A stretch of 64,000 bases of DNA from Patescibacteria group bacterium (GTDB taxonomy: Bacteria > Patescibacteriota > Minisyncoccia > Minisyncoccales > UBA10102). The notes beneath the pieces are model-generated. The model did not search any database. It was given only the letters and a program-made list of their open reading frames with translations, and was not told the origin of the DNA. The position numbers were made by a program, and so were the translations under genes. Location: positions 129,277 through 193,276 of the forward strand of contig JANBVJ010000001.1 of the NCBI GenBank assembly GCA_024239055.1, read 5' to 3'. This document shows positions 1 through 64,000 of the stretch, in pieces (position 1 is the first letter of the stretch; every line of letters starts with the position of its first letter).

Positions 1-1264
1 TTTCAGCAACCGTTGTTTTGTTTGCGAGAGAAAAGACTACGTGACTAGATCCAATCCATTGAAGAGAGGATACTGGATCTGAAAATCGAGTCAGGAAGAT
101 TAAGTCTCCTTTATTATGTTTTGGTTGGTCGTTTTCTTCTTGTAAAAAATAGAGCAAGATTTCTGTATTCGTTAAAATACCAAGCTTTTTATTGTCCGGG
201 CTGAGACGAAGTTCTGAAACCTCTCCTGTGATATTTTGAAATTCTCTCTGTTCTTTTAGTACAAATAGAGTGTTATATTCTTGTAAAAATATTTCATTTG
301 AAAGAAGATGAAGTTTATATTCCACCTCTTGTCTTATTGGGAATCCAACCTCGTTTATTTGTTCAGCCAGAGCGTCTGAGGAAAGGTTTTGTTTCCATAG
401 AATTCCTTTACCATCAAGCCAGATAAGGTCTGAGTTTCTGATTCCAAAGGCTACGGCGTTATTTGTGAAAAAAGTAACTATTTCCTCTGTCTCATAATCC
501 GCTTCAAGAAGTGTTAGAGATGTTCCGGCTTGTTTGGTTGCAATAATACGGGTGGGGTGAGTTGGATTAAATAATATATTGGTTATGTTTTCCAAATAGG
601 ATAGGGTGCATTCTATCTCATGGCAAGCTGAACTTTCTGATCCCTCAAAGGATATAATACGGTGCTCTATGGTTTCTCCAATCCCAAGGCGTAGAATAAC
701 GCGTTCTCCTTTTTTACCCCACTGAACACTCTGTAGTTCTTGGTTTTGATGCGTTTGTTTAAGAAGTTGCACCTGTTCATTATTGGAAAGGTTCAGACGC
801 ATAAGCTCCCATCTGGTGTTTGGCATGGTGCGCTGCAGCAGTACTTCTTTCTCATTTGGGGACGGCCAGAGAGTTCGTATTTGTCCTACTATACTTTTAA
901 AGGAGACAGAATCTGGAAAGAGGATGATGTTTTTAGCTTCCGTTACTTCATGCTGAGCTGTCTGGAGTATTTTTTCCCAAGTAATGTATCCTTGTTTTTG
1001 GACACTTATGTGATATATGTCCGGCAGAAGATTTTCCAAGAGTGTTGTTCCAAAAAGAAAGTTTGTTGTAGTAGTTAGTTTTCCTTCTATATATACCTCA
1101 GCTGAGTTTGGTACAGCCTTAATATATAAACCACCTGTTCTTGTGAAAGAACGGGTTTGGAAATCTATTCTCCATCCCTGAGAGTAAAAGATAAGGGATG
1201 GGGTGATAATCAAGAATAAAGTAGTTAATCCAATAAAGAGAATCCTTCTGGTTTTTCTATTCAT
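1..1264 (-). CDS. PEGA-domain protein with N-terminal membrane anchor (partial; continues past the left window edge)
   Basis: Own reverse-strand translation from ATG at 1264: MNRKTRRILFIGLTTLFLIITPSLIFYSQGWRIDF..GGLYIKAVPNSAEVYIEGKLTTTTNFLFGTTLLENLLPDIYHISVQKQGYITWEKIL.. There are 421 codons without a stop down to base 1. It is missing from the ORF track only because it is open at the edge. A signal-anchor helix is followed by a PEGA-type motif. Confidence 0.6.
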   Translation of the reverse strand, partial: MNRKTRRILFIGLTTLFLIITPSLIFYSQGWRIDFQTRSFTRTGGLYIKAVPNSAEVYIEGKLTTTTNFLFGTTLLENLLPDIYHISVQKQGYITWEKILQTAQHEVTEAKNIILFPDSVSFKSIVGQIRTLWPSPNEKEVLLQRTMPNTRWELMRLNLSNNEQVQLLKQTHQNQELQSVQWGKKGERVILRLGIGETIEHRIISFEGSESSACHEIECTLSYLENITNILFNPTHPTRIIATKQAGTSLTLLEADYETEEIVTFFTNNAVAFGIRNSDLIWLDGKGILWKQNLSSDALAEQINEVGFPIRQEVEYKLHLLSNEIFLQEYNTLFVLKEQREFQNITGEVSELRLSPDNKKLGILTNTEILLYFLQEENDQPKHNKGDLIFLTRFSDPVSSLQWIGSSHVVFSLANKTTVAE

Positions 1265-1305
1265 ATCACTGTCAGTATAGATGAGTTTTATGCGGGGAGC
1301 AAGGG

Positions 1306-1334
1306 TTGACATTTCATTCGTTTTGTTATATGCA
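1306..1334 (+). promoter_or_regulatory. sigma70-like promoter for the 1380 gene
   Basis: TTGACA at 1306-1311; TATGCA at 17-nt spacing (or TATATG at 15 nt). Confidence 0.35.
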
Positions 1335-1379
1335 TAAACCAGCAACTAAAGCTACGAATACTGGATTAAGGAAAACATC

Positions 1380-2207
1380 GTGTTTTTAATTACAGAAGCT
1401 GGGCAGCCAGTTGATGCACTATGTGCTCTTGTCGAGAGGCATAGCGCCATTAGTTCGTCATCATACAGTGATGCCTCAGATCTTTCAGACGGAATTCAAA
1501 AATCTTGGATTAGGAAAACTCCTCATCAGTATCAAATTCCAGGAGGTCCTCCTAAACTGGAAGATGTTGCTATTTTGAGGCAGCTTGGAATGATTTCTGA
1601 AGTTCCAGCTCCTAGAGGTGAATTCGATGGTGCTCTTGTTCTTGGGGGAACTCTTCTCGCCGTTCGAAAGCGTATTCTTTTTCTGAAAGAGCAGTACGAG
1701 AAAGGTACACAGGTAGATAAAATTTATCTGCTTGGCGGAGCTCGTGTACTGAATTCAGAGACTGAGGATATCGGAGCTCTGAATACTCCTCTTCCAGGAT
1801 TACCTTTTGGAAAAGTAGGATGGAGAGTCACAGAAGAACATCTTTCTTATCTTCAGACTGAGGCTGATATGATGGCATTTATTCTTGCACAATCAGATTT
1901 GCCTTTGAGCTGGACGGGTATTCCAGTTAAGACTCCTCTTTGCGAAGATGGATCTGTTCCGGATACGACAGATACGGTAAAGAGATTTCTTTTCCAAGAG
2001 AATCCAGAGCCGGGAGAATACCTTGTTGTTTCCGGGCAACCGTATGTGGCTCGGCAAACGTACAATGTGCAGGAATGCATGCGTGCGCTTGACTTCAGCA
2101 TCACCCCAAGTGGGTATCAGGTTACTCCAACTTTGCCACTAAATGCACATCTTGATGAAGTAGCCAAACTACTTTTTGAAGAAGTCAGATTGTTTAAAGG
2201 TTTATAG
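1380..2207 (+). CDS. hypothetical protein, weak YdcF/DUF218-like pattern; higher-GC islet gene
   Basis: 275-aa ORF with GTG start and AAGGA 8 nt upstream. GC is clearly above the flanks. The pattern GALVLGG..IYLLGGAR..TEADMM..YLVVSGQPYVARQ resembles the DUF218 Rossmann-like layout (recognised by eye only). A terminator follows. Confidence 0.6.
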   Translation: MFLITEAGQPVDALCALVERHSAISSSSYSDASDLSDGIQKSWIRKTPHQYQIPGGPPKLEDVAILRQLGMISEVPAPRGEFDGALVLGGTLLAVRKRILFLKEQYEKGTQVDKIYLLGGARVLNSETEDIGALNTPLPGLPFGKVGWRVTEEHLSYLQTEADMMAFILAQSDLPLSWTGIPVKTPLCEDGSVPDTTDTVKRFLFQENPEPGEYLVVSGQPYVARQTYNVQECMRALDFSITPSGYQVTPTLPLNAHLDEVAKLLFEEVRLFKGL

Positions 2208-2230
2208 GGAATTCACAGCCCTGTGAAATT

Positions 2231-2264
2231 ATGCCCCCTGTATTCGTATGGCGGGCATTTTTTA
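2231..2264 (+). terminator. intrinsic terminator after the 1380 gene
   Basis: ATGCCC..GGGCAT stem followed by TTTTTT. Confidence 0.55.
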
Positions 2265-2304
2265 TTGCAAAAGTAGTAAATATAAGCTAATATACAGTCG
2301 TATT

Positions 2305-3579
2305 ATGGAGAAATTCGTTATTAAAGGGGGCAATTCATTGAAAGGCGAGATAGCGGTTGGAGGCGCCAAAAACGCAGCATTTCCTTTGCTTGCTTCCTCT
2401 ATTCTTACAAAAGAAGACGTTATTATTGAGAATCTTCCTTTGATTGAAGATGTTTTTCGTATTATTGAGATTTTAGAAGGTATGGGGGCAAAGGCTGAAT
2501 GGATAGATAAGAGAACTATAAAATTAAATACTAAGAAATTGGATCCCAAAAAGATAGACAAGGATATTGTGGAACTTCTCAGAGGATCTGTCCTTTTATT
2601 TGGACCTCTACTTGCGCGCTTTGGAAAGGTATATCTTCCGCAACCCGGCGGATGTGTTATTGGAGCTCGTCCCATCGATACTCATTTAGACGCCTTCTCT
2701 CAGTTAGGAGTAAAGGTGAAACCTATGAAAGATGGTTTTGAGTTAAGTTTAAAGAAAAAGCCAAAAGAGGTGGAGGTTATATTAAACGAGTTTTCACCTA
2801 CCGCCACAGAAAACATTCTATTGTTTGCAAGTTTGATGCCAGGTCCCATTACTATAAAGACCGCAGATCAGGATTATCAGGTACAGGAGTTAGTCACGGT
2901 TTTAAAAAAGATGGGGGTTAAGGTATCAATGAAAGGAGCGCATACTCTGGTTATTAAAGGTAAGGCTACATTGAAAGGATACAAGCATAAGCTTATGTAT
3001 GATCCTATCGAAGCTGGAACTTTTATTATTATGGGAGCTGCTACTTTAGGAACCATTACGGTAAAAAACTGTGAACTAGATTTCTTAGAACTTCTTTTAA
3101 AGAGACTTGCTGACTTTGGTGTCCAGTTTGATATTACAAAAAGGCAGGGGAGGAGAGGGGACGTAACAATGTATGAGTCTGGTGATATAAAAATTGATAA
3201 AATACAGACCCTTATCTTTCCTGGGTTGGCTTCTGACTTTCAGAGCGCATTTGGAGTCTTAGCTACCAAGTCACCCGGCTCCACTTTACTTCATGACCCT
3301 ATGTATGAAGGAAGATTAAAGTATTTGGAAGAGTTGAATAAAATGGGAGCTGAGATTTACTTTACTGATCCGCATCGGGCCATTATTAACGGTCCTACAC
3401 AACTCTACGGAACTGATTTGGGTACATATGACTTAAGAGGAGGGGCCGCTCTCATTATTGCTGCCTTAATAGCTCGTGGCACAAGCACTATTAAGAATAT
3501 CTATCAGGTGGACAGGGGATATGAGCGAATTGAGGAGCGACTCCAAAAATTAGGAGCTGACATTCAACGTGTTTCTTAA
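2305..3579 (+). CDS. murA: UDP-N-acetylglucosamine 1-carboxyvinyltransferase
   Basis: MEKFVIKGGNSLKGEIAVGGAKNAAFPLL.. and the active-site context LPQPGGCVIGARPID. I place the start at the internal ATG 2305, because the 2248 extension overlaps the upstream terminator. Confidence 0.93.
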   Translation: MEKFVIKGGNSLKGEIAVGGAKNAAFPLLASSILTKEDVIIENLPLIEDVFRIIEILEGMGAKAEWIDKRTIKLNTKKLDPKKIDKDIVELLRGSVLLFGPLLARFGKVYLPQPGGCVIGARPIDTHLDAFSQLGVKVKPMKDGFELSLKKKPKEVEVILNEFSPTATENILLFASLMPGPITIKTADQDYQVQELVTVLKKMGVKVSMKGAHTLVIKGKATLKGYKHKLMYDPIEAGTFIIMGAATLGTITVKNCELDFLELLLKRLADFGVQFDITKRQGRRGDVTMYESGDIKIDKIQTLIFPGLASDFQSAFGVLATKSPGSTLLHDPMYEGRLKYLEELNKMGAEIYFTDPHRAIINGPTQLYGTDLGTYDLRGGAALIIAALIARGTSTIKNIYQVDRGYERIEERLQKLGADIQRVS

Positions 3580-3627
3580 CTCTTTGCATTTTTTTACTCT
3601 TGTGCTATATTGAATTCAGTGTGGTTT

Positions 3628-3789
3628 ATGGGAAACCGCAGAAGTCACAAGGGGGACGAAATGGCAGCAGAGCAGTATCATTGCGATACATGTGGACTAA
3701 AGATGCGAGAAGATCAGAACACAGGAACTGTATGCCCAGGGGGCATACTTCCATGTGGTGGAAAGTTTAAAAGCTCAAATCAAAACTGA
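3628..3789 (+). CDS. 53-aa Cys-rich (zinc-ribbon-like) mini-protein, below the ORF-track cutoff
   Basis: Own translation: MGNRRSHKGDEMAAEQYHCDTCGLKMREDQNTGTVCPGGILPCGGKFKSSNQN (CxxC ... CxxxxxC). It lies in a local higher-GC patch between murA and mreB. TTGCAT-16-TATATT sits upstream at 3588-3615. Confidence 0.4.
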   Translation: MGNRRSHKGDEMAAEQYHCDTCGLKMREDQNTGTVCPGGILPCGGKFKSSNQN

Positions 3790-3918
3790 TTTCTTGCTCT
3801 TACTCTCAGCAACCGGCTGATTTGTGCTTTACTGCGTAGCCAAAGAACTTGAAAAAGTTCAATCGACAAAAAGCAAGGGGGGAAGGCAAGTTGCTCTCCT
3901 CCCTATAGTTTTATAAAT

Positions 3919-4935
3919 ATGGGTATTTTTATTACAAAAATTGGAATTGATCTCGGTACCGCAAATTCTCTGGTATTCGTGCCGAGAAAGGGAATTGTGT
4001 TGCAGGAACCGTCTGTTGTGGCGGTTTCTCTTGATGATAACAAGATATTAGCGGTTGGGGAGGAGGCAAAAGAAATGACAGGGCGTACTCCTGATACTAT
4101 TCGGGTGTATCGTCCTATGCGAGACGGAGTCATCGCTGACTTTCGGGTGACACAAGCTATGATTCGCCATTTTCTCACGCGTGTTATTCCTCGCTTTCAA
4201 CCAATGAAACCAGAAGTGTTAATCTCAGTTCCAGCTGGTATTACCTCAACAGAAAAGAGAGCAGTCATTGAGGCTACTGTAAACGCAGGAGCTCGTTCAG
4301 CTTATGTGGCGAAAGAACCTATCTTGGCCGCCATTGGAGCTGGTATTCCCATTAACTCTTCTTCAGGACACATGATTGTTGATATTGGTGGAGGGACATC
4401 TGAGGTTGCCGTTATCTCGTTGGGAGGTATTGTGGTTTCTTCCTCGCTGCGCGTCGCAGGAGACAGGTTGGACCGTGCAATTTCAGATTTTATTAAAAAG
4501 AAGTATAACCTTGCTATTGGTGAGAAAACAGCAGAAGACATTAAGATAAAAATTGGGACTGCGGTTCCAGAAAAAGAGGAATTGACCTTTGAAATTAGAG
4601 GACGAGACCTATTACAGGGGTTGCCACGAACAATAAAGATATCTTCAAATGAGGTTGCTCAAGCCATTGCAGAACCATTGGAAGATATTCTGCAGGTGAT
4701 TAAGACTTTGCTCAGAGATACTCCCCCAGAGCTTTCAGCTGACATTATGGATAAAGGTATGGTTCTCTCAGGAGGCGGTGCTTTGCTTCGTAATATTGAC
4801 CAGTTGATTTCCGAATCCATCGGTGTTCCATGTTTTGTGGCTGACAACCCAATGCTTTGCGTTGCAAAAGGTACGGGAGCTGTTTTAGATAATCTGGACG
4901 TGTACAAACGTAGCATTATGCAAAAAAGGAAGTGA
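3919..4935 (+). CDS. mreB: rod-shape actin homolog MreB (paralog 1)
   Basis: IGIDLGTANSLVFV..EPSVVAV..DIGGGTSEVAVISLGG.. actin-fold phosphate motifs. Confidence 0.92.
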   Translation: MGIFITKIGIDLGTANSLVFVPRKGIVLQEPSVVAVSLDDNKILAVGEEAKEMTGRTPDTIRVYRPMRDGVIADFRVTQAMIRHFLTRVIPRFQPMKPEVLISVPAGITSTEKRAVIEATVNAGARSAYVAKEPILAAIGAGIPINSSSGHMIVDIGGGTSEVAVISLGGIVVSSSLRVAGDRLDRAISDFIKKKYNLAIGEKTAEDIKIKIGTAVPEKEELTFEIRGRDLLQGLPRTIKISSNEVAQAIAEPLEDILQVIKTLLRDTPPELSADIMDKGMVLSGGGALLRNIDQLISESIGVPCFVADNPMLCVAKGTGAVLDNLDVYKRSIMQKRK

Positions 4936-5702
4936 TGCAACACTATTCTTTTGAAAAGCAGTTAGCTCAGATTGCCCACTCAATTAATGAAGGAAGGATA
5001 TCACATGCCTATTTGTTTTCAAGGGGGGATATAGAGCAGATGAAGGAGTGTGCTTTGAGTGTTGCAGGTCTTTTATTGGAGCAAAAGATTGGGGAGGGCA
5101 TAAATCCTGATCTTACAATTGTGAGTCCTGAAACTGATTCAGGACGTATTAGCGTTGAACAGATACGGCAATTCCGTTCCTATCTGAGTTTAGCTCCGCA
5201 TAGTTCTACTTATAAAGTAGCTGTTATAGAGTCAGCAGAACGCATGGGAGAGGATGCTCAATCAATGTTCTTAAAGTTATTGGAGGAGCCAAAAGGGCAA
5301 GCTGTTATTATCTTAATCGCCAAACAGCCAGATATTTTGTTATCTACTATTCGTTCCCGCACCCAAGAGATACGTTTTGCTTCCCAACAAGTTAGTTTGG
5401 ATGTAAAAAGATATGAGGAGTCGGAGACCATCAGAAAATTCAGGGATTTGAGAAAGGTTTCACTGAGTGAGCGCTTTCAATATGCAGCAACCCTATCAGA
5501 AGACAACAAAGAATCTCTTTTTATGTGTTCAGAATGGCTGGGATATTTGAGGGCTTTGATGATTGGAGAGGTTAAGAAAAAGTCTTTGCACACAAAGCGT
5601 TTAAAGAGATTGGTAGAACTAGTTGACGATACTATGTCTTGCCTTTCCTCTACAAACGTGAATGCCAAGCTGTCTTTGGAGAGAATTATGTTAGCATTAT
5701 AA
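4935..5702 (+). CDS. holB: DNA polymerase III delta-prime subunit
   Basis: HAYLFSRGD.. (degenerate P-loop, typical of delta-prime), FLKLLEEPKG, STIRSRTQEIRF. Its ATG overlaps the mreB TGA (TGATG). Confidence 0.7.
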   Translation: MQHYSFEKQLAQIAHSINEGRISHAYLFSRGDIEQMKECALSVAGLLLEQKIGEGINPDLTIVSPETDSGRISVEQIRQFRSYLSLAPHSSTYKVAVIESAERMGEDAQSMFLKLLEEPKGQAVIILIAKQPDILLSTIRSRTQEIRFASQQVSLDVKRYEESETIRKFRDLRKVSLSERFQYAATLSEDNKESLFMCSEWLGYLRALMIGEVKKKSLHTKRLKRLVELVDDTMSCLSSTNVNAKLSLERIMLAL

Positions 5703-5703
5703 T

Positions 5704-6258
5704 ATGTATCAAGAAATTATTGACAATATAAAGCCGGAGCTGGATAAAACCATAACATATATTGCGACAGAGTTTGCAAAGATTAGAACCGGGCAAGCGA
5801 GCCCTGCTCTTATTTCAGATATTGTAGTGGATGTCTTCGGGGAAAAGATGGTGTTAAAACAGTTGGCCGCAATTACAACGCCAGAACCTCGTCAGCTTCT
5901 CGTTGACCCCTGGGATAAGTCTTATCTGGAAGCAATTGAAAAAGCGCTTCATGCTTCCTCGTTAGGAACTAGTCCTATTGTGGATAAAGGTGTAATTCGT
6001 ATTACGCTTCCAGAAATGACGCAGGAATATCGTACACAACTTATGCGCATTGTTTCAGAAAAGGCAGAAGAGGGAAAGAAAACCCTTAGGCGGTGGAGAG
6101 AAGAGGCATGGAATGAAATACAGGATAAGACTCGAGGAGGAAAGATACGGGAGGATGATAAGTTTAAGGGAAAGGAAGAATTACAGAAAGTGCTTGACGA
6201 ATATACAACAAAGATTGATGAGTTGGTGACAAAAAAGACAAATGAAATAACCTTGTAG
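5704..6258 (+). CDS. frr: ribosome recycling factor
   Basis: 184 aa with ..FAKIRTGQASPALISDIVVDVFGEKMVLKQLAAITTPEPRQLLV.. typical of Frr. Confidence 0.93.
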   Translation: MYQEIIDNIKPELDKTITYIATEFAKIRTGQASPALISDIVVDVFGEKMVLKQLAAITTPEPRQLLVDPWDKSYLEAIEKALHASSLGTSPIVDKGVIRITLPEMTQEYRTQLMRIVSEKAEEGKKTLRRWREEAWNEIQDKTRGGKIREDDKFKGKEELQKVLDEYTTKIDELVTKKTNEITL

Positions 6259-6264
6259 ACCATT

Positions 6265-7332
6265 ATGCTTTTTGTTATTGCATTGTTTTCTTTGCTTCTT
6301 CTTGTGCTTTTACACGAGCTTGGGCATTTTTTTGTGGCAAAAAAGTATGGAGTTAAAGTGGAGGAGTTGGGTATTGGAATTCCACCCCGCATATTCGGTA
6401 TAAAAGTTGGTGAGACCCTATATTCTTTAAATTGGCTTCCTCTTGGTGCCTTTGTACGATTAGAAGGTGAGGAGGACAGAGAAGGAGGTCCACGTTCTTT
6501 TAACTCAAAAAGCATATTGCAGAGATCTCTTATTATTGCCGCTGGCGTTATTGCCTTTTGGATTATTGCGGCTTTCATCTTTGGTATTCTGGGCGCGGTT
6601 TCGGGTATTCCCATGCAGGTTTCAGATGACGAAATAGCAGTAACCAATGCAAAGGTGCAGATTGTAGGCATAGCTCCTGATTCTCCAGCTGAGGCTGCGG
6701 GTATTGAATTGGGTGATTTTCTTGTAGAGATACAGGGAGAGAAGTTCAGCACGGTTGGGGGTATACAAGACAGTATTTCAGGATATCTTGGTGAGGCAAC
6801 ATCTTTTGTTTTTGAAAGGCAGGGAGATGAGATTGAGTTGTCTTTAATACCAAGGGAGAATCCTCCGGAGAGCGAAGGAGCGATAGGCGTGGCACTTGCG
6901 AGAACAGCTTTAGTGCGGCATTCCTGGTTGCAAGCCCCCTATAAAGGAGTACAGTTATCGGGAAATCTGACCCTTACAATTCTTAAAGGATTTGGTTCTC
7001 TTATTACTTCTGTATCAAAAGGAGATGGTCTGCCAGCTGGCATGCAGGTGATGGGACCTCTTGGTATTGTGGATACTTTAAAGAATGCTTTTTCTCTTGG
7101 AGTTCCCTATTACTTCTACTTTTTAGGTCTTTTGTCTATTTATCTTGCAATATTCAATGCGCTTCCTATCCCAGCTGTTGACGGAGGACGTCTGCTGTTT
7201 CTGGCAATTGAGGCTATTCGTAGAAAACCCCTGCCCGAACGCATTGAACGGGGTACTAATAATATCGTTTTTATCGCATTGATAATTCTTATGATTTGGG
7301 TAACAATAAAGGATATTATCCGCATCTTTTAA
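6265..7332 (+). CDS. rseP: site-2 (M50) intramembrane zinc metalloprotease RseP/RasP
   Basis: HELGHF motif in TM1, a central PDZ-like segment, and a C-terminal NALPIPAVDGG motif. Confidence 0.9.
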   Translation: MLFVIALFSLLLLVLLHELGHFFVAKKYGVKVEELGIGIPPRIFGIKVGETLYSLNWLPLGAFVRLEGEEDREGGPRSFNSKSILQRSLIIAAGVIAFWIIAAFIFGILGAVSGIPMQVSDDEIAVTNAKVQIVGIAPDSPAEAAGIELGDFLVEIQGEKFSTVGGIQDSISGYLGEATSFVFERQGDEIELSLIPRENPPESEGAIGVALARTALVRHSWLQAPYKGVQLSGNLTLTILKGFGSLITSVSKGDGLPAGMQVMGPLGIVDTLKNAFSLGVPYYFYFLGLLSIYLAIFNALPIPAVDGGRLLFLAIEAIRRKPLPERIERGTNNIVFIALIILMIWVTIKDIIRIF

Positions 7333-7333
7333 T

Positions 7334-8575
7334 ATGAGACAGTCTCAACTTTTTACAAAAACTTTAAGATCCGCTCCCAAAGACGAGGAAAGCATAAACG
7401 CGCAGCTTCTTATTAGGGCTGGCTTTATACACAAGGAGATGGCAGGGGTGTATACATTCCTTCCATTGGGTTTTCTGGTTTTAAGGAAGGTTGAAAATAT
7501 TATCAGAGAAGAGATGACGGGAGTTGGGGGAATGGAGATGTTAATGCCTTCTCTGCAGCCCAAGAAAAACTGGGAGACGACAGGAAGATGGGATGATTTA
7601 GATAACCTGTTTCGTTTTAAAAGCTTTTATTCAAAGAATGACTATGCTTTAGGTCCTACACATGAGGAGATAGTCACTCCTTTAATGAAAAGGTATATTG
7701 TTTCCTATAAAGACCTTCCTTTTTCTATCTTTCAAATCCAGACAAAGTTCAGAGATGAAAAAAGAGCAAAAGCCGGACTCTTGCGGGGACGGGAGTTTAT
7801 TATGAAAGATCTTTATTCTTTTCATGCGACAGAAAAGGATTCAAATGAATACTATGAAAAAGTAGCTCAGGCCTACAAAACAATATTCAAACGCGTTGGT
7901 CTTGGAGATATTACATACTACACAACAGCTTCAGGCGGAACGTTTTCTGATTACTCCCACGAGTTTCAGACACTGACTGAATCGGGGGAGGATACTATAT
8001 ATACAGTTAAAGGAAAGAAGCTTGCGGTTAATCAGGAAATTGTAAAAGAAGAGAAAACATGGTTTGGAGTTCCCAGTGCAAAGTTAAAAAAAGAAAAGGC
8101 GATTGAGGTTGCAAATATATTCAAGTTAAAGACAAAGTATTCCAAGGCCTTTGGCCTTCAATGGCGGGACAAAAAGGGTAAAGTGCAGGACGTGATTATG
8201 AACTGTTATGGTATTGGTCTACCTCGACTTATTGGAGCGGTTGTTGAGGTATTTCATGATAAAGAAGGCATTATCTGGCCTGAGAATTTAGCTCCCTATG
8301 CAGTTCACTTAATATCTTTGAAGGGAACAGAAAAAGAAGCAGATAGACTATATGATGATTTAGTAAAACAAGGAGTTGAGGTTTTGTATGATGACAGAGA
8401 TGTCTCGCCAGGAGAAAAGTTTGCGGATGCCGACCTTATTGGTATTCCAAAACGTCTTGTGATAAGCTCAAAGACGTTAGAAAAAGATTCGATTGAGTTG
8501 AAGATGAGAAATAAGGTAAAGGGAAAGCTTGTGAAGATAGAAAAAGTACATGAAAGTTTTAAAAAGACAATTTAA
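7334..8575 (+). CDS. proS: prolyl-tRNA synthetase, short form without the INS editing domain
   Basis: MRQSQLFTKTLRSAPKDEESINAQLLIRAGFI.. class II motifs. It is only 413 aa. Confidence 0.88.
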   Translation: MRQSQLFTKTLRSAPKDEESINAQLLIRAGFIHKEMAGVYTFLPLGFLVLRKVENIIREEMTGVGGMEMLMPSLQPKKNWETTGRWDDLDNLFRFKSFYSKNDYALGPTHEEIVTPLMKRYIVSYKDLPFSIFQIQTKFRDEKRAKAGLLRGREFIMKDLYSFHATEKDSNEYYEKVAQAYKTIFKRVGLGDITYYTTASGGTFSDYSHEFQTLTESGEDTIYTVKGKKLAVNQEIVKEEKTWFGVPSAKLKKEKAIEVANIFKLKTKYSKAFGLQWRDKKGKVQDVIMNCYGIGLPRLIGAVVEVFHDKEGIIWPENLAPYAVHLISLKGTEKEADRLYDDLVKQGVEVLYDDRDVSPGEKFADADLIGIPKRLVISSKTLEKDSIELKMRNKVKGKLVKIEKVHESFKKTI

Positions 8576-9620
8576 TAAAGCTCTTTCATATCTTGGTTAT
8601 GATATTGCAATTGACCTTGGGACAGCAAACTCTCTGGTTTATGTAAAAGACAGGGGTATTGTGATTCAAGAGCCCTCTGTAGTTGCGATTAACCAGAAGA
8701 CAGGACAGGTTCTTGCTATTGGGGAAGCCGCAAAAAAGATGGTTGGCAGGACTCCAGCCCATATTGTAGCTACGAGACCCTTGGTAAAGGGAGTTATCTC
8801 TGACTTTGAGGTGACAGAACAGATGTTAAAGTACTTCATCTCCAAGGTTTATAAGAAACGCTTTCTTTTTGCTCCAGGACCCAGAGTGATTGTCGGCATT
8901 CCATTTGGCGTGACCGAGGTTGAGAAAAAGGCAGTACGGGACGCAACCTTAAACGCAGGAGCAAGAGAGGTATATCTGGTGGATGAACCTATGGCTGCCG
9001 CCATTGGAGCTCGTATGGAGGTGCAGGAAGCGGGAGGAAACTTTATTGTTGATATTGGCGGAGGAACCACCGAGGTTGCCGTTATTTCATTGGGTGGCGT
9101 GGTCTATGCAAAGTCCTTAAGAACCGCAGGAGACAAGCTGTCTGAAGACATTATTGACTTTGCGCAAGACCAGTTCAAACTATTAATAGGGGAGAGGACA
9201 GCTGAAGCCGTAAAGATAGGTATTGGTTCGGCCTATCCGTTAAAGGAAAAACGGGCTATACCTCTGCGCGGCAGAAACATTGTAACAGGGCTTCCCGAGG
9301 AGATTATGGTAACAGATACCGATATTAGAAAGGCGATGCAAAAGTCAGTAAAGATGATTGTGGATGAAGTAAAGAACACGGTAGAAGAAACACCTCCTGA
9401 GTTATTGGCCGACATTATGGCACGGGGCATTTATATGGCAGGAGGAGGATCTCTGCTACGCGAACTGGATACTTTAATTACCAAGGAAACTAAGATTCCA
9501 ACTAAGTTAGTGGAAGATCCGATGACCGCTGTAGTAAGAGGAGCAGGGCTCGTTTTGGAGAACTTAGACGAATTGTACGAGGTTTTAGCTGAAACAGGGG
9601 ATATGGAACCACCAAAATAA
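8550..9620 (+). CDS. mreB: rod-shape actin homolog MreB (paralog 2)
   Basis: IAIDLGTANSLVYV..EPSVVAI..DIGGGTTEVAVISLGG.. The ORF overlaps the proS end by 26 nt. Confidence 0.9.
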   Translation: MKVLKRQFNKALSYLGYDIAIDLGTANSLVYVKDRGIVIQEPSVVAINQKTGQVLAIGEAAKKMVGRTPAHIVATRPLVKGVISDFEVTEQMLKYFISKVYKKRFLFAPGPRVIVGIPFGVTEVEKKAVRDATLNAGAREVYLVDEPMAAAIGARMEVQEAGGNFIVDIGGGTTEVAVISLGGVVYAKSLRTAGDKLSEDIIDFAQDQFKLLIGERTAEAVKIGIGSAYPLKEKRAIPLRGRNIVTGLPEEIMVTDTDIRKAMQKSVKMIVDEVKNTVEETPPELLADIMARGIYMAGGGSLLRELDTLITKETKIPTKLVEDPMTAVVRGAGLVLENLDELYEVLAETGDMEPPK

Positions 9621-9621
9621 T

Positions 9622-9912
9622 ATGGTTTTAAAAAAAGACGTAATCCGTATAGCTCAGCTTGCGAGGATACAAGTTTCCAATAAAGAGGTTGAAAAGTTTG
9701 TTGGTGAGTTTTCAGATATTCTCACTTATTTTGATACATTAAAAAAAGCAAAACTCAAGGGTATTCAACCAATGACACATTCTGTAACTTCGCAAAATGT
9801 TGTGCGCAAGGATGAAGGAAAAAAGGTAAGCGTAGAGGTAAAGAATAAATTGGTTGCAATGACCGAAACGACAAAAGGGGGATTTTCTAAGGTAAAAGCT
9901 ATTCTTCAATAG
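9622..9912 (+). CDS. gatC: Asp/Glu-tRNA amidotransferase subunit C
   Basis: 96 aa, sits directly upstream of gatA, with ..IAQLARIQVSNKEVEKF.. Confidence 0.85.
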   Translation: MVLKKDVIRIAQLARIQVSNKEVEKFVGEFSDILTYFDTLKKAKLKGIQPMTHSVTSQNVVRKDEGKKVSVEVKNKLVAMTETTKGGFSKVKAILQ

Positions 9913-9913
9913 T

Positions 9914-11332
9914 ATGGCAGATATTCTTTCCTATACCATAGAAGAGTTGAGTCAGAAGTTGGCAAAGCAAGAGATATCTTCTCTTGAGCTGACAAAGGCA
10001 TATCTGGACAGTATTAAAAAACAGGATAAGAATATTCATGCCTTTCTTTCTGTGGATGAAGCGTTAGCTTTAGCAGATGCCAAGAAGGCAGACACTCTAT
10101 TAAAGGATGCAAAGAATATTACAAAGCTCACAGGTATTCCCTATGGCGTGAAAGATGCTATTTTAGTTGAGGGTATGGTCTGCAGTGCTGGCTCAAAAAT
10201 GCTCAAAGATTATATTGCTCCATATGACGCTACGGTTATAATAAAGTTAAAGAAAGCCGGTGCTGTTATTTTAGGTAAAACCAATATGGATGAGTTTGGC
10301 ATGGGAGCGTCTACAGAGAACTCTGCCTTTGGCGTAACTAAGAACCCGCATGATGTAACACGTGTTCCAGGAGGCAGCTCTGGGGGTTCTTCAGCCGCTG
10401 TTTCAGCACATGAAAGCGTCTTTGCGCTAGGAGAGGACACAGGAGGCTCAATACGCCTTCCTGCCTCTTTTTGCGGGGTTGTTGGATTAAAGCCAACGTA
10501 TGGGGCGGTATCCAGGTATGGTATTATTGCCTTTGCCTCTTCTTTAGATCAGGTAGGACCTATAACAAAGACCGTGGATGATTGTAAGATTGTGTTTCAG
10601 GCTATTTCAGGACAAGATCCAATGGATTCAACCACAGTGGAATTAAAACTTAAGAAACCCGAGCGAAAGAAATTACGCATTGGTGTGCCAAAGGAATTTT
10701 TTACAAAGGGATTAGATAAGGATGTGGAAAAAGTTATAAAGGATACTATTGGAAAACTTGGGAACAAAGGAGCTATAATAAAAGAAGTGAGTCTCCCAAA
10801 TTTACAGTATGGCCTTGCAGCTTACTATATTATTAATATGTCAGAAGCTTCCGCGAACTTAGCACGATATGATGGCATTCGGTATGGACATAGGGGAAAG
10901 AAAGCCAAGAACTTAAGAGAGATGTATGAGGAGAATAGGGGAGAGGGATTTGGTGAAGAAGTAAAGCGTAGAATAATGCTTGGAACATATGCGCTTTCTG
11001 CGGGATACTATGATGCCTACTATTTGCAAGCCCAGAAGATGCGCACACTCCTACTCTCTGACTTTGAAAAGGTATTTAAGGACGTAGATGTGGTGGCGGG
11101 TCCCGTAAGTCCAGTACTTCCATTTAAGATAGGGGAGCGAATAGGAGATCCAATGTCCATGTATCTTGTAGATGCATATACAGTCCCAGCTAATCTTACT
11201 GGACTGCCAGCACTATCTGTTCCAGCGGGCAAGGTTGGAAAGCTTCCTGTTGGTATGCAGTTTATTTCAGGGAAATTTGAAGAGCCCACATTGTTTGCCG
11301 CAGGTAAAATGCTTGAAAAAATATATGTTTGA
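9914..11332 (+). CDS. gatA: Asp/Glu-tRNA amidotransferase subunit A
   Basis: Amidase signature GGSSGGSSAAV and GEDTGGSIRLPASFCG. Ends with TGA at full length, which supports the standard code. Confidence 0.94.
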   Translation: MADILSYTIEELSQKLAKQEISSLELTKAYLDSIKKQDKNIHAFLSVDEALALADAKKADTLLKDAKNITKLTGIPYGVKDAILVEGMVCSAGSKMLKDYIAPYDATVIIKLKKAGAVILGKTNMDEFGMGASTENSAFGVTKNPHDVTRVPGGSSGGSSAAVSAHESVFALGEDTGGSIRLPASFCGVVGLKPTYGAVSRYGIIAFASSLDQVGPITKTVDDCKIVFQAISGQDPMDSTTVELKLKKPERKKLRIGVPKEFFTKGLDKDVEKVIKDTIGKLGNKGAIIKEVSLPNLQYGLAAYYIINMSEASANLARYDGIRYGHRGKKAKNLREMYEENRGEGFGEEVKRRIMLGTYALSAGYYDAYYLQAQKMRTLLLSDFEKVFKDVDVVAGPVSPVLPFKIGERIGDPMSMYLVDAYTVPANLTGLPALSVPAGKVGKLPVGMQFISGKFEEPTLFAAGKMLEKIYV

Positions 11333-11834
11333 AATATTTTCTGTCATTAACTTACCCGAGATTCAGAGTTCTTTGCTTTTCATTAAGATTCCTATGGGCA
11401 TTATAGCTGTGCTGTTTGCGGGTTTCATAATTTTTGGCTTGATTAGGACGAGTTGGTTATTGAATGCCTACTTTTCAGATTTTGCCGAATTTTTTACTTT
11501 TCGTTCTTTTGGCATTCGGAGAATGACACGAGCTTGGCAGAATATTCAGGTACGCCTGGAAACACAGAACGAAGATGAATATAAGCTTGCGGTTACCGAG
11601 GCCGATCATCTTCTTTCCAATGTCTTAAGGAGAATGAATATAAGCGGACAAGAAACTGAGGAAAAGCTAAATACACTGACTCCAGCTATTATTACTAATT
11701 TAGAAGACTTAAAGCGAGCGCATATATCCAGGAACAATATTGTCCACGATCCTGATTACCGTTTAAGTTTGGATAAGGCAAAGAGTATACTTGAGGTTTA
11801 TGAAAAGACATTTCAGTCTCTTGATTTAATCTAA
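11325..11834 (+). CDS. hypothetical membrane-anchored protein (169 aa)
   Basis: The internal ATG at 11325 overlaps the gatA stop by 8 nt. There is one TM helix (IPMGIIAVLFAGFIIFGLI) and then a helical soluble part. The 11172 extension lies inside gatA. Confidence 0.6.
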   Translation: MFEIFSVINLPEIQSSLLFIKIPMGIIAVLFAGFIIFGLIRTSWLLNAYFSDFAEFFTFRSFGIRRMTRAWQNIQVRLETQNEDEYKLAVTEADHLLSNVLRRMNISGQETEEKLNTLTPAIITNLEDLKRAHISRNNIVHDPDYRLSLDKAKSILEVYEKTFQSLDLI

Positions 11835-11849
11835 AAAGTATCGTATAAT
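11821..11849 (+). promoter_or_regulatory. promoter of the tRNA cluster
   Basis: TTGATT (11821-11826), 17 nt, then TATAAT (11844-11849), about 15 nt before the first tRNA. Confidence 0.6.
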
Positions 11850-11864
11850 GATGCGCATACGTCA

Positions 11865-11935
11865 CGCGGAGTAGTGGAGTAGTACCATACGAGGCCCATA
11901 ACCTCGAGACCCAGGTGCAAATCCTGGCTCCGCAA
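11865..11935 (+). tRNA. tRNA-Met(CAT), initiator type, non-canonical loops
   Basis: Hand fold: acceptor CGCGGAG/CTCCGCA with the C1xA72 mismatch (near-identical to the E. coli tRNA-fMet acceptor); anticodon stem CGAGG/CCTCG; loop CCCATAA (C33); D-loop AGUAGUA without GG; T-loop TGCAAAT (G55). Confidence 0.75.
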
Positions 11936-11943
11936 CATATTTG

Positions 11944-12017
11944 GCCGGGGTAGCTCAGCTGGTTAGAGCGCTGCCTTCATAAGGCAGAGGTCGCGAGTTC
12001 AAATCTCGCCCCCGGTA
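11944..12017 (+). tRNA. tRNA(CAT), elongator Met or Ile2 (lysidine); cannot be distinguished by eye
   Basis: Hand fold: GCCGGGG/CCCCGGT acceptor (G1-U72), D arm GCTC AGCTGGTT AGAGC, anticodon loop TTCATAA, T arm GCGAG TTCAAAT CTCGC. Confidence 0.85.
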
Positions 12018-12023
12018 CTAGAT

Positions 12024-12097
12024 GCGGGCGTAGCTTAGTGGCTTAAAGCGCCTCCCTGTCACGGAGGAGATCGTGGGTTCAAATCCCATCGCCCGCG
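12024..12097 (+). tRNA. tRNA-Asp(GTC)
   Basis: Hand fold: GCGGGCG/CGCCCGC acceptor, anticodon loop CTGTCAC, T loop TTCAAAT. Confidence 0.9.
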
Positions 12098-12105
12098 CAG
12101 AGAAG

Positions 12106-12133
12106 CATCCCCTTATAGGGGGTGTTTTATTTT
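12106..12133 (+). terminator. intrinsic terminator after the tRNA cluster
   Basis: CATCCCCT-TAT-AGGGGGTG stem followed by TTTTATTTT. Confidence 0.6.
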
Positions 12134-12199
12134 AGACCTCATGGTATATTTAATATGGTTCTTTAAATGACAACACAAAATCTTACCGGAGAGGTAACC

Positions 12200-12769
12200 A
12201 TGGGGTCTTTAGATAGACTTGCAGAAATTGCAAATAAACATGGAAGACCTCCTGGAGAGCATGGTCTTTCGGCTGGAGGAACATCCAATACTTATTTTGA
12301 CGGCAAACATGTTATTGGATTCTCAGAAGTACTTAAAATCACAGTAGATACTCTTTTGAACATTCTTCCTCAATACTATATTGTAGGGATTGGAGGTCCA
12401 GCGGTAGGCGCAATTTTAGTGGTTGGAGCTACTGCTGACCGTTATGGACAAGGTGGATGTTCTATTGATACATTCTATATTCGTTCTGAAGAGAAATTAC
12501 ATGGCACCAAGCAGCGATTAGAAGGCTATCTTCCAGAGAATGGAAAAGTTGCACTCTTTGATGACACCATCACTACTGGCAATTCACTTCTGAAAACTAT
12601 TGAGTTTGTGGAAGATCGAGGATGTGAGGTTGTGATAGTGACAGCTCTATTAGACCGTCAAGAGGGAGGTCTTGAGCGTATTCGCGATGCTGGTTACGAT
12701 GCTCTTGCTCTTCTTAAAATGGAACCAGATGGAAATATTATTCCTGTTGATATCTGGAATCGTCCATGA
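12200..12769 (+). CDS. type I phosphoribosyltransferase, orotate-PRTase (PyrE)-like; higher-GC islet gene
   Basis: PRPP loop VALFDDTITTGNSLLKTIEFVEDRGCEVVIVTALLDRQEGG and LSAGGTSNTYFD. The ORF opens at 12167, but GGAGAGG sits 5 nt before the ATG at 12200. Confidence 0.75.
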   Translation: MGSLDRLAEIANKHGRPPGEHGLSAGGTSNTYFDGKHVIGFSEVLKITVDTLLNILPQYYIVGIGGPAVGAILVVGATADRYGQGGCSIDTFYIRSEEKLHGTKQRLEGYLPENGKVALFDDTITTGNSLLKTIEFVEDRGCEVVIVTALLDRQEGGLERIRDAGYDALALLKMEPDGNIIPVDIWNRP

Positions 12770-12823
12770 GCCGCTGGTTAATTATTGGTGGCTTTTTTCT
12801 TTGTTCATGTGGATAAATATGGG

Positions 12824-12852
12824 TTGAATTTACCTTTATTTTACGCTATAAT
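12824..12852 (+). promoter_or_regulatory. pheST promoter; transcript predicted leaderless
   Basis: TTGAAT, 17 nt, TATAAT (12847-12852), and only 6 nt to the GTG start at 12859. Confidence 0.55.
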
Positions 12853-12858
12853 GAAGAG

Positions 12859-13884
12859 GTGGAAAACAACCTAAAAACACTTAAAAATACGGCTGAAAAA
12901 GGGATAAAACAGGCTAAAAATCTTAAGGATTTGGATGGTGTTTTTCGTTTATATTTAGGACGTAAAGGAGAGCTTACTGGTATTCTGCGTTCTCTTAAAG
13001 ATATGCCTTCAAAGGAACGTTCTGCATTTGGGAAGGAGGCTAATGAAGTAAGGCAGGTTTTACAGGAGGCATTTGATAGCAGACAAAAAGAGCTTGGCTG
13101 GAGCAATGAAACACAAGAAGGATCGATTGACGTGACAGCCCCAGGCCAGAAAATTCAGGCAGGACATCTACATCCCATTACGCAAACTAGGCGCAAGGTG
13201 GAAGAAATCTTCGGTTCTATGGGTTTTGTGGTGGCAGACGGACCTGAGGTAGAGGATGAGTGGCATAATTTTGATGCTTTAAATATTCCCGCTGGCCATC
13301 CAGCACGGGATCTATGGGATACCTTTTGGTTGAAAGCTGAAATAAACAAGAAACCTTTGCTATTGCGTACCCACACATCCCCAGTTCAGATACGGTATAT
13401 GCAAGAACACAAGCCACCAATCCGCATTATTGCTCCAGGACGTACTTTCAGATATGAGGCAACCGATGCGGGCCATGAGATTAACTTTTATCAGGTGGAG
13501 GGGCTAATGATAGATGAAAATATCTCAGTTGCAAACTTCAAAGCTGTTATTCAGGAGTTCTTCAAGAGATTCTTTGAAAAGGATGTCACTATTCGTCTGC
13601 GGCCAAGTTATTTTCCGTTTACCGAGCCCTCTTTTGAAGTTGATATCTCCTGCGTTCTCTGTGAAGGAAAAGGGTGCAGCAGTTGCGAACACACAGGATG
13701 GTTTGAAATGCTGGGGGCTGGCATGGTTCATCCAAAGGTATTGAAAGCAGTAGGATATAACCCAAAGAATCTACGTGGATTTGCATTTGGAATGGGCATG
13801 GACCGTCTAGCTATGATGAAGTACAAGATTCCAGATGTCAGAATGTTCTTTGCTTCTGATTTAAAGTTTCTTAAACAGTTTTAA
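12859..13884 (+). CDS. pheS: phenylalanyl-tRNA synthetase alpha subunit
   Basis: ..LYLGRKGELTGILRSL.., HPARDLWDTFW, FRYEATDAGHEINFYQVEGL, GFAFGMGMDRLAM. Confidence 0.94.
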   Translation: MENNLKTLKNTAEKGIKQAKNLKDLDGVFRLYLGRKGELTGILRSLKDMPSKERSAFGKEANEVRQVLQEAFDSRQKELGWSNETQEGSIDVTAPGQKIQAGHLHPITQTRRKVEEIFGSMGFVVADGPEVEDEWHNFDALNIPAGHPARDLWDTFWLKAEINKKPLLLRTHTSPVQIRYMQEHKPPIRIIAPGRTFRYEATDAGHEINFYQVEGLMIDENISVANFKAVIQEFFKRFFEKDVTIRLRPSYFPFTEPSFEVDISCVLCEGKGCSSCEHTGWFEMLGAGMVHPKVLKAVGYNPKNLRGFAFGMGMDRLAMMKYKIPDVRMFFASDLKFLKQF

Positions 13885-13885
13885 T

Positions 13886-17948
<4,063 letters not shown>

Positions 17949-17975
17949 TAATAAAGGAGATATACTATGGGCATA

Positions 17976-17995
17976 AAGCCCAAACGGGCTTTTTA
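17976..17995 (+). terminator. intrinsic terminator after gyrB
   Basis: AAGCCC-AAAC-GGGCTT followed by TTTT. Confidence 0.5.
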
Positions 17996-18007
17996 AATAG
18001 CTTCCAT

Positions 18008-18190
18008 ATGAGATTATTTACATTCTTAAAAGAGGTACATCTTGAGATGAAGCGGGTCAACTGGCCCACGCAAAAAGAGGTTCTGCAAAACACCATGCTG
18101 GTTCTTGCTATTTCCATTGCCGTGGCTATCTTTTTGGGAATGATGGATTTCATCTTTGTTTCTTTACTAGAACGTTTCATCATAAGATAG
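18008..18190 (+). CDS. secE: preprotein translocase subunit SecE
   Basis: 60 aa with FLKEVHLEMKRVNWPTQKEV plus a single TM helix; sits directly upstream of nusG. Confidence 0.88.
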   Translation: MRLFTFLKEVHLEMKRVNWPTQKEVLQNTMLVLAISIAVAIFLGMMDFIFVSLLERFIIR

Positions 18191-18192
18191 TT

Positions 18193-18738
18193 ATGGCAAA
18201 ACAACAGACCGAGCAAAACAGAAACTGGTATGTACTTCACACCTATTCTGGATATGAGGATGCTGTTTCCAGAAACCTGAAGCAGCGTATTGAATCTTTG
18301 GGCATGGAAGATAAGATTTTTAATGTTATTGTTCCAAAGGAAAAGAAGATTCGTATTAAGAACGGACAGAGAAAGACTATTGAAGAGAAGATTTATCCAG
18401 GATATGTTTTAGTGGAGATGATTGTTACGGATGACTCCTGGTATGTGGTCAGAAACACGCCAAATGTTACGGGATTTATTGGGGCGGGTACCGTTCCAAT
18501 TCCAGTGTCTGGAGCTGAGATTGAGATGCTGCAGTCCCGCATGGGATCTGATGAACCGGAGTACGAAATTTCAGTATCTGTTGGAGATGCTGTCAAGATA
18601 ATGGATGGTCCTTTCAAAGAGTATGATGGAAAGGTTTCAGAAGTGGATGCATCTAAAGGAAAGGTAAAAGTTTTGGTTAATCTTTTTGGAAGAGATACTC
18701 CAGTAGAATTGGATTCCCTACAGATTCAAAAATTATAA
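18193..18738 (+). CDS. nusG: transcription termination/antitermination factor NusG
   Basis: [11 protein letters not shown].. NGN domain and a C-terminal KOW ([18 protein letters not shown]). Confidence 0.94.
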
Positions 18739-18742
18739 TATC

Positions 18743-19165
18743 ATGGCAAAAACAATTACAGCCGTAGTAAAGTTACATATTCCTGCCGGGCAAGCCACCC
18801 CTGCTCCTCCTGTCGGGCCGGCTTTAGCACAGCATGGCATTAACATCGGGGAATTTACACAGAAGTTTAACGAGGCTACAAAAGAAAAGTCAGGATTTAA
18901 GATTCCCGTAGATATCATTGTTTATGAAGACAGGACCTTTGACTTAAAACTCCATGAGCCACCAGCATCTGAACTCATCAAAAAAATTCTTGGTATTGAA
19001 AAGGGATCTGGTGAGCCAAATAAAAAGAAGATAGGGACTATTACACAAGCCCAACTGCGTCAGGTAGCGGAACAGAAGATGTCAGACTTAAATACTACGG
19101 ACGTTGAGCAGGCAATGAAGATTATTGAGGGTACAGCAAAGAATATGGGTCTGGAGATTGAATAA
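18743..19165 (+). CDS. rplK: 50S ribosomal protein L11
   Basis: [29 protein letters not shown].. Confidence 0.96.
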
Positions 19166-19170
19166 CAGGA

Positions 19171-19198
19171 ACTCCGCAGTATGCGGGGTTTTTGTTTT
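19171..19198 (+). terminator. intrinsic terminator after rplK
   Basis: ACTCCGCA-GTA-TGCGGGGT followed by TTTTGTTTT. Confidence 0.6.
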
Positions 19199-19220
19199 CA
19201 AGAATGCTATAATCTTACGT

Positions 19221-20054
19221 ATGGACAAAAAAACTCTCATTATTCACATTCCAGTTATTCATAAAGGATATTTAGATTTTCTTCAAAAACAAAAAGATAG
19301 AATATCGCGCGTGTTTGTTTTTGATAACGCGCTCCTTCAGAATCTTGGAGTTACGCAGGATATTGCATCTATTGATGCTGAAACTATAAAACAATTATTG
19401 AGTAACATGGGATTCCAGCATGTTTCAATACTTTCAAAAGATAATATTGGAGAAATTGGAAGTCAAGGATTAATTTTGATCCAGGATGAAATTTCAAGGA
19501 AATTTTACGAGACACATCTTAAAAAACAAGATGTGGAATGGGTCTCTGTATTTTTGAGATGGGACAAGGATTCTGTGGCGTCAGATGATCTTTCTAATCT
19601 CAAAGGAGTGCCCACTACTTCAGGTTCCTTGGATATGGAGATGATGGGGGAGGCATACAAAGAGTCTGAAAAGAGTGGGGACTGGTGGCGTCAGGTTGGG
19701 GCAGTATTGGTAAAAGACGGAAATATTGTTCTGCGCGCATACAATCAGGGCATGCCAAGCGACCACACGCCATACCAAACAGGGGCTGTTAGAGATCTTT
19801 TCAAAGCAGGAGAGAAGCCAGAACTCGCAAACACTATTCATGCAGAACAAAGTATTGTGGCGGAAGCGGCAAGAGAGGGGATTGCGCTAGAGGGGACTTC
19901 TTTATACGTTACTCATTTTCCTTGTCCGGTTTGTACAAAGTTGATTGTTCACTCTGGTATTGCAAGTCTCTATTTTAAAGAGGGCTCTGCCGTATTTGAT
20001 GGCAAGATAGTGTTGGAAACAGGAGGTGTGAAACTTTTTATAATTCCAAGGTGA
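19221..20054 (+). CDS. dCMP deaminase (C-terminal half) fused to an about 140-aa N-terminal domain of unknown function
   Basis: Zinc deaminase motifs HAEQSIV and PCPVCTKLI in residues about 150-277. The N-terminal MDKKTLIIHIPVIHKGYLDFL.. is unassigned. An extended -10 TGcTATAAT (19208-19213) lies 7 nt before the ATG. Confidence 0.8.
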   Translation: MDKKTLIIHIPVIHKGYLDFLQKQKDRISRVFVFDNALLQNLGVTQDIASIDAETIKQLLSNMGFQHVSILSKDNIGEIGSQGLILIQDEISRKFYETHLKKQDVEWVSVFLRWDKDSVASDDLSNLKGVPTTSGSLDMEMMGEAYKESEKSGDWWRQVGAVLVKDGNIVLRAYNQGMPSDHTPYQTGAVRDLFKAGEKPELANTIHAEQSIVAEAAREGIALEGTSLYVTHFPCPVCTKLIVHSGIASLYFKEGSAVFDGKIVLETGGVKLFIIPR

Positions 20055-20057
20055 GTA

Positions 20058-20086
20058 TTGACCAGCGGATTATTCCGTGGTATTTT
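20058..20086 (+). promoter_or_regulatory. promoter of the GC-rich HIT gene
   Basis: TTGACC, 17 nt, TATTTT, with TGg immediately upstream of the -10. Confidence 0.5.
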
Positions 20087-20126
20087 ATTAAAACAAACAA
20101 GTATGCACATACTGGAGGTGAGTTGA

Positions 20127-20615
20127 TTGTCTGCTACGAATGAAATAACGAATTCAGGGGAACTTGTCGATACAAAATACGCTGGCGAAGCTGGGGAAGG
20201 CGCCTCAGAATACCGCCGGATACTCGATAGAGCAGAGGAAAGACAAGAGTGTCCTTTCTGCCCCGAGTTCCTCCAGCAGGGGAATGAGGTTCTCCACAAG
20301 GTGTCTGGATGGAGCGTAATCTCCAACAAGTGGCCTTACGAGAACGCAGAGACCCATCTGCTGTTTATTCCAGACCGTCACATCACCGACATCGTGGATG
20401 TGGTGCTCAGGGATTGGTTCGCAATCAGAAAGGCGACTGCCTGGGCGCGAGAGCAATACGGGGCCCTCATGGATGGTGGCGCCCTCGTCGTAAGGTATGG
20501 CCTGCGTTCTGGGGTTACAGTGCGCCATCTCCATTTCCAGCTCATTACCGCAAGGGTGGATCCTGAGACTGGAGAGGTGCCAGAAGGTAAACACGTCGTC
20601 TTCCCAATTGGATAA
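20127..20615 (+). CDS. HIT-superfamily protein, GalT-branch-like (CPFC knuckle + HxHxQ); higher-GC islet gene
   Basis: TTG start 6 nt after GGAGGTG. It has ECPFCPEF.., WPYENAETHLLFIP, and RHLHFQLI. GC is about 55% against about 40% in the flanks. Confidence 0.75.
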   Translation: MSATNEITNSGELVDTKYAGEAGEGASEYRRILDRAEERQECPFCPEFLQQGNEVLHKVSGWSVISNKWPYENAETHLLFIPDRHITDIVDVVLRDWFAIRKATAWAREQYGALMDGGALVVRYGLRSGVTVRHLHFQLITARVDPETGEVPEGKHVVFPIG

Positions 20616-20632
20616 GCTACTGGGGTGGCTGC

Positions 20633-20668
20633 GAAGAGTCGGTTGGAAACTTCCGACTCTCTTCTTTT
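20633..20668 (+). terminator. intrinsic terminator after the HIT gene
   Basis: AGAGTCGG..CCGACTCT stem followed by a T-rich run. Confidence 0.6.
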
Positions 20669-20696
20669 ACCGGTAAATATGCTATCTTATGTTTAT

Positions 20697-21518
20697 ATGA
20701 AGCAGTATCAAGATTTATTGAGACACGTGTTGGAAAATGGGGAGCGGAAGGGTGACCCTCAGGGAGTAGGGAACCTTGCGGTCTGTGGTTACCAGATGCG
20801 TTTTAATATGGATGATGGTTTTCCATTGATTACTACAAAAAAAGTACACCTAAAATCCATTATTTATGAACTCCTGTGGTTTATTAAAGGAGATACTAAT
20901 GTAAAGTATCTTAACGACCACGGAGTTACCATTTGGGATGAATGGGCAACTCCAGAGATGGCAGCCAAGTACGGTAACAAGCCAGGAGAGCTTGGCCCGA
21001 TTTATGGCGAGAAGTGGCGTCGTTGGAAGACGAGAGAAGGAGGGACGATTGATCAGCTGAGTGAGGCCATAAAAGAGATAAAGAACTTTCCTGATTCAAG
21101 ACGTCTGGTTGTGACATCCTGGGATCCAGAAGACGTAGATAAGGTATTTGTTGCTCCTTGTCACTGCTTCTTTAAGTTCTTTGTTGCTCAAGATAAGCTC
21201 TCCCTTCATCTTTTTCAGAGAAGTGCAGATACCTTTTTAGGTGTTCCTTTTAATATTGCTTCTTATTCTTTGCTTTTGATGATGGTAGCTCAAGCTACGG
21301 GTTTGAAAGCTCATGAATTTGTGCATACGCTCTCTGATACTCATTTGTACACCAACCACATTGAGCAGGCAAAGCTTCAAATAGCGCGAGAGCCGAGACC
21401 TTTGCCTAAAATGATTCTAAATCCAAAGGTAAAAGATATCTTTGACTTTAAATACGAAGACTTTACGCTTGAGGGATATGATCCTCATCCAGGGATTAAA
21501 GCGCCAATAGCAGTATAG
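20697..21518 (+). CDS. thyA: thymidylate synthase (ThyA type)
   Basis: Collinear with E. coli ThyA as I recall it: MKQYQDLL.., [53 protein letters not shown] place the start at the internal ATG 20697. Confidence 0.95.
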
Positions 21519-21520
21519 CT

Positions 21521-21967
21521 CTATCCTCCAATAGAGAGACTTACTTTCTTTGTACGTTTTGTTTTTTTGTCTTTCTTGGGAGAGAAGAGATGAAAATGGA
21601 GGTGGGTTACAGAGGCTCCAGTCACGCTTGTTTTGCCGAATCTTCCCATAAAGAGTCCGCCCTTGATTTTATATTCTCTAACAGCCCATTTCGCAAGGCC
21701 TAGGATAGTTTGCAGGTCTTTTGTTGTTAGTTCTAATAGGGTCTCTTTGTGCGTGAAGTTTAAGATAATAAAGTGATGGTTCGTGTTTTTGTAAGGCCAG
21801 CTGTTTTTCGTAATAAACCATCCTTCTTTGCGTTTAAGGATAGGGTTTTTGTGATACTTGAAATTCTCCTTGCAGAACGGACACTTTCCTCTGGATTGTA
21901 TCTTTGCAATAACTTTCTCGTACTCTCCCTTCCGAGCGTTTTTGAGGTTTACTACCTCTTTAGTCAT
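21521..21967 (-). CDS. HIT-family protein (CPFC knuckle + HxHxH), native-composition paralog of the 20127 gene
   Basis: KCPFCKENF.., WPYKNTNHHFIIL, THLHFHLF. Its start ATG 21967 overlaps the upstream stop by 8 nt (ATGACTAA). Confidence 0.8.
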   Translation of the reverse strand: MTKEVVNLKNARKGEYEKVIAKIQSRGKCPFCKENFKYHKNPILKRKEGWFITKNSWPYKNTNHHFIILNFTHKETLLELTTKDLQTILGLAKWAVREYKIKGGLFMGRFGKTSVTGASVTHLHFHLFSPKKDKKTKRTKKVSLSIGG

Positions 21968-22499
21968 TCTGTTTTTTGAGTCCTGCAAGCATGGTCTCAA
22001 GATGCTTTTTTACAGTTCCTTCCACAATGGCGGTTGAGGATGTATCTTCTGCCTGACGCGGAAGAACTAAAACTTCCTCCACATACTGTTTTATTTCATT
22101 GATTTGATCTTCTGGATAGCTATCTGGGGTGGTGACAAACAAATGAGGTCTAATAGTATCAACCAAGCTATACTGCCATCTTCCTTTCTCATCAATATCA
22201 TCAACTAGGGTAACATAGTCAACACAGTCCTGATACTGAAGCATTTCCATTCGTTCGTCCTGTGGGATGATGGGTCTTAATTCATTCTTGTATATCTTAA
22301 TTCCCCGATCACTGTCTGCTCCGACCACAAGAACATCTCCCTGTTCTTTTGCCTTTATTAGATAGCGAAGATGACCCACATGAAGCATATCCCAAGACCC
22401 TATTGTACATATAATTCTGTGTCCCAGCGTCTTGTGTGCATTAATCACATTTTTGAGCGCGTCGTAATCCAAAATTAGAGTATTTTTTGAGGTTTTCAT
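21960..22499 (-). CDS. cytidylyltransferase-like nucleotidyltransferase (HxGH family; TagD/RfaE-domain-II-like)
   Basis: IGSWDMLHVGHLRYLIKAKEQGDVLVVGADSD. Confidence 0.75.
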   Translation of the reverse strand: MKTSKNTLILDYDALKNVINAHKTLGHRIICTIGSWDMLHVGHLRYLIKAKEQGDVLVVGADSDRGIKIYKNELRPIIPQDERMEMLQYQDCVDYVTLVDDIDEKGRWQYSLVDTIRPHLFVTTPDSYPEDQINEIKQYVEEVLVLPRQAEDTSSTAIVEGTVKKHLETMLAGLKKQND

Positions 22500-22572
22500 A
22501 GATAATCGTATTTTTATTATCCCTTTAATTATGCTATTATATCATAATTATATTGAGCAAGCAATTTCTATA

Positions 22573-23064
22573 ATGACTACTTTTATAATAGCGGCCCTCA
22601 CCGCTGACGGATTTATTGGAAAGGATACCGATCATCTAGCTGATTGGACAAGTAAGGAAGACAAAGTCTTTTTTTCTGAGAAATCCAAGAAAGCGGGAGT
22701 TCTTGTGCTGGGTCACAATACTTTCAAGACCATTGGAAAGCCATTGCCTGATAGGCTTAATATTGTGTATGCGCCAGAAGGTACTGTAATTGAAGGCGTT
22801 GAGGTTACACAGAAAGAACCAAAAGAGCTTATAGAAGATTTAGAGAGCAGAGGTTTTACAGAAGTTGCAATTGGCGGAGGTTCTCAGATATATACTATGT
22901 TTATTAAAGCTGGAGTTGTGGATACGTTATACTTAACAGTGGAACCTGTTATCTTTGGTGCTGGAATTAATCTTTTTAATGAACAAATAGATGTTCGTTT
23001 AAAACTTGAGTCGGAAAAGAAACTAAATGATAATACAATTCTGTTGGAGTATAAGGTTTTATAA
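22573..23064 (+). CDS. dihydrofolate-reductase-family protein (RibD C-terminal/DHFR-like)
   Basis: MTTFIIAALTADGFIGK..LVLGHNTFKTIGKPLPDRLNIV..IGGGSQIY; sits between the thyA and tmk genes. Confidence 0.7.
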   Translation: MTTFIIAALTADGFIGKDTDHLADWTSKEDKVFFSEKSKKAGVLVLGHNTFKTIGKPLPDRLNIVYAPEGTVIEGVEVTQKEPKELIEDLESRGFTEVAIGGGSQIYTMFIKAGVVDTLYLTVEPVIFGAGINLFNEQIDVRLKLESEKKLNDNTILLEYKVL

Positions 23065-23078
23065 AGAATAAAAGACCC

Positions 23079-23690
23079 ATGGAAAATGAATATCCTGGAA
23101 AATTTATTGTTTTTGAAGGACTGGATGGCTCTGGTCAATCAACGCAGACAAACCTCTTGAAACATTTTCTGTCAAAGCAAGGATATAGTATACTTATTAC
23201 AAAAGAACCAACATTAGATTCGCAAGCCGGTAAACTTATTAGATCGGCTTTAGACAAAGAGAAGGAATTATCTCCAAAGGAGTTGCAGCAGCTCTTTGCT
23301 GAAGATAGAAAGGAGCACGTTAATAATGTTATTATACCCGCATTAGAAGTAGGAACCTGGGTAATTAGTGATAGGTATTTCTTCTCAAGTTTTGCATTTG
23401 GTGCGTCTGATGGTATTGATATTGAATGGCTTATTGAAATAAATAAGGGGTTTCCTTTGCCAGATGCCACCTTTCTTTTGGAGGTGAGGCCAGAGATATG
23501 TGTACAAAGAATTCAATCCAGAGGTAAACCACAACAGCTTTTTGAATACGAAGAAAAACTTAAAAATGTATGGGAAGGATATAAAAAAGTGGCAGATCGA
23601 TTTAATGGAATTCACATAATAGATGGAGAACAATCAATAGAAAAGGTTGCAGAGGATGTTACAGGTATAATTCAGGATACTCTATTTTAA
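23079..23690 (+). CDS. tmk: thymidylate kinase
   Basis: FIVFEGLDGSGQSTQ P-loop and DRYFFSSFAF. Confidence 0.92.
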   Translation: MENEYPGKFIVFEGLDGSGQSTQTNLLKHFLSKQGYSILITKEPTLDSQAGKLIRSALDKEKELSPKELQQLFAEDRKEHVNNVIIPALEVGTWVISDRYFFSSFAFGASDGIDIEWLIEINKGFPLPDATFLLEVRPEICVQRIQSRGKPQQLFEYEEKLKNVWEGYKKVADRFNGIHIIDGEQSIEKVAEDVTGIIQDTLF

Positions 23691-23691
23691 T

Positions 23692-24231
23692 ATGGTACTA
23701 GGCATAAAAGAACTGCATAAGTTAGTAAAAGAAGACAAGCTCGTAGAGAATTTGTCTGAGAGAGAGCTTACGAATCCGGAAGGCGCTGGGTTTGATTTGA
23801 GAATAGGGGAGTTATATGAGGTTTCAGGTCAGGGTTACCTTGGTATAGAACAGAGAGATACTCCTGATATGAAGCTTATTGCTACATTTAAGGAAGGGGA
23901 GAAGAGTGAGATATTGCTAAAGCCCCATACATATTACGCAATAAAGACAGTGGAGGATGTGAATCTACCTGATAATATTTTAGCTATGATGACAGCTCGC
24001 TCAACCCTGTTTCGTTCCGGGATTTCTCTTTTTGGAGGACAAGTACCTCCAGGATACCAAGGAGGTTTAGTTTTAGGAGTTTATAACTTCAGAGATACTG
24101 ATTTTCGTCTTGAAATGGGAGCTCGCGTGGTGCATATTATGTTTTTTGAGGTCAAGGGTACAGGCAACATGTACCGTGGACAATGGAAGGGTGGACGTGT
24201 TACAACTGATGGTAGGGAGACGCAGGTTTAG
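23692..24231 (+). CDS. dcd: dCTP deaminase / dUTPase-superfamily protein
   Basis: 179 aa with GAGFDLRIG.., ARSTLFRSGI, GGQVPPGYQGGLVLGVYN. Confidence 0.75.
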   Translation: MVLGIKELHKLVKEDKLVENLSERELTNPEGAGFDLRIGELYEVSGQGYLGIEQRDTPDMKLIATFKEGEKSEILLKPHTYYAIKTVEDVNLPDNILAMMTARSTLFRSGISLFGGQVPPGYQGGLVLGVYNFRDTDFRLEMGARVVHIMFFEVKGTGNMYRGQWKGGRVTTDGRETQV

Positions 24232-24256
24232 TACCTTAAGTTTAAGGGGTAGTAGG

Positions 24257-24487
24257 ATGAGTAAATCGAAACATTTACATAATGTGGATGAAGGAGTCAT
24301 CGACCTTGGAGATAGACTTCCCATACAAGGGGGTGGAAGTACTACCGTCTTGTTGCATGCTTGTTCTTGTGGTGTAGCGGTGCCCTGGCCAGCAGGAAAT
24401 TTCCTGCTTATTGCCAAGGAGACCCGACGATGGATTATTGAGGAAGTGCTCCCTACCAATGGGCTCACACTAGCTGCAACATTCTGA
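24257..24487 (+). CDS. hypothetical 76-aa protein; higher-GC islet gene
   Basis: ATG at 24257 preceded by AAGGGG: MSKSKHLHNVDEGVIDLGDRLPIQGGGSTTVLLHACSCGVAVPWPAGNF.. A terminator follows. The longer 24110 ORF overlaps dcd. Confidence 0.45.
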   Translation: MSKSKHLHNVDEGVIDLGDRLPIQGGGSTTVLLHACSCGVAVPWPAGNFLLIAKETRRWIIEEVLPTNGLTLAATF

Positions 24488-24506
24488 CTCTAATTAGAGT
24501 CTCATG

Positions 24507-24539
24507 GGCGTCTAAACACACTAGGCGCCTCTTTCTTTT
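24507..24539 (+). terminator. intrinsic terminator after the 24257 ORF
   Basis: GGCGTCTA..TAGGCGCC stem followed by TCTTTCTTTT. Confidence 0.55.
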
Positions 24540-24566
24540 AAAAGATAAATTTGATACTCTAATTGT

Positions 24567-26018
24567 ATGAAATATAGTCCTGTCATAGGGTTGGAAATTC
24601 ACGCAGAACTTAAGACAAAGTCAAAGATGTTTTGTTCTTCTTTGAATGATCCCTTAGAACAGCATCCCAATGTAAATGTCTGTCCTATTTGCATGGGGCA
24701 TCCGGGAACCTTACCTGTGGCTAACAAGGAAGCAATAAAAATGGTGCAAAAGGTAGGACTGGCCTTGAACTGCACAATAGTTGAACACTCAAAGTTTGAT
24801 AGAAAGAACTACTTTTATCCTGATCTCCCAAAGGGGTACCAGATAAGTCAGTTTGATATGCCTTTTTGTGAGAATGGGTATTTGGTGGTGGACGACAAAA
24901 AGATACGTATCACGCGTATTCATCTAGAAGAAGATGCAGCGCGCTTGATGCACCCAGAAGGCAAGGACTATTCTTTAATTGATTTTAATAGAGCAGGGGT
25001 TCCTTTAATGGAGTTGGTTACAGAGCCCGACATTACTACATCTATTGAGGCACGGCGTTTTGCAGAGGAGCTACAGCTTATTTTGCGATATCTTGGAGTT
25101 TCTGATGCCAATATGGAAAAAGGACAGATGCGGGCTGAAGCCAACATATCAATTAAAAAGCAAAACGCGAAACAGCTTGGTACAAAAGTTGAGATAAAGA
25201 ATCTGAATTCCTTCAGGTCTTTGGAACGTGCTTGCGACTTTGAGATAAAACGGCAAGAGGAGGAGTTGGAGGGGGGAGGCGAGATTATACAAGAAACTAG
25301 AGGTTGGCATGATGTAAAGCAGATAACTTTCCCGCAGCGTCAAAAAGAAGAAGCACATGGCTATAGGTACTTCCCAGAGCCCGACATTCCAACGCTGAGC
25401 TTTAAAAAAGAAGAGATAGAGGCATTACGCGCAGATATACCAGAACTCCCTGCCCAACGCCGTATAAGGCTCTCAGAGGAGTACGTAATTAGTTCTGATG
25501 ATACAGAAATGTTTGTCAGGAATAAGGATTTAGGAGAGTTTTTCGAACAGTCAGTTTCAGAATTGGGTTCTGGTATTCCACATAAAAAATTAGAGAAGCT
25601 TATTCAGCTCACCGCAAATTATATTGCCTCTGACCTTCAGGGACTCTTAAAGTCAAAAGATGTTCGGGGAGAAGATTTTCTTATCACCCCAGAGAACTTT
25701 GCTGAGCTTATAAATCTTATTGAACAAGGAAAAATATCTTCTGCGGCCGCAAAGGAAGTTTTACGCGAGATGTTTTCTAAGGGAGCTGATCCGTCTCATA
25801 TAATTGAGGAAAAAGGATTAACCCAGGTTTCCAATGCAAAGGATTTAGACAAGATTGTAGAAAAGGTAATTTCCGACAACGAAGACGCAGTAGAGGATAT
25901 ACGAAAAGGAAAGACTACGGTTATTAAGTTTCTTGTGGGAAAAGTAATGGCAGAGTCAAAAGGACAGGCAAATCCTCAGGTTGCAGAAAAATTACTGTCT
26001 GAGAAACTTTCTAACTAG
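24567..26018 (+). CDS. gatB: Asp/Glu-tRNA amidotransferase subunit B
   Basis: MKYSPVIGLEIHAELKTKSKMFC.., HLEEDAARL, C-terminal YqeY-like tail. Confidence 0.95.
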   Translation: MKYSPVIGLEIHAELKTKSKMFCSSLNDPLEQHPNVNVCPICMGHPGTLPVANKEAIKMVQKVGLALNCTIVEHSKFDRKNYFYPDLPKGYQISQFDMPFCENGYLVVDDKKIRITRIHLEEDAARLMHPEGKDYSLIDFNRAGVPLMELVTEPDITTSIEARRFAEELQLILRYLGVSDANMEKGQMRAEANISIKKQNAKQLGTKVEIKNLNSFRSLERACDFEIKRQEEELEGGGEIIQETRGWHDVKQITFPQRQKEEAHGYRYFPEPDIPTLSFKKEEIEALRADIPELPAQRRIRLSEEYVISSDDTEMFVRNKDLGEFFEQSVSELGSGIPHKKLEKLIQLTANYIASDLQGLLKSKDVRGEDFLITPENFAELINLIEQGKISSAAAKEVLREMFSKGADPSHIIEEKGLTQVSNAKDLDKIVEKVISDNEDAVEDIRKGKTTVIKFLVGKVMAESKGQANPQVAEKLLSEKLSN

Positions 26019-26864
26019 ATTCTCAGCTTCTTTTCTTTGGGTTATCCAATGAATGCGTTTATCTTTACTAAACCATGTGAGCTGGCGCTTTGAGAATTTT
26101 ACTATTGCTGTGAGAAGTTGTTCCTCCATCTCCTCCTTTGATAACTTACCTTGCAGGTATAGAGCTATATACTTGGCTTCCAGACCAAGTTCTTCTAATC
26201 TTTTGTATGAAACTCCCAAAGCATGGAGTTTTTCTATTTCAGCTACCATGCCTTTTTCAAGACGTATATCTAAGCGCTTTGTTATTCTTTTTTGCAGATC
26301 TTTTGTATCTGTCTTTATTCCGATAAGAAGAGTTTGAAAGAGAGGTGTAGATGCTGGTTGTTTTGGTACTGGACGTCCAGTTGCATAAATGATCTCCAGG
26401 GCTCTTATTAAACGTCTTTTATTCTTTGTTTCTATGCTTTTTACTCTTTCAGGATCAAGTTTCTTAAGGCGTTTCAATAGAGTTTCTGTATTGAGTTTTT
26501 CAAGCTGTTTTCTTAGTGTTGGATTTGCTTTTATCTCAGGAAAATTAAGATTATCTACAACTGAGTATACATAGAATGGACTTCCTCCTACGAGAAATGG
26601 GATTTGTATCTTTTTTATTGTTTCTATGGCTGTCTTTTGGTATTGAGCTACAGTGTACGTGCTCTTTGAAGAAATAATATCTATAAGATGATGGGGGATA
26701 CCCTCCATCTCTTTTTTAGTTATCTTTCCAGAAGCGAGATTTAGGCCTTTATAGACTTGTCTTGAGTCAGCTGAAATAACCTCACCATTAAATTTCTTGG
26801 CAAGGTATACTCCCAAATCTGATTTGCCCGAAGCCGTTTGGCCAACAATTGCAAGGAGTTTCAC
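25992..26864 (-). CDS. miaA: tRNA dimethylallyltransferase
   Basis: IVGQTASGKSDLGVYLA P-loop, ADSRQVYKGLNLASGK, TWF near the C-terminus. Its 3' end overlaps gatB convergently by 27 nt. Confidence 0.9.
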   Translation of the reverse strand: MKLLAIVGQTASGKSDLGVYLAKKFNGEVISADSRQVYKGLNLASGKITKKEMEGIPHHLIDIISSKSTYTVAQYQKTAIETIKKIQIPFLVGGSPFYVYSVVDNLNFPEIKANPTLRKQLEKLNTETLLKRLKKLDPERVKSIETKNKRRLIRALEIIYATGRPVPKQPASTPLFQTLLIGIKTDTKDLQKRITKRLDIRLEKGMVAEIEKLHALGVSYKRLEELGLEAKYIALYLQGKLSKEEMEEQLLTAIVKFSKRQLTWFSKDKRIHWITQRKEAENLVRKFLRQ

Positions 26865-26866
26865 TG

Positions 26867-28465
26867 TTAGTGAATTTCTTCTTTTTTCTCTTTAAGAAAG
26901 GCACGCCACTGCTCAAAGAATTCAACAAAGAACTGAAATGGAACCTCAAGTATAAAGTTAAAGAGGACTACTAAGATATTATACCGGGCTAGTTGTCCTG
27001 AAAGCCACTTTCCAACCTGAATCATAGGGAGGAAGAATATATCTAAAAAGCCATGGAGTATTCCTTCTTTTTCAGGGAGTACCAACAGCTCTCTGCCGCG
27101 TTGTCTGATTATTGTTCCCGCAAACGCAACTAAAGAGAGGAATATAAGGAATATAACAATGGAGGTTGGAGAGAAGTATAAGAAATTAAGCAACCAGGCG
27201 AGCAGGCCAAAGGAAACAATGAAACTTAGGGCATATAATGTATATACAATCGTTCCAAAGAAAGGACTTTTGCGTTTTGGAAGAGGAATATCTATTGTTT
27301 CTTTCTTTTCATTTTTATAAATGAGTTTCATTACTCCAAATACAACCTGTTGAAAGTTAGTGACAGAGGTAGGTTTTACGGTAGCTACCAATAGAATCAT
27401 TAAGAGCGGCGGTATTAGGATACTCAATGCAACGGCCAGTACATTGATTCCAGATAGGAGATATTGGTCAAGTGGTATCTCAATAACAAGGGCAATGAGC
27501 ACCTTTGAGAGTAATATAGATAGAGTGGAATATACTGCAGCTCTTTTTATTCTCTCTTTTAATCTTAAAAGACGCAGGTTATATGCCTTCTCAATAGCAC
27601 TTTCTGTCTTTTTTGGATTTTCAGATATGTCTTTAAAACCATTTGGGTCTTCTGAAATAATATCTCCTAGAATAAGATAAGGAGTGTCTTGGCGTTCTGC
27701 AACCCTATAGAGACGCTCTGATATTGGATGTCTAAGTACATTTTCAATACTTTTTCTAACTGCATGAATATTTTCTGCTAGTGATATTAAGGTCTTTCTG
27801 GGAAGATTTTGCCATTTAGGATAAAAGCGTTCTAAAAGATGGTGTGAAATAGTTGGAGCATCTAGTTTAAACAATGCTTTTTGTACTGCTGCAAAAATCT
27901 GGTTATCCATTTCTTCTGAAGAAAGCTGTCCTCCTTGAAGCTGTATTTTATCTGCCATTTCAGATGTCATATAGCTAATAAGAGCCCGCTCACGGATTGG
28001 AGGGGAAAGAGTTTCTTCAATTTCGGAAGCCGCAATTCCCAAAAGCCAGTCTTCTAGCGTGCGCTTGTCTTTTGTCCTGAACTCAGATGGTGTTTTTTCA
28101 GAAGAGTTGTTTAAGATATACAGGTACTTATCAATAATCTCTTGCGTTATCTGAATAAGTGAAAGGGGTACTTGATTGTTTGGAAGATGTCCCCCTCGAA
28201 CTAAATCTTCAAGCAGGGGACCTGAAATGCCTTCCCCGTCTGGTTGCAGGAGCAGTCTTCTTCTAAGAATTCTTCCGATAGCTGTCTTTCGCAGTAAATG
28301 CTCTTCTTTCCAGTCAACAACACCCCGTATCTTTTCGTAAAAGGCGGCAACCTGCGAAGCTACCTCATCAACCTCAATAACCCTGCCTCCTTCTTTGGGT
28401 TGTAGACTTGCCTTCCATTCTTTATGTCTTTGTACCAATTCTTTGGTACGTTCTGTAATTTCCAT
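26867..28465 (-). CDS. hypothetical 532-aa protein: about 300-aa cytoplasmic helical part plus a C-terminal polytopic membrane domain
   Basis: Long ORF tightly packed between thrS and miaA (4- and 2-nt gaps). There are several hydrophobic helices after residue about 310. I recognise no motif. Confidence 0.7.
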   Translation of the reverse strand: MEITERTKELVQRHKEWKASLQPKEGGRVIEVDEVASQVAAFYEKIRGVVDWKEEHLLRKTAIGRILRRRLLLQPDGEGISGPLLEDLVRGGHLPNNQVPLSLIQITQEIIDKYLYILNNSSEKTPSEFRTKDKRTLEDWLLGIAASEIEETLSPPIRERALISYMTSEMADKIQLQGGQLSSEEMDNQIFAAVQKALFKLDAPTISHHLLERFYPKWQNLPRKTLISLAENIHAVRKSIENVLRHPISERLYRVAERQDTPYLILGDIISEDPNGFKDISENPKKTESAIEKAYNLRLLRLKERIKRAAVYSTLSILLSKVLIALVIEIPLDQYLLSGINVLAVALSILIPPLLMILLVATVKPTSVTNFQQVVFGVMKLIYKNEKKETIDIPLPKRKSPFFGTIVYTLYALSFIVSFGLLAWLLNFLYFSPTSIVIFLIFLSLVAFAGTIIRQRGRELLVLPEKEGILHGFLDIFFLPMIQVGKWLSGQLARYNILVVLFNFILEVPFQFFVEFFEQWRAFLKEKKEEIH

Positions 28466-28469
28466 TATT

Positions 28470-30212
28470 TTATAGTTTATCCTCTATCTCCTTTGAAATC
28501 TTTTTAATAAACTTTTCTTTTGCCATGACTCCCAAGTCACCCTTGCCTCGTTCCCGTACACTTATGGTATTTTGTTTTACTTCTTTTTCACCTAGTACCA
28601 GGATATAGGGGATTTTCTGAAGCTCTCCCTCTCTGATTTTGCGGCCAAGTGTTTCTGATTCATCTTTTACTATAATCCTTAAACCACCAAGTTCAGAGAG
28701 CAGCTCAGTCTTTAATTCTTCTGCTTTTTTGTTGTATGTATCTGAAAGTGGTAGTATCCATATCTGTTCTGGAGACAACCACAGAGGAAAGGCTCCAGTA
28801 TAGTGCTCAATTAAAATACCAATGAAACGTTCAAGAGAGCCGAAAATCGCCTTATGGATGGTTACCGGTGTTTTATCCTTTCCATTACTGTCTGTGTAAG
28901 TAAGCTTAAAGTTCTTTGGTATCTGAAAGTCTGTTTGAATAGTACCTGTTTGCCAGTCGCGACCAAGAGAGTCTTTCATAAGAATATCTATTTTGGGGCC
29001 ATAGAAAGTTCCGTCTCCCTCAGATACAGTGAAGGGTTTCTTGGAAGACTTTAGTATTTCTTTTAATTCTTTTTCTGCCTTATTCCAGGATTTTGCGTCC
29101 CCCATGTATTTTTTAGGCCGTGTTCCAAGACGTAAGGAGTAGGAAAGGTTAAATGCAGAGTAGAATTTCTCTACTAACTCTAAAATGTTTTTATACTCAT
29201 CTTTTACTTGCTCTTCAGTTAAAAAAGTATGTGAATCATCCTGACGAAACTCCCTGACTCGAAAAAGTCCATTAAGAGTTCCTGATCTCTCGTATCTGTG
29301 CAGAATACCAGCATCAGAAAGGCGCAGAGGGAGATCTCTATATGAACGTTTCTCAAAGTCGTAGACAATCATGGCATTAGGGCAGTTCATAGCTTTTAAT
29401 CCATACACTTCATCTTCCTGAGTTGTGCTAACAAACATATTCTCTAAATAATGTTCCCAATGTCCTGATATCTTATATAGAGCATCCTTATTTAAAAGGG
29501 GAGTGGTAATTTCTTGATATCCATTCTTTTCATGTTCTTTCCTCCAGAATGAAATAAGTTCGTTATATAGTTTTAGTCCCTTAGGCAGCCAGTATGGCAT
29601 TCCGGGAGCGGTCTCATGGAAAAAGAATAATCCAAGCTTCTGCCCAAGTTTTCTATGGTCTTTTTTTTCTGCTTGTTTTAGTATGTTTAAGTATTCAGAA
29701 AGCTCTTTTTTCGTTTGAAAGGCTACTCCATATATACGGGTCAACTGCGGACGCTTTTCATCTCCCTTCCAGTAGGCCTTAGCTATACTTGTTAACTTAA
29801 AAGCATCTTTGGCAAGCTCGTTGGTACTTTTTACATGTCCTCCACGACATAAATCCAAGAATAACTCTCCCATATGAACCATACCAACTTTAAAGTCTTT
29901 CTTCTTTGAATCTTTTTTTAGATCTTCAATAAGTTCTACCTTATATAGAGCTTTTTCTTTTTTGAAATGATTTTTCGCCTTTAAATATGGCCAGAGTTGT
30001 TTTTTAAATGGATTATCTTTAGAGATAATCTTTCTCATCTCCTTTTCAATTGCAACAAGGTCTTTATCAATAATTGTTATATTATCAAAGTCATAATAAA
30101 AGCCATTCTCTATGGTAGGGCCAATGCCAAACTTTGCCTTAGGATAGAGGTTTTTTATGGCTGCGGCCAATACGTGCGCAAGTGAGTGTCTAATATGGTC
30201 AATGTCTTCCAT
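28470..30212 (-). CDS. thrS: threonyl-tRNA synthetase lacking the N-terminal TGS region
   Basis: Starts MEDIDHIRHSLAHVLAAA (SAD HxxxH) and carries class II motifs. An extended -10 TGaTAGTAT lies 8 nt upstream of ATG 30212. The ORF-track extension to 30266 is unsupported. Confidence 0.9.
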   Translation of the reverse strand: MEDIDHIRHSLAHVLAAAIKNLYPKAKFGIGPTIENGFYYDFDNITIIDKDLVAIEKEMRKIISKDNPFKKQLWPYLKAKNHFKKEKALYKVELIEDLKKDSKKKDFKVGMVHMGELFLDLCRGGHVKSTNELAKDAFKLTSIAKAYWKGDEKRPQLTRIYGVAFQTKKELSEYLNILKQAEKKDHRKLGQKLGLFFFHETAPGMPYWLPKGLKLYNELISFWRKEHEKNGYQEITTPLLNKDALYKISGHWEHYLENMFVSTTQEDEVYGLKAMNCPNAMIVYDFEKRSYRDLPLRLSDAGILHRYERSGTLNGLFRVREFRQDDSHTFLTEEQVKDEYKNILELVEKFYSAFNLSYSLRLGTRPKKYMGDAKSWNKAEKELKEILKSSKKPFTVSEGDGTFYGPKIDILMKDSLGRDWQTGTIQTDFQIPKNFKLTYTDSNGKDKTPVTIHKAIFGSLERFIGILIEHYTGAFPLWLSPEQIWILPLSDTYNKKAEELKTELLSELGGLRIIVKDESETLGRKIREGELQKIPYILVLGEKEVKQNTISVRERGKGDLGVMAKEKFIKKISKEIEDKL

Positions 30213-30278
30213 ATTTACCAATACTATCATAAGATATCTAAAGAAAAAAGCCCTCAACGAAGGCATTGAATGGAAATT

Positions 30279-33200
30279 TTATCTCGAAATGAGTTCCTCT
30301 ATTTCTTCTGCTACAAACTTTTTCTCTCCGTTTCTTTCGTCCAACCTGCCTGTGACAAGTACAATCTTATTCTCTTGTAATGCTTCTGGGTTTTTCTCAA
30401 TCATTCTTGGGAAGACCACAACCTCAATGCTGTCTGTAAGGTCTTCTAAGTTAAGAAAGAGCATTGGCTTTCCGTTCTTTGTTATTATTCTCTTAGCTGA
30501 AGAGATAATACCACCAATTCTAAGACGTGGCTTGTAGGAACCGTGTTCAAAGGAGTACTTTGGCTTCATTAATTCGTCCCCCCCTGCAATAATTTTTGAT
30601 ATAGAAAGTGTCTGACGTTCCAGAAGGGTCTTTATGCTTTTTAGTGGGTGTGAAGAAACATAAAGCCCGAGAAGTTCTTTTTCCCAGCTGAGACGTTCTG
30701 TCTCCGTTGCCGGTTTTGTTTCCTCAAGCTTCATCTCGGTTTTTGTAATTTCTGTACCTTCGAATAGGCCTCGTTGTCCATTTTCTAATGCCCTTTGTTT
30801 TTCTCTAGACGCTTCCAAAAGACGGTCTACGTTGTGTATGAGTTTATTTCGTTCAGTAAAGTTATCAAATACTCCTGCCTTTATCATACTCTCCATAGCT
30901 TTTCTGTTCATGTCTTTGCTACCAACTCGTGATGTAAAGTCATGAATGGAGGCATAGTTTCCATTAGCCTTTCTTTCCTCAATAATAGCTTCCACCACAC
31001 CTTCCCCTACGTTTTTAATGGCGGCCAACCCAAAACGTATTTTGTTTTGTTTGGGTACAACAGAAAAGAAGCTGAAACTTTCATTAATATCCGGGGCCAG
31101 AACCTCAATCCCCATTTTTCTTGTTTCCTCAATAAGAAATGAAGTACGGTCACTGTCGTTTCTTTCTAATGTTAAGAGCGCTGACATAAACTCCACTGGA
31201 TAATGTGTTTTTAACCATGCTGTCTGATATCCAATAATAGCGTAGGCTGCTGAATGAGCACGGTTAAAACCATAACTTGCAAATGGTTCTATGAATGCAA
31301 AGAGTTGTTTTGCAATTGATTCTTCAATGCCATTAGCTATTATTCCTTTTACGAACTTCTCTCTTTGTTCTTCAAGTAATTCTTTAATTTTCTTTCCAAT
31401 GGCCTTTCTTAATACATCGGCTTCAGAATAGGAAAACCCAGCTAACTCTCGTGCTATCTGGAGTACTTGTTCCTGATAAACAGCAATGCCATAGGTGCTC
31501 TTTAGTATGGGTTCTAACTTCGGGTGGAGATATGTGATTTTTTTCTTTCCGTGTTTTCTTGCAATAAAGTCTGGAATAAATTCCATGGGACCGGGACGAT
31601 ATAGAGCTATCATTGCCATAATATCCTCAAACTTTGTTGGCTTTAACTCTTTTAAGTACCTTCTCATTCCCGCACTCTCCAACTGAAATATTCCTGTACT
31701 GTCACCTTTTTGCAGGATTTCATATACCTTTGGGTCATCATGAGGAAGATTTTCAATATCTATATTCTTTCCTGAAATAGCGTAGATACGCTTTAAGGTA
31801 TCCTCAATAATACTAAGGTTTTTTAGCCCTAAAAAGTCCACTTTCAAGAGTCCAATATCTTCAATACTATGCATTTCATACTGCGTTACAATATTTGTAT
31901 CATTCTGGCTTGGATGCTGGACAGGTACCAAGTTGTCTAAGGGTTCAGGTGAGATTACAACCCCGCAAGCATGAGTGGATGCATGGCGAGCTACTCCTTC
32001 CAGCTTCTTTGCAAGGTCAATTAAGCGCTTTGCCTTTTCATCTGTTTTATATAAGTCTTTAAACTCACTTACCTTAGTTAACGCGTCATCTAAGGAATGG
32101 CCAAAGGGTATCATCTTAGCCACTCGGTCGCAGTAACCGTATTCGTATTCAAGGGCACGTCCTACATCTCGTATGACGGCTCGGGCCGCCATTGTTCCAA
32201 AGGTAATAATCTGAGCTACATGATCTTTCCCATACTTTTTGGCGACATATTCAATAACCTCGTCTCGCCGTGAGTCTGCAAAGTCAATGTCAAAGTCAGG
32301 CATCTCGTTTCTGTCTTTATTTAAAAATCTTTCAAAAACAAGGTTATATCTTAGAGGATTTACATTTGTAATATTCAATACATACGCTACCAAAGAGCTT
32401 CCAGCTGACCCTCTTCCAGGTCCTACCACGATACGTTGAGATTTAGCCCAGTTTACAAAGTCCTGGACAATGAGAAAGTATGGAGCAAATCCGGTTTGCG
32501 CAATAACATCTAACTCATGCTCTAACCTGTCTGTAGCTTCCTTTGAGTCAACTAATTCAGATTTTTTCTTTAATCCCTCAATGCAAAGCTGCTTTAGATA
32601 TTTATCAGCTGTTATATTTTCAGGAAGAGGAAAGACAGGAAGACGGTTTTTACCAAGTGTAATTTCAAGATTGCACTTTTCGGCAATTATTTGGGTATTT
32701 GCGATGCTTTCCGGTATATCTTTGAAGAGTTCCACCATATCTTCTGAAGACTTTAATGAGAAGTCATTTTCTTTTAAGGTGAGACGTTCTGGATCATTTG
32801 ACTTGGCTCCTGTATTTATCAGCATTAAGATATCCTGGGCTTCTGCGTCCTCAGGTCTTAAGTAATGTGAGTCAGCTGTTGCAACAACTGGAATGCCGGT
32901 CTTCTTTGATATTGCTAATAACCCATCTGTTACTTTCTTCTGTTGCGGAAGATTTTCATGACGCTGCAACTCTAAATAAAAGTTTCCTTTACCGAACATA
33001 TCCTCATACTTTTTAGAGAGTGCTTCTGCCTCTTCCATTTTATTGGCATGAATAAGACGGGGGATTTTCCCTGACAAGCAGGCAGATAGAGCAATAAGGC
33101 CTTTTGAGTGTTTTGCTAATAGTTCTTCATCTACCCGGGGTTTATAATAAAAGCCCTCAAGGTGCGCTTTCGTGAGAAGTTTGACAAGGTTACGGTATCC

Positions 33201-33494
33201 TTCCTCATTCTTTATTAAGAGAATCATATGGTATCTTACGTCGTCTATTCCAGGCTGCATGTCTGTCATCTTGCCAACTGAGATATAAATCTCAGCTCCT
33301 ATAATAGATTTGATACCTTGTTTCTTAGCTTTCTTGTAAAACTCTATTGCTCCGTATATATTTCCATGGTCGGTAATGGCAAGAGAATCCATTTTTAGTT
33401 CTCTGACGCGTTCCAAAAGCTGGTCAATTTTTGGAAGACCATCTAAAAGAGAGTAATGGGAGTGCACGTGCAGGTGCGTAAACTTTGGTGTCAT
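30279..33494 (-). CDS. dnaE: DNA polymerase III alpha subunit
   Basis: PHP domain HLHVHSHYSLLDG, palm/fingers motifs, OB fold near the C-terminus; 1071 aa. Confidence 0.96.
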   Translation of the reverse strand: MTPKFTHLHVHSHYSLLDGLPKIDQLLERVRELKMDSLAITDHGNIYGAIEFYKKAKKQGIKSIIGAEIYISVGKMTDMQPGIDDVRYHMILLIKNEEGYRNLVKLLTKAHLEGFYYKPRVDEELLAKHSKGLIALSACLSGKIPRLIHANKMEEAEALSKKYEDMFGKGNFYLELQRHENLPQQKKVTDGLLAISKKTGIPVVATADSHYLRPEDAEAQDILMLINTGAKSNDPERLTLKENDFSLKSSEDMVELFKDIPESIANTQIIAEKCNLEITLGKNRLPVFPLPENITADKYLKQLCIEGLKKKSELVDSKEATDRLEHELDVIAQTGFAPYFLIVQDFVNWAKSQRIVVGPGRGSAGSSLVAYVLNITNVNPLRYNLVFERFLNKDRNEMPDFDIDFADSRRDEVIEYVAKKYGKDHVAQIITFGTMAARAVIRDVGRALEYEYGYCDRVAKMIPFGHSLDDALTKVSEFKDLYKTDEKAKRLIDLAKKLEGVARHASTHACGVVISPEPLDNLVPVQHPSQNDTNIVTQYEMHSIEDIGLLKVDFLGLKNLSIIEDTLKRIYAISGKNIDIENLPHDDPKVYEILQKGDSTGIFQLESAGMRRYLKELKPTKFEDIMAMIALYRPGPMEFIPDFIARKHGKKKITYLHPKLEPILKSTYGIAVYQEQVLQIARELAGFSYSEADVLRKAIGKKIKELLEEQREKFVKGIIANGIEESIAKQLFAFIEPFASYGFNRAHSAAYAIIGYQTAWLKTHYPVEFMSALLTLERNDSDRTSFLIEETRKMGIEVLAPDINESFSFFSVVPKQNKIRFGLAAIKNVGEGVVEAIIEERKANGNYASIHDFTSRVGSKDMNRKAMESMIKAGVFDNFTERNKLIHNVDRLLEASREKQRALENGQRGLFEGTEITKTEMKLEETKPATETERLSWEKELLGLYVSSHPLKSIKTLLERQTLSISKIIAGGDELMKPKYSFEHGSYKPRLRIGGIISSAKRIITKNGKPMLFLNLEDLTDSIEVVVFPRMIEKNPEALQENKIVLVTGRLDERNGEKKFVAEEIEELISR

Positions 33495-33547
33495 TGTATA
33501 ATTGTAGCTGATTTATTGAGGAAGGCAAAGCATGATATAATTTTAGC

Positions 33548-34165
33548 ATGAGATTAACTAAAGAGCTGCGGCTCTGGAAAAAAGGATATACAGGAGTTGT
33601 TGGAATAGACGAAGTCGGAAGGGGGCCCTTTGCCGGACCCGTGGTTGCCGTTGCCCTTATGGTGTATCCAGAATCCAAGAAAAAGATTGCAACTGCTTTT
33701 AGGGGACTAGCTGATTCAAAAAAGTTAAGTGAAAGAAAAAGAGAATATTTTTTTAAGTTGGCTTTTGAGCATTCAGGGATTGAGTGGGGGATTGGAAAGT
33801 CTTCTGAAAAGAAGATAGACAAGATGAATATCCTTGAGAGTACAAAGAGAGCTATGGAAAAGGCAGTTGTAGCGCTCAACAAAAAGAAGAAGATAGATTA
33901 TTTGTTATTGGATGGAAACTTTTCTATTGTCTCTACACTTCAACAAGAAAGTGTTATTCGCGGGGATGAGAAGATATTCTCATGCGCTCTTGCATCTGTG
34001 ATAGCTAAGGTGACCAGAGATAAAATGATGGTTAAATATCATCAACACTACCCTAAATATCGCTTTGATAGAAATAAGGGATATGGAACTGCTTTTCATC
34101 GTCTTGTGATTAAAAAACACGGACTCTGTCCAATTCACCGCAAGAGTTTTCGTATCAAGACTTGA
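33548..34165 (+). CDS. rnhB: ribonuclease HII
   Basis: GIDEVGRGPFAGPVVAVAL and LLDGN. TATAAT (33536-33541) lies 6 nt before the ATG. Confidence 0.92.
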   Translation: MRLTKELRLWKKGYTGVVGIDEVGRGPFAGPVVAVALMVYPESKKKIATAFRGLADSKKLSERKREYFFKLAFEHSGIEWGIGKSSEKKIDKMNILESTKRAMEKAVVALNKKKKIDYLLLDGNFSIVSTLQQESVIRGDEKIFSCALASVIAKVTRDKMMVKYHQHYPKYRFDRNKGYGTAFHRLVIKKHGLCPIHRKSFRIKT

Positions 34166-34199
34166 AAGAAGTAAATATTTATGGTATATAAAAGAAGAT

Positions 34200-34484
34200 A
34201 TGGCTGTACCAAAACAACATAGATCAAAGTCCAGACAAGGACAGAGAAGAATGCACATTCACTTAAATGAGGTTAAAAGCAATGTTTGCCCAAAGTGCGG
34301 AAAGGCAGTGCTACCTCATATTGTATGTAAAGAGTGTGGCTTTTATCGTGGAAAGGAGGTATTGAATGTTTTGGAAAAGTTAGATAAGAAAGAGCGTAAA
34401 GCAAAAGAAAAAGAGATGAAAGAACAGGGTACTCAAGAGCCGACAGGGGAGGTATCAGCAGAACAACTCTCAAGAAAATCATAA
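34200..34484 (+). CDS. rpmF: 50S ribosomal protein L32 with a K/E-rich C-terminal extension
   Basis: MAVPKQHRSKSRQGQRR..CPKCGKAVLPHIVCKECGFY. Confidence 0.9.
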   Translation: MAVPKQHRSKSRQGQRRMHIHLNEVKSNVCPKCGKAVLPHIVCKECGFYRGKEVLNVLEKLDKKERKAKEKEMKEQGTQEPTGEVSAEQLSRKS

Positions 34485-34487
34485 TCT

Positions 34488-34922
34488 ATGGCATCTCGGC
34501 ACCTTTCACGTTCAATAGCAATGCAGTCTCTCTATGAGTGGGATTTTGCAGGTAAACAAGGTAATCTTAAAAAGATAATAGACAGGAATCTTGATGAGTT
34601 TGGACCAGGTCTTGAAGATAAAAAGTTTGCTCATACTTTAGTTGCAGGAGTTATAGATAATATTGCCCAACTTGACAAGATTATTGAAAAGGCGGCTCCG
34701 GAGTGGCCTATCGACCAAATTACTATTGTAGATAGGAATGTTCTGAGACTTGGATTATATGAACTCTTGTACGCAGACAAAGATGAGGTTCCACCTAAGG
34801 TTGCCATTAACGAGGCAATTGAACTGGCAAAGAACTTTTCTGGAGAGTCATCTGGAAAGTTTGTGAATGGAGTATTAGGAACAGTATTTCGAGAATTGGG
34901 AGGAGAAAATACAAAAAAATGA
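34488..34922 (+). CDS. nusB: transcription antitermination factor NusB
   Basis: [13 protein letters not shown].., [23 protein letters not shown]. Confidence 0.9.
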
Positions 34923-35608
34923 AAGACTTAAAAGAATTAGAGAAAAAACTTAAGATTAAATTTAAGAATAAGGATCTGTTGACCCAGGCTTTTGTACATC
35001 GTTCTTATTTAAACGAAAATCCCGAGTTTGCACTTTCAAATAATGAACGTTTAGAATTTCTGGGGGATGCGGTTTTGGAACTTGTAGTTACCAAAGAACT
35101 TTTTAAAAAGTATCCAGATAAGTCAGAAGGTGATCTTACTGCCTGGCGTGCATCTTTAGTAAATGCAAAGATGTTGGTGACTATGGCAAATGAGATGAAT
35201 TTCTCTTCTTTTCTATTGCTTTCTCGTGGAGAGAAAAAAGAACAAGGAAAGGGACGCGACTATATTTTAGCTAATACCTTTGAGGCCTTTATAGGAGCCA
35301 TATATCTAGATCAAGGTTTAAAGACTGCAGAAAAGCTCATTATTGAGCATTTAATGCCAAAGCTTCCTGATATTATAGATAATGGACTGTTTATGGATGG
35401 AAAGTCCACCTTTCAAGAAAAAGCTCAGGAAAAGGTGCAGATTACCCCAACCTATAAGGTTTTGAAAGAATGGGGACCAGACCACGCAAGACATTTTACA
35501 ATAGGGGTATTCTTAAATAAAGAAAAAGCAGGGGAAGGAGAAGGTTCTTCCAAACAAGAGGCTGAAGTCAAGGCCGCAGAAAACGCAATAAAAGAAAAAG
35601 GATGGTAA
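34919..35608 (+). CDS. rnc: ribonuclease III
   Basis: [16 protein letters not shown] signature plus a C-terminal dsRBD. Confidence 0.94.
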
Positions 35609-35612
35609 TACT

Positions 35613-36110
35613 ATGTTAATGATAAGATTATTTAGAACGGGAAGAAAGAATCAACCCTCATATAAGGTAGTAGTGACAGAGAAAACTAATGCTTCAGCTC
35701 GTGGAAGGTTTGTTGAGGAGGTTGGATTTTACAATCCACTTACAAAAGATAAAAAGTTTAATGCAGAACGTATTAAGTACTGGATTTCTGTAGGAGCTCA
35801 ACCCTCAGATACGATTCACAATATGCTAGTGAAGGAAAAGATTATTGAGGCAGCTTTGATTCCAAAACATGGAAAGGCAAAGAAGAAAAAAGAGGAGGAA
35901 TCAGTAGCCCAGACTCCTGAACAACCAAAAGAAGAGAGTGAAGTAAAGATAGAGAAGGCACCGGCAACAGAAGAAAAGAAAGCAGAACCAGAAATTAAAG
36001 AAAAGGTTCCAGAAGCTGAAAAACCAGCAGAGGAACCAATACCAGAACCAGAGGCAAAAGAAGAATCTAAGGCAGAGGAACCTCCAAAAGAAGAAAAGAC
36101 AGAAGAATAA
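35613..36110 (+). CDS. rpsP: 30S ribosomal protein S16 with an about 80-aa K/E/P-rich tail
   Basis: MIRLFRTGRKNQPSYKVVV..FYNPL.., followed by a low-complexity PEAEKPAEEP tail. Confidence 0.92.
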   Translation: MLMIRLFRTGRKNQPSYKVVVTEKTNASARGRFVEEVGFYNPLTKDKKFNAERIKYWISVGAQPSDTIHNMLVKEKIIEAALIPKHGKAKKKKEEESVAQTPEQPKEESEVKIEKAPATEEKKAEPEIKEKVPEAEKPAEEPIPEPEAKEESKAEEPPKEEKTEE

Positions 36111-36120
36111 AATAATACAG

Positions 36121-36147
36121 CCCGCCGTCATGGCGGGTTTTGGTTTG
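36121..36147 (+). terminator. intrinsic terminator after rpsP
   Basis: CCCGCC-GTCAT-GGCGGG followed by TTTTGGTTT. Confidence 0.65.
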
Positions 36148-36229
36148 GCTCTTGACAAATAAATAATTGTATGTTAGCATATAATTATTGAGACTTCCTC
36201 ATTGCCGGTCTATTCAGAAGGGGAATGTA

Positions 36230-36442
36230 ATGGCCAGCTCTTCTAGCACAAATAACGTCACACGCAAGTTCATAGTAAGCGCGAAAGCGAATGAAGTACC
36301 ATCAGATACTGAGATTCTCCGCGCAGAACTTCTTGCAATATCATGGGTTGAAACAGTAGTAACTCTCCCAGGTGGATTTGCCGGTTTTTCAGCTGATGGA
36401 AATCTAGATCTTGTTGTGAAGACGGGGTCATTGGATGACTAG
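36230..36442 (+). CDS. hypothetical 70-aa protein; higher-GC islet gene
   Basis: ATG at 36230 after GAAGGGG: MASSSSTNNVTRKFIVSAKANEVPSDTEILRAELLAISWVETVVTLPGGFAGFSADGNLDLVVKTGSLDD. TTGACA at 36152. Confidence 0.45.
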   Translation: MASSSSTNNVTRKFIVSAKANEVPSDTEILRAELLAISWVETVVTLPGGFAGFSADGNLDLVVKTGSLDD

Positions 36443-36492
36443 TAGGAAGGTTTGAGCGATGAAGATATATTTAATTAATCTGTCACTCAAAC

Positions 36493-36538
36493 CCAATCAC
36501 TTGAGTATATAATATAGATTGTATTTTCAAGTGATTGG
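36493..36538. repeat. perfect 12-bp inverted repeat CCAATCACTTGA / TCAAGTGATTGG enclosing a TATAAT-containing 22-nt spacer
   Basis: Read directly from the sequence. It lies 34 nt upstream of the 36572 ORF. The ATCACTTG core recurs at 36901. Confidence 0.8.
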
Positions 36539-36571
36539 AACGCAAATTAACAATTCAAGGGGAGGGGACTT

Positions 36572-36853
36572 ATGTCCTTTATTATTATTGGGATTATTGC
36601 TTACTTTATAGTAGGTATAATCCTCGAAATTCTTCAATATTTTCACATTCCGTGGATTTTCCGACCAAAACGAGGATGGAAATTATTAAGGGATTTCTTA
36701 CTTGGCATTTCATTGTGGCCTTTAACGGCTATTGGTATGGCAATTTTTATGCTCAGGGGAAAGAATCCCTGGGTCGGAAAAAACATGATGGTAAGTATAA
36801 AAGAGACTATCCACCATGGAGATGGCACCACAACTGAAACCAGTTGGCCATAA
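36572..36853 (+). CDS. hypothetical 93-aa membrane protein
   Basis: Very strong SD GGGGAGGGG 5 nt before the ATG, and two hydrophobic helices (FIIIGIIAYFIVGIILEIL; LLGISLWPLTAIGMAIFML). I prefer it to the overlapping 36535 frame. Confidence 0.55.
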   Translation: MSFIIIGIIAYFIVGIILEILQYFHIPWIFRPKRGWKLLRDFLLGISLWPLTAIGMAIFMLRGKNPWVGKNMMVSIKETIHHGDGTTTETSWP

Positions 36854-36983
36854 AATTCTAGCTAGTAGAATAACAAAAAAAGAGGAAGTCAATTAGCTAT
36901 CACTTGTGATATGACTTCCTCCTATACTTGAGTTCATAACAATAGTTATGAATTGAAATATAGGAATATTAAAATTAGATATA

Positions 36984-37017
36984 GGGGAGCCTTAATATGG
37001 CTCTCCTTTGGGTTTTC
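36984..37017 (+). terminator. intrinsic terminator closing the inserted segment
   Basis: GGGGAGCC-TTAATAT-GGCTCTCC followed by TTTGGGTTTT. Two further hairpins lie at 36882-36921 and 36933-36952. Confidence 0.55.
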
Positions 37018-37018
37018 C

Positions 37019-37047
37019 TTGACATATCTGTATTACATCACTAAAAT
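37019..37047 (+). promoter_or_regulatory. promoter of the KH-protein/trmD unit
   Basis: TTGACA, 17 nt, TAAAAT. Confidence 0.55.
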
Positions 37048-37106
37048 ATATAGCATCTAGTAATCAGAAAAGGTCGTAAAAGAAAAACATATCTGAATAT
37101 ACAGTC

Positions 37107-37454
37107 ATGGCAGAAAAAGATCAGGAACTTTTAGAGTTCATCGTAAAAGCTTTAGTGGATAGCCCAGATAAAGTACAGGTGAAACGTTCAGTTGACGAAA
37201 TGGGCACACTTCTTAGCTTAACAGTAGATGCGGCAGATATGGGTCAGATTATCGGTCGAGACGGTTCAACCGCTCGAGCCATTCGAACCCTTATTCGCAT
37301 CATTGGTTTAAAAAACCATGCCAGAGTGAACCTCAAGATTGAGGAGCCCGAGGGAGGACGCAGAGCACCGGCATCTGAAAAGACAGAAGAGAAACCAGCT
37401 GAAGCTCCAAAGGAGGAAGAAAAGAAAGACTCTTTGGAAGATTTGAAGCTCTAG
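37107..37454 (+). CDS. KH-domain RNA-binding protein (YlqC/UPF0109-like) with a K/E-rich tail
   Basis: LVDSPDKVQVKRSVDEMGTLLSLTVDAADMGQIIGRDGSTARAIRTLIR. It occupies the classic position between rpsP and trmD. Confidence 0.88.
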   Translation: MAEKDQELLEFIVKALVDSPDKVQVKRSVDEMGTLLSLTVDAADMGQIIGRDGSTARAIRTLIRIIGLKNHARVNLKIEEPEGGRRAPASEKTEEKPAEAPKEEEKKDSLEDLKL

Positions 37455-37476
37455 GTTTTATTGAGAAAACAGGAGA

Positions 37477-37514
37477 ACGGTGCTACATTACATCTGTAGT
37501 CCGTTTTCTTTTTT
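37477..37514 (+). terminator. strong hairpin plus U-run ending exactly at the trmD start codon (terminator or attenuator)
   Basis: AACGGTGCTACA-TTACATC-TGTAGTCCGTT followed by TTCTTTTTT, with the ATG at 37515. Confidence 0.5.
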
Positions 37515-38192
37515 ATGGAATTTAATATAATTACAATATTCCCTGATTTCTTTGATTCTTTTAAAAAAGAGTCGCTTTTGAAAAGAGCTCAGGAAAAGAA
37601 GCTACTAAGTATCAATGTTTATAATCTTAGAGATTTTTCCGATGGAAAACATAAAGTAGTAGATGAAAAACCTTTTGGCGGGGGATTGGGCATGGTAATG
37701 AAGGTAGAACCTGTATATAAAGCAGTGAAGGCCATTAAGAAGAAAAAAACAAGAGTAATACTATTTACCCCAAGAGGAAAGAAGTTTACTCAAAAAATAG
37801 CTTCAGAATACGCAAAGTATGATCAGCTCATCTTTATCTGTGGAAGATATGAGGGGGTGGATGAAAGAATTGCAAAGTATGTTGCAGATGAGGAGTTGTC
37901 CATAGGGGATTATGTCTTAATGGGAGGTGAGGTGCCAGCTATGGCGGTTATCGAGACGGTTTCGAGGTTAATCCCAGGAGTTATAGGGAAGCAAGAGTTC
38001 TTAAAAGAACGTATTTCAAAGATAAAAGGCAGAGGAGGAAATGCATTTGTTGAGTATCCTCAGTATACAAGACCTGAAGTTTTTAACCCCAAAAAAGGCA
38101 GTTCATGGAAAGTTCCTAAGGTTTTAATGTCTGGAGATCATAAAGCTATCGCAGAATGGAAGAAGAAACGAGGAAAGGTTATTGGCAAATGA
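37515..38192 (+). CDS. trmD: tRNA (guanine37-N1)-methyltransferase
   Basis: FNIITIFPDFF.., CGRYEGVDERI, SIGDYVLMGGEVPAMAVIE. Confidence 0.95.
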   Translation: MEFNIITIFPDFFDSFKKESLLKRAQEKKLLSINVYNLRDFSDGKHKVVDEKPFGGGLGMVMKVEPVYKAVKAIKKKKTRVILFTPRGKKFTQKIASEYAKYDQLIFICGRYEGVDERIAKYVADEELSIGDYVLMGGEVPAMAVIETVSRLIPGVIGKQEFLKERISKIKGRGGNAFVEYPQYTRPEVFNPKKGSSWKVPKVLMSGDHKAIAEWKKKRGKVIGK

Positions 38193-38210
38193 GATAAAAT
38201 GTGGTACAAT
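38182..38210 (+). promoter_or_regulatory. promoter of the tRNA-Tyr/Thr-rpmG-tRNA-Trp unit
   Basis: TTGGCA, 17 nt, TACAAT with TGg upstream; overlaps the trmD stop. Confidence 0.55.
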
Positions 38211-38221
38211 ACTGTTTGTCA

Positions 38222-38305
38222 GGGTCGGTGACAGAGCGGCCAAATGTACGTGGCTGTAAACCACGCGGCTTTATGCCTACGGGGGTTCGAATCCCTCCCG
38301 GCCCA
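38222..38305 (+). tRNA. tRNA-Tyr(GTA), long variable arm
   Basis: Hand fold: GGGTCGG/CCGGCCC acceptor, anticodon loop CTGTAAA, class II variable arm, T loop TTCGAAT. Confidence 0.9.
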
Positions 38306-38313
38306 CACAACCG

Positions 38314-38386
38314 GCCACGATAGCTCAGTTGGTAGAGCAACTCCATGGTAAGGAGTAGGTCGCCGGTTCAAATCCGGCTCGTGGCT
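38314..38386 (+). tRNA. tRNA-Thr(GGT)
   Basis: Hand fold: GCCACGA/TCGTGGC acceptor, anticodon loop ATGGTAA, T loop TTCAAAT. Confidence 0.9.
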
Positions 38387-38411
38387 CACAATAAGAATAA
38401 ACAAGAATATT

Positions 38412-38588
38412 ATGGCAGCAAAAAGAAAACCATACGTAAGAATGAGATGTGAGGAGTGTAAAAACATAAATTATTATCTTCACAAGTCCAAGATGTTAAA
38501 GCTAAAAGAGGAAGAGCAGAAGTTAGGGTTAAAGAAATTCTGTTCTACCTGCAGAAAGCATCTTGCGCACGTAGAGTTAAAGAAATAG
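38412..38588 (+). CDS. rpmG: 50S ribosomal protein L33 (zinc-binding form), 58 aa, below the ORF-track cutoff
   Basis: Own translation: MAAKRKPYVRMRCEECKNINYYLHKSKMLKLKEEEQKLGLKKFCSTCRKHLAHVELKK. Confidence 0.88.
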   Translation: MAAKRKPYVRMRCEECKNINYYLHKSKMLKLKEEEQKLGLKKFCSTCRKHLAHVELKK

Positions 38589-38592
38589 GGGA

Positions 38593-38664
38593 GGGGGTGT
38601 AGTGTCAGCGGTAGCACGATGGTTTCCAAAACCATTAGCCTGGGTTCGAATCCTAGCACCCCTG
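38593..38664 (+). tRNA. tRNA-Trp(CCA)
   Basis: Hand fold: GGGGGTG/CACCCCT acceptor, anticodon loop TTCCAAA, T loop TTCGAAT. The CCA anticodon is consistent with UGA being a stop. Confidence 0.9.
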
Positions 38665-38712
38665 CGGATTATTGACAGTACCACAGAGATGTGGTATTGT
38701 TTTTAGAGAACC
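38642..38712 (+). repeat. direct repeat copy 1: tRNA-Trp 3' end plus promoter/operator (TTGACA-17-TATTGT)
   Basis: TCCTAGCACCCCTGC..TTATTGACAGTACCACAGAGATGTGGTATTGTTT. The palindrome ACCACA-GAGA-TGTGGT lies at 38680-38695, with -35 at 38672-38677 and -10 at 38695-38700. Confidence 0.8.
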
Positions 38713-38736
38713 ACCTGTTTCATCGGAGGAGCAGAA

Positions 38737-38931
38737 ATGATAGAAGAAAGGCCGAGCCTTAAAGCTGTCTTTGATGCTCGTACCTGTGACAGCTCGATTG
38801 ACGGATGTGACCCTGACTGGCGAGACTGGGTCTTAAGAAACGCTGACCCTGAGCACATGGCAGCAATAGATGAAGCTTTTCGTCAAGGCACGGAAAGTGA
38901 AGCAAAACTCAATCTTGGCATCTGGCCATAG
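38737..38931 (+). CDS. hypothetical 64-aa acidic protein (cassette gene 1)
   Basis: GGAGGAG SD 5 nt upstream; higher GC; MIEERPSLKAVFDARTCDSSIDGCDPDWRDWVLRNADPEHMAAIDEAF.. Confidence 0.6.
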   Translation: MIEERPSLKAVFDARTCDSSIDGCDPDWRDWVLRNADPEHMAAIDEAFRQGTESEAKLNLGIWP

Positions 38932-38941
38932 GAGGTAAGAA

Positions 38942-39325
38942 ATGGTTAAAGAAACCGAAGTACAGGAAAGCCCAGTTTTGACACTCCCCGAAGATGCTGA
39001 GCGAGTTGAGATGCTTCGCAGAAAACTCGGGGAGTACGAAGAACGTATCGAAACCTACCATGACGAGAACCAAAGTCAACATCCTGCATTCAGAGCGTTG
39101 CAGTTAGCAACCACGACCTGCAAGATGACCATCCTCAAGCAATTACTGGATGAAGGTAGGGTGGTTGCCTGGGATGCTTCCAAGGCGTTTATAGATGAAC
39201 GTCTGGAAGAAAATAAGAGCTCAGGAGCTCATTTCGCCGAAGCATGGATGACAGCATTTGAGGTCATCAATGACTACTGCGAAACAGGAGGTGCAAATGT
39301 AGGCGGTGGAACTGGACTGCGTTAG
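38942..39325 (+). CDS. hypothetical 127-aa helical acidic protein (cassette gene 2)
   Basis: GGAGGT SD; higher GC; I recognise no motif; followed by a terminator. Confidence 0.6.
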   Translation: MVKETEVQESPVLTLPEDAERVEMLRRKLGEYEERIETYHDENQSQHPAFRALQLATTTCKMTILKQLLDEGRVVAWDASKAFIDERLEENKSSGAHFAEAWMTAFEVINDYCETGGANVGGGTGLR

Positions 39326-39347
39326 CTTCCTGTATCAACTCGTAACA

Positions 39348-39385
39348 AGCCCCAACGAGTATAAATAAGGGGCTCTTTTCTTTTA
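39348..39385 (+). terminator. intrinsic terminator after cassette gene 2
   Basis: AGCCCC..GGGGCT stem followed by CTTTTCTTTT. Confidence 0.6.
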
Positions 39386-39432
39386 AACAAAACTTAATTC
39401 TTCTAGTTCTCCTTTTATCCTAATCCAATCAA

Positions 39433-39510
39433 GAGTTCTGAACTTGTCCAAGAACCCCTGCTATTTATTGACGATACCGCAGAGATGTGGTATTGTTTGT
39501 TTAGAGACAA
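39433..39510 (+). repeat. direct repeat copy 2: degenerate tRNA-Trp 3'-end relic plus promoter/operator (TTGACG-17-TATTGT)
   Basis: GAGTTCTGAA..TCCAAGAACCCCTGC (13/15 identical to tRNA-Trp positions 38651-38665), then TTATTGACGATACCGCAGAGATGTGGTATTGTTT. Confidence 0.75.
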
Positions 39511-39531
39511 AGGGAGACAAGGAGAAACATC

Positions 39532-39756
39532 GTGGATATCCCTAGGGATAAAACCTATCCAGAAGAAAGCGTTCAATGTCATGGATGCGGTGGGAATGGA
39601 TGTCAGAAGTGCGACAATCGTGGATGGTTAACTCCTCAAGATCATCCAGACGGGCGACGATGTGCATACTTAAAATGTAATCGTCCGCTTCCTCCAACAC
39701 TGGTTGCCGTCTATCATTCTGATGAATGCGCAAAATTGGACGCACAAGTTCTTTGA
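39532..39756 (+). CDS. 74-aa DnaJ-type zinc-finger mini-protein
   Basis: GTG start after AGGAGA. CHGCGGNGCQKCDNRGW (CxxCxGxG-type) plus a second Cys/His cluster CAYLKC..HSDEC. Confidence 0.55.
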   Translation: MDIPRDKTYPEESVQCHGCGGNGCQKCDNRGWLTPQDHPDGRRCAYLKCNRPLPPTLVAVYHSDECAKLDAQVL

Positions 39757-39769
39757 AAAGGAGGTTATC

Positions 39770-39961
39770 ATGGCAAAAGGCTGTGAAGAGCGAATATGCA
39801 GATGTGGCTATTCAGTTGTCTGCACATGGATGGCAGAAGCTTGGAGTCCATTTCCTGTAATTATTAGGGCAGTAAAAAAACAGGAAGAGGAAGAGATTCC
39901 TGATCAAATCTGCCCAAACTGCAAGGAACCCATTAATATGCAGAATACGGTTCTCGTGTAA
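39770..39961 (+). CDS. 63-aa zinc-ribbon mini-protein
   Basis: AGGAGG SD 6 nt before ATG 39770: MAKGCEERICRCGYSVVC..ICPNCKEPINMQNTVLV. Confidence 0.55.
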   Translation: MAKGCEERICRCGYSVVCTWMAEAWSPFPVIIRAVKKQEEEEIPDQICPNCKEPINMQNTVLV

Positions 39962-40062
39962 TGCAACTGCTCCTTGGAAGGCTAACCTGCAATAGGTCGG
40001 CCTTTTTCTTTGTATAAGAAAACACCCCTATTAAGAGGTGCTTTCTACAATGTGTGTAACTC

Positions 40063-40383
40063 TTACATCTTTGCTGAACCCGGCAAAGCTATACCCATCT
40101 TGTTTAAGTTTCGAAAGATGGAGGCTAACAGGGCTACGGCAACAAGAACAAAGACAACTGGGACTATGAATCCAAGAGAAGGAATAGCTTGTCCTACGAG
40201 TGAGATTACTGCAAATCCAAAGACATATCCTACAATTCCTTTTTTCATAAATCCAGCTACTTTGCCAAACCGGAACTGTTTTTTCATAACAGCTCCCACT
40301 AGTCCCAATATGACGTCAATTCCTATTAAGATGACAATATACTGGGTGAAGTTGCCTGCAAGTATATCTGTTAATGTTGGCAT
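40063..40383 (-). CDS. phage-holin-family membrane protein (holin_4 / toxin-secretion-lysis holin-like)
   Basis: 106 aa with 3 TM segments. IDVILGLVGAVMKKQFRFGKVAGFMKKGIVGYV and the C-terminal ASIFRNLNKMGIALP match, by eye, the ..D.ITG...A.K...S..G..G..KK.. and ..NE.ISILEN...G..IP pattern of that family. A minus-strand hairpin plus T-run lies at 40017-40045. Confidence 0.55.
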   Translation of the reverse strand: MPTLTDILAGNFTQYIVILIGIDVILGLVGAVMKKQFRFGKVAGFMKKGIVGYVFGFAVISLVGQAIPSLGFIVPVVFVLVAVALLASIFRNLNKMGIALPGSAKM

Positions 40384-40484
40384 TTTATTGTATACGTACT
40401 ACTATTGGTTATAATATATCAATTCTCGACCTTTATGGTATTATACAGGTCTTCAAGCTGATACTAAAAGCGTTTTATCCACAT

Positions 40485-40985
40485 ATGGCATCTTTAGAGA
40501 TTACAATATATCCTAATCCTATTCTTGCAAAGAAAGCAGAAGCGGTAGGAGACGTTACACCAGGAATAAAAGAGCTTATGCCTCAGATGGTTTTTGCCAT
40601 GCAAGAGAATGATGGAATTGGCCTTGCAGCCCCTCAGGTTAATGTTTCCAAACGCATTATTGTTATTCAGGACGGGGAAGAGGTAAAGACATACATTAAT
40701 CCTAGGATTATACATAAATCTCGTGAAAAGCACCTAGACGAAGAAGGATGTTTGAGTCTACCTGGTATATTTTTTGATGTGAGGCGTCCATCCTCAATTG
40801 AGGTTGAGGTTCAGACTCCAGAAGGCAAACTGGTCAAAATTAAGGCCGAAGGTCTCACTGCCCGTATTCTTCAACACGAGATAGATCACTTAGAAGGGAA
40901 ACTCATTATTAACCGTATTCCATTCTGGAGGAGATGGAAGCTACGGGAACAACTACAAGAGCTTAAAAATTATGCCATTCGCTGA
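40485..40985 (+). CDS. def: peptide deformylase
   Basis: GIGLAAPQV, EGCLSLPG, HEIDHLEG. I place the start at the internal ATG 40485. Confidence 0.94.
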   Translation: MASLEITIYPNPILAKKAEAVGDVTPGIKELMPQMVFAMQENDGIGLAAPQVNVSKRIIVIQDGEEVKTYINPRIIHKSREKHLDEEGCLSLPGIFFDVRRPSSIEVEVQTPEGKLVKIKAEGLTARILQHEIDHLEGKLIINRIPFWRRWKLREQLQELKNYAIR

Positions 40986-41595
40986 TACTCTTGTTTCCCA
41001 GGGTGTGTTAAAGACCCCTGAAATCATTTCAGCATTTAACACAATTAAAAGGGAGGATTTTATAGAGGAGGAGGTAAAGGAATTCGCAGAGTATGACCAG
41101 GCGCTTCCTATAGGTTCAGGCCAGACAATCTCACAACCCTATGTTGTGGCTTTTATGCTGGAACACCTTCAACCTAAAAAAGGAGATAGAATATTGGATA
41201 TTGGAGCGGGTTCAGGGTGGACAACAGCTCTTCTTTCCCATATTGTAGGGGAGCGAGGCCGTGTTATTGGTATTGAGATTATTGGAAAACTTATGCAGAC
41301 AGCAAGAAAACACGTGGATACCTACTCTTTTATAAAAAAGGGTATAGCTGAGATTATTGAAGGGGATGGACGTAAAGGATATGAACAGGAAGCTCCGTAT
41401 GATGGAATATTAGTTTCAGCTGCCATGGAAGAGGAGGAACTACCCTCAGCATTAAAAAAACAGCTCAAGGTTGGTGGAAAGATTGTCATCCCCATAAAAG
41501 AGTCTATCTGGGTTTTTGAAAAGACAGGAGAGAGTCAGTTTAAAGAACAAGAGTATCCGGGTTTTGTATTCGTTCCTCTGGTAAAAGAATCATGA
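40972..41595 (+). CDS. pcm: protein-L-isoaspartate O-methyltransferase
   Basis: GQTISQPYVVAFMLE and the SAM motif ILDIGAGSGWTTALL. Confidence 0.88.
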   Translation: MPFADTLVSQGVLKTPEIISAFNTIKREDFIEEEVKEFAEYDQALPIGSGQTISQPYVVAFMLEHLQPKKGDRILDIGAGSGWTTALLSHIVGERGRVIGIEIIGKLMQTARKHVDTYSFIKKGIAEIIEGDGRKGYEQEAPYDGILVSAAMEEEELPSALKKQLKVGGKIVIPIKESIWVFEKTGESQFKEQEYPGFVFVPLVKES

Positions 41596-42605
41596 AAAAG
41601 ATTATATTTATTGTCATTATTATTGGGGTATTAGTAATAGCACTTCTGCCTCTTAATCCTTTTTCTGAAAAGGAGATTGAGTTCGTAGTTACAAAGGGTG
41701 AAGGAAGCCGGGATATTGGATTTCACTTAGAACAACAGAAATTGGTGCGCTCAACTGTTCTCTTTCGTATTTATGTCCTCACAACAGGACGTTCTGAGAA
41801 ATTACAGGCAGGTACTTATCTTTTAAGTCCTGGGATGTCTATGATTGAGATTGTAGAAAAGTTTGCACAGGGAGATGTAGTAAAGGAATATATTACTATT
41901 TTGGAAGGTTGGAACATTAGAGATATTGGCCGGTATTTGGAGAATCAAGGAAGATTTCAGGCAGAAGAGTTATTTGAACTCGCTGGATTCCCTGCTGTAG
42001 ATTACCGTACTGTTACAGATCTTCCTGCTCTTACTAGTTTTTCTTATGACTTTCTTTTAGACAAGCCTTTGTATGTGGGATTGGAAGGATATCTTTTTCC
42101 AGATACATACGCAATAACTCATGGTGAGGGGTTAAGGGATATTGTGAAAAGAATACTTCAAAACTTTAACACAAAGTTTACTGGAGAACTACGAGAAAAA
42201 ACTGCACAGCAAGGAAAGAGTATCTTTGAAGTTATAACTATGGCCTCTCTTTTAGAAAAGGAGGTTAGGACTTACCAAGATAAACAAAAAGTTGCGGGAA
42301 TTCTACAAAAGCGCCTGGATATTGGTATGGCCCTACAAGTAGACGCCACAGTTAACTATATAACTGGTAGAACAGATCCTGGAGTTTCATTAAAAGATAC
42401 AGGAATCAATTCTTTATTTAATACTTACAGGTATCCTGGACTTCCATTAGGTCCTATTGCCAACCCCGGAAGTGAAAGTATAGAGGCTGCTTTAAATCCT
42501 ATTGAGAATCCATACTGGTATTATCTTTCAACACCAGAAGGGAAAACTATATTTAGTACCACGTTGGAAGAACATAATATTGCAAAAGCAAAATATCTAA
42601 AATGA
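41592..42605 (+). CDS. mltG: endolytic murein transglycosylase MltG (YceG-like)
   Basis: N-terminal TM, then ILEGWNIRDIG, LEGYLFPDTY, SLLEKEV, YNTY..GLPLGPIANPG. Confidence 0.88.
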   Translation: MKKIIFIVIIIGVLVIALLPLNPFSEKEIEFVVTKGEGSRDIGFHLEQQKLVRSTVLFRIYVLTTGRSEKLQAGTYLLSPGMSMIEIVEKFAQGDVVKEYITILEGWNIRDIGRYLENQGRFQAEELFELAGFPAVDYRTVTDLPALTSFSYDFLLDKPLYVGLEGYLFPDTYAITHGEGLRDIVKRILQNFNTKFTGELREKTAQQGKSIFEVITMASLLEKEVRTYQDKQKVAGILQKRLDIGMALQVDATVNYITGRTDPGVSLKDTGINSLFNTYRYPGLPLGPIANPGSESIEAALNPIENPYWYYLSTPEGKTIFSTTLEEHNIAKAKYLK

Positions 42606-43072
42606 TATTTGGAGGTCTTGAATCTTACTTTGATTTTCTTATGCAGAACTTTGGGTATGGGGGAGTATTTCTAATATCTCTAATATCAGCAGCCACCATT
42701 ATCTTTCCTATTCCAGGATTTGCTGCAATTCCAATAGGAGCTCATTTCTTACATCCATTACTCGTGGCTATTGTGGGAGCTTTGGGTTCTTCTATTGGAG
42801 AATTGGTTGCGTACGGAGCTGCACGAGGAGGTATATCCATAGGAGATGGTAAGTTCATTAAATGGTCAGAACGCCTTGCAAAATGGTTTGAAAAGATAAA
42901 TGGATTCACTATTATTATACTCTTTGCCGCCACCCCTCTGCCACATGATGTAGTAGGACTGTTTGCCGGCATTATAAAGTATGATATCAAAAAGTTCTTT
43001 TTAGCCACTCTTATTGGAAAGTTTCTAATGTTTCTTGTTTTGGCCTATGGTATTGGTTTGATTTTCCCTTGA
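42602..43072 (+). CDS. small DedA/VTT-family membrane protein
   Basis: 156 aa, polytopic, with YGGVFLISLISAATIIFPIPG..GSSIGELVAYGAARGG. Confidence 0.65.
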   Translation: MIFGGLESYFDFLMQNFGYGGVFLISLISAATIIFPIPGFAAIPIGAHFLHPLLVAIVGALGSSIGELVAYGAARGGISIGDGKFIKWSERLAKWFEKINGFTIIILFAATPLPHDVVGLFAGIIKYDIKKFFLATLIGKFLMFLVLAYGIGLIFP

Positions 43073-43096
43073 CAAAATATATAGATTAAGTAATAT
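43069..43096 (+). promoter_or_regulatory. rplJL promoter
   Basis: TTGACA (overlapping the upstream stop), 16 nt, TAATAT. Confidence 0.55.
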
Positions 43097-43102
43097 AGAG
43101 AT

Positions 43103-43208
43103 ATCGTAAATCTGCAGACAGTAGGCGAACAATAAGACCTGCCGAGGATAGACTAATATATTTTATATTTGAGCTGTCTGTGTGTCTGCGGATTCACAGA
43201 TTTAATTT
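43103..43208 (+). promoter_or_regulatory. candidate ribosomal protein L10 leader (autoregulatory RNA)
   Basis: About 105-nt structured 5' UTR. AATCTGCAGACAG pairs with CTGTCTG..TCTGCGGATT, enclosing a GGCGAAC..GCCGAGGA internal segment. It sits directly upstream of rplJ. Confidence 0.45.
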
Positions 43209-43727
43209 ATGCCAAAAACAAAGATACAAAAACAAGAGATTTCTAAAAATCTTGCTGAGAAACTTAAGACTCAGCAGGGGATTGTGTTTGTGGATTATAA
43301 AGGACTGAATGTGGGAGATATGACAGAATTGCGTGCAACAATTAAGGAAAATGAGGGGAACCTTACGGTTACTAAAAAAACCATACTTTCCCGTGTGTTA
43401 AAAGAAAAAGGGATTGATATAAATCTTAAAGAGATGAAGGGGCAGATTGCAGTAATATTTGCCTTTGGAGATTCAATAGCTCCGCTTCAGGCACTTCATA
43501 CCTTTGCAAAAGTTCATGAAAACGTAAAGATTCTTGGTGGATATTTAGAAAATGAAATACAATCTGCATCCGCAATGATTGCAATAGCTCAGCTTCCTTC
43601 GAGAAACGAGCTGTTGGCCGAAGCAGTTGGTTCTATAGCTGCCCCAATGTCAGGATTTGTGCGGGTGTTGAATGGTAATGTAAAAGGTCTGGTGATGGCA
43701 TTAAACGCCATCGCGCAAAAGAAATAA
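43209..43727 (+). CDS. rplJ: 50S ribosomal protein L10
   Basis: 172 aa with ..[19 protein letters not shown]..; upstream of rplL. Confidence 0.93.
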
Positions 43728-43740
43728 TAATATAACTATC

Positions 43741-44199
43741 ATGGCAGAAGAAATAAAAGATACTCCTCAAGAGGAAAAAGAAGAGGAGACAAAAACAAAA
43801 GAGGTTGAGGTTCCCGCTAAGTTTGCAAGCTTAGTTGAGAGCATTGAAAAGCTTTCTGTACTGGACTTAGCTGAGTTAGTTAAGATTCTTGAAGAGAAGT
43901 TTGGTGTCTCAAGTGCCGCTCCCGTGCAAGTTGCAGCCGCAGCTCCGGGTAACGGAGAGGAGGCAGCAGATGATGCAAAGAGTTCCTACAACATTGAATT
44001 AACTGTGGTAGGGGAAAAGAAGATTGAGGTCATTAAAGCCGTACGTGATGCTACAGGCAAAGGACTTAAAGAAGCCAAAGATCTAGTTGACGCCGCAGCA
44101 GCCTCCCCCCAGATGGTTTCAGAGAACGTAAAAGCAGAAGAGGCAGAAGAGCTAAAGAAAAAGTTCACGGAAGCTGGAGCTACTGTTGAACTAAAGTAG
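43741..44199 (+). CDS. rplL: 50S ribosomal protein L7/L12 with an acidic N-terminal extension
   Basis: ..[19 protein letters not shown].. and [24 protein letters not shown]. Confidence 0.94.
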
Positions 44200-46144
44200 T
44201 AATATCTATTTGGTAGACTTTCTTATTATTAAGAATGAAGATGGTCTGACCGTCTTTGGAAACAGCAAAGTCTTCTATGGCATTTAATTCAGGAGACATG
44301 TACTGTCTGACTACATCTCCAAATTTTGTAAGTATAACTACTCTATTCTCTTTTTTATCCAGAATATATAAGTGAGGAAGGTCTGCTTTTGTATAAAGCT
44401 TCTCTATACTTGTTAAAAAGGGAAAAAGCGCTGGGTTTAAGGTTTCGCGATACGTACCCTTAAAGTAACGCTGAAGTTCAGCCAAACCCGATACAATCCA
44501 TACATTTCCATCGACAGCAATGGCATTCCCACCCTCATATGGGGTGGGTTTTTGTTTTGTTTGCGAACTCAACCACAGGATTCCTACCGCTGGAGCCCTG
44601 GAAGATGAAAGAGGGGAGGTATATTTAATAATCTCATGGGATGAAATGTCATATGTATACAAACTTCCTTCAAAACTCTCAAAGAGTTCAAAATGCGTAT
44701 CAGATGAAGAAAACTGGAGCTGTCGTTCACCCCATTGGTTGTTTTCATAGAAAAGAATAAGATTGGGTTCTGCAAAAAAAGTTGGAGTTCCTTCAACTAC
44801 GGTAGCAAACTTAAGATTACGAGATGCACTAGTTTCCTTTAACTCTTGTGTACTTGTGTTGTATGTAATGACTAAAGAGCTAAATGGGTTTGAGAAATAT
44901 AATACTCCTTTGGCAAGTATCATATGTTTAGGACTTGAGTTTAATGTAAGTATAAGTTCTGGATCCTCAATAAATTCAATATTGTTTAATGGAGCTAGTT
45001 CTCTTTCCAAGTTCTGCTTGAACTGCGCAATCTTAAGTCCCATTGCGTTTCCCAGTGTTGTATATGGTTCAACCAGCTGCCAAGCTTCCTGCATAAGAGC
45101 ATTTGCTCTGGCACCCTGTTCTTTGTTAAGAGCCCGAGTGGCCTCTACTTGAAGAGCTTCAGCCCGTTTTAAACTAGAACTTGCCTGGCGTAGTTCTGAG
45201 CTTTGTTCTTCTTTAAAGAGAAAGAAGCCCGCAATTAAAATAAGAATAAATAGAGAAGCAAATATTGCTGTTCTTTTTGGTATAGGTAGGGTAAAGGAAG
45301 GAAGTTTTGAATTAAAAACATTTGGAAGGGACACTTGCGGCTTTTGTATTTGTGGAATTCTAAAAGATGATGGAAGTGAGATTTGAGGAAGTTTCTTTGG
45401 CACGAGAGTTTTCTTTTCTTGTTTTACTGCAACTATAAGTTCTTCCACTAATAGAACAAATAAAATACCTGAAACACCTGTTAATTCTTTTTTCTTTGTC
45501 TCAAATAAAGCCTTGAGCTGTCCCTCTTCTGTTGCAAATACAAGGTCTGAGAGGAGTTTTTGTTTTGAGAGAGCGTCATATAGTTCTTTTGTAATGATAA
45601 ATACTTTATCTCCGGGAGTAACTTCTCCTGCAATAATGCTACTAAACTGCTTTAACCTTACTGCATCCTTCTCAGACTTCTCTATATTCTCTCCAATATT
45701 AGTAAACTTGCCTCGTCTTGCCAGTAACATGACAACAGAACCTGTTTTGGAAACATTAAGTATCTGATTATCTGCAGCTCTTGGAATAATAGTACATATG
45801 GCTACATTGAGATTACCCAACCAATCTACATTACCTTTATTAATTTCGGCAGACAGAAACTCATTTACTTTTTGAAGAGTTCCTTTAAAGATAATCTCAG
45901 CTGTTTCCTTTTTCTTTCCTTTTGCTATTTGAGCTAAAGAGCGAGAAGAGTAGTACTGAGTTTTTACAATACTCGAAATGCGCTGAATGAGCCGTGCATT
46001 CTTTGGAATGGCATTAACTAATTCCCCAACAACGTACATATTCCCAAGCTGCTGTTCTCTCTGGGTTGCTGGTTCATAAAATATGCTTTTGAACAAGCGG
46101 TTACTTTTAGACTTTGGATTGAAGTGAAACTCAAATATTTTCAT
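44180..46144 (-). CDS. hypothetical 654-aa protein: N-terminal globular domain, one TM helix, C-terminal repeat/beta-rich ectodomain
   Basis: The long ORF opens at 46216 (GTG). I prefer ATG 46144 (MKIFEFHF..) because TATAAT lies 6 nt upstream. TM helix: [18 protein letters not shown]. It overlaps the rplL end convergently by 20 nt. Confidence 0.7.
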
Positions 46145-46274
46145 TCCTCTATTATATTCTATATTTCCATATACTTCAAAATAAGAGGACACTAGTTCAA
46201 GTCCAGTTACGTCCACATTTTTCTATAGTATAATCAATGTAGCTACAGATACAGGAAAGGATCTAAACAGGATT

Positions 46275-46403
46275 ATGTTAGAAAAGATTTGCGGTCGGAT
46301 TCTATGCAAACTAGGGTGGCACGATCAACCGCTCGATTGGCGGGGATATGGAGATCTGTACTGCAATAGAAGAGCTTGCAGACACATAATGATAAAAGGT
46401 TAA
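46275..46403 (+). CDS. 42-aa Cys-rich mini-protein, below the ORF-track cutoff; higher-GC islet
   Basis: Own translation: MLEKICGRILCKLGWHDQPLDWRGYGDLYCNRRACRHIMIKG (CxxxxC ... CxxxxC). TATAAT at 46229-46234; a terminator follows immediately. Confidence 0.35.
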   Translation: MLEKICGRILCKLGWHDQPLDWRGYGDLYCNRRACRHIMIKG

Positions 46404-46440
46404 CACCGTACCTTCAAACAAACGGTGTTTTTCTTTATTT
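46402..46440 (+). terminator. intrinsic terminator after the mini-ORF
   Basis: AACACCGT..ACGGTGTT stem followed by TTTCTTTATTTT. Confidence 0.6.
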
Positions 46441-46496
46441 TATTATTTTCAACTGTAATATAGGTACATATTTGTGTTGTATGGTACAATAACGCA

Positions 46497-46880
46497 ATGA
46501 GACAACCTATAATTTTGCTGTACATTCAGTGGCATTTTCTAGAAGCTCCAATAACTGTTCTTAAGGCGGTTAAGAACGTTCTTCTTTTTAACTTGGAATA
46601 CTTTTCTGTACTCTTATTATTTAAGACCTTATTTGCTCCTTGGAAACGGTACCAATGGGCGCACAAGGGAAGTTTTGACATTAAAAAGACTATCGAGGCC
46701 TTAGTTTCCAACCTCATATCTCGCAGTCTGGGGGCCTTGATACGTGGGTTTATCATTGTAGCAGGACTTATAAGTGAGATCATCTTATTTGGAGCGGGTA
46801 TTCTTGTATTTATATTTTGGATAACCCTCCCTCTGCTTATTATTTTAGCTTTGTTTTATGGCATACAACTTCTTATTTGA
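46497..46880 (+). CDS. hypothetical 127-aa membrane protein upstream of and overlapping the AAA+ gene
   Basis: An extended -10 TGgTACAAT (46485-46490) lies 6 nt before the ATG. Hydrophobic helices occur at both ends. It overlaps the next gene by 23 nt. Confidence 0.65.
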   Translation: MRQPIILLYIQWHFLEAPITVLKAVKNVLLFNLEYFSVLLLFKTLFAPWKRYQWAHKGSFDIKKTIEALVSNLISRSLGALIRGFIIVAGLISEIILFGAGILVFIFWITLPLLIILALFYGIQLLI

Positions 46881-49386
46881 TATTACAAAATCTCCAAAGC
46901 TTCAGGCAGTACGCTTTGAGAGAATATTCAATAGGCGGTTTTTAAAATTGAAGGTTCTAGGATTAAAGTGGGCATTGTGGACTTTACTTCCATTATTTGT
47001 CGTTGGATTTCTTACTAATATTATTTCAGAGAAAGCGCTATCTCTTATTCTTGCTTTTACACTACTTTCTTTTGCTGGATACTTTGTTGCACTTATTCTT
47101 CAGAGATTTGGGGAACGACTTTCGAGCATTCAAGGAAAAGAGTCTGAAAATATAGCTGAACTTCTAAGTTTTGAAGCGACAAGAGCAGTGTTGAAAGCTG
47201 AAAAGTTAGCTGGGGAGGAAAAACTGAACTCTTCTCATTTACTATATACTGTACTCAGAGAGGCTGTGCCATCTTTTGTCTTTCAAAAGGCGCTTCTGGA
47301 CATTAAAGCATTTAGAGAAGAGGTAGGGGAGGAAATGAAAAAAGAAAGCAAAGTAAATGTTATTGCGGAGAATACACACACAGAAGATTTTAAAAACACA
47401 ATTCTTCGTGCAGTAGAGATAGCAAAGACTGATAATAGACAAGAGGTTTTACTGGGAGACATCTTTATTGCTCTATCTTCTGAAAACATTGTCTTTCAGC
47501 GCATGCTTATTCAGGCAAATCTTACTTCCAAAGACATGCAACACATAGTCGATTGGTATAGAAGGCTAGAAAAGAGATACAAAAAAAACAGAGATACCTG
47601 GAACCCAGTAAATCTTAGAAGAATGGGTTCTCTTGGGAGAGCGTGGGCCGCAGGGCATACCATAACTTTGGATCAATTCTCTACAGATCTAACGAAAGAG
47701 GTACGGACACAGCGCTTCCCTCAGATTGTCGGGCATAAGGAAGAGGTTAGTTTAATAGAACGAACCCTATCTCGACAAGAAATGAATAATGTTCTTTTAG
47801 TTGGTGAGCCGGGATCTGGAAGAAGAAGTATCATTATGGACTTTGTCTCCAGATCTGCCTTGGGAGAAAGTTTGGCGAATCTAAATTATAAAAAGGTTGT
47901 AGAGTTGGATCTTCCTGGTTTACTCTCTCAACTTGATACTCCTTCAGAAATTGAATCTGTATTAGATCGAATCTTTGCGGAAGCAAGAAGGGCTGGAAAT
48001 ATTGTTCTCGTTATAGACGAGTTCCATAACTTTGTGGGCGGAAGTGAATTGCAGAGACCCGGTACCATAGACATTACCGGACTCATATCAAAATATCTCA
48101 AATCTCCTGAATTTCAGGTTATTGCCATTACCTCATTCACAGGACTGCACCGCTATATTGAACAGAACCCTGCGTTATTACAAACATTAGAGAAAGTAGA
48201 GGTTTCTGAAATATCCCAAGAAGAAACTTTAGAGCTTTTGGAAAACCTTATACCTTCCCTTGAACACAGATACCGGCGCGCTGTGGCATATCCTGCCCTC
48301 AAAGCCATTATTGAGCTTTCAGGAAAGTATATTCAGGCTATACCCATGCCAAAAAAGGCCTTAGATCTGTTAGACGAAGCTATGGTGTATCTTTCTGAAA
48401 CTAAAGAAAAGATACTTTTGAAAAAACATATTGAGGAGATTATATCTCACAAAACTCAGATTCCAGTAGGAGAAGTTAAAGAACAAGAAAGAGAAAAACT
48501 ACTGAATCTTGAGGATTTGATTCATAAACGTTTAATAAACCAAGATGAGGCAGTAAAAGAAGTTGCCTCTTCCTTGCGTCGTGCCCGAGCTGAGATATCT
48601 TCTCGAAAAGGTCCAATGGGAAGTTTCTTGTTCTTGGGGCCTACTGGAGTAGGAAAGACCGAGACCGCAAAGGCATTAACCTCTATTTACTTTGGTTCGG
48701 AATCGCGCATGATACGATTAGATATGTCAGAGTTTCAAAATGTATCTGATATCCCGCGTCTATTGGGGACAGCCAAGGAACCCGGACTCTTTACAACACA
48801 AGTCAGGGAGAATCCATTTTCCCTTATTTTGTTAGACGAACTTGAGAAAGCACATCCTAATATATTAAACTTGTTTCTTCAGATATTAGATGAGGGACAC
48901 ATTACAGATGGCATGGGAAGAAAAATATCTTTTGAGAATTCTATCATAATTGCTACCTCAAACGCAGGATATATGATTATCTTGAAAGCCCTAAAAAGTA
49001 AACAACCATTATCTGAGGTAAAAGAAAAATTACTTAATACTTTATTTGAGGAGGCAACCTTTCGCCCTGAGTTTATCAACCGCTTTGACGCAGTTGTGCT
49101 CTTTCAATCTCTTACAAAAGAGCACCTTTTATCTATCTCGCAACTCATGCTTAATAAGTTAGTAAAGAATCTGGACAAGCAAGGTATTGAGTTTGTTATT
49201 ACAGAAGCTTTAAAGGCAAAGATTGTAGAGCTTGGATATAATCCAACTTATGGCGCTCGAAATATGCAAAGAACAATACAAGACAAGATAGAGAACGTAT
49301 TGGCTTCCTCACTTTTAGGAGGAAAGATAAAAAGAGGGGATAGAGTGAGTTTAGATGCTCAAACCTTTGAGATTACGAAACACTAA
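46858..49386 (+). CDS. membrane-anchored two-ring Clp/Hsp100 AAA+ ATPase (ClpC/ClpB-like)
   Basis: Two N-terminal TM helices, then Clp_N-like repeats. D1 has Walker A GEPGSGRRS (Lys replaced by Arg) and Walker B VLVIDEFH. D2 is canonical, with GPTGVGKTE and LLDELEKAH. Confidence 0.85.
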   Translation: MAYNFLFDITKSPKLQAVRFERIFNRRFLKLKVLGLKWALWTLLPLFVVGFLTNIISEKALSLILAFTLLSFAGYFVALILQRFGERLSSIQGKESENIAELLSFEATRAVLKAEKLAGEEKLNSSHLLYTVLREAVPSFVFQKALLDIKAFREEVGEEMKKESKVNVIAENTHTEDFKNTILRAVEIAKTDNRQEVLLGDIFIALSSENIVFQRMLIQANLTSKDMQHIVDWYRRLEKRYKKNRDTWNPVNLRRMGSLGRAWAAGHTITLDQFSTDLTKEVRTQRFPQIVGHKEEVSLIERTLSRQEMNNVLLVGEPGSGRRSIIMDFVSRSALGESLANLNYKKVVELDLPGLLSQLDTPSEIESVLDRIFAEARRAGNIVLVIDEFHNFVGGSELQRPGTIDITGLISKYLKSPEFQVIAITSFTGLHRYIEQNPALLQTLEKVEVSEISQEETLELLENLIPSLEHRYRRAVAYPALKAIIELSGKYIQAIPMPKKALDLLDEAMVYLSETKEKILLKKHIEEIISHKTQIPVGEVKEQEREKLLNLEDLIHKRLINQDEAVKEVASSLRRARAEISSRKGPMGSFLFLGPTGVGKTETAKALTSIYFGSESRMIRLDMSEFQNVSDIPRLLGTAKEPGLFTTQVRENPFSLILLDELEKAHPNILNLFLQILDEGHITDGMGRKISFENSIIIATSNAGYMIILKALKSKQPLSEVKEKLLNTLFEEATFRPEFINRFDAVVLFQSLTKEHLLSISQLMLNKLVKNLDKQGIEFVITEALKAKIVELGYNPTYGARNMQRTIQDKIENVLASSLLGGKIKRGDRVSLDAQTFEITKH

Positions 49387-49414
49387 TATATAAGTAGTAA
49401 ATACTCTCTTTACT

Positions 49415-49705
49415 AAAAAATCTACGAGCTTATGCCGTAGGGTTTGTTGGAGTGGGCCACAGAGAAATGTTTCCGCTGTGGCCCACAACTTTCAGCTGAT
49501 GCAGATGCCTTATCCGACCCGCTCGTTTGGTTGTGGCTTAAACCTGTCTTCGCGCACCCGGGGAGAACCCTAAGTATGCGAAACAACAACCCTCGTTGGC
49601 GGTCTTACTCTCATGCATTAAGCCAATCTGCACTAGAGTTCCACAAGTGCCATCGATCCGATTTCACCTACAGCGCCATTGCGACTTCTGACATCAGCTT
49701 CTAAC
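49415..49705 (-). ncRNA. rnpB: structured about 280-nt RNA, probably a minimal RNase P RNA (class A-like)
   Basis: Minus-strand promoter TTGACA (49738-49733), 15 nt, TATAAT (49717-49712). The 5' end GAAGCUGAUGUCAGAAGUCGC resembles E. coli M1 GAAGCUGACCAGACAGUCGC. GAGAGUAAGACCGCC resembles GAGAGCAAACCGCC; GGGUGCGCGAAGA resembles GGGUGCGGUAAGA; ACAAACCCUACGGCAUAAGCU resembles ACAGAACCCGGCUUAUCGG. It ends with a hairpin plus a U6 terminator. GC is far above the flanks. Confidence 0.55.
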
Positions 49706-49773
49706 CTCAATATTATACGGTTAACGATATTTTGTCAATAAACTAAGAAATATACCTACTCTTTATTGGTACT

Positions 49774-49921
49774 GTGGAAAACGTGTGGAAAAACATATAG
49801 CTTTAGCTTTATTTTAAGTGTGTACATTTGTGGTTGACTGAGGTGTATAGGTGGGATATAGTGGATAGCAAATGGGGATATGTGGATGAAAGTGGGGAAA
49901 ACTAAGCTCAACTGTGGATAA
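49774..49921 (+). promoter_or_regulatory. array of nine helically phased (G/A)TGG(G/A) boxes (candidate MraZ operator) spanning the mraZ promoter and 5' UTR
   Basis: Boxes start at 49774, 49785, 49830, 49851, 49861, 49872, 49882, 49892 and 49914 (spacings 11, 45, 21, 10, 11, 10, 10, 22). The promoter TTGACT (49834-49839), 17 nt, TATAGT (49857-49862) is embedded in the array. Confidence 0.55.
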
Positions 49922-49927
49922 CTACTT

Positions 49928-50359
49928 ATGTTCATCGGAGAATACACATACTCAATAGACGCAAAAAAACGATTAGCATTACCTCCAAAGTTCAGAAAGA
50001 GCCTTGGAGAACAAGCTGTTATTACAAGGGGTTTGGATCAATGTTTGTTCCTTTATTCAATGAAAGAGTGGGAAAAGCTGGCTCAGAAATTGAGTGAGCT
50101 ACCCTTATCTCAAGCTGACGCAAGGGGATTTGGAAGGTTAATGTTGGCTGGAGCTATGGATGTAAATATTGATAACTTAGGGCGCATCTTAATGCCAGAT
50201 TATTTAAAGAATTACGCTACCTTAAAAAAGAAAGTTATTGTGGCAGGTTTGTATAATCGAATAGAAATATGGGATGAGGCTAAGTGGAATACATACAAAG
50301 AAAAGACTGAGAAAGATGTGGGGGATATAGCAGAAAGATTAAAGGAACTGGGGATATAA
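49928..50359 (+). CDS. mraZ: transcriptional regulator MraZ
   Basis: MFIGEYTYSIDAKKRLALPPKFR.. and the second SpoVT/AbrB-like half GRILMPDYL. Confidence 0.94.
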   Translation: MFIGEYTYSIDAKKRLALPPKFRKSLGEQAVITRGLDQCLFLYSMKEWEKLAQKLSELPLSQADARGFGRLMLAGAMDVNIDNLGRILMPDYLKNYATLKKKVIVAGLYNRIEIWDEAKWNTYKEKTEKDVGDIAERLKELGI

Positions 50360-50363
50360 GGAT

Positions 50364-51236
50364 ATGCATGTTCCAGTATTAACAAAAGAACTCATAGAGC
50401 TACTGGAACCAAGAGCCAGTCAGAATTTTATTGATTGTACAGTAGGTTCTGGCGGACATACAAAAGCCATCTTGGAGAAAACAGCACCACGAGGAAAAGT
50501 ATTGGCGATTGATCAGGATATAGAAAGTATAAAGATAGCAAAAAAAACATTACGAAATAGTCATAGCAGAGTCACATTCATACAGGGAAACTTTGCAGAT
50601 CTTTCAGAAATAGCGAGGAAAGAAAAATTTCGGAAGGTGAAGGGTATCATCTTTGATCTCGGCTACTCCTCAGATCAGCTACAAGAAGGAGGTAAGGGAT
50701 TATCCTTTCAAAAAACAGAACCCCTGGATATGAGATATGACGCACAAATCCAGAAGACAGCTGCAAAGATAATCAATTATGCAAGCAGACAGGAATTGGA
50801 GAGGATTCTCAAAGAATACGGAGAAGAGAAGTTTGCCAGACAAATTGCAGAAACAATTGTTCAAAAAAGAAGAGATAAACAAATAAACACAACAACAGAA
50901 CTTGTAAACATTATTGAAGAAGCGGTTCCAGGATTCTATAAGAGAGAAAAGATACATCCTGCCACCAGAACATTCCAAGCCCTAAGGATTGCTGTAAACA
51001 AAGAATTGGAGAATCTAAAGTTGGCACTACCCCAAGCTCTAGAGATTGTGGAACCCGGAGGAAGAATAGGTGTCATCTCATTTCACTCTTTAGAAGACAG
51101 AATAGTAAAGCGCTTCTTTCAAGGCACAGACAATATAGAGATTATTACGAAAAAACCAATTATTCCAAGTGAGAAAGAAATAAGTGAAAATCCAAGATCA
51201 AGATCAGCTAAACTGCGAATTGCAGAAAAACAATGA
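50364..51236 (+). CDS. rsmH: 16S rRNA (cytosine1402-N4)-methyltransferase
   Basis: HVPVL..DCTVGSGGH.., DLGYSSDQL, ISFHSLEDRIVK. Confidence 0.94.
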   Translation: MHVPVLTKELIELLEPRASQNFIDCTVGSGGHTKAILEKTAPRGKVLAIDQDIESIKIAKKTLRNSHSRVTFIQGNFADLSEIARKEKFRKVKGIIFDLGYSSDQLQEGGKGLSFQKTEPLDMRYDAQIQKTAAKIINYASRQELERILKEYGEEKFARQIAETIVQKRRDKQINTTTELVNIIEEAVPGFYKREKIHPATRTFQALRIAVNKELENLKLALPQALEIVEPGGRIGVISFHSLEDRIVKRFFQGTDNIEIITKKPIIPSEKEISENPRSRSAKLRIAEKQ

Positions 51237-51547
51237 ATATTCTTCTATCATTCTCATATCAACGTAAGTTAGTCTGGGTGGCATCTATCCTCTTAATAGT
51301 GCTTTTGCTCTCCTTATATATTGTTCAGGTAAACCTATTAACAGGTTCTGCCTTCAATATCTCCTCTTTAGAAGGTCAGCTAAAGGAGTTGCGTGAATCC
51401 AATAAGAGCTTGGAGAGGACATATATGGAGACCATTCAACTTCGTAACTTGGATGAATTGGCATCAGTTATGGGATTTGAAAAAATCGGCTATGTATCCT
51501 ATATTAAAGTAATAGATACTGCCGTTGCCCAGAACTTATCTGAATAA
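51233..51547 (+). CDS. ftsL: FtsL-like bitopic cell-division protein
   Basis: 104 aa, one TM helix then a coiled segment. It sits between rsmH and ftsI, with ATGA and TAATG overlaps. Confidence 0.5.
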   Translation: MNILLSFSYQRKLVWVASILLIVLLLSLYIVQVNLLTGSAFNISSLEGQLKELRESNKSLERTYMETIQLRNLDELASVMGFEKIGYVSYIKVIDTAVAQNLSE

Positions 51548-53238
51548 TGCAAAACTGGAGACTTAATCTTGTCTTTCTACTATTATTTCTTTTAGGGGCG
51601 GCCACCGTAGGCCGCTTGGTTTTTTTACAGATTATTGACCATGGATTTTACAAGGCCATGGCGCAAGGACAGCAAAACTTAAGTTCTTTTGTAAAAGGGG
51701 ATAGGGGAGACATATTTGTACAAGATAAAGATGGGAATCTATATACCATAGCGACAAATTATTCTATTCCTTTTATATTTATCTCCCCCCCTGAAATTGA
51801 GAACAGTGACGCAACAGCTGCAGGGATTGCCGAGGTACTGGATATATCAGAAGAGTTTATTGTAGAACGTATAGGAAGATCTAATAGTTTATTTGAGGTT
51901 CTTAAAAAGAATATCTCAGATAAAGAGCAGGCAGAGATTGAGGCTTTAGAACTGCCGGGTGTCTATGTAGGAAAAGAAACCACACGCCTATATCCTCAAA
52001 AAGAATTTGCCTCGCACGTTATAGGCTTTACCAATCAAGATGATATTGGCCAATATGGTATTGAGGAATACTATAACGACGTTCTTGAAGGAGAAGAGGG
52101 ATTAGAAATCTCTGCAACCAGTGTAGGAGGATATCTATTTTCAGATAAGAAAACTCCTAAAGCCGGAGCTGACGTCATATTAACCTTAGATTATAATATC
52201 CAGGTTCAAGCAGAGAAAATACTTAAAGATACAGCCCGAGCTTTAAAGGTAAAAGAGGGAAGTATTGTTGTACTTGACCCAAATACAGGAAAGATTTTGG
52301 CCTTGGCCAACATTCCTGCTTTTAATCCAAATTCCTATGGAAGTATAAAAGATCTGGATATCTTCCAGAACGCAACTCTTCAAAAGCTCTTTGAGCCCGG
52401 TTCCGTATTTAAACCTATTACCATGGCTTCAGCCATTGACGCGGGAAAGCTAACTCCAGACACTAGCTATATTGATAAAGGAAGTTTAACTATAGGGATA
52501 TATACCATAAAGAACTACAACGAACGCATATTCGGAGAAAGTACAATGTCAGAGGTTCTTCAGTTCTCCATTAACACAGGGGCTGTCTTTGCGGAAAGCG
52601 AATTAGGACATTCAGATTTTATAAAGTATATAGAACAATTTGGGCTATTTAAACCAACAAATATAGATCTAACAGGAGAGATTTATTCTCAGAACAAAGA
52701 GCTCAAAAAGGGATATGAGATAAACTATGCAACAGCTTCCTTTGGACAGGGTATTGAAATTACACCTATACAGTTACTGCGCGCTTTTGGAGGTATTGCA
52801 AATAATGGATTAATGCATACTCCTTATATTGTAGAAGATGTAAAAGATACAACAGGTATTCCTTTTGAAAGATTAGAAACACAATCTACTCGTGCTATTT
52901 CCAAAAGAACCTCTTCTCAAATTACCTCTATGTTGGTTTCTGTAACAGAGGATGGATTTGGAAAGGCAGCCAGGATACCAGGATATTACGTTGCTGGTAA
53001 AACAGGAACGGCTCAGATATCAAACTCTGCTCTGGGGATAGCCAAATCTGGATATTCTGACGAAACAGTCCAGTCATTTGTTGGATATATTCCTGCTTTC
53101 AATCCAAAATTCCTAGTCTTAGTAAAACTTCACAATCCTCAGACGAAGACCGCAGAATACTCTGCTGTCCCAGCCTTTAAGGAACTGGCGAGCTATATTA
53201 TTGATTATTACCAGATACCTCCAGATTACACGCCTTGA
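51547..53238 (+). CDS. ftsI: class B penicillin-binding protein (FtsI/PBP2-type transpeptidase)
   Basis: N-terminal TM and dimerisation domain; SVFK (SxxK), SIN (SxN) and KTGTA motifs. Confidence 0.9.
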   Translation: MQNWRLNLVFLLLFLLGAATVGRLVFLQIIDHGFYKAMAQGQQNLSSFVKGDRGDIFVQDKDGNLYTIATNYSIPFIFISPPEIENSDATAAGIAEVLDISEEFIVERIGRSNSLFEVLKKNISDKEQAEIEALELPGVYVGKETTRLYPQKEFASHVIGFTNQDDIGQYGIEEYYNDVLEGEEGLEISATSVGGYLFSDKKTPKAGADVILTLDYNIQVQAEKILKDTARALKVKEGSIVVLDPNTGKILALANIPAFNPNSYGSIKDLDIFQNATLQKLFEPGSVFKPITMASAIDAGKLTPDTSYIDKGSLTIGIYTIKNYNERIFGESTMSEVLQFSINTGAVFAESELGHSDFIKYIEQFGLFKPTNIDLTGEIYSQNKELKKGYEINYATASFGQGIEITPIQLLRAFGGIANNGLMHTPYIVEDVKDTTGIPFERLETQSTRAISKRTSSQITSMLVSVTEDGFGKAARIPGYYVAGKTGTAQISNSALGIAKSGYSDETVQSFVGYIPAFNPKFLVLVKLHNPQTKTAEYSAVPAFKELASYIIDYYQIPPDYTP

Positions 53239-53263
53239 GGAATGTCTTAAATTATGGTATAGT
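53235..53263 (+). promoter_or_regulatory. tRNA-Glu promoter
   Basis: TTGAGG (overlapping the ftsI stop), 17 nt, TATAGT with TGg upstream. Confidence 0.5.
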
Positions 53264-53273
53264 ATGCTCTATT

Positions 53274-53345
53274 GGCCCTATCGTCTAGTGGCTAGGACGC
53301 TGCCCTCTCACGGCAGAAACGGGAGTTCGACTCTCCCTAGGGTCA
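53274..53345 (+). tRNA. tRNA-Glu(CTC)
   Basis: Hand fold: GGCCCTA/TAGGGTC acceptor, anticodon loop CTCTCAC, T loop TTCGACT. Confidence 0.9.
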
Positions 53346-53352
53346 CAGATTG

Positions 53353-53381
53353 TTGACAAAGCATATAATATATGCTTTTAT
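53353..53381. promoter_or_regulatory. TTGACA followed by a perfect 19-bp palindrome AAGCATATA-A-TATATGCTT (operator/promoter, or a weak tRNA terminator)
   Basis: Read directly from the sequence: palindrome at 53359-53377, followed by TTTATTT. Confidence 0.5.
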
Positions 53382-53454
53382 TTGTTTAGCGATATATAAA
53401 AAATGAAACAGTTCATCGATTGGGTATCTGGCTATACTGAGAAGGAGAGAACTT

Positions 53455-53931
53455 ATGCCGCAGATTAATTTGGACGCACCAATTAGCTGGTACGAAAACA
53501 GGAAGCTGAGTCTTGTAGAAGGCTTGACTCTAAGAAAAGAACTGAAACCTGTATTCTTTTTAGAAACAGGTCCCATAAGAGAAGAAGACGAGCTAGGGCG
53601 ACTTCCAGTATCCCTCATAATAAGAGAGAGAGAAAGTAACAAATCTCTTCTAGCAGTCTCCTTTATAGAGTTCATTGAGTCATCAGAGCTCACATGGATA
53701 AGTGTTCCAATATCAGCTCTCTTGGAAAAAGATATCCAAACACTTATCAGTGCTGGGATTGTATCCCTATCAAGTCTCGAGATTGGCATAGTGGACGGAA
53801 GTGATGAGGTCTACTTCGACATCAAACTTCAAAATCCAACCATGGAAAGACTGAGTCGAATACTGGAAGCACGATGCTCCCTTAAAGAAGCGTCTGCGGT
53901 ATTCGTAATCGAAAACCCTCTTTTTTCGTAG
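53455..53931 (+). CDS. hypothetical 158-aa protein; islet gene next to tRNA-Glu
   Basis: GAAGGAGAG SD 5 nt upstream. Higher GC than the flanks. I recognise no motif. A hairpin plus T-run follows at about 53945-53980. Confidence 0.6.
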   Translation: MPQINLDAPISWYENRKLSLVEGLTLRKELKPVFFLETGPIREEDELGRLPVSLIIRERESNKSLLAVSFIEFIESSELTWISVPISALLEKDIQTLISAGIVSLSSLEIGIVDGSDEVYFDIKLQNPTMERLSRILEARCSLKEASAVFVIENPLFS

Positions 53932-54004
53932 TCAAACGCCATGCAGCGGTAAGATCATTAAAATCATGCCGCTTTTTCTTTTGGTTTTATGATATAATAT
54001 TGGA

Positions 54005-56611
54005 ATGTCAGAAAAACAAACTCAACTTCCCTTTACTGCTTGGCATGCAGTTCCAATAGAGGAAGTAATTAGAAACTTAAAGACCAATATAAAAACTGGC
54101 CTTGATGCGCTTTCTGTTAAGAAACGGCAAAAAGAGTATGGATTAAATAAACTACCTGAGGAGAAAATAATATCTCCTTTATTAATATTTGCCAGACAAT
54201 TTAAGAGTCCTTTAATACTCATCTTGGTTGTGGCTGGAGTAATAACAATAGCTCTAGGTGAATATGTGGATTCATCTGTAATATTTGGAGCTGTGTTATT
54301 AAACACGTTAATTGGTTATTTTCAAGAATATAAGGCAACGCAAGCACTTTCTGCATTAAAGAAAATCCTTACTTTTACTGCTACCGTATTACGGGAAGGA
54401 CGGGTAAAAGAAATTCCTCAAGCCCAACTCGTACCCGGAGACATTATGATATTAAATCCAGGGGTAAAGGTTCCAGCTGATGGCAGAATCCTCCGGACTT
54501 TAGGAATGCAAATAGGGGAGGCAATCTTAACTGGAGAGTGGATATCTTCTCAAAAGAATACCAAGGTGCTTAAAGCTTCCACTCCATTAGCTGACAGAGA
54601 TAATATGGTGTATATGGGAAGTGTGATTGAGAACGGAGAGGGAATGGCTGTTGTTACTAATACAGGGGAGCAGACAGAACTAGGACGAATAGCTTCTTTG
54701 GTAAGTGAGATTGAGGAAGAGAAGACTCCGTATCAGAGACGCTTATCTCGTCTCTCTTGGATTATTGGAAGTGTAGTTTCAGCTCTAGCATTCTTTATCT
54801 TTATTGAGGGAATACTTACCAATATAGGTTTTGCTGAGATGTTTATTGTAGCTGTAGCGATAGCTGTAGCTGCAATTCCAGAAGGGCTGCCGGTAGCTAT
54901 GACTATTATTTTAGCTATTGGAATGCAGAGAATATTAAAGGAAAATGGATTAGTCAGAAACCTATCTTCTGCTGAAACATTGGGTTCCACCACAGTTATT
55001 GTAACAGATAAAACCCTAACTCTTACAGAAGGAACTATGGAGGTAGCAGAGGTTTATACATACGCTTCATTCAATAAAGAAGCTGTGCTTGTGGGTTCAG
55101 CCTTAGCTAACGAAGCATATGTTGAGAATCCAAATGAAGTCTTTGAGAAACAGATTATTAGAGGAAGACCTACTGATAAAGGATTGCTAGAAGCTGCGCT
55201 AAATATAGGTTTATCAAGCATAGAACTGGAAAAGAAGTATCCTTTACAGCAACGCATTCCATTTGACCCGCTCAATAAATATATAGCCTCATTCCATACA
55301 TACAGAGGTGGCACGAGAGCCTATATATCAGGAGCTCCCGAAGCCATTATATCTCTCTCAAAATGCACAGAAGAAGAAAAAGAAGATATCCAATCTGAGC
55401 TAAACAGACTAAGCAGTCAAGGATTACGTGTTATTGCGGTAGCTCAAAAAGATATTAAGAAAAAAGAAGGTAGTAAGGCAGATCTTACTAATCTTGTGTT
55501 CCTAGGATTTGTTGGCTTGAAAGATCCAATACGAAAAGAAGCTAAAAGCGCAATAAAGGAAGCTAAAAAAGCAGGTATACGTACTATTATTGCAACAGGA
55601 GACCATATGCTTACAGCTTTAGCTGCCGCCAAAGAACTTGGGCTTCCATGGAAACCAAAGAATATCCTAGAAGGAAAGGAGATGGAAAAGATGTCAGATG
55701 AAGAACTAAATGATGTGCTTGAGAATATATATGTATACGCAAGAGTAGAGCCCATTCATAAACTGAGGATTATTGAAGCCTGGCATAGGAAAGGAGAGAC
55801 CATTGCAATGACAGGAGACGGAGTTAACGATGCTCCTGCATTAAAACGAGCTGACATTGGAATTGCAATTGGTTCGGGTACCGACGTGGCAAAAGAAGTT
55901 GCTGATCTTATTCTACTGGGAGATAACTTTAATATAATCCCAGCTGCCGTTCGTCAAGGAAGGATTATTATAGATAACATACGTAAGGTAATCACCTACC
56001 TTTTATCTGGTTCGTTTACCGAAACTATACTTATTGGGACCGCTATTATCTTGGGATTTCCATTACCAATTACCGCTCTACAAATACTTTGGATTAACAT
56101 TGTAGAAGATGGTCTTCCGGGTATTGCTCTTGCCTTTGAAAAGGGAGAAAAAGACGTAATGGAGAGAAAACCAGAGGCCAAAAACGCAGGGCTCCTGACA
56201 AACGAAATGAAGGTAATAATCTTTGCCATCAGCTTTATTACCGACATTATCCTACTGGCTCTCTTTTTCTTCCTCTTTAAGACAGAGTATACAATAGAGC
56301 ACATCCAAACAGTCATATTTGTTGCACTTGGTCTAAGCTCCTTATTTTATGTATTTGCCTGCAAATCCCTTAGAAAAAATATCTGGGAGTATAACATCTT
56401 CTCAAACAAGTTCCTTACAGGTAGCGTTATTCTTGGTATCTTTCTACTTTTGCTACCTATATACGTTCCAGTTCTTCAGAATGTCTTTCATACCGTTCCC
56501 CTAAGTCTCCTTGACTGGGTAGTACTTTTGGCGCTTGCTATTCTTAATCTCCTTTTGATTGAGGCAACAAAGTGGTACTTTATCCAAAAGATGAGAAGAA
56601 AATCTGCATGA
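54005..56611 (+). CDS. P-type cation-transporting ATPase (type II, Ca2+-ATPase-like)
   Basis: TGEW (actuator), phosphorylation site VTDKTLTLTEG (canonical DKTGT with G replaced by L), TGDGVNDAPAL, and 10 TM-like segments. TGaTATAAT lies 6 nt before the ATG. Confidence 0.9.
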   Translation: MSEKQTQLPFTAWHAVPIEEVIRNLKTNIKTGLDALSVKKRQKEYGLNKLPEEKIISPLLIFARQFKSPLILILVVAGVITIALGEYVDSSVIFGAVLLNTLIGYFQEYKATQALSALKKILTFTATVLREGRVKEIPQAQLVPGDIMILNPGVKVPADGRILRTLGMQIGEAILTGEWISSQKNTKVLKASTPLADRDNMVYMGSVIENGEGMAVVTNTGEQTELGRIASLVSEIEEEKTPYQRRLSRLSWIIGSVVSALAFFIFIEGILTNIGFAEMFIVAVAIAVAAIPEGLPVAMTIILAIGMQRILKENGLVRNLSSAETLGSTTVIVTDKTLTLTEGTMEVAEVYTYASFNKEAVLVGSALANEAYVENPNEVFEKQIIRGRPTDKGLLEAALNIGLSSIELEKKYPLQQRIPFDPLNKYIASFHTYRGGTRAYISGAPEAIISLSKCTEEEKEDIQSELNRLSSQGLRVIAVAQKDIKKKEGSKADLTNLVFLGFVGLKDPIRKEAKSAIKEAKKAGIRTIIATGDHMLTALAAAKELGLPWKPKNILEGKEMEKMSDEELNDVLENIYVYARVEPIHKLRIIEAWHRKGETIAMTGDGVNDAPALKRADIGIAIGSGTDVAKEVADLILLGDNFNIIPAAVRQGRIIIDNIRKVITYLLSGSFTETILIGTAIILGFPLPITALQILWINIVEDGLPGIALAFEKGEKDVMERKPEAKNAGLLTNEMKVIIFAISFITDIILLALFFFLFKTEYTIEHIQTVIFVALGLSSLFYVFACKSLRKNIWEYNIFSNKFLTGSVILGIFLLLLPIYVPVLQNVFHTVPLSLLDWVVLLALAILNLLLIEATKWYFIQKMRRKSA

Positions 56612-57576
56612 TTCTCAATATTCTTTTATTAATAGCTTCGGGAGCCATACTTTTTTGGTCAGCAAACCAGATTGTGAAAGGAGTTACATTTGCCGCCAAC
56701 TACTTTAAATGGAGTGAGTTTGTTATTGCTTTTTTTGTCATGGCATTGGCCGGAGCTCTTCCCAACCTATTCGTAGGACTTTCTTCTGTTGCACACGGCA
56801 TTCCAGAACTATCTTTTGGAGATGTGGTAGGAAGTAGTGTTGTAGACTTGACCTTGGTAGTTGCTATTGCGGTCTTTATAGGAGGGGGATTGAGCGCCAA
56901 GGGAAAGACAGTACAGGCATCCTCTGTCTTTGCTATTTTTATTGCCATACTCCCATTACTTCTGATTTTAGATGGTACACTGAGCCGAGGGGATGGAGCT
57001 GCCTTAATTCTAATCTTCATTGCATATACTGCCTGGCTGATTACTAAAAGAAGAAAATTTTCTGCAACCTTTAATAATAATGAGGAAGAACGACCAACGG
57101 TTAAATTTCGTGCTTTGTTTCTAAACTTCATTAGAATGCTAATAGGAATGGCGCTCCTTTTGGTAGCCGCTGAAGGTATGGTGAGATCTATGACGTTCTT
57201 TGCCACGGCTTTTCGGCTTCCTGTTATCCTTTTGGGAATTCTTGTAAGCGGTCTGGGCACGTCTTTACCAGAAGCTTACTTTGCAATAACTGCTGCTAGA
57301 AAAGGGAAAGGAGATATTATTATGGGAGACTTAATGGGTTCTGTTATTGTTGCCTCTTCTTTAGTTTTGGGTATTGTAGCTATACTTCAACCTATTATTA
57401 TTGAAGACTTTTCCCCATTTGCCATAGCCCGTTTCTTTGTCTTTTTTGCCGCCCTCTTTTTCCTCTTGTTTGTGAGAACCGAGCGCAGAGTAACTAAAAA
57501 AGAAGGTATATTCCTTCTTGGGATTTATATTGCCTTTGTTGTTGCAGAAATCATCTCTCATTCCATTGGAATGTAA
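56608..57576 (+). CDS. CaCA-family Na+(H+)/Ca2+ exchanger (YrbG-like)
   Basis: Two alpha-repeat motifs, GDVVGSSVVDL and GDLMGSVIVASSL. ATGA overlap with the ATPase stop. Confidence 0.8.
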   Translation: MILNILLLIASGAILFWSANQIVKGVTFAANYFKWSEFVIAFFVMALAGALPNLFVGLSSVAHGIPELSFGDVVGSSVVDLTLVVAIAVFIGGGLSAKGKTVQASSVFAIFIAILPLLLILDGTLSRGDGAALILIFIAYTAWLITKRRKFSATFNNNEEERPTVKFRALFLNFIRMLIGMALLLVAAEGMVRSMTFFATAFRLPVILLGILVSGLGTSLPEAYFAITAARKGKGDIIMGDLMGSVIVASSLVLGIVAILQPIIIEDFSPFAIARFFVFFAALFFLLFVRTERRVTKKEGIFLLGIYIAFVVAEIISHSIGM

Positions 57577-57598
57577 TAATGTGATAAGCTAAAGACAT

Positions 57599-58651
57599 AT
57601 GGATATAATCTTTATATTGATTGCCTCTATATTGGTTATTGGAGCTGGAGTTTCAGCTGGAGTATTTTTCCTGCGCCGTGAAATAAGAAGTTCAAAGACA
57701 ACAGTAGAGAATACGAGTTTCCTTATGCTCCAGAACCAATTGAATGAACTGCAGCGGTCTGTAGATAGCAAACTGGGGGATTCTTCCAAGATGCTCCACC
57801 AACAGCATTCAGAGTCCACAAAGATTATTCAAAACCTTACTGAAAAACTTACCCAATTAGACGAGACCAATAAACAGGTCTTAAACTTTTCTGACCAGTT
57901 ACGAAACCTGCAGGATATCTTAAAAAACCCAAAGCATAGGGGAATGCTGGGGGAGTATCATTTGGAAACTCTCTTGAAAAATGCGTTTAATCCGACGCAG
58001 TATGAAATGCAGTATAGATTTAAGGATGGCAAAACCGTAGATGCAGTGCTATTTATGGGAGATAAGATAATTCCTATTGATTCTAAATTCTCTCTTGAAA
58101 ACTACAATAAAATTGTAGAAGAAAAAGATGAAAACATTAGAGCTGAGTATGAAAAAGCATTTCAGCAGGATTTAAAGAATAGAATTGACGAAACTGCAAA
58201 ATATATACGCCCAGAGGAGGGGACTATGGAGTTTGCCTTTATGTTTATTCCCGCAGAAGGCATATTCTATGACCTCTTGGTAAATAAGATAGGAGCTATT
58301 AAGTCTAATACCCGAGATTTGATTGATTACGCTATTAACGAAAAAAAGGTACATATTGTCTCCCCAACAACGTTCTACGTAACTCTGCAGAGTATGTGGC
58401 AGGGAATGCGAGCGTATCAGATACAGGAATCTACAAAAGATATATTAAAGAACATCACTCTGCTAAGCCGTCACCTAAAGGCGTATGACGAACATATGCA
58501 GCGTCTTGGGAATCAAATGGGTACTATTGTAAGAACATATAACACAGCCTCAAAAGAGTTTGGCAAGATAGATAAAGATGTCTTAAAGCTTACAGGTTCC
58601 TCTAATAAAACAGATGTACTAGAGCTTGACTTGCCTCATAAAGAGGAGTAA
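57599..58651 (+). CDS. rmuC: DNA recombination protein RmuC
   Basis: N-terminal TM, coiled coil, then ..RGMLGEYHLETLL..VDAVLFMGDKIIPIDSKFSL.. typical of RmuC. Confidence 0.85.
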   Translation: MDIIFILIASILVIGAGVSAGVFFLRREIRSSKTTVENTSFLMLQNQLNELQRSVDSKLGDSSKMLHQQHSESTKIIQNLTEKLTQLDETNKQVLNFSDQLRNLQDILKNPKHRGMLGEYHLETLLKNAFNPTQYEMQYRFKDGKTVDAVLFMGDKIIPIDSKFSLENYNKIVEEKDENIRAEYEKAFQQDLKNRIDETAKYIRPEEGTMEFAFMFIPAEGIFYDLLVNKIGAIKSNTRDLIDYAINEKKVHIVSPTTFYVTLQSMWQGMRAYQIQESTKDILKNITLLSRHLKAYDEHMQRLGNQMGTIVRTYNTASKEFGKIDKDVLKLTGSSNKTDVLELDLPHKEE

Positions 58652-58693
58652 ACAAAAGGAAGGTACCTAAACAATCAAGATCGGAGATCACAG

Positions 58694-59254
58694 TTGACTG
58701 ACGTTTCTATAACTACAGAAACAGCCTACGAGCCCGAACTACGGGGCTCAATACCGTGGGTCATACAGTTGTATCCAGGGGTTCGGGGAGAAAATCTTGA
58801 GTTCTACGCCATTCATCTTTGGAATAGAATCCAGGAAGAAGCGCGTGTTCATCCGCCAGATCCGTATGCGCAGATGGCTTGTAACCAGACATTGGGGCTG
58901 TTTGGCACCTTCTTGGTGCTACTCCCTGGAGGTCAAACTTCAACAAAGGGCATACGGGATCTACTTGAAGACAGGAGTCAAAAGTGGCCTTGGAACGGAG
59001 CATCACCCCCAGGTCCACATACTGTTCTTTTGGCACCCAAACAAGCCAGGCGCAAGACCTCGTTCTTTAACGCCCTTCTGGAAGTGCTCATCAGTTCAGA
59101 ATCTACGGGACAAGCAAAGGAAAAGCAAAAGCTTGCTGCAAGTCTCGTGGCCATGTTCTTTAGTGGACATCCCAGTAAAATGCGGGAGCTTGCAAAGCTT
59201 GTATCTTCTGGAGTACACTATGGAGGTCACTCCAGTATTTCAGTGGATGATTAA
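58694..59254 (+). CDS. hypothetical 186-aa protein; higher-GC islet gene
   Basis: TTG start 6 nt after GGAGA. GC is about 50%. The frame was chosen over two overlapping alternative-frame ORFs on amino-acid plausibility. I recognise no motif. Confidence 0.5.
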   Translation: MTDVSITTETAYEPELRGSIPWVIQLYPGVRGENLEFYAIHLWNRIQEEARVHPPDPYAQMACNQTLGLFGTFLVLLPGGQTSTKGIRDLLEDRSQKWPWNGASPPGPHTVLLAPKQARRKTSFFNALLEVLISSESTGQAKEKQKLAASLVAMFFSGHPSKMRELAKLVSSGVHYGGHSSISVDD

Positions 59255-59273
59255 CCGTCAAACAGGCATTCAA

Positions 59274-59310
59274 GAGGTACGTTCCATTTATGGAAAACGG
59301 CCTCTTTTTT
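59274..59310 (+). terminator. intrinsic terminator after the 58694 gene
   Basis: GAGGTACGTT..AACGGCCTC stem followed by TTTTTT. Confidence 0.55.
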
Positions 59311-59311
59311 A

Positions 59312-59339
59312 TTGACTTTCTCCATATTTCCCATATAAT
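59312..59339 (+). promoter_or_regulatory. rplU promoter
   Basis: TTGACT, 16 nt, TATAAT, and 9 nt to the ATG. Confidence 0.6.
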
Positions 59340-59348
59340 ACTTCTTGT

Positions 59349-59660
59349 ATGTTTGCAGTAATAAAAACAGGGGGAAAGCAATATATTGTTGAACCTGGAA
59401 CAAAACTAAAAATAGAGAAACTCAAAGAAACTGAGGGTGATATTGTATTTAACGAAGTACTTTTAGTTGAAAAGAACAAAAAGCTTCAAATAGGGGAGCC
59501 TACGGTTGAGGGAGCTAAGGTTATAGGAAAGATGATTGGAGAGGGCAAGAGAAAGAAAGTAGTTATTATGAAATACAAGGCAAAGAAGCGTCAGCGCACA
59601 AAAACAGGGCACAGACAACTATATACTGAGGTGGAAATTACAAAGATTGATACAAAATAA
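59349..59660 (+). CDS. rplU: 50S ribosomal protein L21
   Basis: MFAVIKTGGKQYIVEPG..KVVIMKYKAKKRQRTKTGHRQLYTEVEI. Confidence 0.95.
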   Translation: MFAVIKTGGKQYIVEPGTKLKIEKLKETEGDIVFNEVLLVEKNKKLQIGEPTVEGAKVIGKMIGEGKRKKVVIMKYKAKKRQRTKTGHRQLYTEVEITKIDTK

Positions 59661-59709
59661 AGAAGGCCGTCCGTAAGGATCAGCCCTCTTCTTTTTTTTC
59701 TCTGGAAAG

Positions 59710-60243
59710 CTATAGTCGATAGCGCTTTGCCACAAAGTCTGAGATCAACGTAGCAAAGTAGCCAAAGCCTGCGACAAAAGCTACAAAGACGGCAGGAGAC
59801 CACTGCCGTTCACCCATTATCATGAGAACGACCATCGCTATACCCATGAAACCCAGAATGTACTGAGCTGCAAAGTAAGCCAGGTGGATTCTCCCGACGA
59901 GTGATACTGCCCCAATGTAGGGGTATAAGGAATTTGGTATCTGCCGCGGCCCCAGATAAATCCGGTGCCACAGTGCAGTCCAAGCAATTCCTACCAGGAA
60001 GCAGACGGTTACTACCCAAATTGGCAAAGGCCATCTCTCCACTAGGACAAATGCTATTGCAAAATCCATAATAGAAAGAAACCATCTATCTCCCCATTTA
60101 AAGAAGTTTAAATCCTGCAAATACAGAATTTCTCCTCTTGGGGGAATTGTGCCCTTTGCAACCGACCTCCGCTCCGAAGAAAGGAGGAGGAAAACAAAGA
60201 GAAAATTCAAGACTACAGCTAGGGCTCCAATAAATATACCCAC
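59710..60243 (-). CDS. hypothetical 177-aa polytopic membrane protein; higher-GC islet gene
   Basis: GTG start 7 nt after AAGGAG. There are 5-6 hydrophobic helices. GC is about 50%. Confidence 0.6.
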   Translation of the reverse strand: MGIFIGALAVVLNFLFVFLLLSSERRSVAKGTIPPRGEILYLQDLNFFKWGDRWFLSIMDFAIAFVLVERWPLPIWVVTVCFLVGIAWTALWHRIYLGPRQIPNSLYPYIGAVSLVGRIHLAYFAAQYILGFMGIAMVVLMIMGERQWSPAVFVAFVAGFGYFATLISDFVAKRYRL

Positions 60244-60297
60244 GTTCTATCTCCTTCTGGCACTTATGCCCCAACAAATTGTATTCGAACTAAATAA

Positions 60298-60326
60298 ACA
60301 ATATCACATATTGTAATATTTGTCAA
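60298..60326 (-). promoter_or_regulatory. promoter of the 60243 gene with an inverted repeat over the -10
   Basis: On the minus strand: TTGACA, 17 nt, TATTGT. ACAATAT-GTG-ATATTGT (60298-60314) overlaps the -10. Confidence 0.55.
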
Positions 60327-60351
60327 CTCTTTAAAATTTCTTAAATTAAGG

Positions 60352-60981
60352 CTAGCGGCGAGATTCAAGAGCTGAGGTTAAGGTCTCCTCATCTGCGTAT
60401 TCCATCTCGCCTCCCATTGGAAGTCCTCTTCCAAGACGTGTAGTTTTTATCTTTAAAGGTTCAAGCATCCGTTCAAGATACAGCATTGTTGCTTCACCCT
60501 CAGTTGTGGGATTTATTGCTAAAATAACCTCATCAAAAGTAGTGGAGGAAAGACCTGCTTTTGTTGGATTTACAATATACTCTTTAAGAATTTGAACCCT
60601 AAGCTTTTTTAAATCCTCACGTCGCAACTGGCCTACCGTGCCACCCAAGATGAAATACAGACCACTGTACTTCTTTGTCTTTTCCAAGGCCTCCAAATCA
60701 CTTTCTTTTTCCACTACGCAGAGTAGGGAAGTGTTCCGTTGTGAGTTGCGACATATAGTACAGAGAGTTGTATCTCCATTTTCTCTCTTATCAAATGGAT
60801 TAAAGCAGAAAGAACAGAGCGCAGTATTTGCTCTCAGTTCTGTAATTGAAGACATGAGCTGTTCTGCATCTTCTTTAGAGGCTTTTAAAAGATAAAAAAC
60901 AAAACGAGCCGCTCCTCTGCGGCCCACTCCCGGAAACTTAGAGAATATTTCAATGAGATTCTGTACGGCTTTCGGATACAT
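60352..60981 (-). CDS. recR: recombination protein RecR
   Basis: FSKFPGVGRRGAARF (HhH), a Cys4 zinc finger CSFC..CTIC, and a Toprim region. Confidence 0.93.
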   Translation of the reverse strand: MYPKAVQNLIEIFSKFPGVGRRGAARFVFYLLKASKEDAEQLMSSITELRANTALCSFCFNPFDKRENGDTTLCTICRNSQRNTSLLCVVEKESDLEALEKTKKYSGLYFILGGTVGQLRREDLKKLRVQILKEYIVNPTKAGLSSTTFDEVILAINPTTEGEATMLYLERMLEPLKIKTTRLGRGLPMGGEMEYADEETLTSALESRR

Positions 60982-60986
60982 TGATA

Positions 60987-62393
60987 TTAAAATGGTTCTT
61001 TTGTTGGCTCCTCACCGTTTATGGGCTCTTGCATATCTTTTCCCAAATCACTAAAACTAACTGTTTTTTCATTAAAGAATAACTTTACTCCACCTACTGG
61101 TCCATTTCTATGCTTTGCCACAATAATATGAGCTATATTCTTATCTGGTGTATCAGGTCGATACTTATCTTCGCGGTATATAAACATGACGACATCGGCA
61201 TCCTGTTCTAAAGCACCAGACTCCCTAAGATCAGGTAGACGAGGTATTGGAGGAATTCTCCGTTCCACTTCTCTAGATAATTGAGATAATGCTACAACAG
61301 GAATGTTTAACTCCCGTGCCAACTGCTTTAAGGAACGGGATATCTCTGTAATCTGTTGAACGATAGGGGCTTGTGAGTTTCTTGGCTCAATAAGCTGTAG
61401 ATAATCAATAATAAGTAGACCAAGTCCCTGATTTGCCTGCAGGCGCCTTGCCATAGCCCGCATCTGCAAAATATTTATGCCAGGGGTATCATCTACAAAT
61501 ATAGGGGCTTCCGATAAAGTACCTAAAGCTGTCTGTATTCTCTCAAAGTCATTATCCTGACCTTGATGAGATAGCTTTCCTGTGCGTAACCTCCACAAGT
61601 CTACACCTGCTTGAGCGGCAATAAATCTATCCACCACCTGATCTTTTGACATCTCCAAACTAAATATACCAACTGGAATCTTGTGATTTAATGCCACACG
61701 TCTTCCAATATCCATAGCTAATGCTGACTTCCCTAAAGAAGGACGAGCAGCTAGTATAATTAAGTCTGACTTCTGGAATCCTGAAAGTATATTATCTAAA
61801 TCCTTAAATCCAGTTGGAACTCCTCTTGTGCCACCATCATTCTTTGAGAGTCTGTCTATTCTCTCAAAGGCCTCTTCTAGGGCATCTTTAATCTTTGTAA
61901 AGTTCTTAGAAAGGGATTTTTGAGAAAGAGCAAAAAGACTCGCCTCAGCCTTATCTAATAAAATATCTGATTCTTCTTTTTCATCGTACCCCATTAACTC
62001 TATTTCTTGAGAAACACTAATCATATCACGTAAGATACGCTTTGACTGGACTATTTTGGCATACGTAAGAATATGAGAAGCAGTGGGTACCATATTAATA
62101 AGATCTGTAAGATATGCCTGACCTCCAATACTCTCTAACTGTTTCTTTTCTTTTAATCTTGATGCCACAGAAAGTAAATCTATAGGATCTGATCTATCAA
62201 ATAACTCTTCCATGGCGGTATAAATAATGCCATGATTACCTTTATAAAAATCTCTCGATTCCAATAAATCTATAACTTTAAGAATTGCATCCTTATCTAA
62301 CATTAAGGCACCCAAACATGACATCTCAGCCTCAATGTTTTGAGGAGGAAGTTTAATAATACTTTGTGTTGTTTGCGTTTGAGAATCTGGCAT
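60987..62393 (-). CDS. dnaB: replicative DNA helicase DnaB
   Basis: PPQNIEAEMSCLGALML, Walker A ARPSLGKSA, Walker B IIDYLQL. Confidence 0.95.
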   Translation of the reverse strand: MPDSQTQTTQSIIKLPPQNIEAEMSCLGALMLDKDAILKVIDLLESRDFYKGNHGIIYTAMEELFDRSDPIDLLSVASRLKEKKQLESIGGQAYLTDLINMVPTASHILTYAKIVQSKRILRDMISVSQEIELMGYDEKEESDILLDKAEASLFALSQKSLSKNFTKIKDALEEAFERIDRLSKNDGGTRGVPTGFKDLDNILSGFQKSDLIILAARPSLGKSALAMDIGRRVALNHKIPVGIFSLEMSKDQVVDRFIAAQAGVDLWRLRTGKLSHQGQDNDFERIQTALGTLSEAPIFVDDTPGINILQMRAMARRLQANQGLGLLIIDYLQLIEPRNSQAPIVQQITEISRSLKQLARELNIPVVALSQLSREVERRIPPIPRLPDLRESGALEQDADVVMFIYREDKYRPDTPDKNIAHIIVAKHRNGPVGGVKLFFNEKTVSFSDLGKDMQEPINGEEPTKEPF

Positions 62394-62447
62394 ATTTATA
62401 TTTTTAGATTAACAAAAATAAATTTTTATAACAACCATATAACAATT

Positions 62448-63818
62448 TTATATTTTTTGAATTTTATACCCACTATTTGTATCTTGTAGTTTCCAACCCA
62501 TATCAATTAATTTATTTCGTACTAAATCAGCTTCTTTATATTTTTTTTGGTTTCTTAAATCTTCTCTTTTTTGAGCTAATTTCTTTATATTTTCTGGAAT
62601 TGATAAATCTTTTTCTTTAATTATAAATCCAAATATTTTATCTATTTTTTTTATGTATAAAAGAATTTCCTGTGAATCTTTTGTTGAAAACTTTTCTTTT
62701 GCAATTAACGAATTACTTTTTTTAATTAAATATAGTAAAGAAGTTAAAACAAGTGGAGTATTAAAATCATCTTCCATAGATCTTTTAAAAATTAATTTAA
62801 ATTCTTTTAATATATTATTATTTTCTTTTCCTTTTTGAGAATCATTTAATTTTCCAATAAATTCATCTATACGTTCTAATTCTTTCTCTGCTTGTTCTAT
62901 TCTTCTTTCTGAGTATTGAAGAGGGGAGCGATAGCTAGTCTTTGAGACAAGATAGCGTAGTAGACGGGCTGGGTGATCTTTTAAGAACTCTTCAATGGTA
63001 ATGAAGTTATTTAATGACTTTGACATCTTTTGCTTCTCCATACGCAGAAGCCCTGAATGTATCCAGTATCTAACAAGAGGGGATTTACCTGAGATTGCTT
63101 CCATCTGAGATATCTCAGCCTCATGATGAGGAAAGATAAGATCTATTGCTCCTCCATGCATATCATACTGCACTCCAAACTCCTTTTCTGTAATGGCTGT
63201 ATCCTCAATGTGCCAACCAGGACGTCCCTCTCCCCATGGACTATCCCATTTGGGTTCTCCTTTCTTTGAGAGCTTCCACAAGGCAAAGTCGCCTTTGTTT
63301 CTTTTGTCTTTTGCTTCGTCAATACGAGAGACTGCATCCTCAGCTCCCTGCTTTGTTCTACCAGATAGCTTACCGTAGTCTTTAAACTTTGAAATATCGT
63401 AATAAATACCGTCTTTCAACTCATATGCGTATCCTTTTTTTATTAATCTCTCAATTTGGGAGATAATCTCTTTTATGTATGAAGTAGCTCTGGCATATTT
63501 GTCAGGGCTATCAATACCAAGACTTTTCATGTCTTTTAAGAATGACTTTTCAAACTCCAAAGCTAACTTATTTGGTTCTTTATTCTGTTCTTTTGCCCGC
63601 TGAATTATCTTGTCATCAATATCTGTAATGTTTATAAGATAGGAAACATTAAAACCAGCATATCGAAGGTATTTTACAATGATGTCAAAGATAATATATG
63701 TTCTGGCATGGCCAAGATGCGAGGAATCATAGACTGTAGGCCCACAAACAAAAAGTTTAAGCTTCTTTGGCTTTATAACTTCCTTTTTTCTGGAAATAGT
63801 ATTAAAGATTCGTATCAT
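62448..63818 (-). CDS. cysS: cysteinyl-tRNA synthetase
   Basis: MIRIFNT.., CGPTVYDSSHLGHAR (HIGH), KMSKS. TGaTAGAAT lies 7 nt upstream of ATG 63818. The last about 155 codons are about 20% GC. Confidence 0.92.
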   Translation of the reverse strand: MIRIFNTISRKKEVIKPKKLKLFVCGPTVYDSSHLGHARTYIIFDIIVKYLRYAGFNVSYLINITDIDDKIIQRAKEQNKEPNKLALEFEKSFLKDMKSLGIDSPDKYARATSYIKEIISQIERLIKKGYAYELKDGIYYDISKFKDYGKLSGRTKQGAEDAVSRIDEAKDKRNKGDFALWKLSKKGEPKWDSPWGEGRPGWHIEDTAITEKEFGVQYDMHGGAIDLIFPHHEAEISQMEAISGKSPLVRYWIHSGLLRMEKQKMSKSLNNFITIEEFLKDHPARLLRYLVSKTSYRSPLQYSERRIEQAEKELERIDEFIGKLNDSQKGKENNNILKEFKLIFKRSMEDDFNTPLVLTSLLYLIKKSNSLIAKEKFSTKDSQEILLYIKKIDKIFGFIIKEKDLSIPENIKKLAQKREDLRNQKKYKEADLVRNKLIDMGWKLQDTNSGYKIQKI

Positions 63819-63880
63819 TAACAACATTCTATCACATTTTTCATGATTGAGCATGGAATCGCAGTATGCTACGATAAGAA

Positions 63881-64000
63881 ATGATGTTGAAAAAAGATCT
63901 CGTTAACAGCGGCATAATAGGATTCATTATTGCCGTTATCTTATTAGGAATATCAAAAAATATTTCAATTGAAGTTCCGAATCTATGGATGGCTCTTTTT
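63881..64000 (+). CDS. start of a membrane-protein ORF (partial; runs off the right edge)
   Basis: Own translation: MMLKKDLVNSGIIGFIIAVILLGISKNISIEVPNLWMALF.. with no stop before the window end. Confidence 0.35.
   Translation, partial: MMLKKDLVNSGIIGFIIAVILLGISKNISIEVPNLWMALF

Follow-up and report, generated by a model that had tools for sequence, protein, structure and literature searches.

Shine-Dalgarno-led genes in short slots between Shine-Dalgarno-less core operons of a Wildermuthbacteria-like patescibacterium

The window analyzed here, 64,000 nucleotides from a 246-kb contig of a Wildermuthbacteria-like patescibacterium (a parcubacterium; CPR, with a tiny genome), raises the question of whether the short segments lying between its conserved operons are foreign DNA. 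A preliminary description had read at least eleven such islets as a higher-GC gene pool with Shine-Dalgarno (SD) sites, probably scattered by horizontal transfer from a host bacterium or phage. We found partial support for this reading: a class of SD-led, self-contained genes was confirmed, but neither a uniform GC signature nor a host or phage donor was.

Starts were refined for 72 genes, and the anti-SD duplex energy of ACCUCCUUA was scored against positions -20 to -3. Eleven of the 15 islet genes (starts at 3661, 20127, 24257, 36230, 36572, 38737, 38942, 39532, 39770, 53455, and, on the minus strand, 60243) reached -7.9 kcal/mol or lower at a spacing of 5 to 10 nt, whereas the same score was reached by only 2 of the 57 other genes (Rnc and S16), at an atypical spacing of 11 to 14 nt (Fisher test, P = 3.1e-8). 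The five SD examples quoted previously all lie at the positions given for them, and all 18 housekeeping genes named as lacking an SD scored above -3.5. These results support the conclusion that small, self-contained, SD-led genes form a distinct class between SD-less core operons.

Three arrangements are seen at core genes: no leader, coupling to the preceding gene of the same operon, or a leader without an SD. In the leaderless genes (PheS, dCMP deaminase, RnhB, P-type ATPase, L21, MreB, and others), a TATAAT-like box ends 6 to 10 nt upstream of the ATG, a geometry that is kept in orthologs; leadered core genes, such as KhpA, MraZ, and L10, have an A/U-rich 5' UTR. SD-less core starts are common to 94 related CPR loci, and by the same metric, SD frequency was 0 to 15% in most Patescibacteria loci versus 30 to 60% in Erysipelotrichaceae loci. 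Among 1,520 ORFs from the 94 loci, an SD was present at the ribosome-binding position in 6.2% and at a control position in 2.9%; SD-led genes across these loci were shorter, with a GC3 higher by 0.036 on average (P = 3e-5). No depletion of SD-like motifs was found within core coding sequence. The anti-SD is missing from about half of Parcubacteria (PMC9297842) and was lost in three of nine 16S 3' ends among the compared loci (two of the nine being identical in sequence). Because of this frequent loss, and because the 16S rRNA of this organism lies outside the window, we infer rather than observe that the islet SDs work on its ribosome.

The previously reported GC content of 47 to 55% held for only two of the eleven segments, 20055-20670 (0.518, which places it in the top 0.2% of windows of equal length) and 58660-59310 (0.479, top 1.4%). 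The other nine fell short of it: 1306-2264 (0.431), 3585-3900 (0.437), 12100-12790 (0.410), 24235-24540 (0.464), 36150-36450 (0.419), 38665-40440 (0.436), 46230-46440 (0.398, equal to the background of 0.398), 53350-53995 (0.395), and 59665-60330 (0.449). As a class, the islet genes are GC richer (0.452 versus 0.393, P = 5e-6), with an excess of 0.05 at GC1, 0.084 at GC2, and 0.042 at GC3 (P = 0.04). Relative to core GC3 (mean, 0.337; standard deviation, 0.042), about four islet genes are clearly atypical, namely, the HIT gene 20127-20615 (0.57; z, 4.9), 59710-60243 on the minus strand (0.48), 38942-39325 (0.46), and 58694-59254 (0.44); most of the others are native. With GC3 mostly native and the excess chiefly at codon positions 1 and 2, the pattern suits genes that are native or long resident as well as it does imports. 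Most islets have their own promoter and terminator, as described, but 24257-24487 and 58694-59254 lack a promoter of their own and begin 25 nt past the stop codon of Dcd and 42 nt past that of RmuC, respectively.

The HIT-family cassette (20058-20668, plus strand) consists of a promoter (TTGACC-17-TATTTT, 20058-20086), the SD GGAGGTG (20114-20120), a CDS with a TTG start and the motif HLHFQL (20127-20615; GC, 0.54), and a terminator (20633-20668). Its product is 30% identical to a native HIT paralog (21521-21967, minus strand; HxHxH, no SD; GC, 0.40), which is itself 51% identical to a Buchananbacteria HIT protein encoded 3' of dCMP deaminase (L026). The nearest subfamily member of the cassette gene is found within a ThyA-DHFR-HIT operon (GC, 0.51). 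The cassette gene is a GC-rich extra paralog.

A cassette at 3583-3820 (plus strand) has a promoter with a TG element (TTTGCA-17-TATATT, 3583-3611), the SD AAGGGGGA (3649-3656; dG, -10.5), a putative 42-aa zinc-ribbon-like ORF (3661-3789) that has a native GC3 (0.33) and is missing from the output of a public gene caller, and a terminator-like hairpin (3806-3820). At 24257-24540 (plus strand), a putative 76-aa ORF (24257-24487; SD AAGGGGTAG; dG, -8.4; GC3, 0.39) precedes a terminator (24506-24530); it forms a singleton cluster, and in L004 and L092 no counterpart separates Tmk from GatB. A putative 42-aa Cys-rich ORF (46275-46403) with a weak SD, as read from the sequence, and a terminator (46402-46436) occupies 46275-46436 (plus strand), in a segment of background GC that does not behave like an SD-led islet, and showed no conservation elsewhere in the compared sequences; conservation likewise gave no support to the small ORFs of 42 to 76 aa. 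Two segments were rejected as SD-led islets. At 1306-2264, the gene for a 275-aa protein of unknown function (1380-2207, plus strand) has a weak SD (TAAGGA; dG, -6.1) and a native GC3 (0.30), and at 12100-12790, a phosphoribosyltransferase gene (12167-12769, plus strand) is native, with no SD, a GC3 of 0.24, and conservation in other CPR loci.

Collinearity was compared with loci L091 and L173 of a close relative (assembly SDBV01, GCA_004196275.1), whose core shares 76 to 90% amino acid and 76 to 85% nucleotide identity with that of the window; islets 1, 2, 5, and 8 fall in regions that no close relative covers. Collinear blocks break exactly at four islets: 36192-36972 (S16-KhpA), after 38670 (tRNA-Trp), 53395-53984 (tRNA-Glu), and 59658-60351 (L21-RecR). 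In these gaps, the cargo is nonhomologous to, or very divergent from, that of the relative, whose slot genes are SD led and GC rich (GC3, 0.52 to 0.58 versus 0.37 to 0.45). Apparent nonhomology could in principle be extreme divergence instead; however, genomes with flanks that are 76 to 85% identical in nucleotide sequence also have slots that differ in length, in gene orientation, and in how many genes they hold. Together with the GC-rich HIT paralog, these comparisons are evidence of probable turnover or acquisition at five or more of the eleven islets. The idea of horizontally acquired islets is thus partly supported, but it does not extend to 1306-2264 or 12100-12790.

In the S16-KhpA slot (36152-36972, plus strand), a resident promoter (36152-36180) precedes a putative 70-aa ORF (36230-36442; SD AAGGGG) and a 93-aa membrane ORF (36572-36853; SD GGGGAGGGG at 36559-36567). 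Nucleotide collinearity with L091 ends at 36191 and returns at 36973; besides a nonhomologous, SD-led 126-aa gene (GC, 0.55), the L091 slot contains a 40% homolog of the membrane ORF.

Between RmuC and L21 (58694-59313, plus strand), a 186-aa ORF (58694-59254; TTG start; weak SD GGAGAT; GC, 0.49) is followed by a terminator (59274-59313). Its family has only three other clusters at 50% identity among 1.84e9 proteins. A 49% identical ortholog occupies the equivalent slot in L173, where the flanking genes are 82 to 90% identical, and the ORF is missing at this junction in L087. The L21-RecR slot (59658-60351, minus strand) encodes a membrane protein with five transmembrane segments (59710-60243; GTG start; SD GAAGGAGA), with the promoter TTGACA-17-TATTGT (60326-60298) and a bidirectional terminator (59660-59699). 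Its 13 homologs at 50 to 80% identity come only from CPR; the gene is syntenic in L086 to L090 and L173, its promoter and AAGGA motif are kept in three lineages, and its non-ATG start is conserved as well. The slot showed no nucleotide collinearity with L173, and the protein is 28% identical in this close relative versus 58 to 66% in more distant genomes. Conservation of position, SD, and promoter at Wildermuthbacteria-level distances argues against a foreign status for this family; a conserved position with CPR-only homologs is what the preliminary description had itself set against its reading.

An islet had been placed 3' of all three tRNA clusters. This holds for tRNA-Trp and tRNA-Glu, both with variable cargo, but the gene that lies 3' of tRNA-Asp is the native phosphoribosyltransferase gene. 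Islet 7a (38651-39384, plus strand) starts with direct repeat copy 1 (38651-38709), which contains the last 15 nt of tRNA-Trp, a promoter (TTGACA-17-TATTGT, 38672-38700), and the palindrome ACCACAGAGATGTGGT; next come two ORFs with strong SDs (38737-38931, 64 aa and putative; 38942-39325, 127 aa; GC3, 0.43 and 0.46) and a terminator (39347-39384). Islet 7b (39447-40011, plus strand) starts with copy 2 (39447-39505), which is 81% identical to copy 1 and in which the tRNA 3' end is degenerate, and has a promoter (39468-39496), two putative Cys-rich ORFs with SDs (39532-39756, 74 aa, CxxCxGxG-like; 39770-39961, 63 aa), and a terminator (39978-40011). The two copies of this 59-nt direct repeat, which takes in the 3' end of tRNA-Trp, flank islet 7a, forming a 796-bp unit. 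Islet 7a is missing in L095 and L098, which have no gene between tRNA-Trp and Def, and is replaced by other cargo in L091, where the slot has a DDE transposase. A 106-aa holin-like membrane protein (40063-40383, minus strand; no SD, native GC) within the same variable flank matches Pfam Phage_holin_4_1 and, weakly, a PHROG holin (E value, 7e-4), and has a 53% homolog in the equivalent place in L093.

The tRNA-Glu slot (53342-53984, plus strand) has a resident promoter (53342-53369) straight after tRNA-Glu (53274-53346) and a 158-aa orphan ORF (53455-53931; SD GAAGGAGAG) whose product matched only itself among 5.8e9 proteins. The L173 slot contains two unrelated SD-led genes (GC3, 0.54 to 0.56) and an extra cassette of ~430 bp between exact 18-nt repeats of the tRNA 3' end and -35 box. 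The tRNA 3'-end repeats of islet 7a and of this cassette each score 25/32; the best of 81 upstream controls scored 20/32. Judged from these sequences, cassettes appear to have been inserted at both tRNA flanks, between direct repeats that consist of the tRNA 3' end and the adjoining -35 box. No integrase was found at the tRNA-flank cassettes, and no recombinase, circular form, or recent transfer, seen as a near-identical copy in another lineage, was observed.

The explanation that we favor, and consider rather probable, is a self-contained, CPR-internal accessory gene pool in recombination-prone slots. It builds on the observed SD split, slot boundaries, repeats, and CPR-only homologs. The genome would have two layers: a core whose SD-less starts would be a trait of the entire clade, and about ten short slots set between the core operons, among them those 3' of tRNA-Trp and of tRNA-Glu, occupied by SD-led genes. 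The cargo would be small genes encoding membrane proteins, Cys-rich proteins, or orphans, arranged as portable expression units (sigma-70-type or resident slot promoter, leader of 30 to 60 nt, well-spaced SD, ORF, and intrinsic terminator), and these complete canonical signals may be what makes them transferable. As a flexible genome, slot genes could be gained, lost, or swapped among CPR lineages, presumably by site-specific insertion at the 3' ends of tRNA genes, with no integrase carried on the cassette, or by replacement through recombination in conserved flanks. Some may be recent, with a GC3 that is still high (HIT; 38737-39325), and others would be native in composition; at least one family, the membrane protein of the L21-RecR slot, may be a permanent occupant that is swapped for divergent versions.

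It can also be envisioned that the islets are recent imports that retain the GC content and SDs of a higher-GC, SD-using donor outside the CPR. The composition of the HIT gene and a few others, the GC3 of 0.54 to 0.58 in L173 slot genes, the holin-like gene, the L091 transposase, and the richness of Firmicutes loci in SDs under the same scoring all point that way, yet we regard such an origin as improbable. All homologs found for islet proteins were from CPR or unclassified metagenome contigs, in equivalent slots, and none was from outside these; searches of PHROGs, NCBIfam, and IMG/VR gave nothing past the one weak holin match. Furthermore, islet and core genes share one type of promoter, GC3 is mostly native, and the membrane-protein gene is conserved with its SD across CPR lineages.

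Strictly vertical descent of native, lineage-specific, very fast-evolving genes, with SDs serving gene-specific regulation, is possible but in our view doubtful. A protein composition different from that of housekeeping genes would then account for the GC1 and GC2 excess, which is chiefly nonsynonymous; the membrane protein and the 93-aa and 186-aa ORFs hold their positions in relatives, linkage of the HIT family to thymidylate genes is native in CPR, and across all 94 loci SD-led genes make up only a minority. Set against this are the variable slots between similar flanks, the clean 430-bp indel and the 796-bp unit with their repeats, the empty sites, the greater divergence of the membrane protein in the closest relative, and the GC3 of the HIT gene (0.57 versus 0.34 in the core). 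It is scarcely credible that the small ORFs do not represent genes and that their SD-like motifs and GC bumps arose by chance in intergenic DNA, terminator hairpins, and tRNA neighborhoods. Several segments do have background GC, promoter-like and terminator-like sites are overall no commoner than in shuffled sequence, and some ORFs of 42 to 76 aa are singletons or were missed by the gene caller; however, SDs are enriched at the proper spacing in exactly the islet-gene class and, across the 94 loci, at the ribosome-binding rather than the control position. Homologs or orthologs are known for the HIT, membrane-protein, 186-aa, and 93-aa ORFs, and the structure model of the membrane protein 59710-60243 has five confident helices.

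The split in Shine-Dalgarno (SD) use between the core operons and the islets, the 11 short segments singled out in the preliminary description, is real and strong. We compiled a map of 72 genes from public calls with Pfam labels and a six-frame reading, and each start was scored by the duplex energy between the anti-SD, the 16S rRNA 3' partner of the SD (ACCUCCUUA), and positions -20 to -3. The start energies on this map were bimodal: 11 small islet genes had a GGAGG-type purine-rich motif 5 to 10 nt before the start codon, with energies of -7.9 to -12.3 kcal/mol (dG <= -7.9 for all 11), whereas only 2 of the 57 non-islet genes, Rnc and S16, fell in this range (Fisher p = 3.1e-8), and the SD-like motifs of these two lie within upstream coding sequence, at spacings of 14 and 11 nt. 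The strong-SD genes are located at 3661-3789, 20127-20615, 24257-24487, 36230-36442, 36572-36853, 38737-38931, 38942-39325, 39532-39756, 39770-39961, 53455-53931, and 59710-60243(-). A weak SD was seen at gene 1380-2207, which has a GC3 of 0.30. All SD sites quoted in the preliminary description were found where they had been reported, and the housekeeping genes that it named as SD-less all scored above -3.5. SD-led genes of the slots, the variable sites that hold islet genes, matter for gene calling, since several were missed or misframed by the public gene caller (20127-20615, 36230-36442, 39532-39961, and 59710-60243).

In the core, the first genes of operons typically have a TATAAT-like box that ends 6 to 10 nt upstream of the start codon (PheS, dCMP deaminase, RnhB, the P-type ATPase, L21, and MreB, among others), and orthologs of core genes keep the same arrangement; on predicted start sites, this is the geometry of leaderless mRNAs. 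KhpA, MraZ, and L10 have leaders of 45 to 100 nt yet lack an SD; therefore, the islet SDs cannot be put down to the presence of a leader alone.

The SD-less core is a clade trait. By a crude uniform metric, 0 to 15% of ORFs were SD-led in nearly all Patescibacteria loci, across GC contents of 0.29 to 0.53, and 30 to 60% were SD-led in the Erysipelotrichaceae loci recovered by the same query. Across 94 Patescibacteria loci (1520 ORFs), an SD was present at the ribosome-binding position in 6.2% of cases versus 2.9% at a control position; the SD-led genes were shorter, and their GC3 exceeded the locus median by 0.036 (p = 3e-5), with no GC3 shift for the control-position hits. Among candidate phyla radiation (CPR) loci, SD use did not correlate with GC beyond the control position, as might have marked higher-GC CPR members as donors, and SD-like motifs, whose depletion would have hinted at an active anti-SD, were not depleted inside coding sequence (GGAGG observed/expected, 1.03).

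Approximately half of Parcubacteria 16S rRNAs lack the anti-SD motif, and this set overlaps the group without uL1 (Tsurumaki et al. 2022; PMC9297842). The 64-kb window contains no rRNA genes; however, 16S 3' ends were found in nine related loci, where CCTCC was intact in six, as GGATCACCTCCTTTCT (L103, L125, L143, L153, L154, and L170; five distinct sequences, since L153 and L154 are the same), and lost in three (L134, L161, and L166; for example, GGATTATTTCTTTT). Each contig that had lost the anti-SD still had a strong SD-like motif at about one gene, and the number of SD-led genes per locus was about one in both groups, counts that are too small to interpret. In the window, L11 (18743-19165) is followed by dCMP deaminase rather than L1, and L10 and L7/L12 (43209-44199) lie 24 kb from L11, with a subthreshold L10-leader match at 43094-43215 (37.7 bits against a cut-off of 44). 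Judged by this gene order, the organism may have no uL1, like the subgroup of Parcubacteria that often lacks the 16S anti-SD (PMC9297842). The loss of the anti-SD in about half of the Parcubacteria raises the question of whether SD-led accessory genes are then lost, silenced, or retained.

The compositional contrast was less uniform than first described. The 11 segments have GC contents of 0.395 to 0.518, and the 47 to 55% previously attributed to them is reached only by 20055-20670 (0.518) and 58660-59310 (0.479), both in the top 2% of windows of the same length; what stands is a modest class-wide excess, unevenly spread, and four GC3 outliers. As a class, islet genes have a GC of 0.452 versus 0.393 for the others, and the excess is distributed as +0.05 at GC1, +0.084 at GC2, and only +0.042 at GC3; therefore, it reflects mainly protein composition. 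Against a core GC3 of 0.337 ± 0.042, the outliers are the HIT gene at 20127-20615 (0.57, z 4.9), the membrane-protein gene at 59710-60243(-) (0.48, z 3.0), 38942-39325 (0.46, z 2.4), and 58694-59254 (0.44, z 2.2); the other eleven islet genes do not deviate. Islet 3 has to be withdrawn from the list, because its phosphoribosyltransferase gene (12167-12769), without an SD, with a GC3 of 0.24, and represented by homologs in other CPR loci, is native. Structured RNA as the source of the GC bumps was rejected, since Rfam searches (gathering thresholds, E ≤ 5) returned nothing inside the listed islets.

Two contigs of one close relative (L091 and L173, GCA_004196275.1), found by scanning metagenomes with TrmD and by a profile search, share core proteins of 76 to 90% identity and an identical tRNA-Trp with the window. 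Nucleotide collinearity extends over 34901-36191 and 36973-38670 in L091 and over 51452-53394, 53985-59657, and 60352-63818 in L173, and the gaps between these blocks are four of the islets. The S16-KhpA slot has a conserved promoter and terminator on its flanks and different cargo: ORFs of 70 and 93 aa in the window, and in L091 a homolog (40%) of the 93-aa ORF together with an SD-led 126-aa gene (GC 0.55) that is unrelated. The 3' flank of tRNA-Trp holds islet 7 in the window (7a, 38651-39384; 7b, 39447-40011) and a holin-like homolog and other DNA in the related locus L093. In L091 the same flank encodes a 312-aa protein and a DDE transposase, together with a membrane protein whose gene is GC-rich and SD-led. 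In two further loci (L095 and L098), Def lies directly 3' of tRNA-Trp, so that the site is empty. The tRNA-Glu slot contains an orphan 158-aa gene in the window, which matched only itself among 5.8e9 proteins, and two unrelated genes in L173 with strong SDs and a GC3 of 0.54 to 0.56. The 186-aa gene at 58694-59254 is collinear in L173 and only 49% identical there, between flanks of 82 to 90% identity; the RmuC-L21 junction of the related locus L087 lacks it, and its family comprises only three other clusters among 1.84e9 representatives. Two other comparisons were set aside: GTDB representatives reached through GyrB (at most 68% identity) were too distant to resolve the islets, except for HIT synteny in the Buchananbacteria locus L026, and a marine-sediment contig (L085) was 99.4% identical, of the same species, and uninformative on turnover.

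In the loci compared, the L21-RecR slot always holds a member of one family of membrane proteins with five transmembrane segments. The gene has a conserved promoter, an AAGGA motif, and a GTG or TTG start, its GC3 lies approximately 0.1 to 0.17 above that of its neighbors in every genome, and two tandem paralogs are present in Wildermuthbacteria loci. Its product is only 28% identical in the close relative versus 58 to 66% in more distant genomes. An AlphaFold model (pLDDT 77, five helices) had no fold match in the PDB. A 5' UTR hairpin before the SD, conserved and compensatory by eye, was dropped, with folding z-scores of -0.4 to -0.9. Upstream of L21 in two Wildermuthbacteria loci (L088, 11576-14909; L090, 7844-11207) we observed a three-gene cluster (242 aa, a 626-aa HATPase_c_3 protein, and 243 aa) with a GC of 0.55 to 0.58 and strong SDs, next to SD-less core genes. 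Here the islet phenomenon recurs in another lineage; the cluster is possibly a defense system.

Two of the units retain insertion signatures. Islet 7 begins 1 to 6 nt past tRNA-Trp (38665), and collinearity with L091 ends at 38670; likewise, the tRNA-Glu slot begins after 53346. A 59-nt direct repeat (38651-38709 and 39447-39505, 81% identical), made up of the 15 3'-terminal nt of tRNA-Trp and a TTGAC-N17-TATTGT promoter, bounds islet 7a. In L173, a 430-bp unit with its own -10 box, an SD (GGAGGG), a 47-aa ORF, and a terminator is inserted exactly at the 3' end of tRNA-Glu, between exact 18-nt copies of a sequence that joins the tRNA 3' end to the -35 box (GGGTCACAGATTCTTGAC); the window represents the uninserted state. 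Both repeats match at 25 of 32 positions, compared with 20 of 32 for the best of 81 upstream controls, and 6 of 65 tRNAs, including the two cassette cases, had downstream matches of at least 21 of 32, versus none of the 81 controls. No direct repeats were found at the window's own tRNA-Glu and tRNA-Asp flanks, and none beyond chance around the other islets. Neither the called genes of the window nor the islet ORFs encode a protein with an integrase Pfam domain, and no integrase or recombinase gene lies in the cassettes; the only mobility gene seen was the DDE transposase in L091. Promoters of their own were found for cassettes 7a and 7b, the HIT gene, and the membrane-protein unit.

Exact copies of tRNA 3' ends (14 to 18 nt) were also observed 76 to 300 nt downstream of tRNA-Leu in L013, tRNA-Ser in L158, tRNA-Gly in L168, and tRNA-Ile in L134; att-site scars are one possible reading, tandem tRNA genes another. 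A further observation concerns the slot promoters: the spacer that separates their -35 and -10 boxes repeatedly contains a short palindrome, with arms of 4 to 6 bp, a loop of 2 to 4 nt, and a different sequence each time (for example, CCACAgagaTGTGG, CGGAttatTCCG, GCATAt..aTATGC, and ATATTacAATAT). Such spacers lie at 20058-20086, 38672-38700, 39468-39496, 53342-53369, and 60326-60298(-) in the window and at 1905-1933 and 2334-2362 in L173; they could be operator sites, recombination sites, or chance occurrences.

The origin of the islets had been attributed to a distinct pool, probably acquired horizontally from a host bacterium or a phage. That proposal is partly supported. The islets do form a class of genes that is distinct and self-contained, and by comparison of aligned loci four or five of them occupy demonstrable turnover slots, two with apparent site-specific insertion scars. 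The proposed donors found no support: no phage or non-CPR signal emerged from searches of PHROGs, NCBIfam, Pfam, and PDB sequences or from three scans of IMG/VR. The only phage-type trace was the holin-like protein, through a precomputed Pfam hit and a weak PHROG match (E = 7e-4); with no relatives in the three IMG/VR scans, a phage origin or prophage remnant was rejected. Clustered at 90%, every islet protein is either a singleton or in a two-member cluster from this organism, one of them with a cluster member at >=90% identity labeled Candidatus Wildermuthbacteria, and islet and core promoters share one type. The gene pool appears to lie within the CPR, and some islet genes are long-term slot residents. 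Searches of Pfam, NCBIfam, and PDB sequences yielded no functional names for the orphans.

The gene at 20127-20615 is a probable second copy of HIT (histidine triad). It lies between dCMP deaminase and ThyA, in the same order in L026 and in the same arrangement in L085, and carries HLHFQL (HxHxQ), whereas the native-composition paralog at 21521-21967(-), to which it is 30% identical, and the L026 homolog have HxHxH. Its Pfam scores are below the cut-offs (DcpS_C, 22.3 bits; HIT, 18.0 bits), with matches to HIT proteins in the PDB down to E = 8e-5. The L026 protein is 51% identical to the paralog versus 36% to 20127-20615, and the only other subfamily member found (38% identical, HxHxQ) is encoded in a ThyA-DHFR-HIT operon with a GC3 of 0.58 on a contig of GC 0.51. 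These data fit acquisition of the second copy from a higher-GC organism. The gene is part of a pyrimidine deoxynucleotide cluster at 19221-24231 (dCMP deaminase, HIT, ThyA, HIT(-), CTP-transferase-like(-), DHFR, Tmk, and Dcd). HIT genes are linked to ThyA, DHFR, or dCMP deaminase also in L026 and in a second related locus (L171), and this linkage suggests a role in nucleotide metabolism for the uncharacterized HIT subfamily.

The slots are reminiscent of several known systems. As in tRNA-associated islands and integrative elements, insertion occurs at tRNA 3' ends between direct repeats of the tRNA end, sites are occupied in one relative and empty in another, cargo varies, and tandem successive insertions are possible. 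Unlike those islands, the units here are only 0.4 to 0.8 kb, lack an internal integrase or other mobility gene, have repeats that extend into or include a promoter, and mostly carry cargo with native GC3. Integron cassettes and the Xer-dependent pdif modules of Acinetobacter plasmids hold one or two genes in a small unit that has its own ribosome-binding site and relies on a recombinase encoded elsewhere, and integrons are defined by an IntI integrase, an attI site, and promoterless cassettes bearing attC. The S16-KhpA and tRNA-Glu slots resemble them in fixed-site exchange beside a resident promoter; however, no IntI-like gene was found and no attI, attC, or dif-like 28-bp site was noticed here, and several units bring their own promoter and terminator. 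Prochlorococcus and Pelagibacter have hypervariable flexible-genome islands of tens of kilobases at conserved positions. The slots share with these their sharp edges between collinear core blocks, their unknown and often membrane-related cargo and, at L21-RecR, divergent alleles presumably swapped by flank recombination, but they are subkilobase in size and marked by a translation-initiation signal that differs from that of the core. SD-poor translation is known from Bacteroidota, where the anti-SD is sequestered, and from the leaderless-rich Actinobacteria and Deinococcus. Like these groups and the Parcubacteria that have lost the anti-SD (PMC9297842), the window has mostly SD-less genes with a -10 box near the start; unlike them, it has a discrete accessory minority with strong, well-spaced SDs. 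We found no description of an SD split by gene class in the searchable literature.

The islets are most likely a flexible genome of portable expression units within an otherwise SD-independent translation system. A more specific version, possible but on balance doubtful, would be a cassette exchange of the CPR's own, in which integrase-less subkilobase units of promoter, SD, small ORF, and terminator insert site specifically at tRNA 3' ends and behind resident promoters, stack in tandem, and encode fast-changing small membrane or Cys-rich proteins, an SD-dependent class amid an SD-independent core with partial loss of the anti-SD. If the pattern is genome-wide, a strong SD would flag the flexible genome of uncultured, host-dependent bacteria, whose accessory orphans are mostly unannotatable, and would point to the small membrane and Cys-rich proteins with the fastest turnover; these slot proteins are plausible candidates for host or phage interaction.

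Several of the islet products are small Cys-rich proteins. At 46275-46436, in the divergent intergenic region listed as islet 8, a 42-aa ORF with four Cys residues in two pairs and a clean terminator resembles the 42-aa zinc-ribbon ORF at 3661-3789. Elsewhere, two MreB-family paralogs (3919-4935 and 8550-9620), 4.6 kb apart, share a 63-nt stretch of 83% identity, an AbiEii toxin-like gene lies just past the right end of the window (21658-22607 of L082), and DnaB of the L086/L087 lineage contains a LAGLIDADG intein that the DnaB of the window lacks. Finally, a previously unlisted noncoding island with a GC of approximately 0.51 lies between clpB and mraZ at 49412-49705(-), with a consensus-like promoter (TTGACA-17-TAATAT, 49738-49710(-)) and an intrinsic terminator (49440-49422(-)). 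It matched no Rfam family even at E ≤ 10 and had no homolog in 2.1 Mb of CPR loci. Its 294-nt transcript folds at -112 kcal/mol (z -4.96; opposite strand, z -3.98), and it is a candidate novel structured RNA.

Follow-up and report, generated by a model that had tools for sequence, protein, structure and literature searches.

A conserved nucleotidyltransferase and HIT protein accompany the deaminase and thymidylate synthase genes of Patescibacteria

The stretch of DNA analyzed here (64,000 nucleotides; "the window") contains a block of genes whose invariant core comprises an HldC/ECT-like nucleotidyltransferase (NTase), a divergent Hint-type HIT protein (HIT2), a deaminase with an additional N-terminal domain (DeamN), and a thymidylate synthase, which is either ThyA or an archaeal-type substitute. 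What might such an assembly do? The original prediction raised a salvage or proofreading shunt, an activated nucleotide conjugate, or control of dNTP pools as hypothetical roles. The comparative data favor a role at the level of substrates, tied to the deaminase and the thymidylate synthase. Our best explanation, to which we assign a probability of roughly 35%, is that the block represents a thymidylate-synthesis operon in its Patescibacteria version, in which the NTase and HIT2 convert the deaminase/thymidylate synthase substrate through a conjugate; in this explanation, DeamN would be a copy of the NTase fold whose catalytic site has decayed. If true, it suggests that the module is an undescribed step in the thymidine nucleotide synthesis of these tiny-genome bacteria. 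We found no curated family, phage relative, defense model or paper that accounts for the module.

All eight open reading frames lie where the original prediction had placed them, at 19221–24231. Domains were assigned using Pfam and NCBIfam, with their gathering scores or equivalog cutoffs. On the plus strand, a single polypeptide combines DeamN (19221–19625; motif PVIHKGY) with a dCMP deaminase catalytic domain (19626–20054; HAE...PCxxC; PF00383, 72 bits). Downstream on this strand are HIT1 (20127–20615; CPFC...HLHFQL), an accessory paralog of HIT2 whose weak HIT/DcpS_C matches fall under the gathering scores, and ThyA (20697–21518; NF002497, 419.5 bits vs. a cutoff of 327). The ThyA reading frame opens with a GTG at 20625; the Pfam match begins at residue 26, and the start of the protein is likely MKQYQ at 20697. 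The minus strand encodes HIT2 (21521–21967; DcpS_C, 24.9 bits vs. a cutoff of 24; N-terminal helix, CPFC, HLHFHLF) and the NTase (21960–22499; CTP_transf_like PF01467, 59 bits; HVGH; GSWDMLHVGH ... PRQAEDTSST). The predicted 8-nt overlap of these two genes is evident in the minus-strand sequence, ...CAGAATGACTAA..., where ATG starts HIT2 (MTKEVV) and TAA ends the NTase. The plus strand then encodes a DHFR-family reductase of the DHFR_1/RibD_C type (22531–23064; PF00186, 57 bits; PF01872, 55 bits), the dTMP kinase Tmk (23079–23690; TIGR00041, 170 bits vs. a cutoff of 83), and a Dcd/dUTPase-fold protein (23692–24231; PF22769, 80.7 bits; VPPGY...LVLGVYN).

A search seeded with HIT2 found this protein in 80 species-level Patescibacteria genomes belonging to at least 17 named lineages. 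In at least 64 of the 80, the NTase, a HIT protein, the deaminase fusion and a thymidylate synthase are clustered (median span, 3.0 kb), an apparent co-occurrence that is inflated because most loci were found through HIT2 as the bait; the same gene set was present in three contexts whose look-ups were seeded independently by DeamN. The co-location of the HIT and NTase genes with dTMP genes far exceeds chance. The central claim of the original prediction, that the HIT and NTase genes sit among the dTMP genes without belonging to the textbook pathway, is thereby upheld: the synteny is conserved, and neither gene falls into a family with a defined, unrelated role. Synteny had been expected with thyA, tmk or dcd. 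It holds for thyA, and for the deaminase, in at least 17 named lineages; Tmk, found in a subset of loci, and the Dcd-like protein are variable members. What anchors the cluster across lineages is therefore the pair of deaminase and thymidylate synthase.

The types of the folate-dependent enzymes also change from locus to locus. The thymidylate synthase is either ThyA or an MtrA-TS-PterinBD protein (the archaeal-type substitute), and the DHFR, another variable member, is of either the RibD_C type or the FolA type that replaces it elsewhere. These swaps amount to non-orthologous displacement around an invariant trio. Gene orders among the loci include NTase>HIT2>ThyA<Deam<, HIT2>ThyA<Deam<NTase<, NTase>HIT2>Deam>ThyA>, and NTase>Deam>HIT2>altTS>Tmk>; the last is colinear with the pathway that we propose below.

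Genes for GlyA, FolD, Dut, Nudix proteins and DeoC recur near the module: DeoC in 11 loci, canonical Dut in six, a protein with a Pfam NUDIX match in 10, and a Nudix-like 198-aa protein, which has no Pfam match, in 12 further loci. NDT/Rcl-like genes are also found among the neighbors. These host-dependent bacteria scavenge (deoxy)nucleotides, and the NTase and HIT2 might sanitize what is salvaged. Non-canonical or wrongly phosphorylated pyrimidine nucleotides (e.g., dUTP, dinucleoside polyphosphates, or modified forms of dCMP or dCTP) would be turned into monophosphates for the deaminase and thymidylate synthase and so kept away from DNA. House-cleaning is the usual business of HIT hydrolases and of enzymes like those encoded by the adjoining Nudix, Dut and NDT/Rcl-like genes, and DeoC points to deoxynucleotide catabolism and salvage nearby. 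Such enzymes, however, mostly stand alone, and this account leaves unexplained both the need for an NTase and why it should be so closely coupled, or even fused, to the deaminase; we consider it decidedly unlikely.

The coupling is close. The deaminase gene lies directly downstream of the NTase gene in 41 loci, with a median gap of 1 nt and a gap of 10 nt or less in 33 of them; HIT2 occupies that position in 37 loci (median gap, –4 nt). Where the NTase gene overlaps the downstream deaminase or HIT2 gene, the overlap is usually 4 nt. The link to thyA and the deaminase in relatives thus includes translational coupling and, in some lineages, fusion as well. A 469-aa protein (P0472), found in at least two samples, unites the NTase, DeamN and the deaminase, and its gene adjoins those for a 315-aa DHFR_1 protein and ThyA. 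In three loci (L073, L085 and L086), a FolA-type DHFR is fused to HIT2.

These arrangements bear on whether the neighborhood is no more than inherited gene order, with the NTase working in cofactor or envelope synthesis (for instance as PPAT, a TagD-like CDP-glycerol synthase or a RibL-like FAD synthetase) and HIT2 as a generic Hint protein. Both would then be unrelated to the dTMP genes and remain beside them only because this region is conserved in compact Patescibacteria genomes. The wider order gyrB-secE-nusG-rplK...gatB-miaA is kept in many loci and lineages, and because the whole region is macro-syntenic, part of the module's conservation is indeed inherited gene order. The best NTase matches use non-nucleotide acceptors, and the generic source annotations would also suit this reading. 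Yet the four genes stay together despite several internal rearrangements, also in the 19 of the 64 clustered loci that lie away from the rplK/nusG ribosomal genes flanking the window's cluster. The NTase gene is coupled at –4 to +2 nt to that of the deaminase or HIT2, the NTase-deaminase and DHFR-HIT2 fusions exist, and the deaminase itself bears a degenerate NTase fold. We therefore judge inherited order to be an improbable explanation for the core.

By its sequence, the NTase belongs to the cytidylyltransferase family of HxGH enzymes and is closest to HldC/RfaE domain II and ECT. In a profile search against the PDB, its best matches were ECT (3elb, 1.5e-26) and HldC (5x9q, 2.7e-26). It nevertheless missed every one of the NCBIfam equivalog cutoffs for RfaE-II, TagD, PPAT and FAD synthetase, scoring 94 bits for rfaE_dom_II vs. 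a cutoff of 181.5. The HIT proteins likewise stay below the ATP adenylyltransferase cutoff, and a clean placement in unrelated, well-defined families was not found. One locus (L169) carries the NTase gene 2.4 kb from a bona fide NadD-NadE pair; thus, in at least one genome, the module's NTase is not the NAD enzyme.

The family of HIT2 numbers 287 matches at 55–65% identity, and every one of them belongs to the candidate phyla radiation. Residues C29, C32, H65, H73, H122, H124 and H126 are invariant in its alignment. Its PDB matches are weak and confined to the Hint branch (E 1e-4), its best E-value against Mycoplasma HinT is 1.5e-6, and it scores about 16 bits against the NCBIfam ATP adenylyltransferase model (cutoff, 290). 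HIT1 had been called GalT-like. The analysis does not support membership in the GalT family: HIT1 is a paralog of HIT2 (30% identity, E 3e-24), and its orthologs elsewhere carry the ordinary HxHxH motif (HLHFHLI) rather than the HLHFQL (HxHxQ) of the window, so the resemblance is a coincidence of motif. Neither Pfam nor NCBIfam searches returned GalT matches for the module's HIT proteins. HIT1 is present in a minority of related loci (about 10 of 86) and is a compositional outlier (53.8% GC vs. 39.8% for the window); it was probably acquired laterally as a GC-rich paralog.

Several orthologs replace the third histidine of the HIT motif with glutamine, although HxHxH is the majority motif. Judged from the motif, glutamine is more in keeping with a leaving group of the phosphate type than with a phosphoramidate, which speaks for the conjugate route. 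Glutamine at this position, as in transferase-type HITs, would also accord with a kinase-independent activation of dNMPs, in which the NTase joins ATP-derived AMP to dTMP or dUMP, forming a dinucleoside diphosphate, and HIT2 passes the deoxynucleotidyl group to PPi or Pi, yielding dNTP or dNDP. NMNAT and FMNAT, which are HxGH NTases, adenylylate nucleotide-like monophosphates, and some HIT enzymes catalyze phosphorolytic transfers. However, Tmk is already encoded in the window and at many loci, the coupling partners are the deaminase and thymidylate synthase rather than Tmk, and the majority motif is of the hydrolase type. This scheme strikes us as very improbable.

The dCMP_cyt_deam_1 match covers only residues 138–252 of the deaminase protein, and the N-terminal ~135 aa of the window's protein had no Pfam match at the gathering score. 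The DeamN alignment shows no variation at H14 and G16 and at least 90% conservation of Y17; the second histidine of HxGH is replaced by Tyr or Phe. When a DeamN profile was searched against the PDB, this motif lined up with HxGH in NMN adenylyltransferases of archaea (E 0.03), and family members match PF01467 (5 of 42) or NARF PF20299 (6 of 42); the hhalign probability was 7.7%. The top Foldseek PDB matches of an AF2 model (pLDDT 83.7) are all HxGH NTases: PPAT, HldC, the Fom1 cytidylyltransferase domain and TagD (probability 0.97–0.99, TM 0.5–0.57, E 0.01–0.03). The evidence on fold is consistent and marginal, and we regard DeamN as a putative degenerate HxGH nucleotidyltransferase-fold (Rossmann-like) domain. 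With this putative fold in the N-terminal half of the deaminase included, the cluster would contain four nucleotidyl-transfer-type domains rather than the three originally counted.

In the catalytic domain of the deaminase, H207, E209, C235 and C238 are invariant. Structurally, the domain comes closest to the dCMP deaminases of T4, S-TIM5, S. mutans and human (E 1e-10 to 1e-8), with target-normalized TM-scores of 0.82–0.84 for S-TIM5 (126–136 aa), 0.63–0.70 for the human enzyme and 0.65 for T4. The domain is thus of a minimal type, nearest to the enzyme of cyanophage S-TIM5, which we take to lack the classical allosteric site. Could DeamN be an allosteric nucleotide sensor standing in for the dCTP/dTTP site found in classical dCMP deaminases, with the NTase making and HIT2 destroying a small effector nucleotide (such as a dinucleoside polyphosphate or NDP-X) that governs the activity of the deaminase and, through it, the dCTP/dTTP balance? 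The minimal catalytic domain agrees with this idea, and DeamN retains the nucleotide-binding His and Gly without the second catalytic His, as expected of a domain that binds rather than catalyzes; synthase, hydrolase and sensor would be encoded side by side. But signaling enzymes and sensors are not usually coupled one-to-one or fused, as the NTase and deaminase are, and the DHFR-HIT2 fusion is hard to square with an effector-degrading enzyme. Further, we know of no cytidylyltransferase-family NTase that produces signaling nucleotides. We hold such regulation to be possible and on the whole unlikely.

Returning to the conjugate route, we infer its substrates, order of steps and complex formation from the gene content, folds, conservation, coupling and fusions described above. 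A pyrimidine deoxynucleotide would be the direct substrate of the NTase and HIT2, both physically coupled to the deaminase. The NTase would move (d)CMP from (d)CTP to a putative phosphate-bearing acceptor, X-P, giving a (d)CMP conjugate and PPi. DeamN would hold the NMP-P-X conjugate, possibly pairing with the NTase in a pseudo-heterodimer like the two CT domains of ECT. The deaminase domain would convert C to U while the nucleotide is still conjugated or once cleavage has produced the monophosphate. HIT2 would cut the pyrophosphate bond of this (d)CMP/(d)UMP conjugate via a His-NMP intermediate, freeing the 5'-monophosphate for thymidylate synthase. The net conversion of dCTP to dUMP, PPi and NH3, with no free dUTP, would equal that of bifunctional Dcd-Dut.

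The window's Dcd-like protein scores 83.1 bits for TIGR02274, below the cutoff of 92.8. Aligned with Dcd/Dut proteins in the PDB, it has Pro for the catalytic Asp and Gly for the Glu, positions that vary among its relatives. It thus lacks the canonical catalytic residues, and the dCTP-dUTP-dUMP route may consequently be missing from the window. Against the conjugate route, a single Dcd-Dut, Nudix or MazG enzyme gives the same net reaction, which makes three proteins unparsimonious for a minimal genome; the neighboring Dut and Nudix genes could do the proposed job; and HldC, the nearest characterized relative of the NTase, works with ATP and a sugar-1-phosphate rather than with a pyrimidine nucleotide as donor.

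How does the module compare with known systems? With the classical dCMP-deaminase route (Bacillus ComEB; phage T4 Cd/Td/Frd), it shares the zinc deaminase (HAE/PCxxC), canonical ThyA, a DHFR-family reductase and Tmk, and genes of the folate cycle, GlyA and FolD, are recurrent neighbors. The Patescibacteria deaminase differs in its added N-terminal NTase-fold domain and in its association with a separate NTase and a HIT protein, whether as neighbors, through coupling or by fusion; the textbook pathway includes none of these additions. The NTase shares its fold, HxGH, VGxxSD, RPxxxxxER and a C-terminal (T/S)STT with HldC/RfaE domain II, ECT, CCT and TagD, but is set apart by an insertion (DDxDxxGxWQY) and an N-terminal extension of its own, and its context is dTMP synthesis rather than LPS, lipid or teichoic-acid genes. 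The tandem CT domains of ECT (PDB 3elb), two related CT-fold units that act jointly, offer a structural analogy for the putative NTase:DeamN pair, whose folds are normally on separate polypeptides (P0472 excepted), the degenerate unit being fused to the deaminase. HIT1 and HIT2 share HxHxHxx, an upstream CxxC and a length of about 150 aa with HinT, Fhit and Rv2613c-type Ap4A phosphorylase; the HIT2 family has its own N-terminal helix, WPY and RFG, and in some lineages the DHFR fusion. Dcd-Dut achieves the net reaction proposed for the module, using entirely different proteins and chemistry. Finally, in the FR-900098 phosphonate pathway, the cytidylyltransferase FrbH reportedly attaches an NMP to a phosphorylated compound, tailoring takes place on the conjugate, and the hydrolase FrbI releases NMP. 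The proposed route would share this logic of attachment, tailoring and release; there, however, the cargo is said to be modified and a Nudix enzyme to free CMP as waste, whereas here the base would be modified and a HIT protein would free a useful NMP.

The original prediction described eight open reading frames (ORFs), in which the genes for dTMP synthesis were interleaved with two HIT genes and a nucleotidyltransferase gene. All eight were found within 19221–24231. According to Pfam and NCBIfam, they encode a deaminase, an accessory HIT protein (HIT1), ThyA, the core HIT protein (HIT2), a stand-alone PF01467 nucleotidyltransferase (NTase), a DHFR_1/RibD_C reductase, Tmk and a Dcd/dUTPase-fold protein. 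The 8-nt overlap ATGACTAA, where the NTase stop meets the HIT2 start, likewise proved real on inspection of the sequence. ThyA exceeded its equivalog cutoffs (NF002497, 419.5 bits vs. 327; TIGR03284, 409 vs. 108), and Tmk is a dTMP kinase by the same standard (TIGR00041, 170.3 bits vs. 83.25). The reductase passed two Pfam thresholds (PF00186 (DHFR_1), 57.4 bits vs. 25; RibD_C, 55 vs. 24) and fell under every NCBIfam DHFR equivalog cutoff (e.g., 44.5 bits vs. 168). The Dcd-like protein (23692–24231 (+)) was also below equivalog level (TIGR02274, 83.1 bits vs. 92.8). In place of the V-D-P-G and T-L-E of Dcd and Dut structures in the PDB, it reads VPPGY...LVLGVYN and thus lacks the canonical catalytic Asp and Glu; relatives in other loci carry H, P, S or D at the Asp position. 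Loss of activity, or a different activity, is possible.

The remaining genes of the window are ordinary housekeeping ones (gyrB, secE, nusG, rplK, gatB, miaA, dnaE and dnaB), along with several aminoacyl-tRNA synthetases and seven tRNAs. Two ORFs, at 26867–28465 (-) (532 aa) and 44180–46216 (-) (678 aa), had no Pfam match at E-values up to 1e-5. At the edge of the related loci L001–L006 (Nealsonbacteria and Pacebacteria), a gene for a 535- or 553-aa product, also lacking a Pfam match, lies upstream of miaB/miaA; its counterpart in the window, matched by size and position alone, looks like a multi-pass membrane protein.

How widely is this gene association kept? The HIT2 family comprises 287 proteins with 55–65% identity, every one from the candidate phyla radiation, and the HIT2 of the window is identical to the NCBI entry KJI69_00895 (Patescibacteria group bacterium). 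The same cluster occurs in Nealsonbacteria and Pacebacteria, but these near relatives also share the wider order gyrB-secE-nusG-rplK...gatB-miaA. We therefore surveyed more distant lineages by scanning the HIT2 alignment against one genome per GTDB species and mapping the window proteins onto the ORFs of each locus. Eighty loci with HIT2 were recovered from at least 17 named Patescibacteria lineages, including Paceibacterota, Nealson-, Staskawicz-, Wildermuth-, Portnoy-, Adler-, Kaiser-, Nomura-, Terry-, Wolfe-, Buchanan-, Abawaca-, Ryan- and Colwellbacteria, Moraniibacteriota, WWE3 and Saccharimonadia. At least 64 of the 80 contain the NTase, the deaminase fusion, a HIT protein and a thymidylate synthase, with a median span of 3.0 kb; the others are mostly short contigs or have a weaker-scoring ThyA. 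Because the use of HIT2 as bait inflates this apparent co-occurrence, we also examined three divergent proteins that came from a profile of the N-terminal domain of the deaminase protein (DeamN), the only three independently seeded cases. All three have the NTase immediately upstream, plus a HIT2 homolog and ThyA.

Loci L010–L013, L062, L065 and L079 come from GTDB representative MAGs whose records bear the title “uncultured Candidatus Saccharibacteria”, “Gammaproteobacteria” or “Pseudomonadales”. In gene order and proteins, however, these module-bearing MAGs resemble Parcubacteria, and their automated taxonomic labels are probably wrong.

The order shared among near relatives admits another explanation, namely that these are unrelated housekeeping genes retained through inheritance of their order. 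Within the loci, at least four internal arrangements were observed: NTase>HIT2>ThyA<Deam<, HIT2>ThyA<Deam<NTase<, NTase>HIT2>Deam>ThyA> and NTase>Deam>HIT2>TS>Tmk> (Deam, deaminase fusion; TS, thymidylate synthase). Moreover, 19 of the 64 loci have no rplK or nusG nearby. Where the NTase gene lies directly upstream on the same strand, the median gap is 1 nt to the deaminase (41 loci) and -4 nt to HIT2 (37 loci). NTase, HIT2 and the deaminase form a constant trio; Tmk, the Dcd-like gene, DHFR and HIT1 are variable, and despite this the thymidylate cycle is represented in every locus. In 18 loci (e.g., L070:11474–12928 (+)), the place of ThyA is taken by an archaeal-type thymidylate synthase of about 482 aa (MtrA-like + TS + PterinBD-DUF4346), which may use a different C1 carrier, and the DHFR of the loci is of either the RibD_C-like or the FolA type. 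These swaps around the trio are non-orthologous displacement, which points to functional organization over frozen gene order, and we consider mere inheritance of order quite improbable.

Other genes recur near the module: GlyA (13 loci), DeoC (11), Nudix (10), FolD (7), Dut (6) and an NDT/Rcl-like gene (3). Much of bacterial diversity falls within the Patescibacteria, whose genomes are minimal and which are believed to rely on nucleotide salvage. That the module serves to sanitize salvaged nucleotides seems to us rather improbable. Between DHFR and either Tmk or the NTase, L001:4330–4950 (-) and 11 other loci encode a conserved protein of about 198 aa, which lacks a Pfam match but contains a Nudix-box-like stretch, GGHI...REWSEEV; the 10 loci with bona fide Nudix genes are additional to these.

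Gene fusions were also evident. In the window, the deaminase protein has 277 aa, with the dCMP deaminase domain at residues 138–252. An exhaustive search, for which the profile was narrower than the diverse DeamN alignment derived from the loci, returned 445 cluster representatives; nearly all are 270–300 aa long, a length that indicates fusion of DeamN to the deaminase. Among them, P0472 (469 aa) combines NTase, DeamN and dCMP deaminase in a triple fusion. It was present in at least two samples (ENA ERZ1426824 and ERZ1426813), where it adjoins ThyA and a 315-aa DHFR_1 protein that is probably a DHFR-HIT2 fusion. At L073:1963–2910, L085:9347–10432 and L086:9275–10432, a single ORF (segments of 316–386 aa) carries a FolA-type DHFR in frame, N-terminal to HIT2. 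This lineage has five activities on three polypeptides.

The NTase belongs to the cytidylyltransferase-like family PF01467 (59 bits vs. 21), with HVGH and a C-terminal TSST present; the motifs of its family are HxGH, VGxDSD, RPIxPExER and PRQAExTSTT. In a profile search of the PDB, its closest relatives were ECT (1.5e-26) and HldC (2.7e-26). It scored under every curated equivalog cutoff of NCBIfam, and a protein search with the NTase profile found only close relatives bearing generic names. Identity with RfaE domain II/HldC was rejected on score (TIGR02199, 94.3 bits vs. 181.5) and on context: an LPS/heptose gene setting would be expected of such an enzyme, whereas the module NTase has dTMP/folate neighbors in all loci. 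A role as the adenylyltransferase of NAD synthesis is excluded for at least one genome, that of locus L169, in which a true NadD-NadE pair stands beside the module. The proposal that the module achieves kinase-independent activation of dNMPs strikes us as highly improbable.

The catalytic domain of the deaminase scores above its Pfam threshold (PF00383, 72 bits vs. 25), with zinc-binding HAE and PCxxC motifs and invariant H207, E209, C235 and C238. The top Foldseek matches were the dCMP deaminases of T4, S-TIM5, S. mutans and human (E 1e-10 to 1e-8), and the target-normalized TM-score was highest for the minimal enzyme of cyanophage S-TIM5. The protein nevertheless fell under curated cutoffs (ComEB, 54.7 bits vs. 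219; antiphage_deaminase, 63 vs. 400).

DeamN has no assigned protein family. Its first strand leads directly into an invariant H-x-G and then a Tyr or Phe, which stands where HxGH has its second His; in the DeamN profile, this motif lines up with the HxGH of archaeal NMN adenylyltransferases. Weak matches to PF01467 and to NARF (PF20299) were seen in only 5 and 6 of 42 members, respectively. Aligning DeamN with the NTase in hhalign put the motifs in register with an E-value of 0.0045, but with a probability of only 7.7%. Because the deaminase domain dominated a full-length fold search, DeamN was modeled separately with AF2 (pLDDT 83.7). All of the top PDB matches in Foldseek were HxGH nucleotidyltransferases (PPAT, HldC, the Fom1 cytidylyltransferase domain and TagD), with probabilities of 0.97–0.99 and TM-scores of 0.5–0.57, but with E-values of 0.01–0.03. 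The agreement of these motif, profile and model comparisons is consistent with, although statistically marginal for, a degenerate nucleotidyltransferase-fold domain. A different reading of the module, in which the deaminase is under allosteric control by an effector, we regard as doubtful.

HIT2 belongs to the HIT superfamily by its HLHFHLF motif, its DcpS_C score (24.9 bits vs. 24) and relatives with precomputed PF01230/PF11969 matches. It matched solved structures and curated families only weakly. We classify it as a divergent HIT protein of the Hint branch, with an N-terminal helix and the motifs CPFC, WPY, RFG and HxHxH. HIT1 (20127–20615 (+)) is below the HIT Pfam cutoffs (22.3 and 18.0 bits) yet is clearly paralogous to HIT2 (E 3e-24), and its designation as “GalT-like” in the original prediction had to be given up: seven of the nine HIT1 orthologs with a readable motif have HLHFH, although the HIT1 of the window has HxHxQ (HLHFQL). 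The GalT branch was rejected for both proteins, which are single-domain and about 150 aa long vs. the duplicated fold of about 350 aa, with no GalT Pfam (PF01087/PF02744) among the families matched at E-values up to 0.01. Membership in the Ap4A phosphorylase/ATP adenylyltransferase family was likewise rejected: NF052622 gave 15.7 bits vs. 290, and 21 of 26 family members matched weakly (best E 8e-5). HIT1 occurs in about 10 of 86 related loci. Its GC content of 53.8% (GC3 57%) stands against 39.8% for the window and 34–46% for its neighbors, a strong compositional deviation that probably reflects lateral acquisition, with insertion of the paralog into the space between the deaminase gene and thyA. 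Replacement of the third His by Gln (HIHAQ or HLHFQ) also appears in scattered HIT2 orthologs (L169:6128–6595 (-), L079:9986–10459 and about five others). Such a distribution in an HxHxH family suggests that the third His is dispensable for the reaction of the HIT2 family.

An anti-phage dCTP deaminase or other defense system was rejected, as scores were far under the cutoffs and PADLOC, including dCTPase, gave only weak domain-level matches. We also rejected a phage origin or a DNA-hypermodification module: HIT2 had no relatives among the viral contigs of IMG/VR, and the viral relatives of the NTase are distant (identity no higher than about 40% across most of the protein, and up to 51% over short local segments only) and unlinked to dTMP genes.

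The module is a conserved, coupled and occasionally fused set in which an NTase predicted to be active and a HIT protein accompany a thymidylate synthase and a dCMP deaminase that bears an apparently degenerate nucleotidyltransferase domain. We infer that the NTase and HIT2 act on the pyrimidine deoxynucleotide itself. In the scheme that we favor, the NTase would take (d)CMP from (d)CTP, with release of PPi, and attach it to a phosphate-bearing acceptor. DeamN would then bind the product-like conjugate, possibly while paired with the NTase in the manner of the two CT domains of ECT, and the deaminase would turn C into U. Finally, HIT2 would cut the pyrophosphate bond and hand dUMP to thymidylate synthase and DHFR. 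The net reaction would be that of Dcd-Dut, without free dUTP. One class of loci has the order NTase>Deam>HIT2>TS>Tmk, which runs parallel to these three steps; against the scheme, the same job is within reach of single enzymes. We put the probability that it is correct at roughly 35%.

A “masked nucleotide” route to dUMP, which we think unlikely, would use a cytidylyltransferase-type enzyme to convert dCTP to a dCMP-pyrophosphate conjugate, deaminate the base while conjugated by way of DeamN recognition, and free dUMP through a dedicated HIT hydrolase directly to thymidylate synthase and DHFR. Free dUTP, and perhaps free dCMP as well, would never appear. If true, this route would give an essential DNA-precursor step a new pathway architecture across a major bacterial radiation, and a conjugate route, if real, would be new biochemistry.

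The synthesis of dTMP is among the best-understood and most-drugged steps of metabolism. Two extra enzymes that are strictly conserved in the thymidylate operon of Patescibacteria, coupled to it and in some cases fused, imply either an unrecognized step supplying dCMP/dUMP to the deaminase and thymidylate synthase or a new control of the dCTP/dTTP balance. Four small, soluble and easily expressed proteins, together with a sharply defined hypothesis space, make the question directly testable in vitro. Meanwhile, the current annotations “HldE/RfaE”, “Ap4A hydrolase” and plain “deaminase” are misleading for these proteins.

In the literature, we found no paper on a HIT protein and a cytidylyltransferase in association with thymidylate synthase or dCMP deaminase, and nothing relevant on thymidylate metabolism in the candidate phyla radiation. 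What is new here is a thymidylate operon with two conserved, uncharacterized enzymes and a new deaminase domain architecture. The module shares its catalytic core with the textbook dCMP-deaminase route; it differs from that route in its additional components, which fall in no curated family above cutoff.

What the first reader, a model, noticed from the sequence alone, without database searches (positions are those of the whole stretch)
38642..39510. 0.8-kb two-gene cassette bracketed by about 70-bp direct repeats carrying a degenerate copy of the tRNA-Trp 3' end
The intact tRNA-Trp ends at 38664. About 796 bp downstream, a second copy of its T-arm/acceptor 3' strand appears: GAGTTCTGAA...TCCAAGAACCCCTGC, which is 13/15 identical to TCCTAGCACCCCTGC. 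In both copies the same about 45 bp follows: TTATTGAC(A/G)..ACC(A/G)CAGAGATGTGGTATTGTTT..TTAGAGA. An intact tRNA on one side, a decayed 3'-end copy on the other, and compositionally foreign genes with strong SD sites in between are the classical footprint of site-specific integration into a tRNA gene. However, the cargo is only two tiny ORFs (64 and 127 aa, no recognisable motif) and there is no recombinase. It may be a miniature integrative cassette mobilised in trans, or the decayed stump of a larger element.
Basis: partly seen in the sequence, partly recalled or inferred. Interest (0 to 1): 0.65.

Follow-up and report, generated by a model that had tools for sequence, protein, structure and literature searches.

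The report
Serine-recombinase cassette footprint at tRNA-Trp
The repeat downstream of tRNA-Trp is the leftover attachment site of a mobile element driven by a large serine recombinase, including the last 22 codons of that recombinase gene, and the same site separates small gene cassettes in arrays next to tRNA genes in many ultra-small (CPR) bacteria.

Summary
Window 38651-38709 and 39447-39505 are 81% identical direct repeats. With a 5-nt indel the similarity reaches back into the tRNA-Trp T-arm.

Copy 2 is not a decayed tRNA end. It is the P arm of a large-serine-recombinase (LSR) attP. On the minus strand, 39451-39386 encodes the last 22 residues of an LSR (LDKFRTLDWIRIKGELEELSFV*), followed by a tRNA-Trp-like tail. 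A profile of about 40 such elements hits it at E=6e-13.

In related loci the same element runs on into recombinase gene fragments. Full-length relatives have Resolvase, Recombinase and Zn-ribbon domains. In the integrated state the gene abuts a tRNA 3' end in antisense.

Two relatives have an empty site, with tRNA-Trp followed directly by def. The closest relative lacks the cassette. About 1.8 kb (38666-40487) is therefore inserted.

Homologues of the 127-aa gene sit in the same kind of cassette in two other genomes. One of these is an 11-site array.

No recombinase body survives in the window. The best reading is a recombinase-less cassette deposited by LSR recombination at the tRNA-Trp 3' end, making a one- or two-unit version of tRNA-linked cassette arrays.

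This is a new variant of known kinds: tRNA islands, LSR integration, and tycheposon- or integron-like accretion. Cargo function is unknown.

The parts
38593..38665 (+). Intact tRNA-Trp (CCA). Its last ~24 nt (38642-38665, T-loop, T-stem 3' strand and acceptor 3' strand) act as the left (B) half-site.
   Evidence: ARAGORN. Rfam tRNA, 57.4 bits. The 3' 40 nt are identical in the closest relative L080, which diverges right after 38665.
38666..38712 (+). Right flank of junction 1 (B'1). It holds a sigma-70-like promoter (-35 at 38672-38677, -10 at 38695-38700, extended -10 TG) with the palindrome ACCACAGAGATGTGGT in the spacer. It reads into cassette 1.
   Evidence: The same promoter type follows P sites in L003 and L049.
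38737..38931 (+). Cargo ORF of 64 aa with a strong SD. No family match.
   Evidence: Pfam, PHROGs and PADLOC found nothing.
38942..39325 (+). Cargo ORF of 127 aa, predicted to be mainly helical (four long helices plus two short strands). Function unknown. It is a cassette gene found in three genomic contexts.
   Evidence: Homologues are P0001 (99%), P0002 (59%, L002) and P0003 (54%, L003). AF2 mean pLDDT is 84.8 with no significant PDB match.
39348..39384 (+). Terminator-like hairpin (AGCCCC-15 nt-GGGGCT) with a T-rich tail after the 127-aa ORF.
   Evidence: Read directly from the sequence. It was not flagged by the scan because the loop exceeds 8 nt. Analogous terminators precede P sites in L002 and L003.
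39383..39461 (-). P arm of an LSR attP (the attR left half). It comprises the stop codon (39385-39383), 22 C-terminal LSR codons LDKFRTLDWIRIKGELEELSFV (39451-39386), and the tRNA-Trp-like tail AAGAACCCCTGC up to 39461.
   Evidence: nhmmer E=5.9e-13. Translation. Alignment with LSR C-termini P0007, P0009 and L006. The outer motif is shifted 5 nt relative to the tRNA arm.
39462..39510 (+). Right flank of junction 2 (B'2). Second copy of the promoter (-35 at 39468, -10 ending at 39496). It reads into cassette 2.
39532..39961 (+). Second cargo unit: a 74-aa Cys-rich ORF (39532-39756) and a 63-aa Cys-rich ORF (39770-39961). No P site follows them.
   Evidence: Both are absent from the empty-site relatives. 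No second P arm was found in the window.
40063..40383 (-). Holin-family small membrane protein (PF05105). It is accessory relative to L084 and L087, but L082 has a 53%-identical homologue in the same position.
38666..40487 (.). All DNA between tRNA-Trp and def. It is absent from the relatives L084 and L087, where def follows the tRNA by 89 nt and 4 nt respectively.

Best explanation
The two repeats are two attachment-site junctions of a large-serine-recombinase (LSR) system that targets the 3' end of tRNA genes.

In the parent elements, attP lies inside the last ~40 codons of the recombinase gene. Read antisense, those codons (W/L-L-P-x-L-D-E/K-F-R-T-L-N/D-W...) form a tRNA 3'-end mimic: a T-arm-like motif plus an acceptor-like tail. 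Crossover happens at or within a few nt of the tRNA's 3' end.

Integration therefore leaves two junctions:
- the intact tRNA joined to the recombinase body (attL);
- the last recombinase codons plus the tRNA-like tail joined to the old downstream flank (attR).

In the window, copy 2 (39383-39510) is such an attR-type junction (P.B'). Copy 1 (38642-38712) is an attB-type junction (tRNA-Trp.B') with no recombinase next to it.

The 0.8-kb unit consists of promoter, 64-aa ORF, 127-aa ORF, terminator and P arm. It is a discrete, recombinase-less cassette sitting at the tRNA-proximal end of a 1.8-kb accessory segment.

The most likely route (inferred) is that an LSR supplied by a complete element placed the unit there. 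One option is that the LSR module integrated together with the cassette and then excised through attL x the proximal attR. The other is that a cassette circle carrying P.B' recombined with the tRNA site. Either route rebuilds an attB-like tRNA junction and pushes older cargo downstream. Repetition of this would produce the multi-cassette arrays seen in other CPR genomes.

Shown: the identity of the site, its LSR origin, the insertion relative to relatives, and the modular recurrence of the cassette. Inferred: the order of events, the current activity of the system, and the exact crossover position.
For: 1. LSR origin of copy 2.
- The profile hit is E=5.9e-13.
- The minus-strand peptide aligns with LSR C-termini.
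- In L006, L163 and L164 the same element continues upstream into LSR coding sequence.
- 204 database proteins match that C-terminal part. P0120 carries the Zn_ribbon_recom domain. P0007 is annotated as a site-specific recombinase and ends ...SPNWLPQLDMFRTLNWRQIKLDLEFSG....
- Full-length relatives P0126, P0127 and P0129 have Resolvase, Recombinase and Zn_ribbon_recom.
- Codon-position entropy follows 3 > 1 > 2, and synonymous changes are most frequent in that frame.

2. Integrated-state architecture.
- Full-length LSRs end in tRNA-antisense peptides such as GQDSNLRP and GLDSNQRPSG.
- In L051 an LSR fragment abuts tRNA-His antisense, and the P arm lies 3.5 kb downstream.
- In L162 the LSR abuts a tRNA-Asn 3' fragment.
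- Distant viral LSRs overlap tmRNA, tRNA-Leu and tRNA-Asp in the same way.

3. Half-site anatomy.
- The site tail matches the local tRNA 3' end: Asn ...GGAGC in most loci and Trp CCCCTGC here, with weaker partial resemblance for His (L051) and Pro (L004, about 9 of 15 nt); in L050 the tail does not match the adjacent tRNA-Asn.
- The outer GTTC..GAA motif lies 5 nt further from the junction than in the tRNA arm. This is the attP/attB zinc-ribbon-motif offset described for serine integrases (PMC3783163).

4. Insertion.
- L084 and L087 have tRNA-Trp directly followed by def-pcm-mltG.
- L080 (trmD 86% identical) diverges right after the tRNA and lacks the cassette.

5. Cassette modularity.
- The 127-aa gene plus terminator plus P arm recurs in L003, bracketed by two sites and driven by the same promoter type.
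- It also recurs in L002, as the first unit of an 11-site array.
- L165 has tRNA-Asn followed by 9 sites. L017 has 4 sites.

6. No recombinase.
- There is no recombinase-domain hit among the called, Pfam-annotated genes and the two extra ORFs checked across the window, and no LSR body by tblastn. Several called genes have no Pfam hit at all, and window 1-1379 and the uncalled small ORFs were not Pfam-scanned.
- There is no P'-arm remnant at the tRNA junction.
Against: - No LSR gene was found in the window. Only 64 kb plus flanks of the 245-kb scaffold could be read, so a cognate enzyme in this genome is unproven.
- Canonical serine integrases recombine only attP x attB, or attL x attR with an RDF. 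Direct cassette-circle (P.B') x attB recombination has no precedent. The alternative two-step route is inferred, not observed.
- The two junction flanks are 81% identical, not 100%. The event is therefore not very recent, or the flanks are independent members of one promoter family.
- Cassette 2 has no P arm at its distal end, so the right boundary of the accessory segment is undefined.
- The only genome sharing the cassette is a near-identical one (P0001, 99%), so a single ancient event followed by decay cannot be excluded.
- The exact crossover position is not mapped.
Confidence: 0.75

Rival explanations
1. This is the decayed stump of one ordinary integrated element. A complete LSR element, possibly a prophage, once sat at tRNA-Trp. 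Ordinary deletions then removed the recombinase body and most of the cargo, leaving two small ORFs and the attR.
For: Decayed examples exist. L051 keeps a 119-aa LSR fragment next to tRNA-His. L041, L036, L038 and L049 keep short LSR remnants beside sites. The 120 best of the 204 protein hits listed are fragments of 83-230 aa. A holin-family gene lies downstream. L164 looks phage-like.
Against: The tRNA junction carries no trace of the P' arm or LSR body. Instead it carries a clean copy of the same promoter flank that follows the P arm. Random deletion would have to end exactly at the tRNA 3' end. The same gene-plus-P-arm module occurs between two sites in L003 and in an array in L002. Most tRNA-linked loci (9 of 10) also lack an LSR at the tRNA.
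Confidence: 0.2
2. This is a local duplication without site-specific recombination. The tRNA 3' end plus promoter was duplicated by slippage or unequal crossing-over, and the intervening ORFs are native.
For: The copies are direct repeats only 796 bp apart. The repeated part contains a functional-looking promoter.
Against: Copy 2's left part is homologous to a recombinase gene end found in dozens of other genomes, not to this tRNA. The block is absent from relatives. The composition is foreign.
Confidence: 0.02
3. This is a tyrosine-recombinase system: a classical integron (IntI with attC) or a Xer/dif-type module.
For: Arrays of small, mostly unknown cassettes separated by a conserved site resemble integron arrays. 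My first reading of the L002 repeat saw a 9-6-9 imperfect dyad.
Against: No Phage_integrase hit appears among the called genes in the window or in L002. The site has no attC-like R''/L''-L'/R' palindrome. It is colinear with a serine-recombinase gene end.
Confidence: 0.03

Closest known systems
Large serine recombinase (serine integrase) integration, e.g. A118, Bxb1 or phiC31-type attP x attB
   Same: The enzyme family has Resolvase, Recombinase and Zn-ribbon domains. The sites are short. The P-type half-site has its outer motif 5 bp further from the centre than the B-type half-site. The products are hybrid attL and attR junctions.
   Different: The target is the 3' end of tRNA or tmRNA genes, not a protein-coding gene. 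attP is embedded in the recombinase's own 3' coding end, so integration swaps the enzyme's last ~35 residues for a tRNA-antisense peptide. Many chromosomal sites are attR-type junctions in tandem with no recombinase.
SSV1-type archaeal integrases (int gene partitioned by integration into a tRNA gene)
   Same: The att site lies inside the recombinase gene and matches a tRNA 3' part. Integration splits the gene, and fragments persist as footprints next to tRNAs. This comparison rests on my own knowledge, not on a tool result.
   Different: SSV integrases are tyrosine recombinases split near the N-terminus and are inactivated by the split. Here a serine recombinase loses only its extreme C-terminus, and its full-length ORF persists in the integrated state.
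Tycheposons and tRNA-linked genomic islands of Prochlorococcus (Hackl et al., bioRxiv 10.1101/2020.12.28.424599)
   Same: Elements integrate at tRNA genes. Successive integrations push older ones into the island. Partial tRNA copies and fragmented integrases are scattered through the islands. A minority use large serine recombinases.
   Different: The hosts here are CPR/Patescibacteria. The units are tiny, at 0.3-2 kb and one to three small ORFs. The separators are recombinase-gene ends rather than plain partial tRNAs. Arrays usually contain no integrase at all.
Integron gene-cassette arrays (IntI, attI, attC) and CALINs
   Same: It works alike at the level of architecture. There are unidirectional arrays of small, mostly unknown-function cassettes, each ending in a conserved recombination site and anchored at one fixed primary site. 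Arrays often lack the recombinase.
   Different: There is no tyrosine recombinase IntI, no folded-ssDNA attC structure and no Pc promoter. Each cassette tends to carry its own promoter and terminator. The anchor is a tRNA 3' end.

Membership tests
LSR-mediated integrative element (attL/attR footprint) | A large serine recombinase gene (Resolvase + Recombinase + Zn ribbon) belongs to the element | tested here: not met
   No LSR body in the window by tblastn. No recombinase Pfam domain among the called, Pfam-annotated genes. Only the last 22 codons survive at 39451-39386. The feature is met in related loci (P0126, P0127, P0129, L162).
LSR-mediated integrative element (attL/attR footprint) | The site is homologous to a bona fide attP or attR of that recombinase family | tested here: met
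   nhmmer E=5.9e-13. The same element is the 3' end of LSR genes in L006, L163 and L164.
LSR-mediated integrative element (attL/attR footprint) | P-type and B-type half-sites differ by a ~5-bp shift of the outer (zinc-ribbon-domain) motif | tested here: met
   GTTCGAA-TCC in the tRNA compares with GTTCTGAACTTG-TCC in copy 2, a difference of +5 nt. The same offset appears in the tRNA-Asn pairs examined and follows from the constant element length in the others. The rule comes from PMC3783163. Protein binding was not tested.
LSR-mediated integrative element (attL/attR footprint) | Recombination activity (excision or integration) at these sites | not testable with these tools
   No read-level data and no enzyme assay were available.
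Classical tRNA-gene genomic island | An intact tRNA at one end and a direct repeat of its 3' part at the other | tested here: met
   The tRNA-like part matches 13 of 15 nt. It is an attP mimic rather than a displaced tRNA end.
Classical tRNA-gene genomic island | An integrase gene adjacent to the tRNA | tested here: not met
   The promoter and the 64-aa ORF follow the tRNA directly.
Classical tRNA-gene genomic island | An empty site in relatives | tested here: met
   L084 and L087 have tRNA-Trp followed by def. L080 has different content.
Integron | An IntI tyrosine recombinase with attI | tested here: not met
   No Phage_integrase hit among the called genes in the window, L001, L160, L161 or L002.
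Integron | attC sites: imperfect palindromes with R''-L''...L'-R' (RYYYAAC...GTTRRRY) | tested here: not met
   Inspection of 55 site copies shows a colinear coding-derived element with no distal GTTRRRY partner. No attC covariance model was available, so this rests on inspection.
Tycheposon-like tRNA island accretion | Serial units at one tRNA separated by partial-tRNA or att repeats, with degenerate integrase fragments | tested here: met
   The window has one internal site and two cargo units. L165 has 9 sites at tRNA-Asn. L002 has 11 sites. Many LSR fragments exist. Tycheposon hallmark replication genes and tyrosine recombinases are absent, so this is a functional analogy, not family membership.

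The most novel reading that the evidence does not exclude
CPR/Patescibacteria may possess an integron-like gene-cassette accretion system run by a large serine recombinase. The recombinase's attP sits inside its own 3' coding end and mimics a tRNA 3' end. Recombinase-less mini-cassettes, each with a promoter, one to three small ORFs, a terminator and a P arm, would be captured, stacked and shuffled at tRNA 3' ends. They would form arrays of up to at least 11 units. The window would be a live one- or two-unit array at tRNA-Trp. This would be a main route of gene gain in these minimal genomes.
Probability: 0.35. Interest if true: 0.8.

Novelty: new variant of a known kind. Interest (0 to 1): 0.6.

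Why it matters
How CPR bacteria with ~0.5-1 Mb genomes, and few recognisable mobile elements in the loci examined here, acquire and turn over accessory genes is poorly understood.

This footprint ties a small, easily overlooked repeat to a specific enzyme family and a specific site grammar: a tRNA 3'-end mimic embedded in the recombinase gene. It also shows that the same ~100-nt element punctuates arrays of tiny cassettes next to tRNA genes in Paceibacteria, Saccharibacteria and other CPR lineages.

If the system is active, three things follow:
- it would be a serine-recombinase counterpart of integrons or tycheposons;
- it gives a simple sequence handle, the P-arm profile, for mapping accessory gene pools in CPR metagenomes;
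- it offers a set of natural tRNA-targeting serine integrases with readable attP/attB pairs.

If it is only a decay product, it is still a useful marker of past integrations.

Tried and rejected
- Rfam on the window region and four array loci found only tRNAs and no family for the element.
- Pfam and NCBIfam on the mini-ORF peptides found nothing. Pfam on the 147-aa L006 fragment also found nothing, because the tail lies beyond the Pfam domains.
- A protein database search with the 40-aa peptide found no candidates.
- My first pattern contained an extra base and gave zero hits. It was corrected.
- The integron attC or Xer/dif reading of the L002 repeat was rejected once the site proved colinear with an LSR gene end.
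- I tested whether the -35 TTGAC is the right half-site. TTGAC lies 12-20 nt after GTCCAA in only 9 of 55 sites. That is enriched but not universal, so no claim is made.
- A GGATT dyad around the tRNA end does not fit LSR spacing and was dropped.
- Viral-contig scans with the repeat core found nothing. Scans with the 17-mer gave only chance-like partial hits. An LSR single-sequence scan gave one distant hit.
- Cargo function could not be assigned. PHROGs and PADLOC found nothing significant. The AF2 model of the 127-aa protein is confident but has no PDB match at E<=0.001.
- Literature searches found no description of this CPR system. The library is incomplete, so prior description cannot be excluded.
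- P0001's contig could not be fetched.
Full report
**1. The observation**

The window carries khpA, trmD, tRNA-Tyr, tRNA-Thr, rpmG and tRNA-Trp (38593-38665). These are followed by two small ORFs (64 and 127 aa), a repeat, two further small Cys-rich ORFs, a minus-strand holin-family gene, and then def, pcm, mltG, a VTT-domain membrane protein gene, rplJ and rplL.

The repeat finder reports 38651-38709 vs 39447-39505: 59 nt, 81% identity, 796 bp apart. The 34-nt core occurs exactly twice in the window, against none in shuffles.

The part after the tRNA-like 15-mer is a sigma-70-type promoter, TTGACA-17-TATTGT with an extended -10 TG. G+C is 0.47-0.49 across 38600-39300, falling to 0.42-0.45 across 39300-40100, against roughly 0.35-0.40 in most flanking windows (local flank peaks reach 0.46).

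The 13/15 match to the tRNA end alone is weak evidence. It was reached in 15 of 2000 shuffles, and equal-scoring chance hits exist elsewhere in the window.

**2. What copy 2 really is**

The 127-aa protein has only three homologues. One of them, P0002 (59% identity), lies in a 516-kb contig (L002). There it sits in an array of small-ORF units separated by a repeat..GGTTCTAACATCGTCCAAccaGGGGAGC.. This repeat is homologous to the window's GAGTTCTGAACTTGTCCAAgaaCCCCTGC.

An exact-pattern scan of GTDB genomes returned 50 loci. About 30 come from CPR lineages, and several hold 2-4 copies within 8 kb.

Aligning them shows that the conserved element is about 100 nt long. On the strand opposite to the cassettes it reads (L)LP(L)-LDEFRTLNWxxIKxDLEFS..., with synonymous third-position changes.

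In L006, L019 and L051 this reading frame continues upstream for more than 100 codons. A protein search with that fragment gave 204 hits. One carries Zn_ribbon_recom, and one is annotated as a site-specific DNA recombinase and ends ...SPNWLPQLDMFRTLNWRQIKLDLEFSG....

An exhaustive search found full-length relatives of 504-519 aa with Resolvase, Recombinase and Zn_ribbon_recom domains. These are large serine recombinases.

The window's copy 2 therefore contains the last 22 codons and the stop of such a gene: minus strand, 39451-39383, LDKFRTLDWIRIKGELEELSFV*. A profile built from other genomes hits it at E=5.9e-13, and only once in the window.

**3. How the parent elements work**

Full-length LSRs in the databases end in peptides such as GQDSNLRP, GLDSNQRPSG and GRGSNPRQ. 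These are the antisense translation of a tRNA T-arm.

- In L051 an LSR fragment runs antisense into the 3' end of tRNA-His, and the P arm lies 3.5 kb further on.
- In L162 a full LSR abuts a tRNA-Asn 3' fragment.
- Distant relatives in viral contigs overlap tmRNA, tRNA-Leu and tRNA-Asp in the same way. Others carry a non-tRNA C-terminus, which is the free form.

So attP lies inside the 3' end of the recombinase gene. Integration exchanges the enzyme's last ~35 residues for a tRNA-antisense peptide. It also leaves the original C-terminal codons at the far end of the element.

The tail of the P arm follows the target tRNA. It is ..GGAGC next to tRNA-Asn and CCCCTGC here next to tRNA-Trp; the His (L051) and Pro (L004) tails resemble their tRNAs only partially, and the L050 tail does not match its adjacent tRNA-Asn.

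The outer GTTC..GAA motif sits 5 nt further from the junction in the P arm than in the tRNA arm. This matches the published rule that the zinc-ribbon-domain motif is shifted 5 bp between attP and attB half-sites (PMC3783163).

Conservation among sites stops at the end of the tail. This places the crossover at or within a few nt of the tRNA 3' end. That position is inferred, not mapped.

**4. Insertion and modularity**

Eighty metagenomic loci encoding trmD relatives were fetched.

- L084 and L087 (trmD 65-68% identical) have tRNA-Trp followed by def-pcm-mltG after 89 nt and 4 nt.
- L082 has a holin homologue and other genes in between.
- L080, the closest relative at 86% with an identical tRNA 3' half, diverges immediately after ...CCCCTGC. 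It carries unrelated DNA including an IS-like ORF.

Window 38666-40487 is therefore accessory, and the tRNA-Trp 3' end is a variable hotspot.

The 127-aa gene travels as a module together with a terminator and a P arm.

- In L003 a 54%-identical homologue is bracketed by two sites. It is driven by the same palindrome-containing promoter and followed by a P arm ending ...KELSFI*.
- In L002 it is the first unit of an 11-site array that begins with a bare tRNA-Asn 3' fragment.
- L165 shows tRNA-Asn followed by 9 sites over 9.3 kb. The most distal site is still joined to ~100 LSR codons.
- L017, a Saccharibacteria locus, has four sites.

**5. The state of the window**

No recombinase-domain hit is present among the called, Pfam-annotated genes across the window and about 5 kb beyond, and there is no LSR body by tblastn; genes without any Pfam hit and window 1-1379 were not further examined.

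The tRNA junction has no P' arm or LSR remnant. Instead it carries a clean copy of the promoter flank that also follows the P arm. Hence copy 1 is attB-like (B.B') and copy 2 is attR-like (P.B').

Two routes would give exactly this layout:

- integration of an LSR module together with the cassette, followed by excision of the module through attL and the proximal attR;
- recombination of a cassette circle with the tRNA site.

Either route, if repeated, would build the arrays seen elsewhere. Plain deletion decay of a single element is the main rival. It is disfavoured by the precise junction and by the modular recurrence, but it is not excluded.

Cassette 2 lacks a distal P arm, so the outer boundary of the segment is unresolved.

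**6. Cargo**

The 64-, 127-, 74- and 63-aa proteins have no significant match in Pfam, PHROGs or PADLOC.

The 127-aa protein is predicted with confidence to be mainly helical, four long helices plus two short strands (mean pLDDT 84.8). It has no significant PDB match. Its function remains unknown.

**7. Comparison and novelty**

The pieces are known kinds:

- serine-integrase chemistry and half-site grammar;
- tRNA-linked islands that grow by serial integration (tycheposons);
- recombinase genes partitioned by their own att site (SSV-type, from my own knowledge);
- integron-like cassette arrays.

The combination was not found in the searched literature. That combination is an LSR whose attP is a tRNA mimic within its own C-terminal codons, leaving recombinase-less mini-cassette arrays at tRNA genes across CPR.

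I rate it a new variant of a known kind, with interest 0.6. The more novel reading, an active integron-like LSR cassette system, is not excluded. I give it a probability of about 0.35.

Noticed in passing
L161 20596-20679 (same scaffold, ~4.2 kb beyond window position 64000): A second LSR C-terminal remnant (P arm, ...LQNVFRTFDWKTMREELELNF) lies between a DUF2806 gene and the next ORF, near an AbiEii gene. This genome has therefore been visited by such elements more than once.
   Followed up: partly
window 38679-38694 and 39475-39490: A palindrome (perfect ACCACA-GAGA-TGTGGT in copy 1; ACCGCA-GAGA-TGTGGT, one mismatch, in copy 2) sits between the -35 and -10 of both cassette promoters. The same promoter type with a related palindrome follows P sites in L003 and in a Saccharibacteria locus (L049). 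It may be an operator for an unknown regulator.
   Followed up: partly
L002 9643-16920: An array of 11 same-strand sites follows the gap gene. It begins with only a 24-nt tRNA-Asn 3' fragment and no tRNA. It contains a 279-nt internal duplication (9716-9994 / 13644-13922, 90% identity) carrying a 57-aa ORF.
   Followed up: partly
L165 10064-19705: tRNA-Asn is followed by 9 P sites over 9.3 kb. Only the most distal site is still fused to ~100 codons of LSR body. It is the clearest tRNA-anchored array seen.
   Followed up: partly
L014 65-135; L017 ~4430-4500; L046; L015 (right flanks of junctions): Several junctions are followed by a terminator hairpin and then, ~50 nt out, an inverted copy of the P core (GTTCAGAACT). 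Its meaning is unexplained. It could be an inverted remnant or an inversion site.
   Followed up: no
L168, L169, L174 (IMG/VR contigs): Distant LSR relatives (27-29% identity) in viral contigs end antisense inside tmRNA, tRNA-Leu and tRNA-Asp genes. L167, L171 and L172 carry a free-form C-terminus. The attP-inside-the-gene-end architecture is therefore broader than CPR.
   Followed up: partly
L164 1-8700: This is a phage-like contig with collagen-like fibre genes and a VanY/M15 peptidase. It carries an LSR C-terminal fragment with an intact P.P' site, which suggests that some parent elements are CPR phages.
   Followed up: no
L080 5949-7040 (minus strand): The closest relative carries a 363-aa IS/transposase-like ORF in the variable region downstream of tRNA-Trp. 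The annotation comes from inspecting the sequence and was not confirmed against Pfam.
   Followed up: no
window 18193-19100 and 43209-44199: nusG-rplK lie ~25 kb away from rplJ-rplL, and tRNA-Trp is not followed by secE-nusG. The usual rpmG-tRNA-Trp-secE-nusG-rplKAJL linkage is broken in this lineage.
   Followed up: no
window 62001-63000: G+C dips sharply to 0.274, against about 0.39 elsewhere.
   Followed up: no
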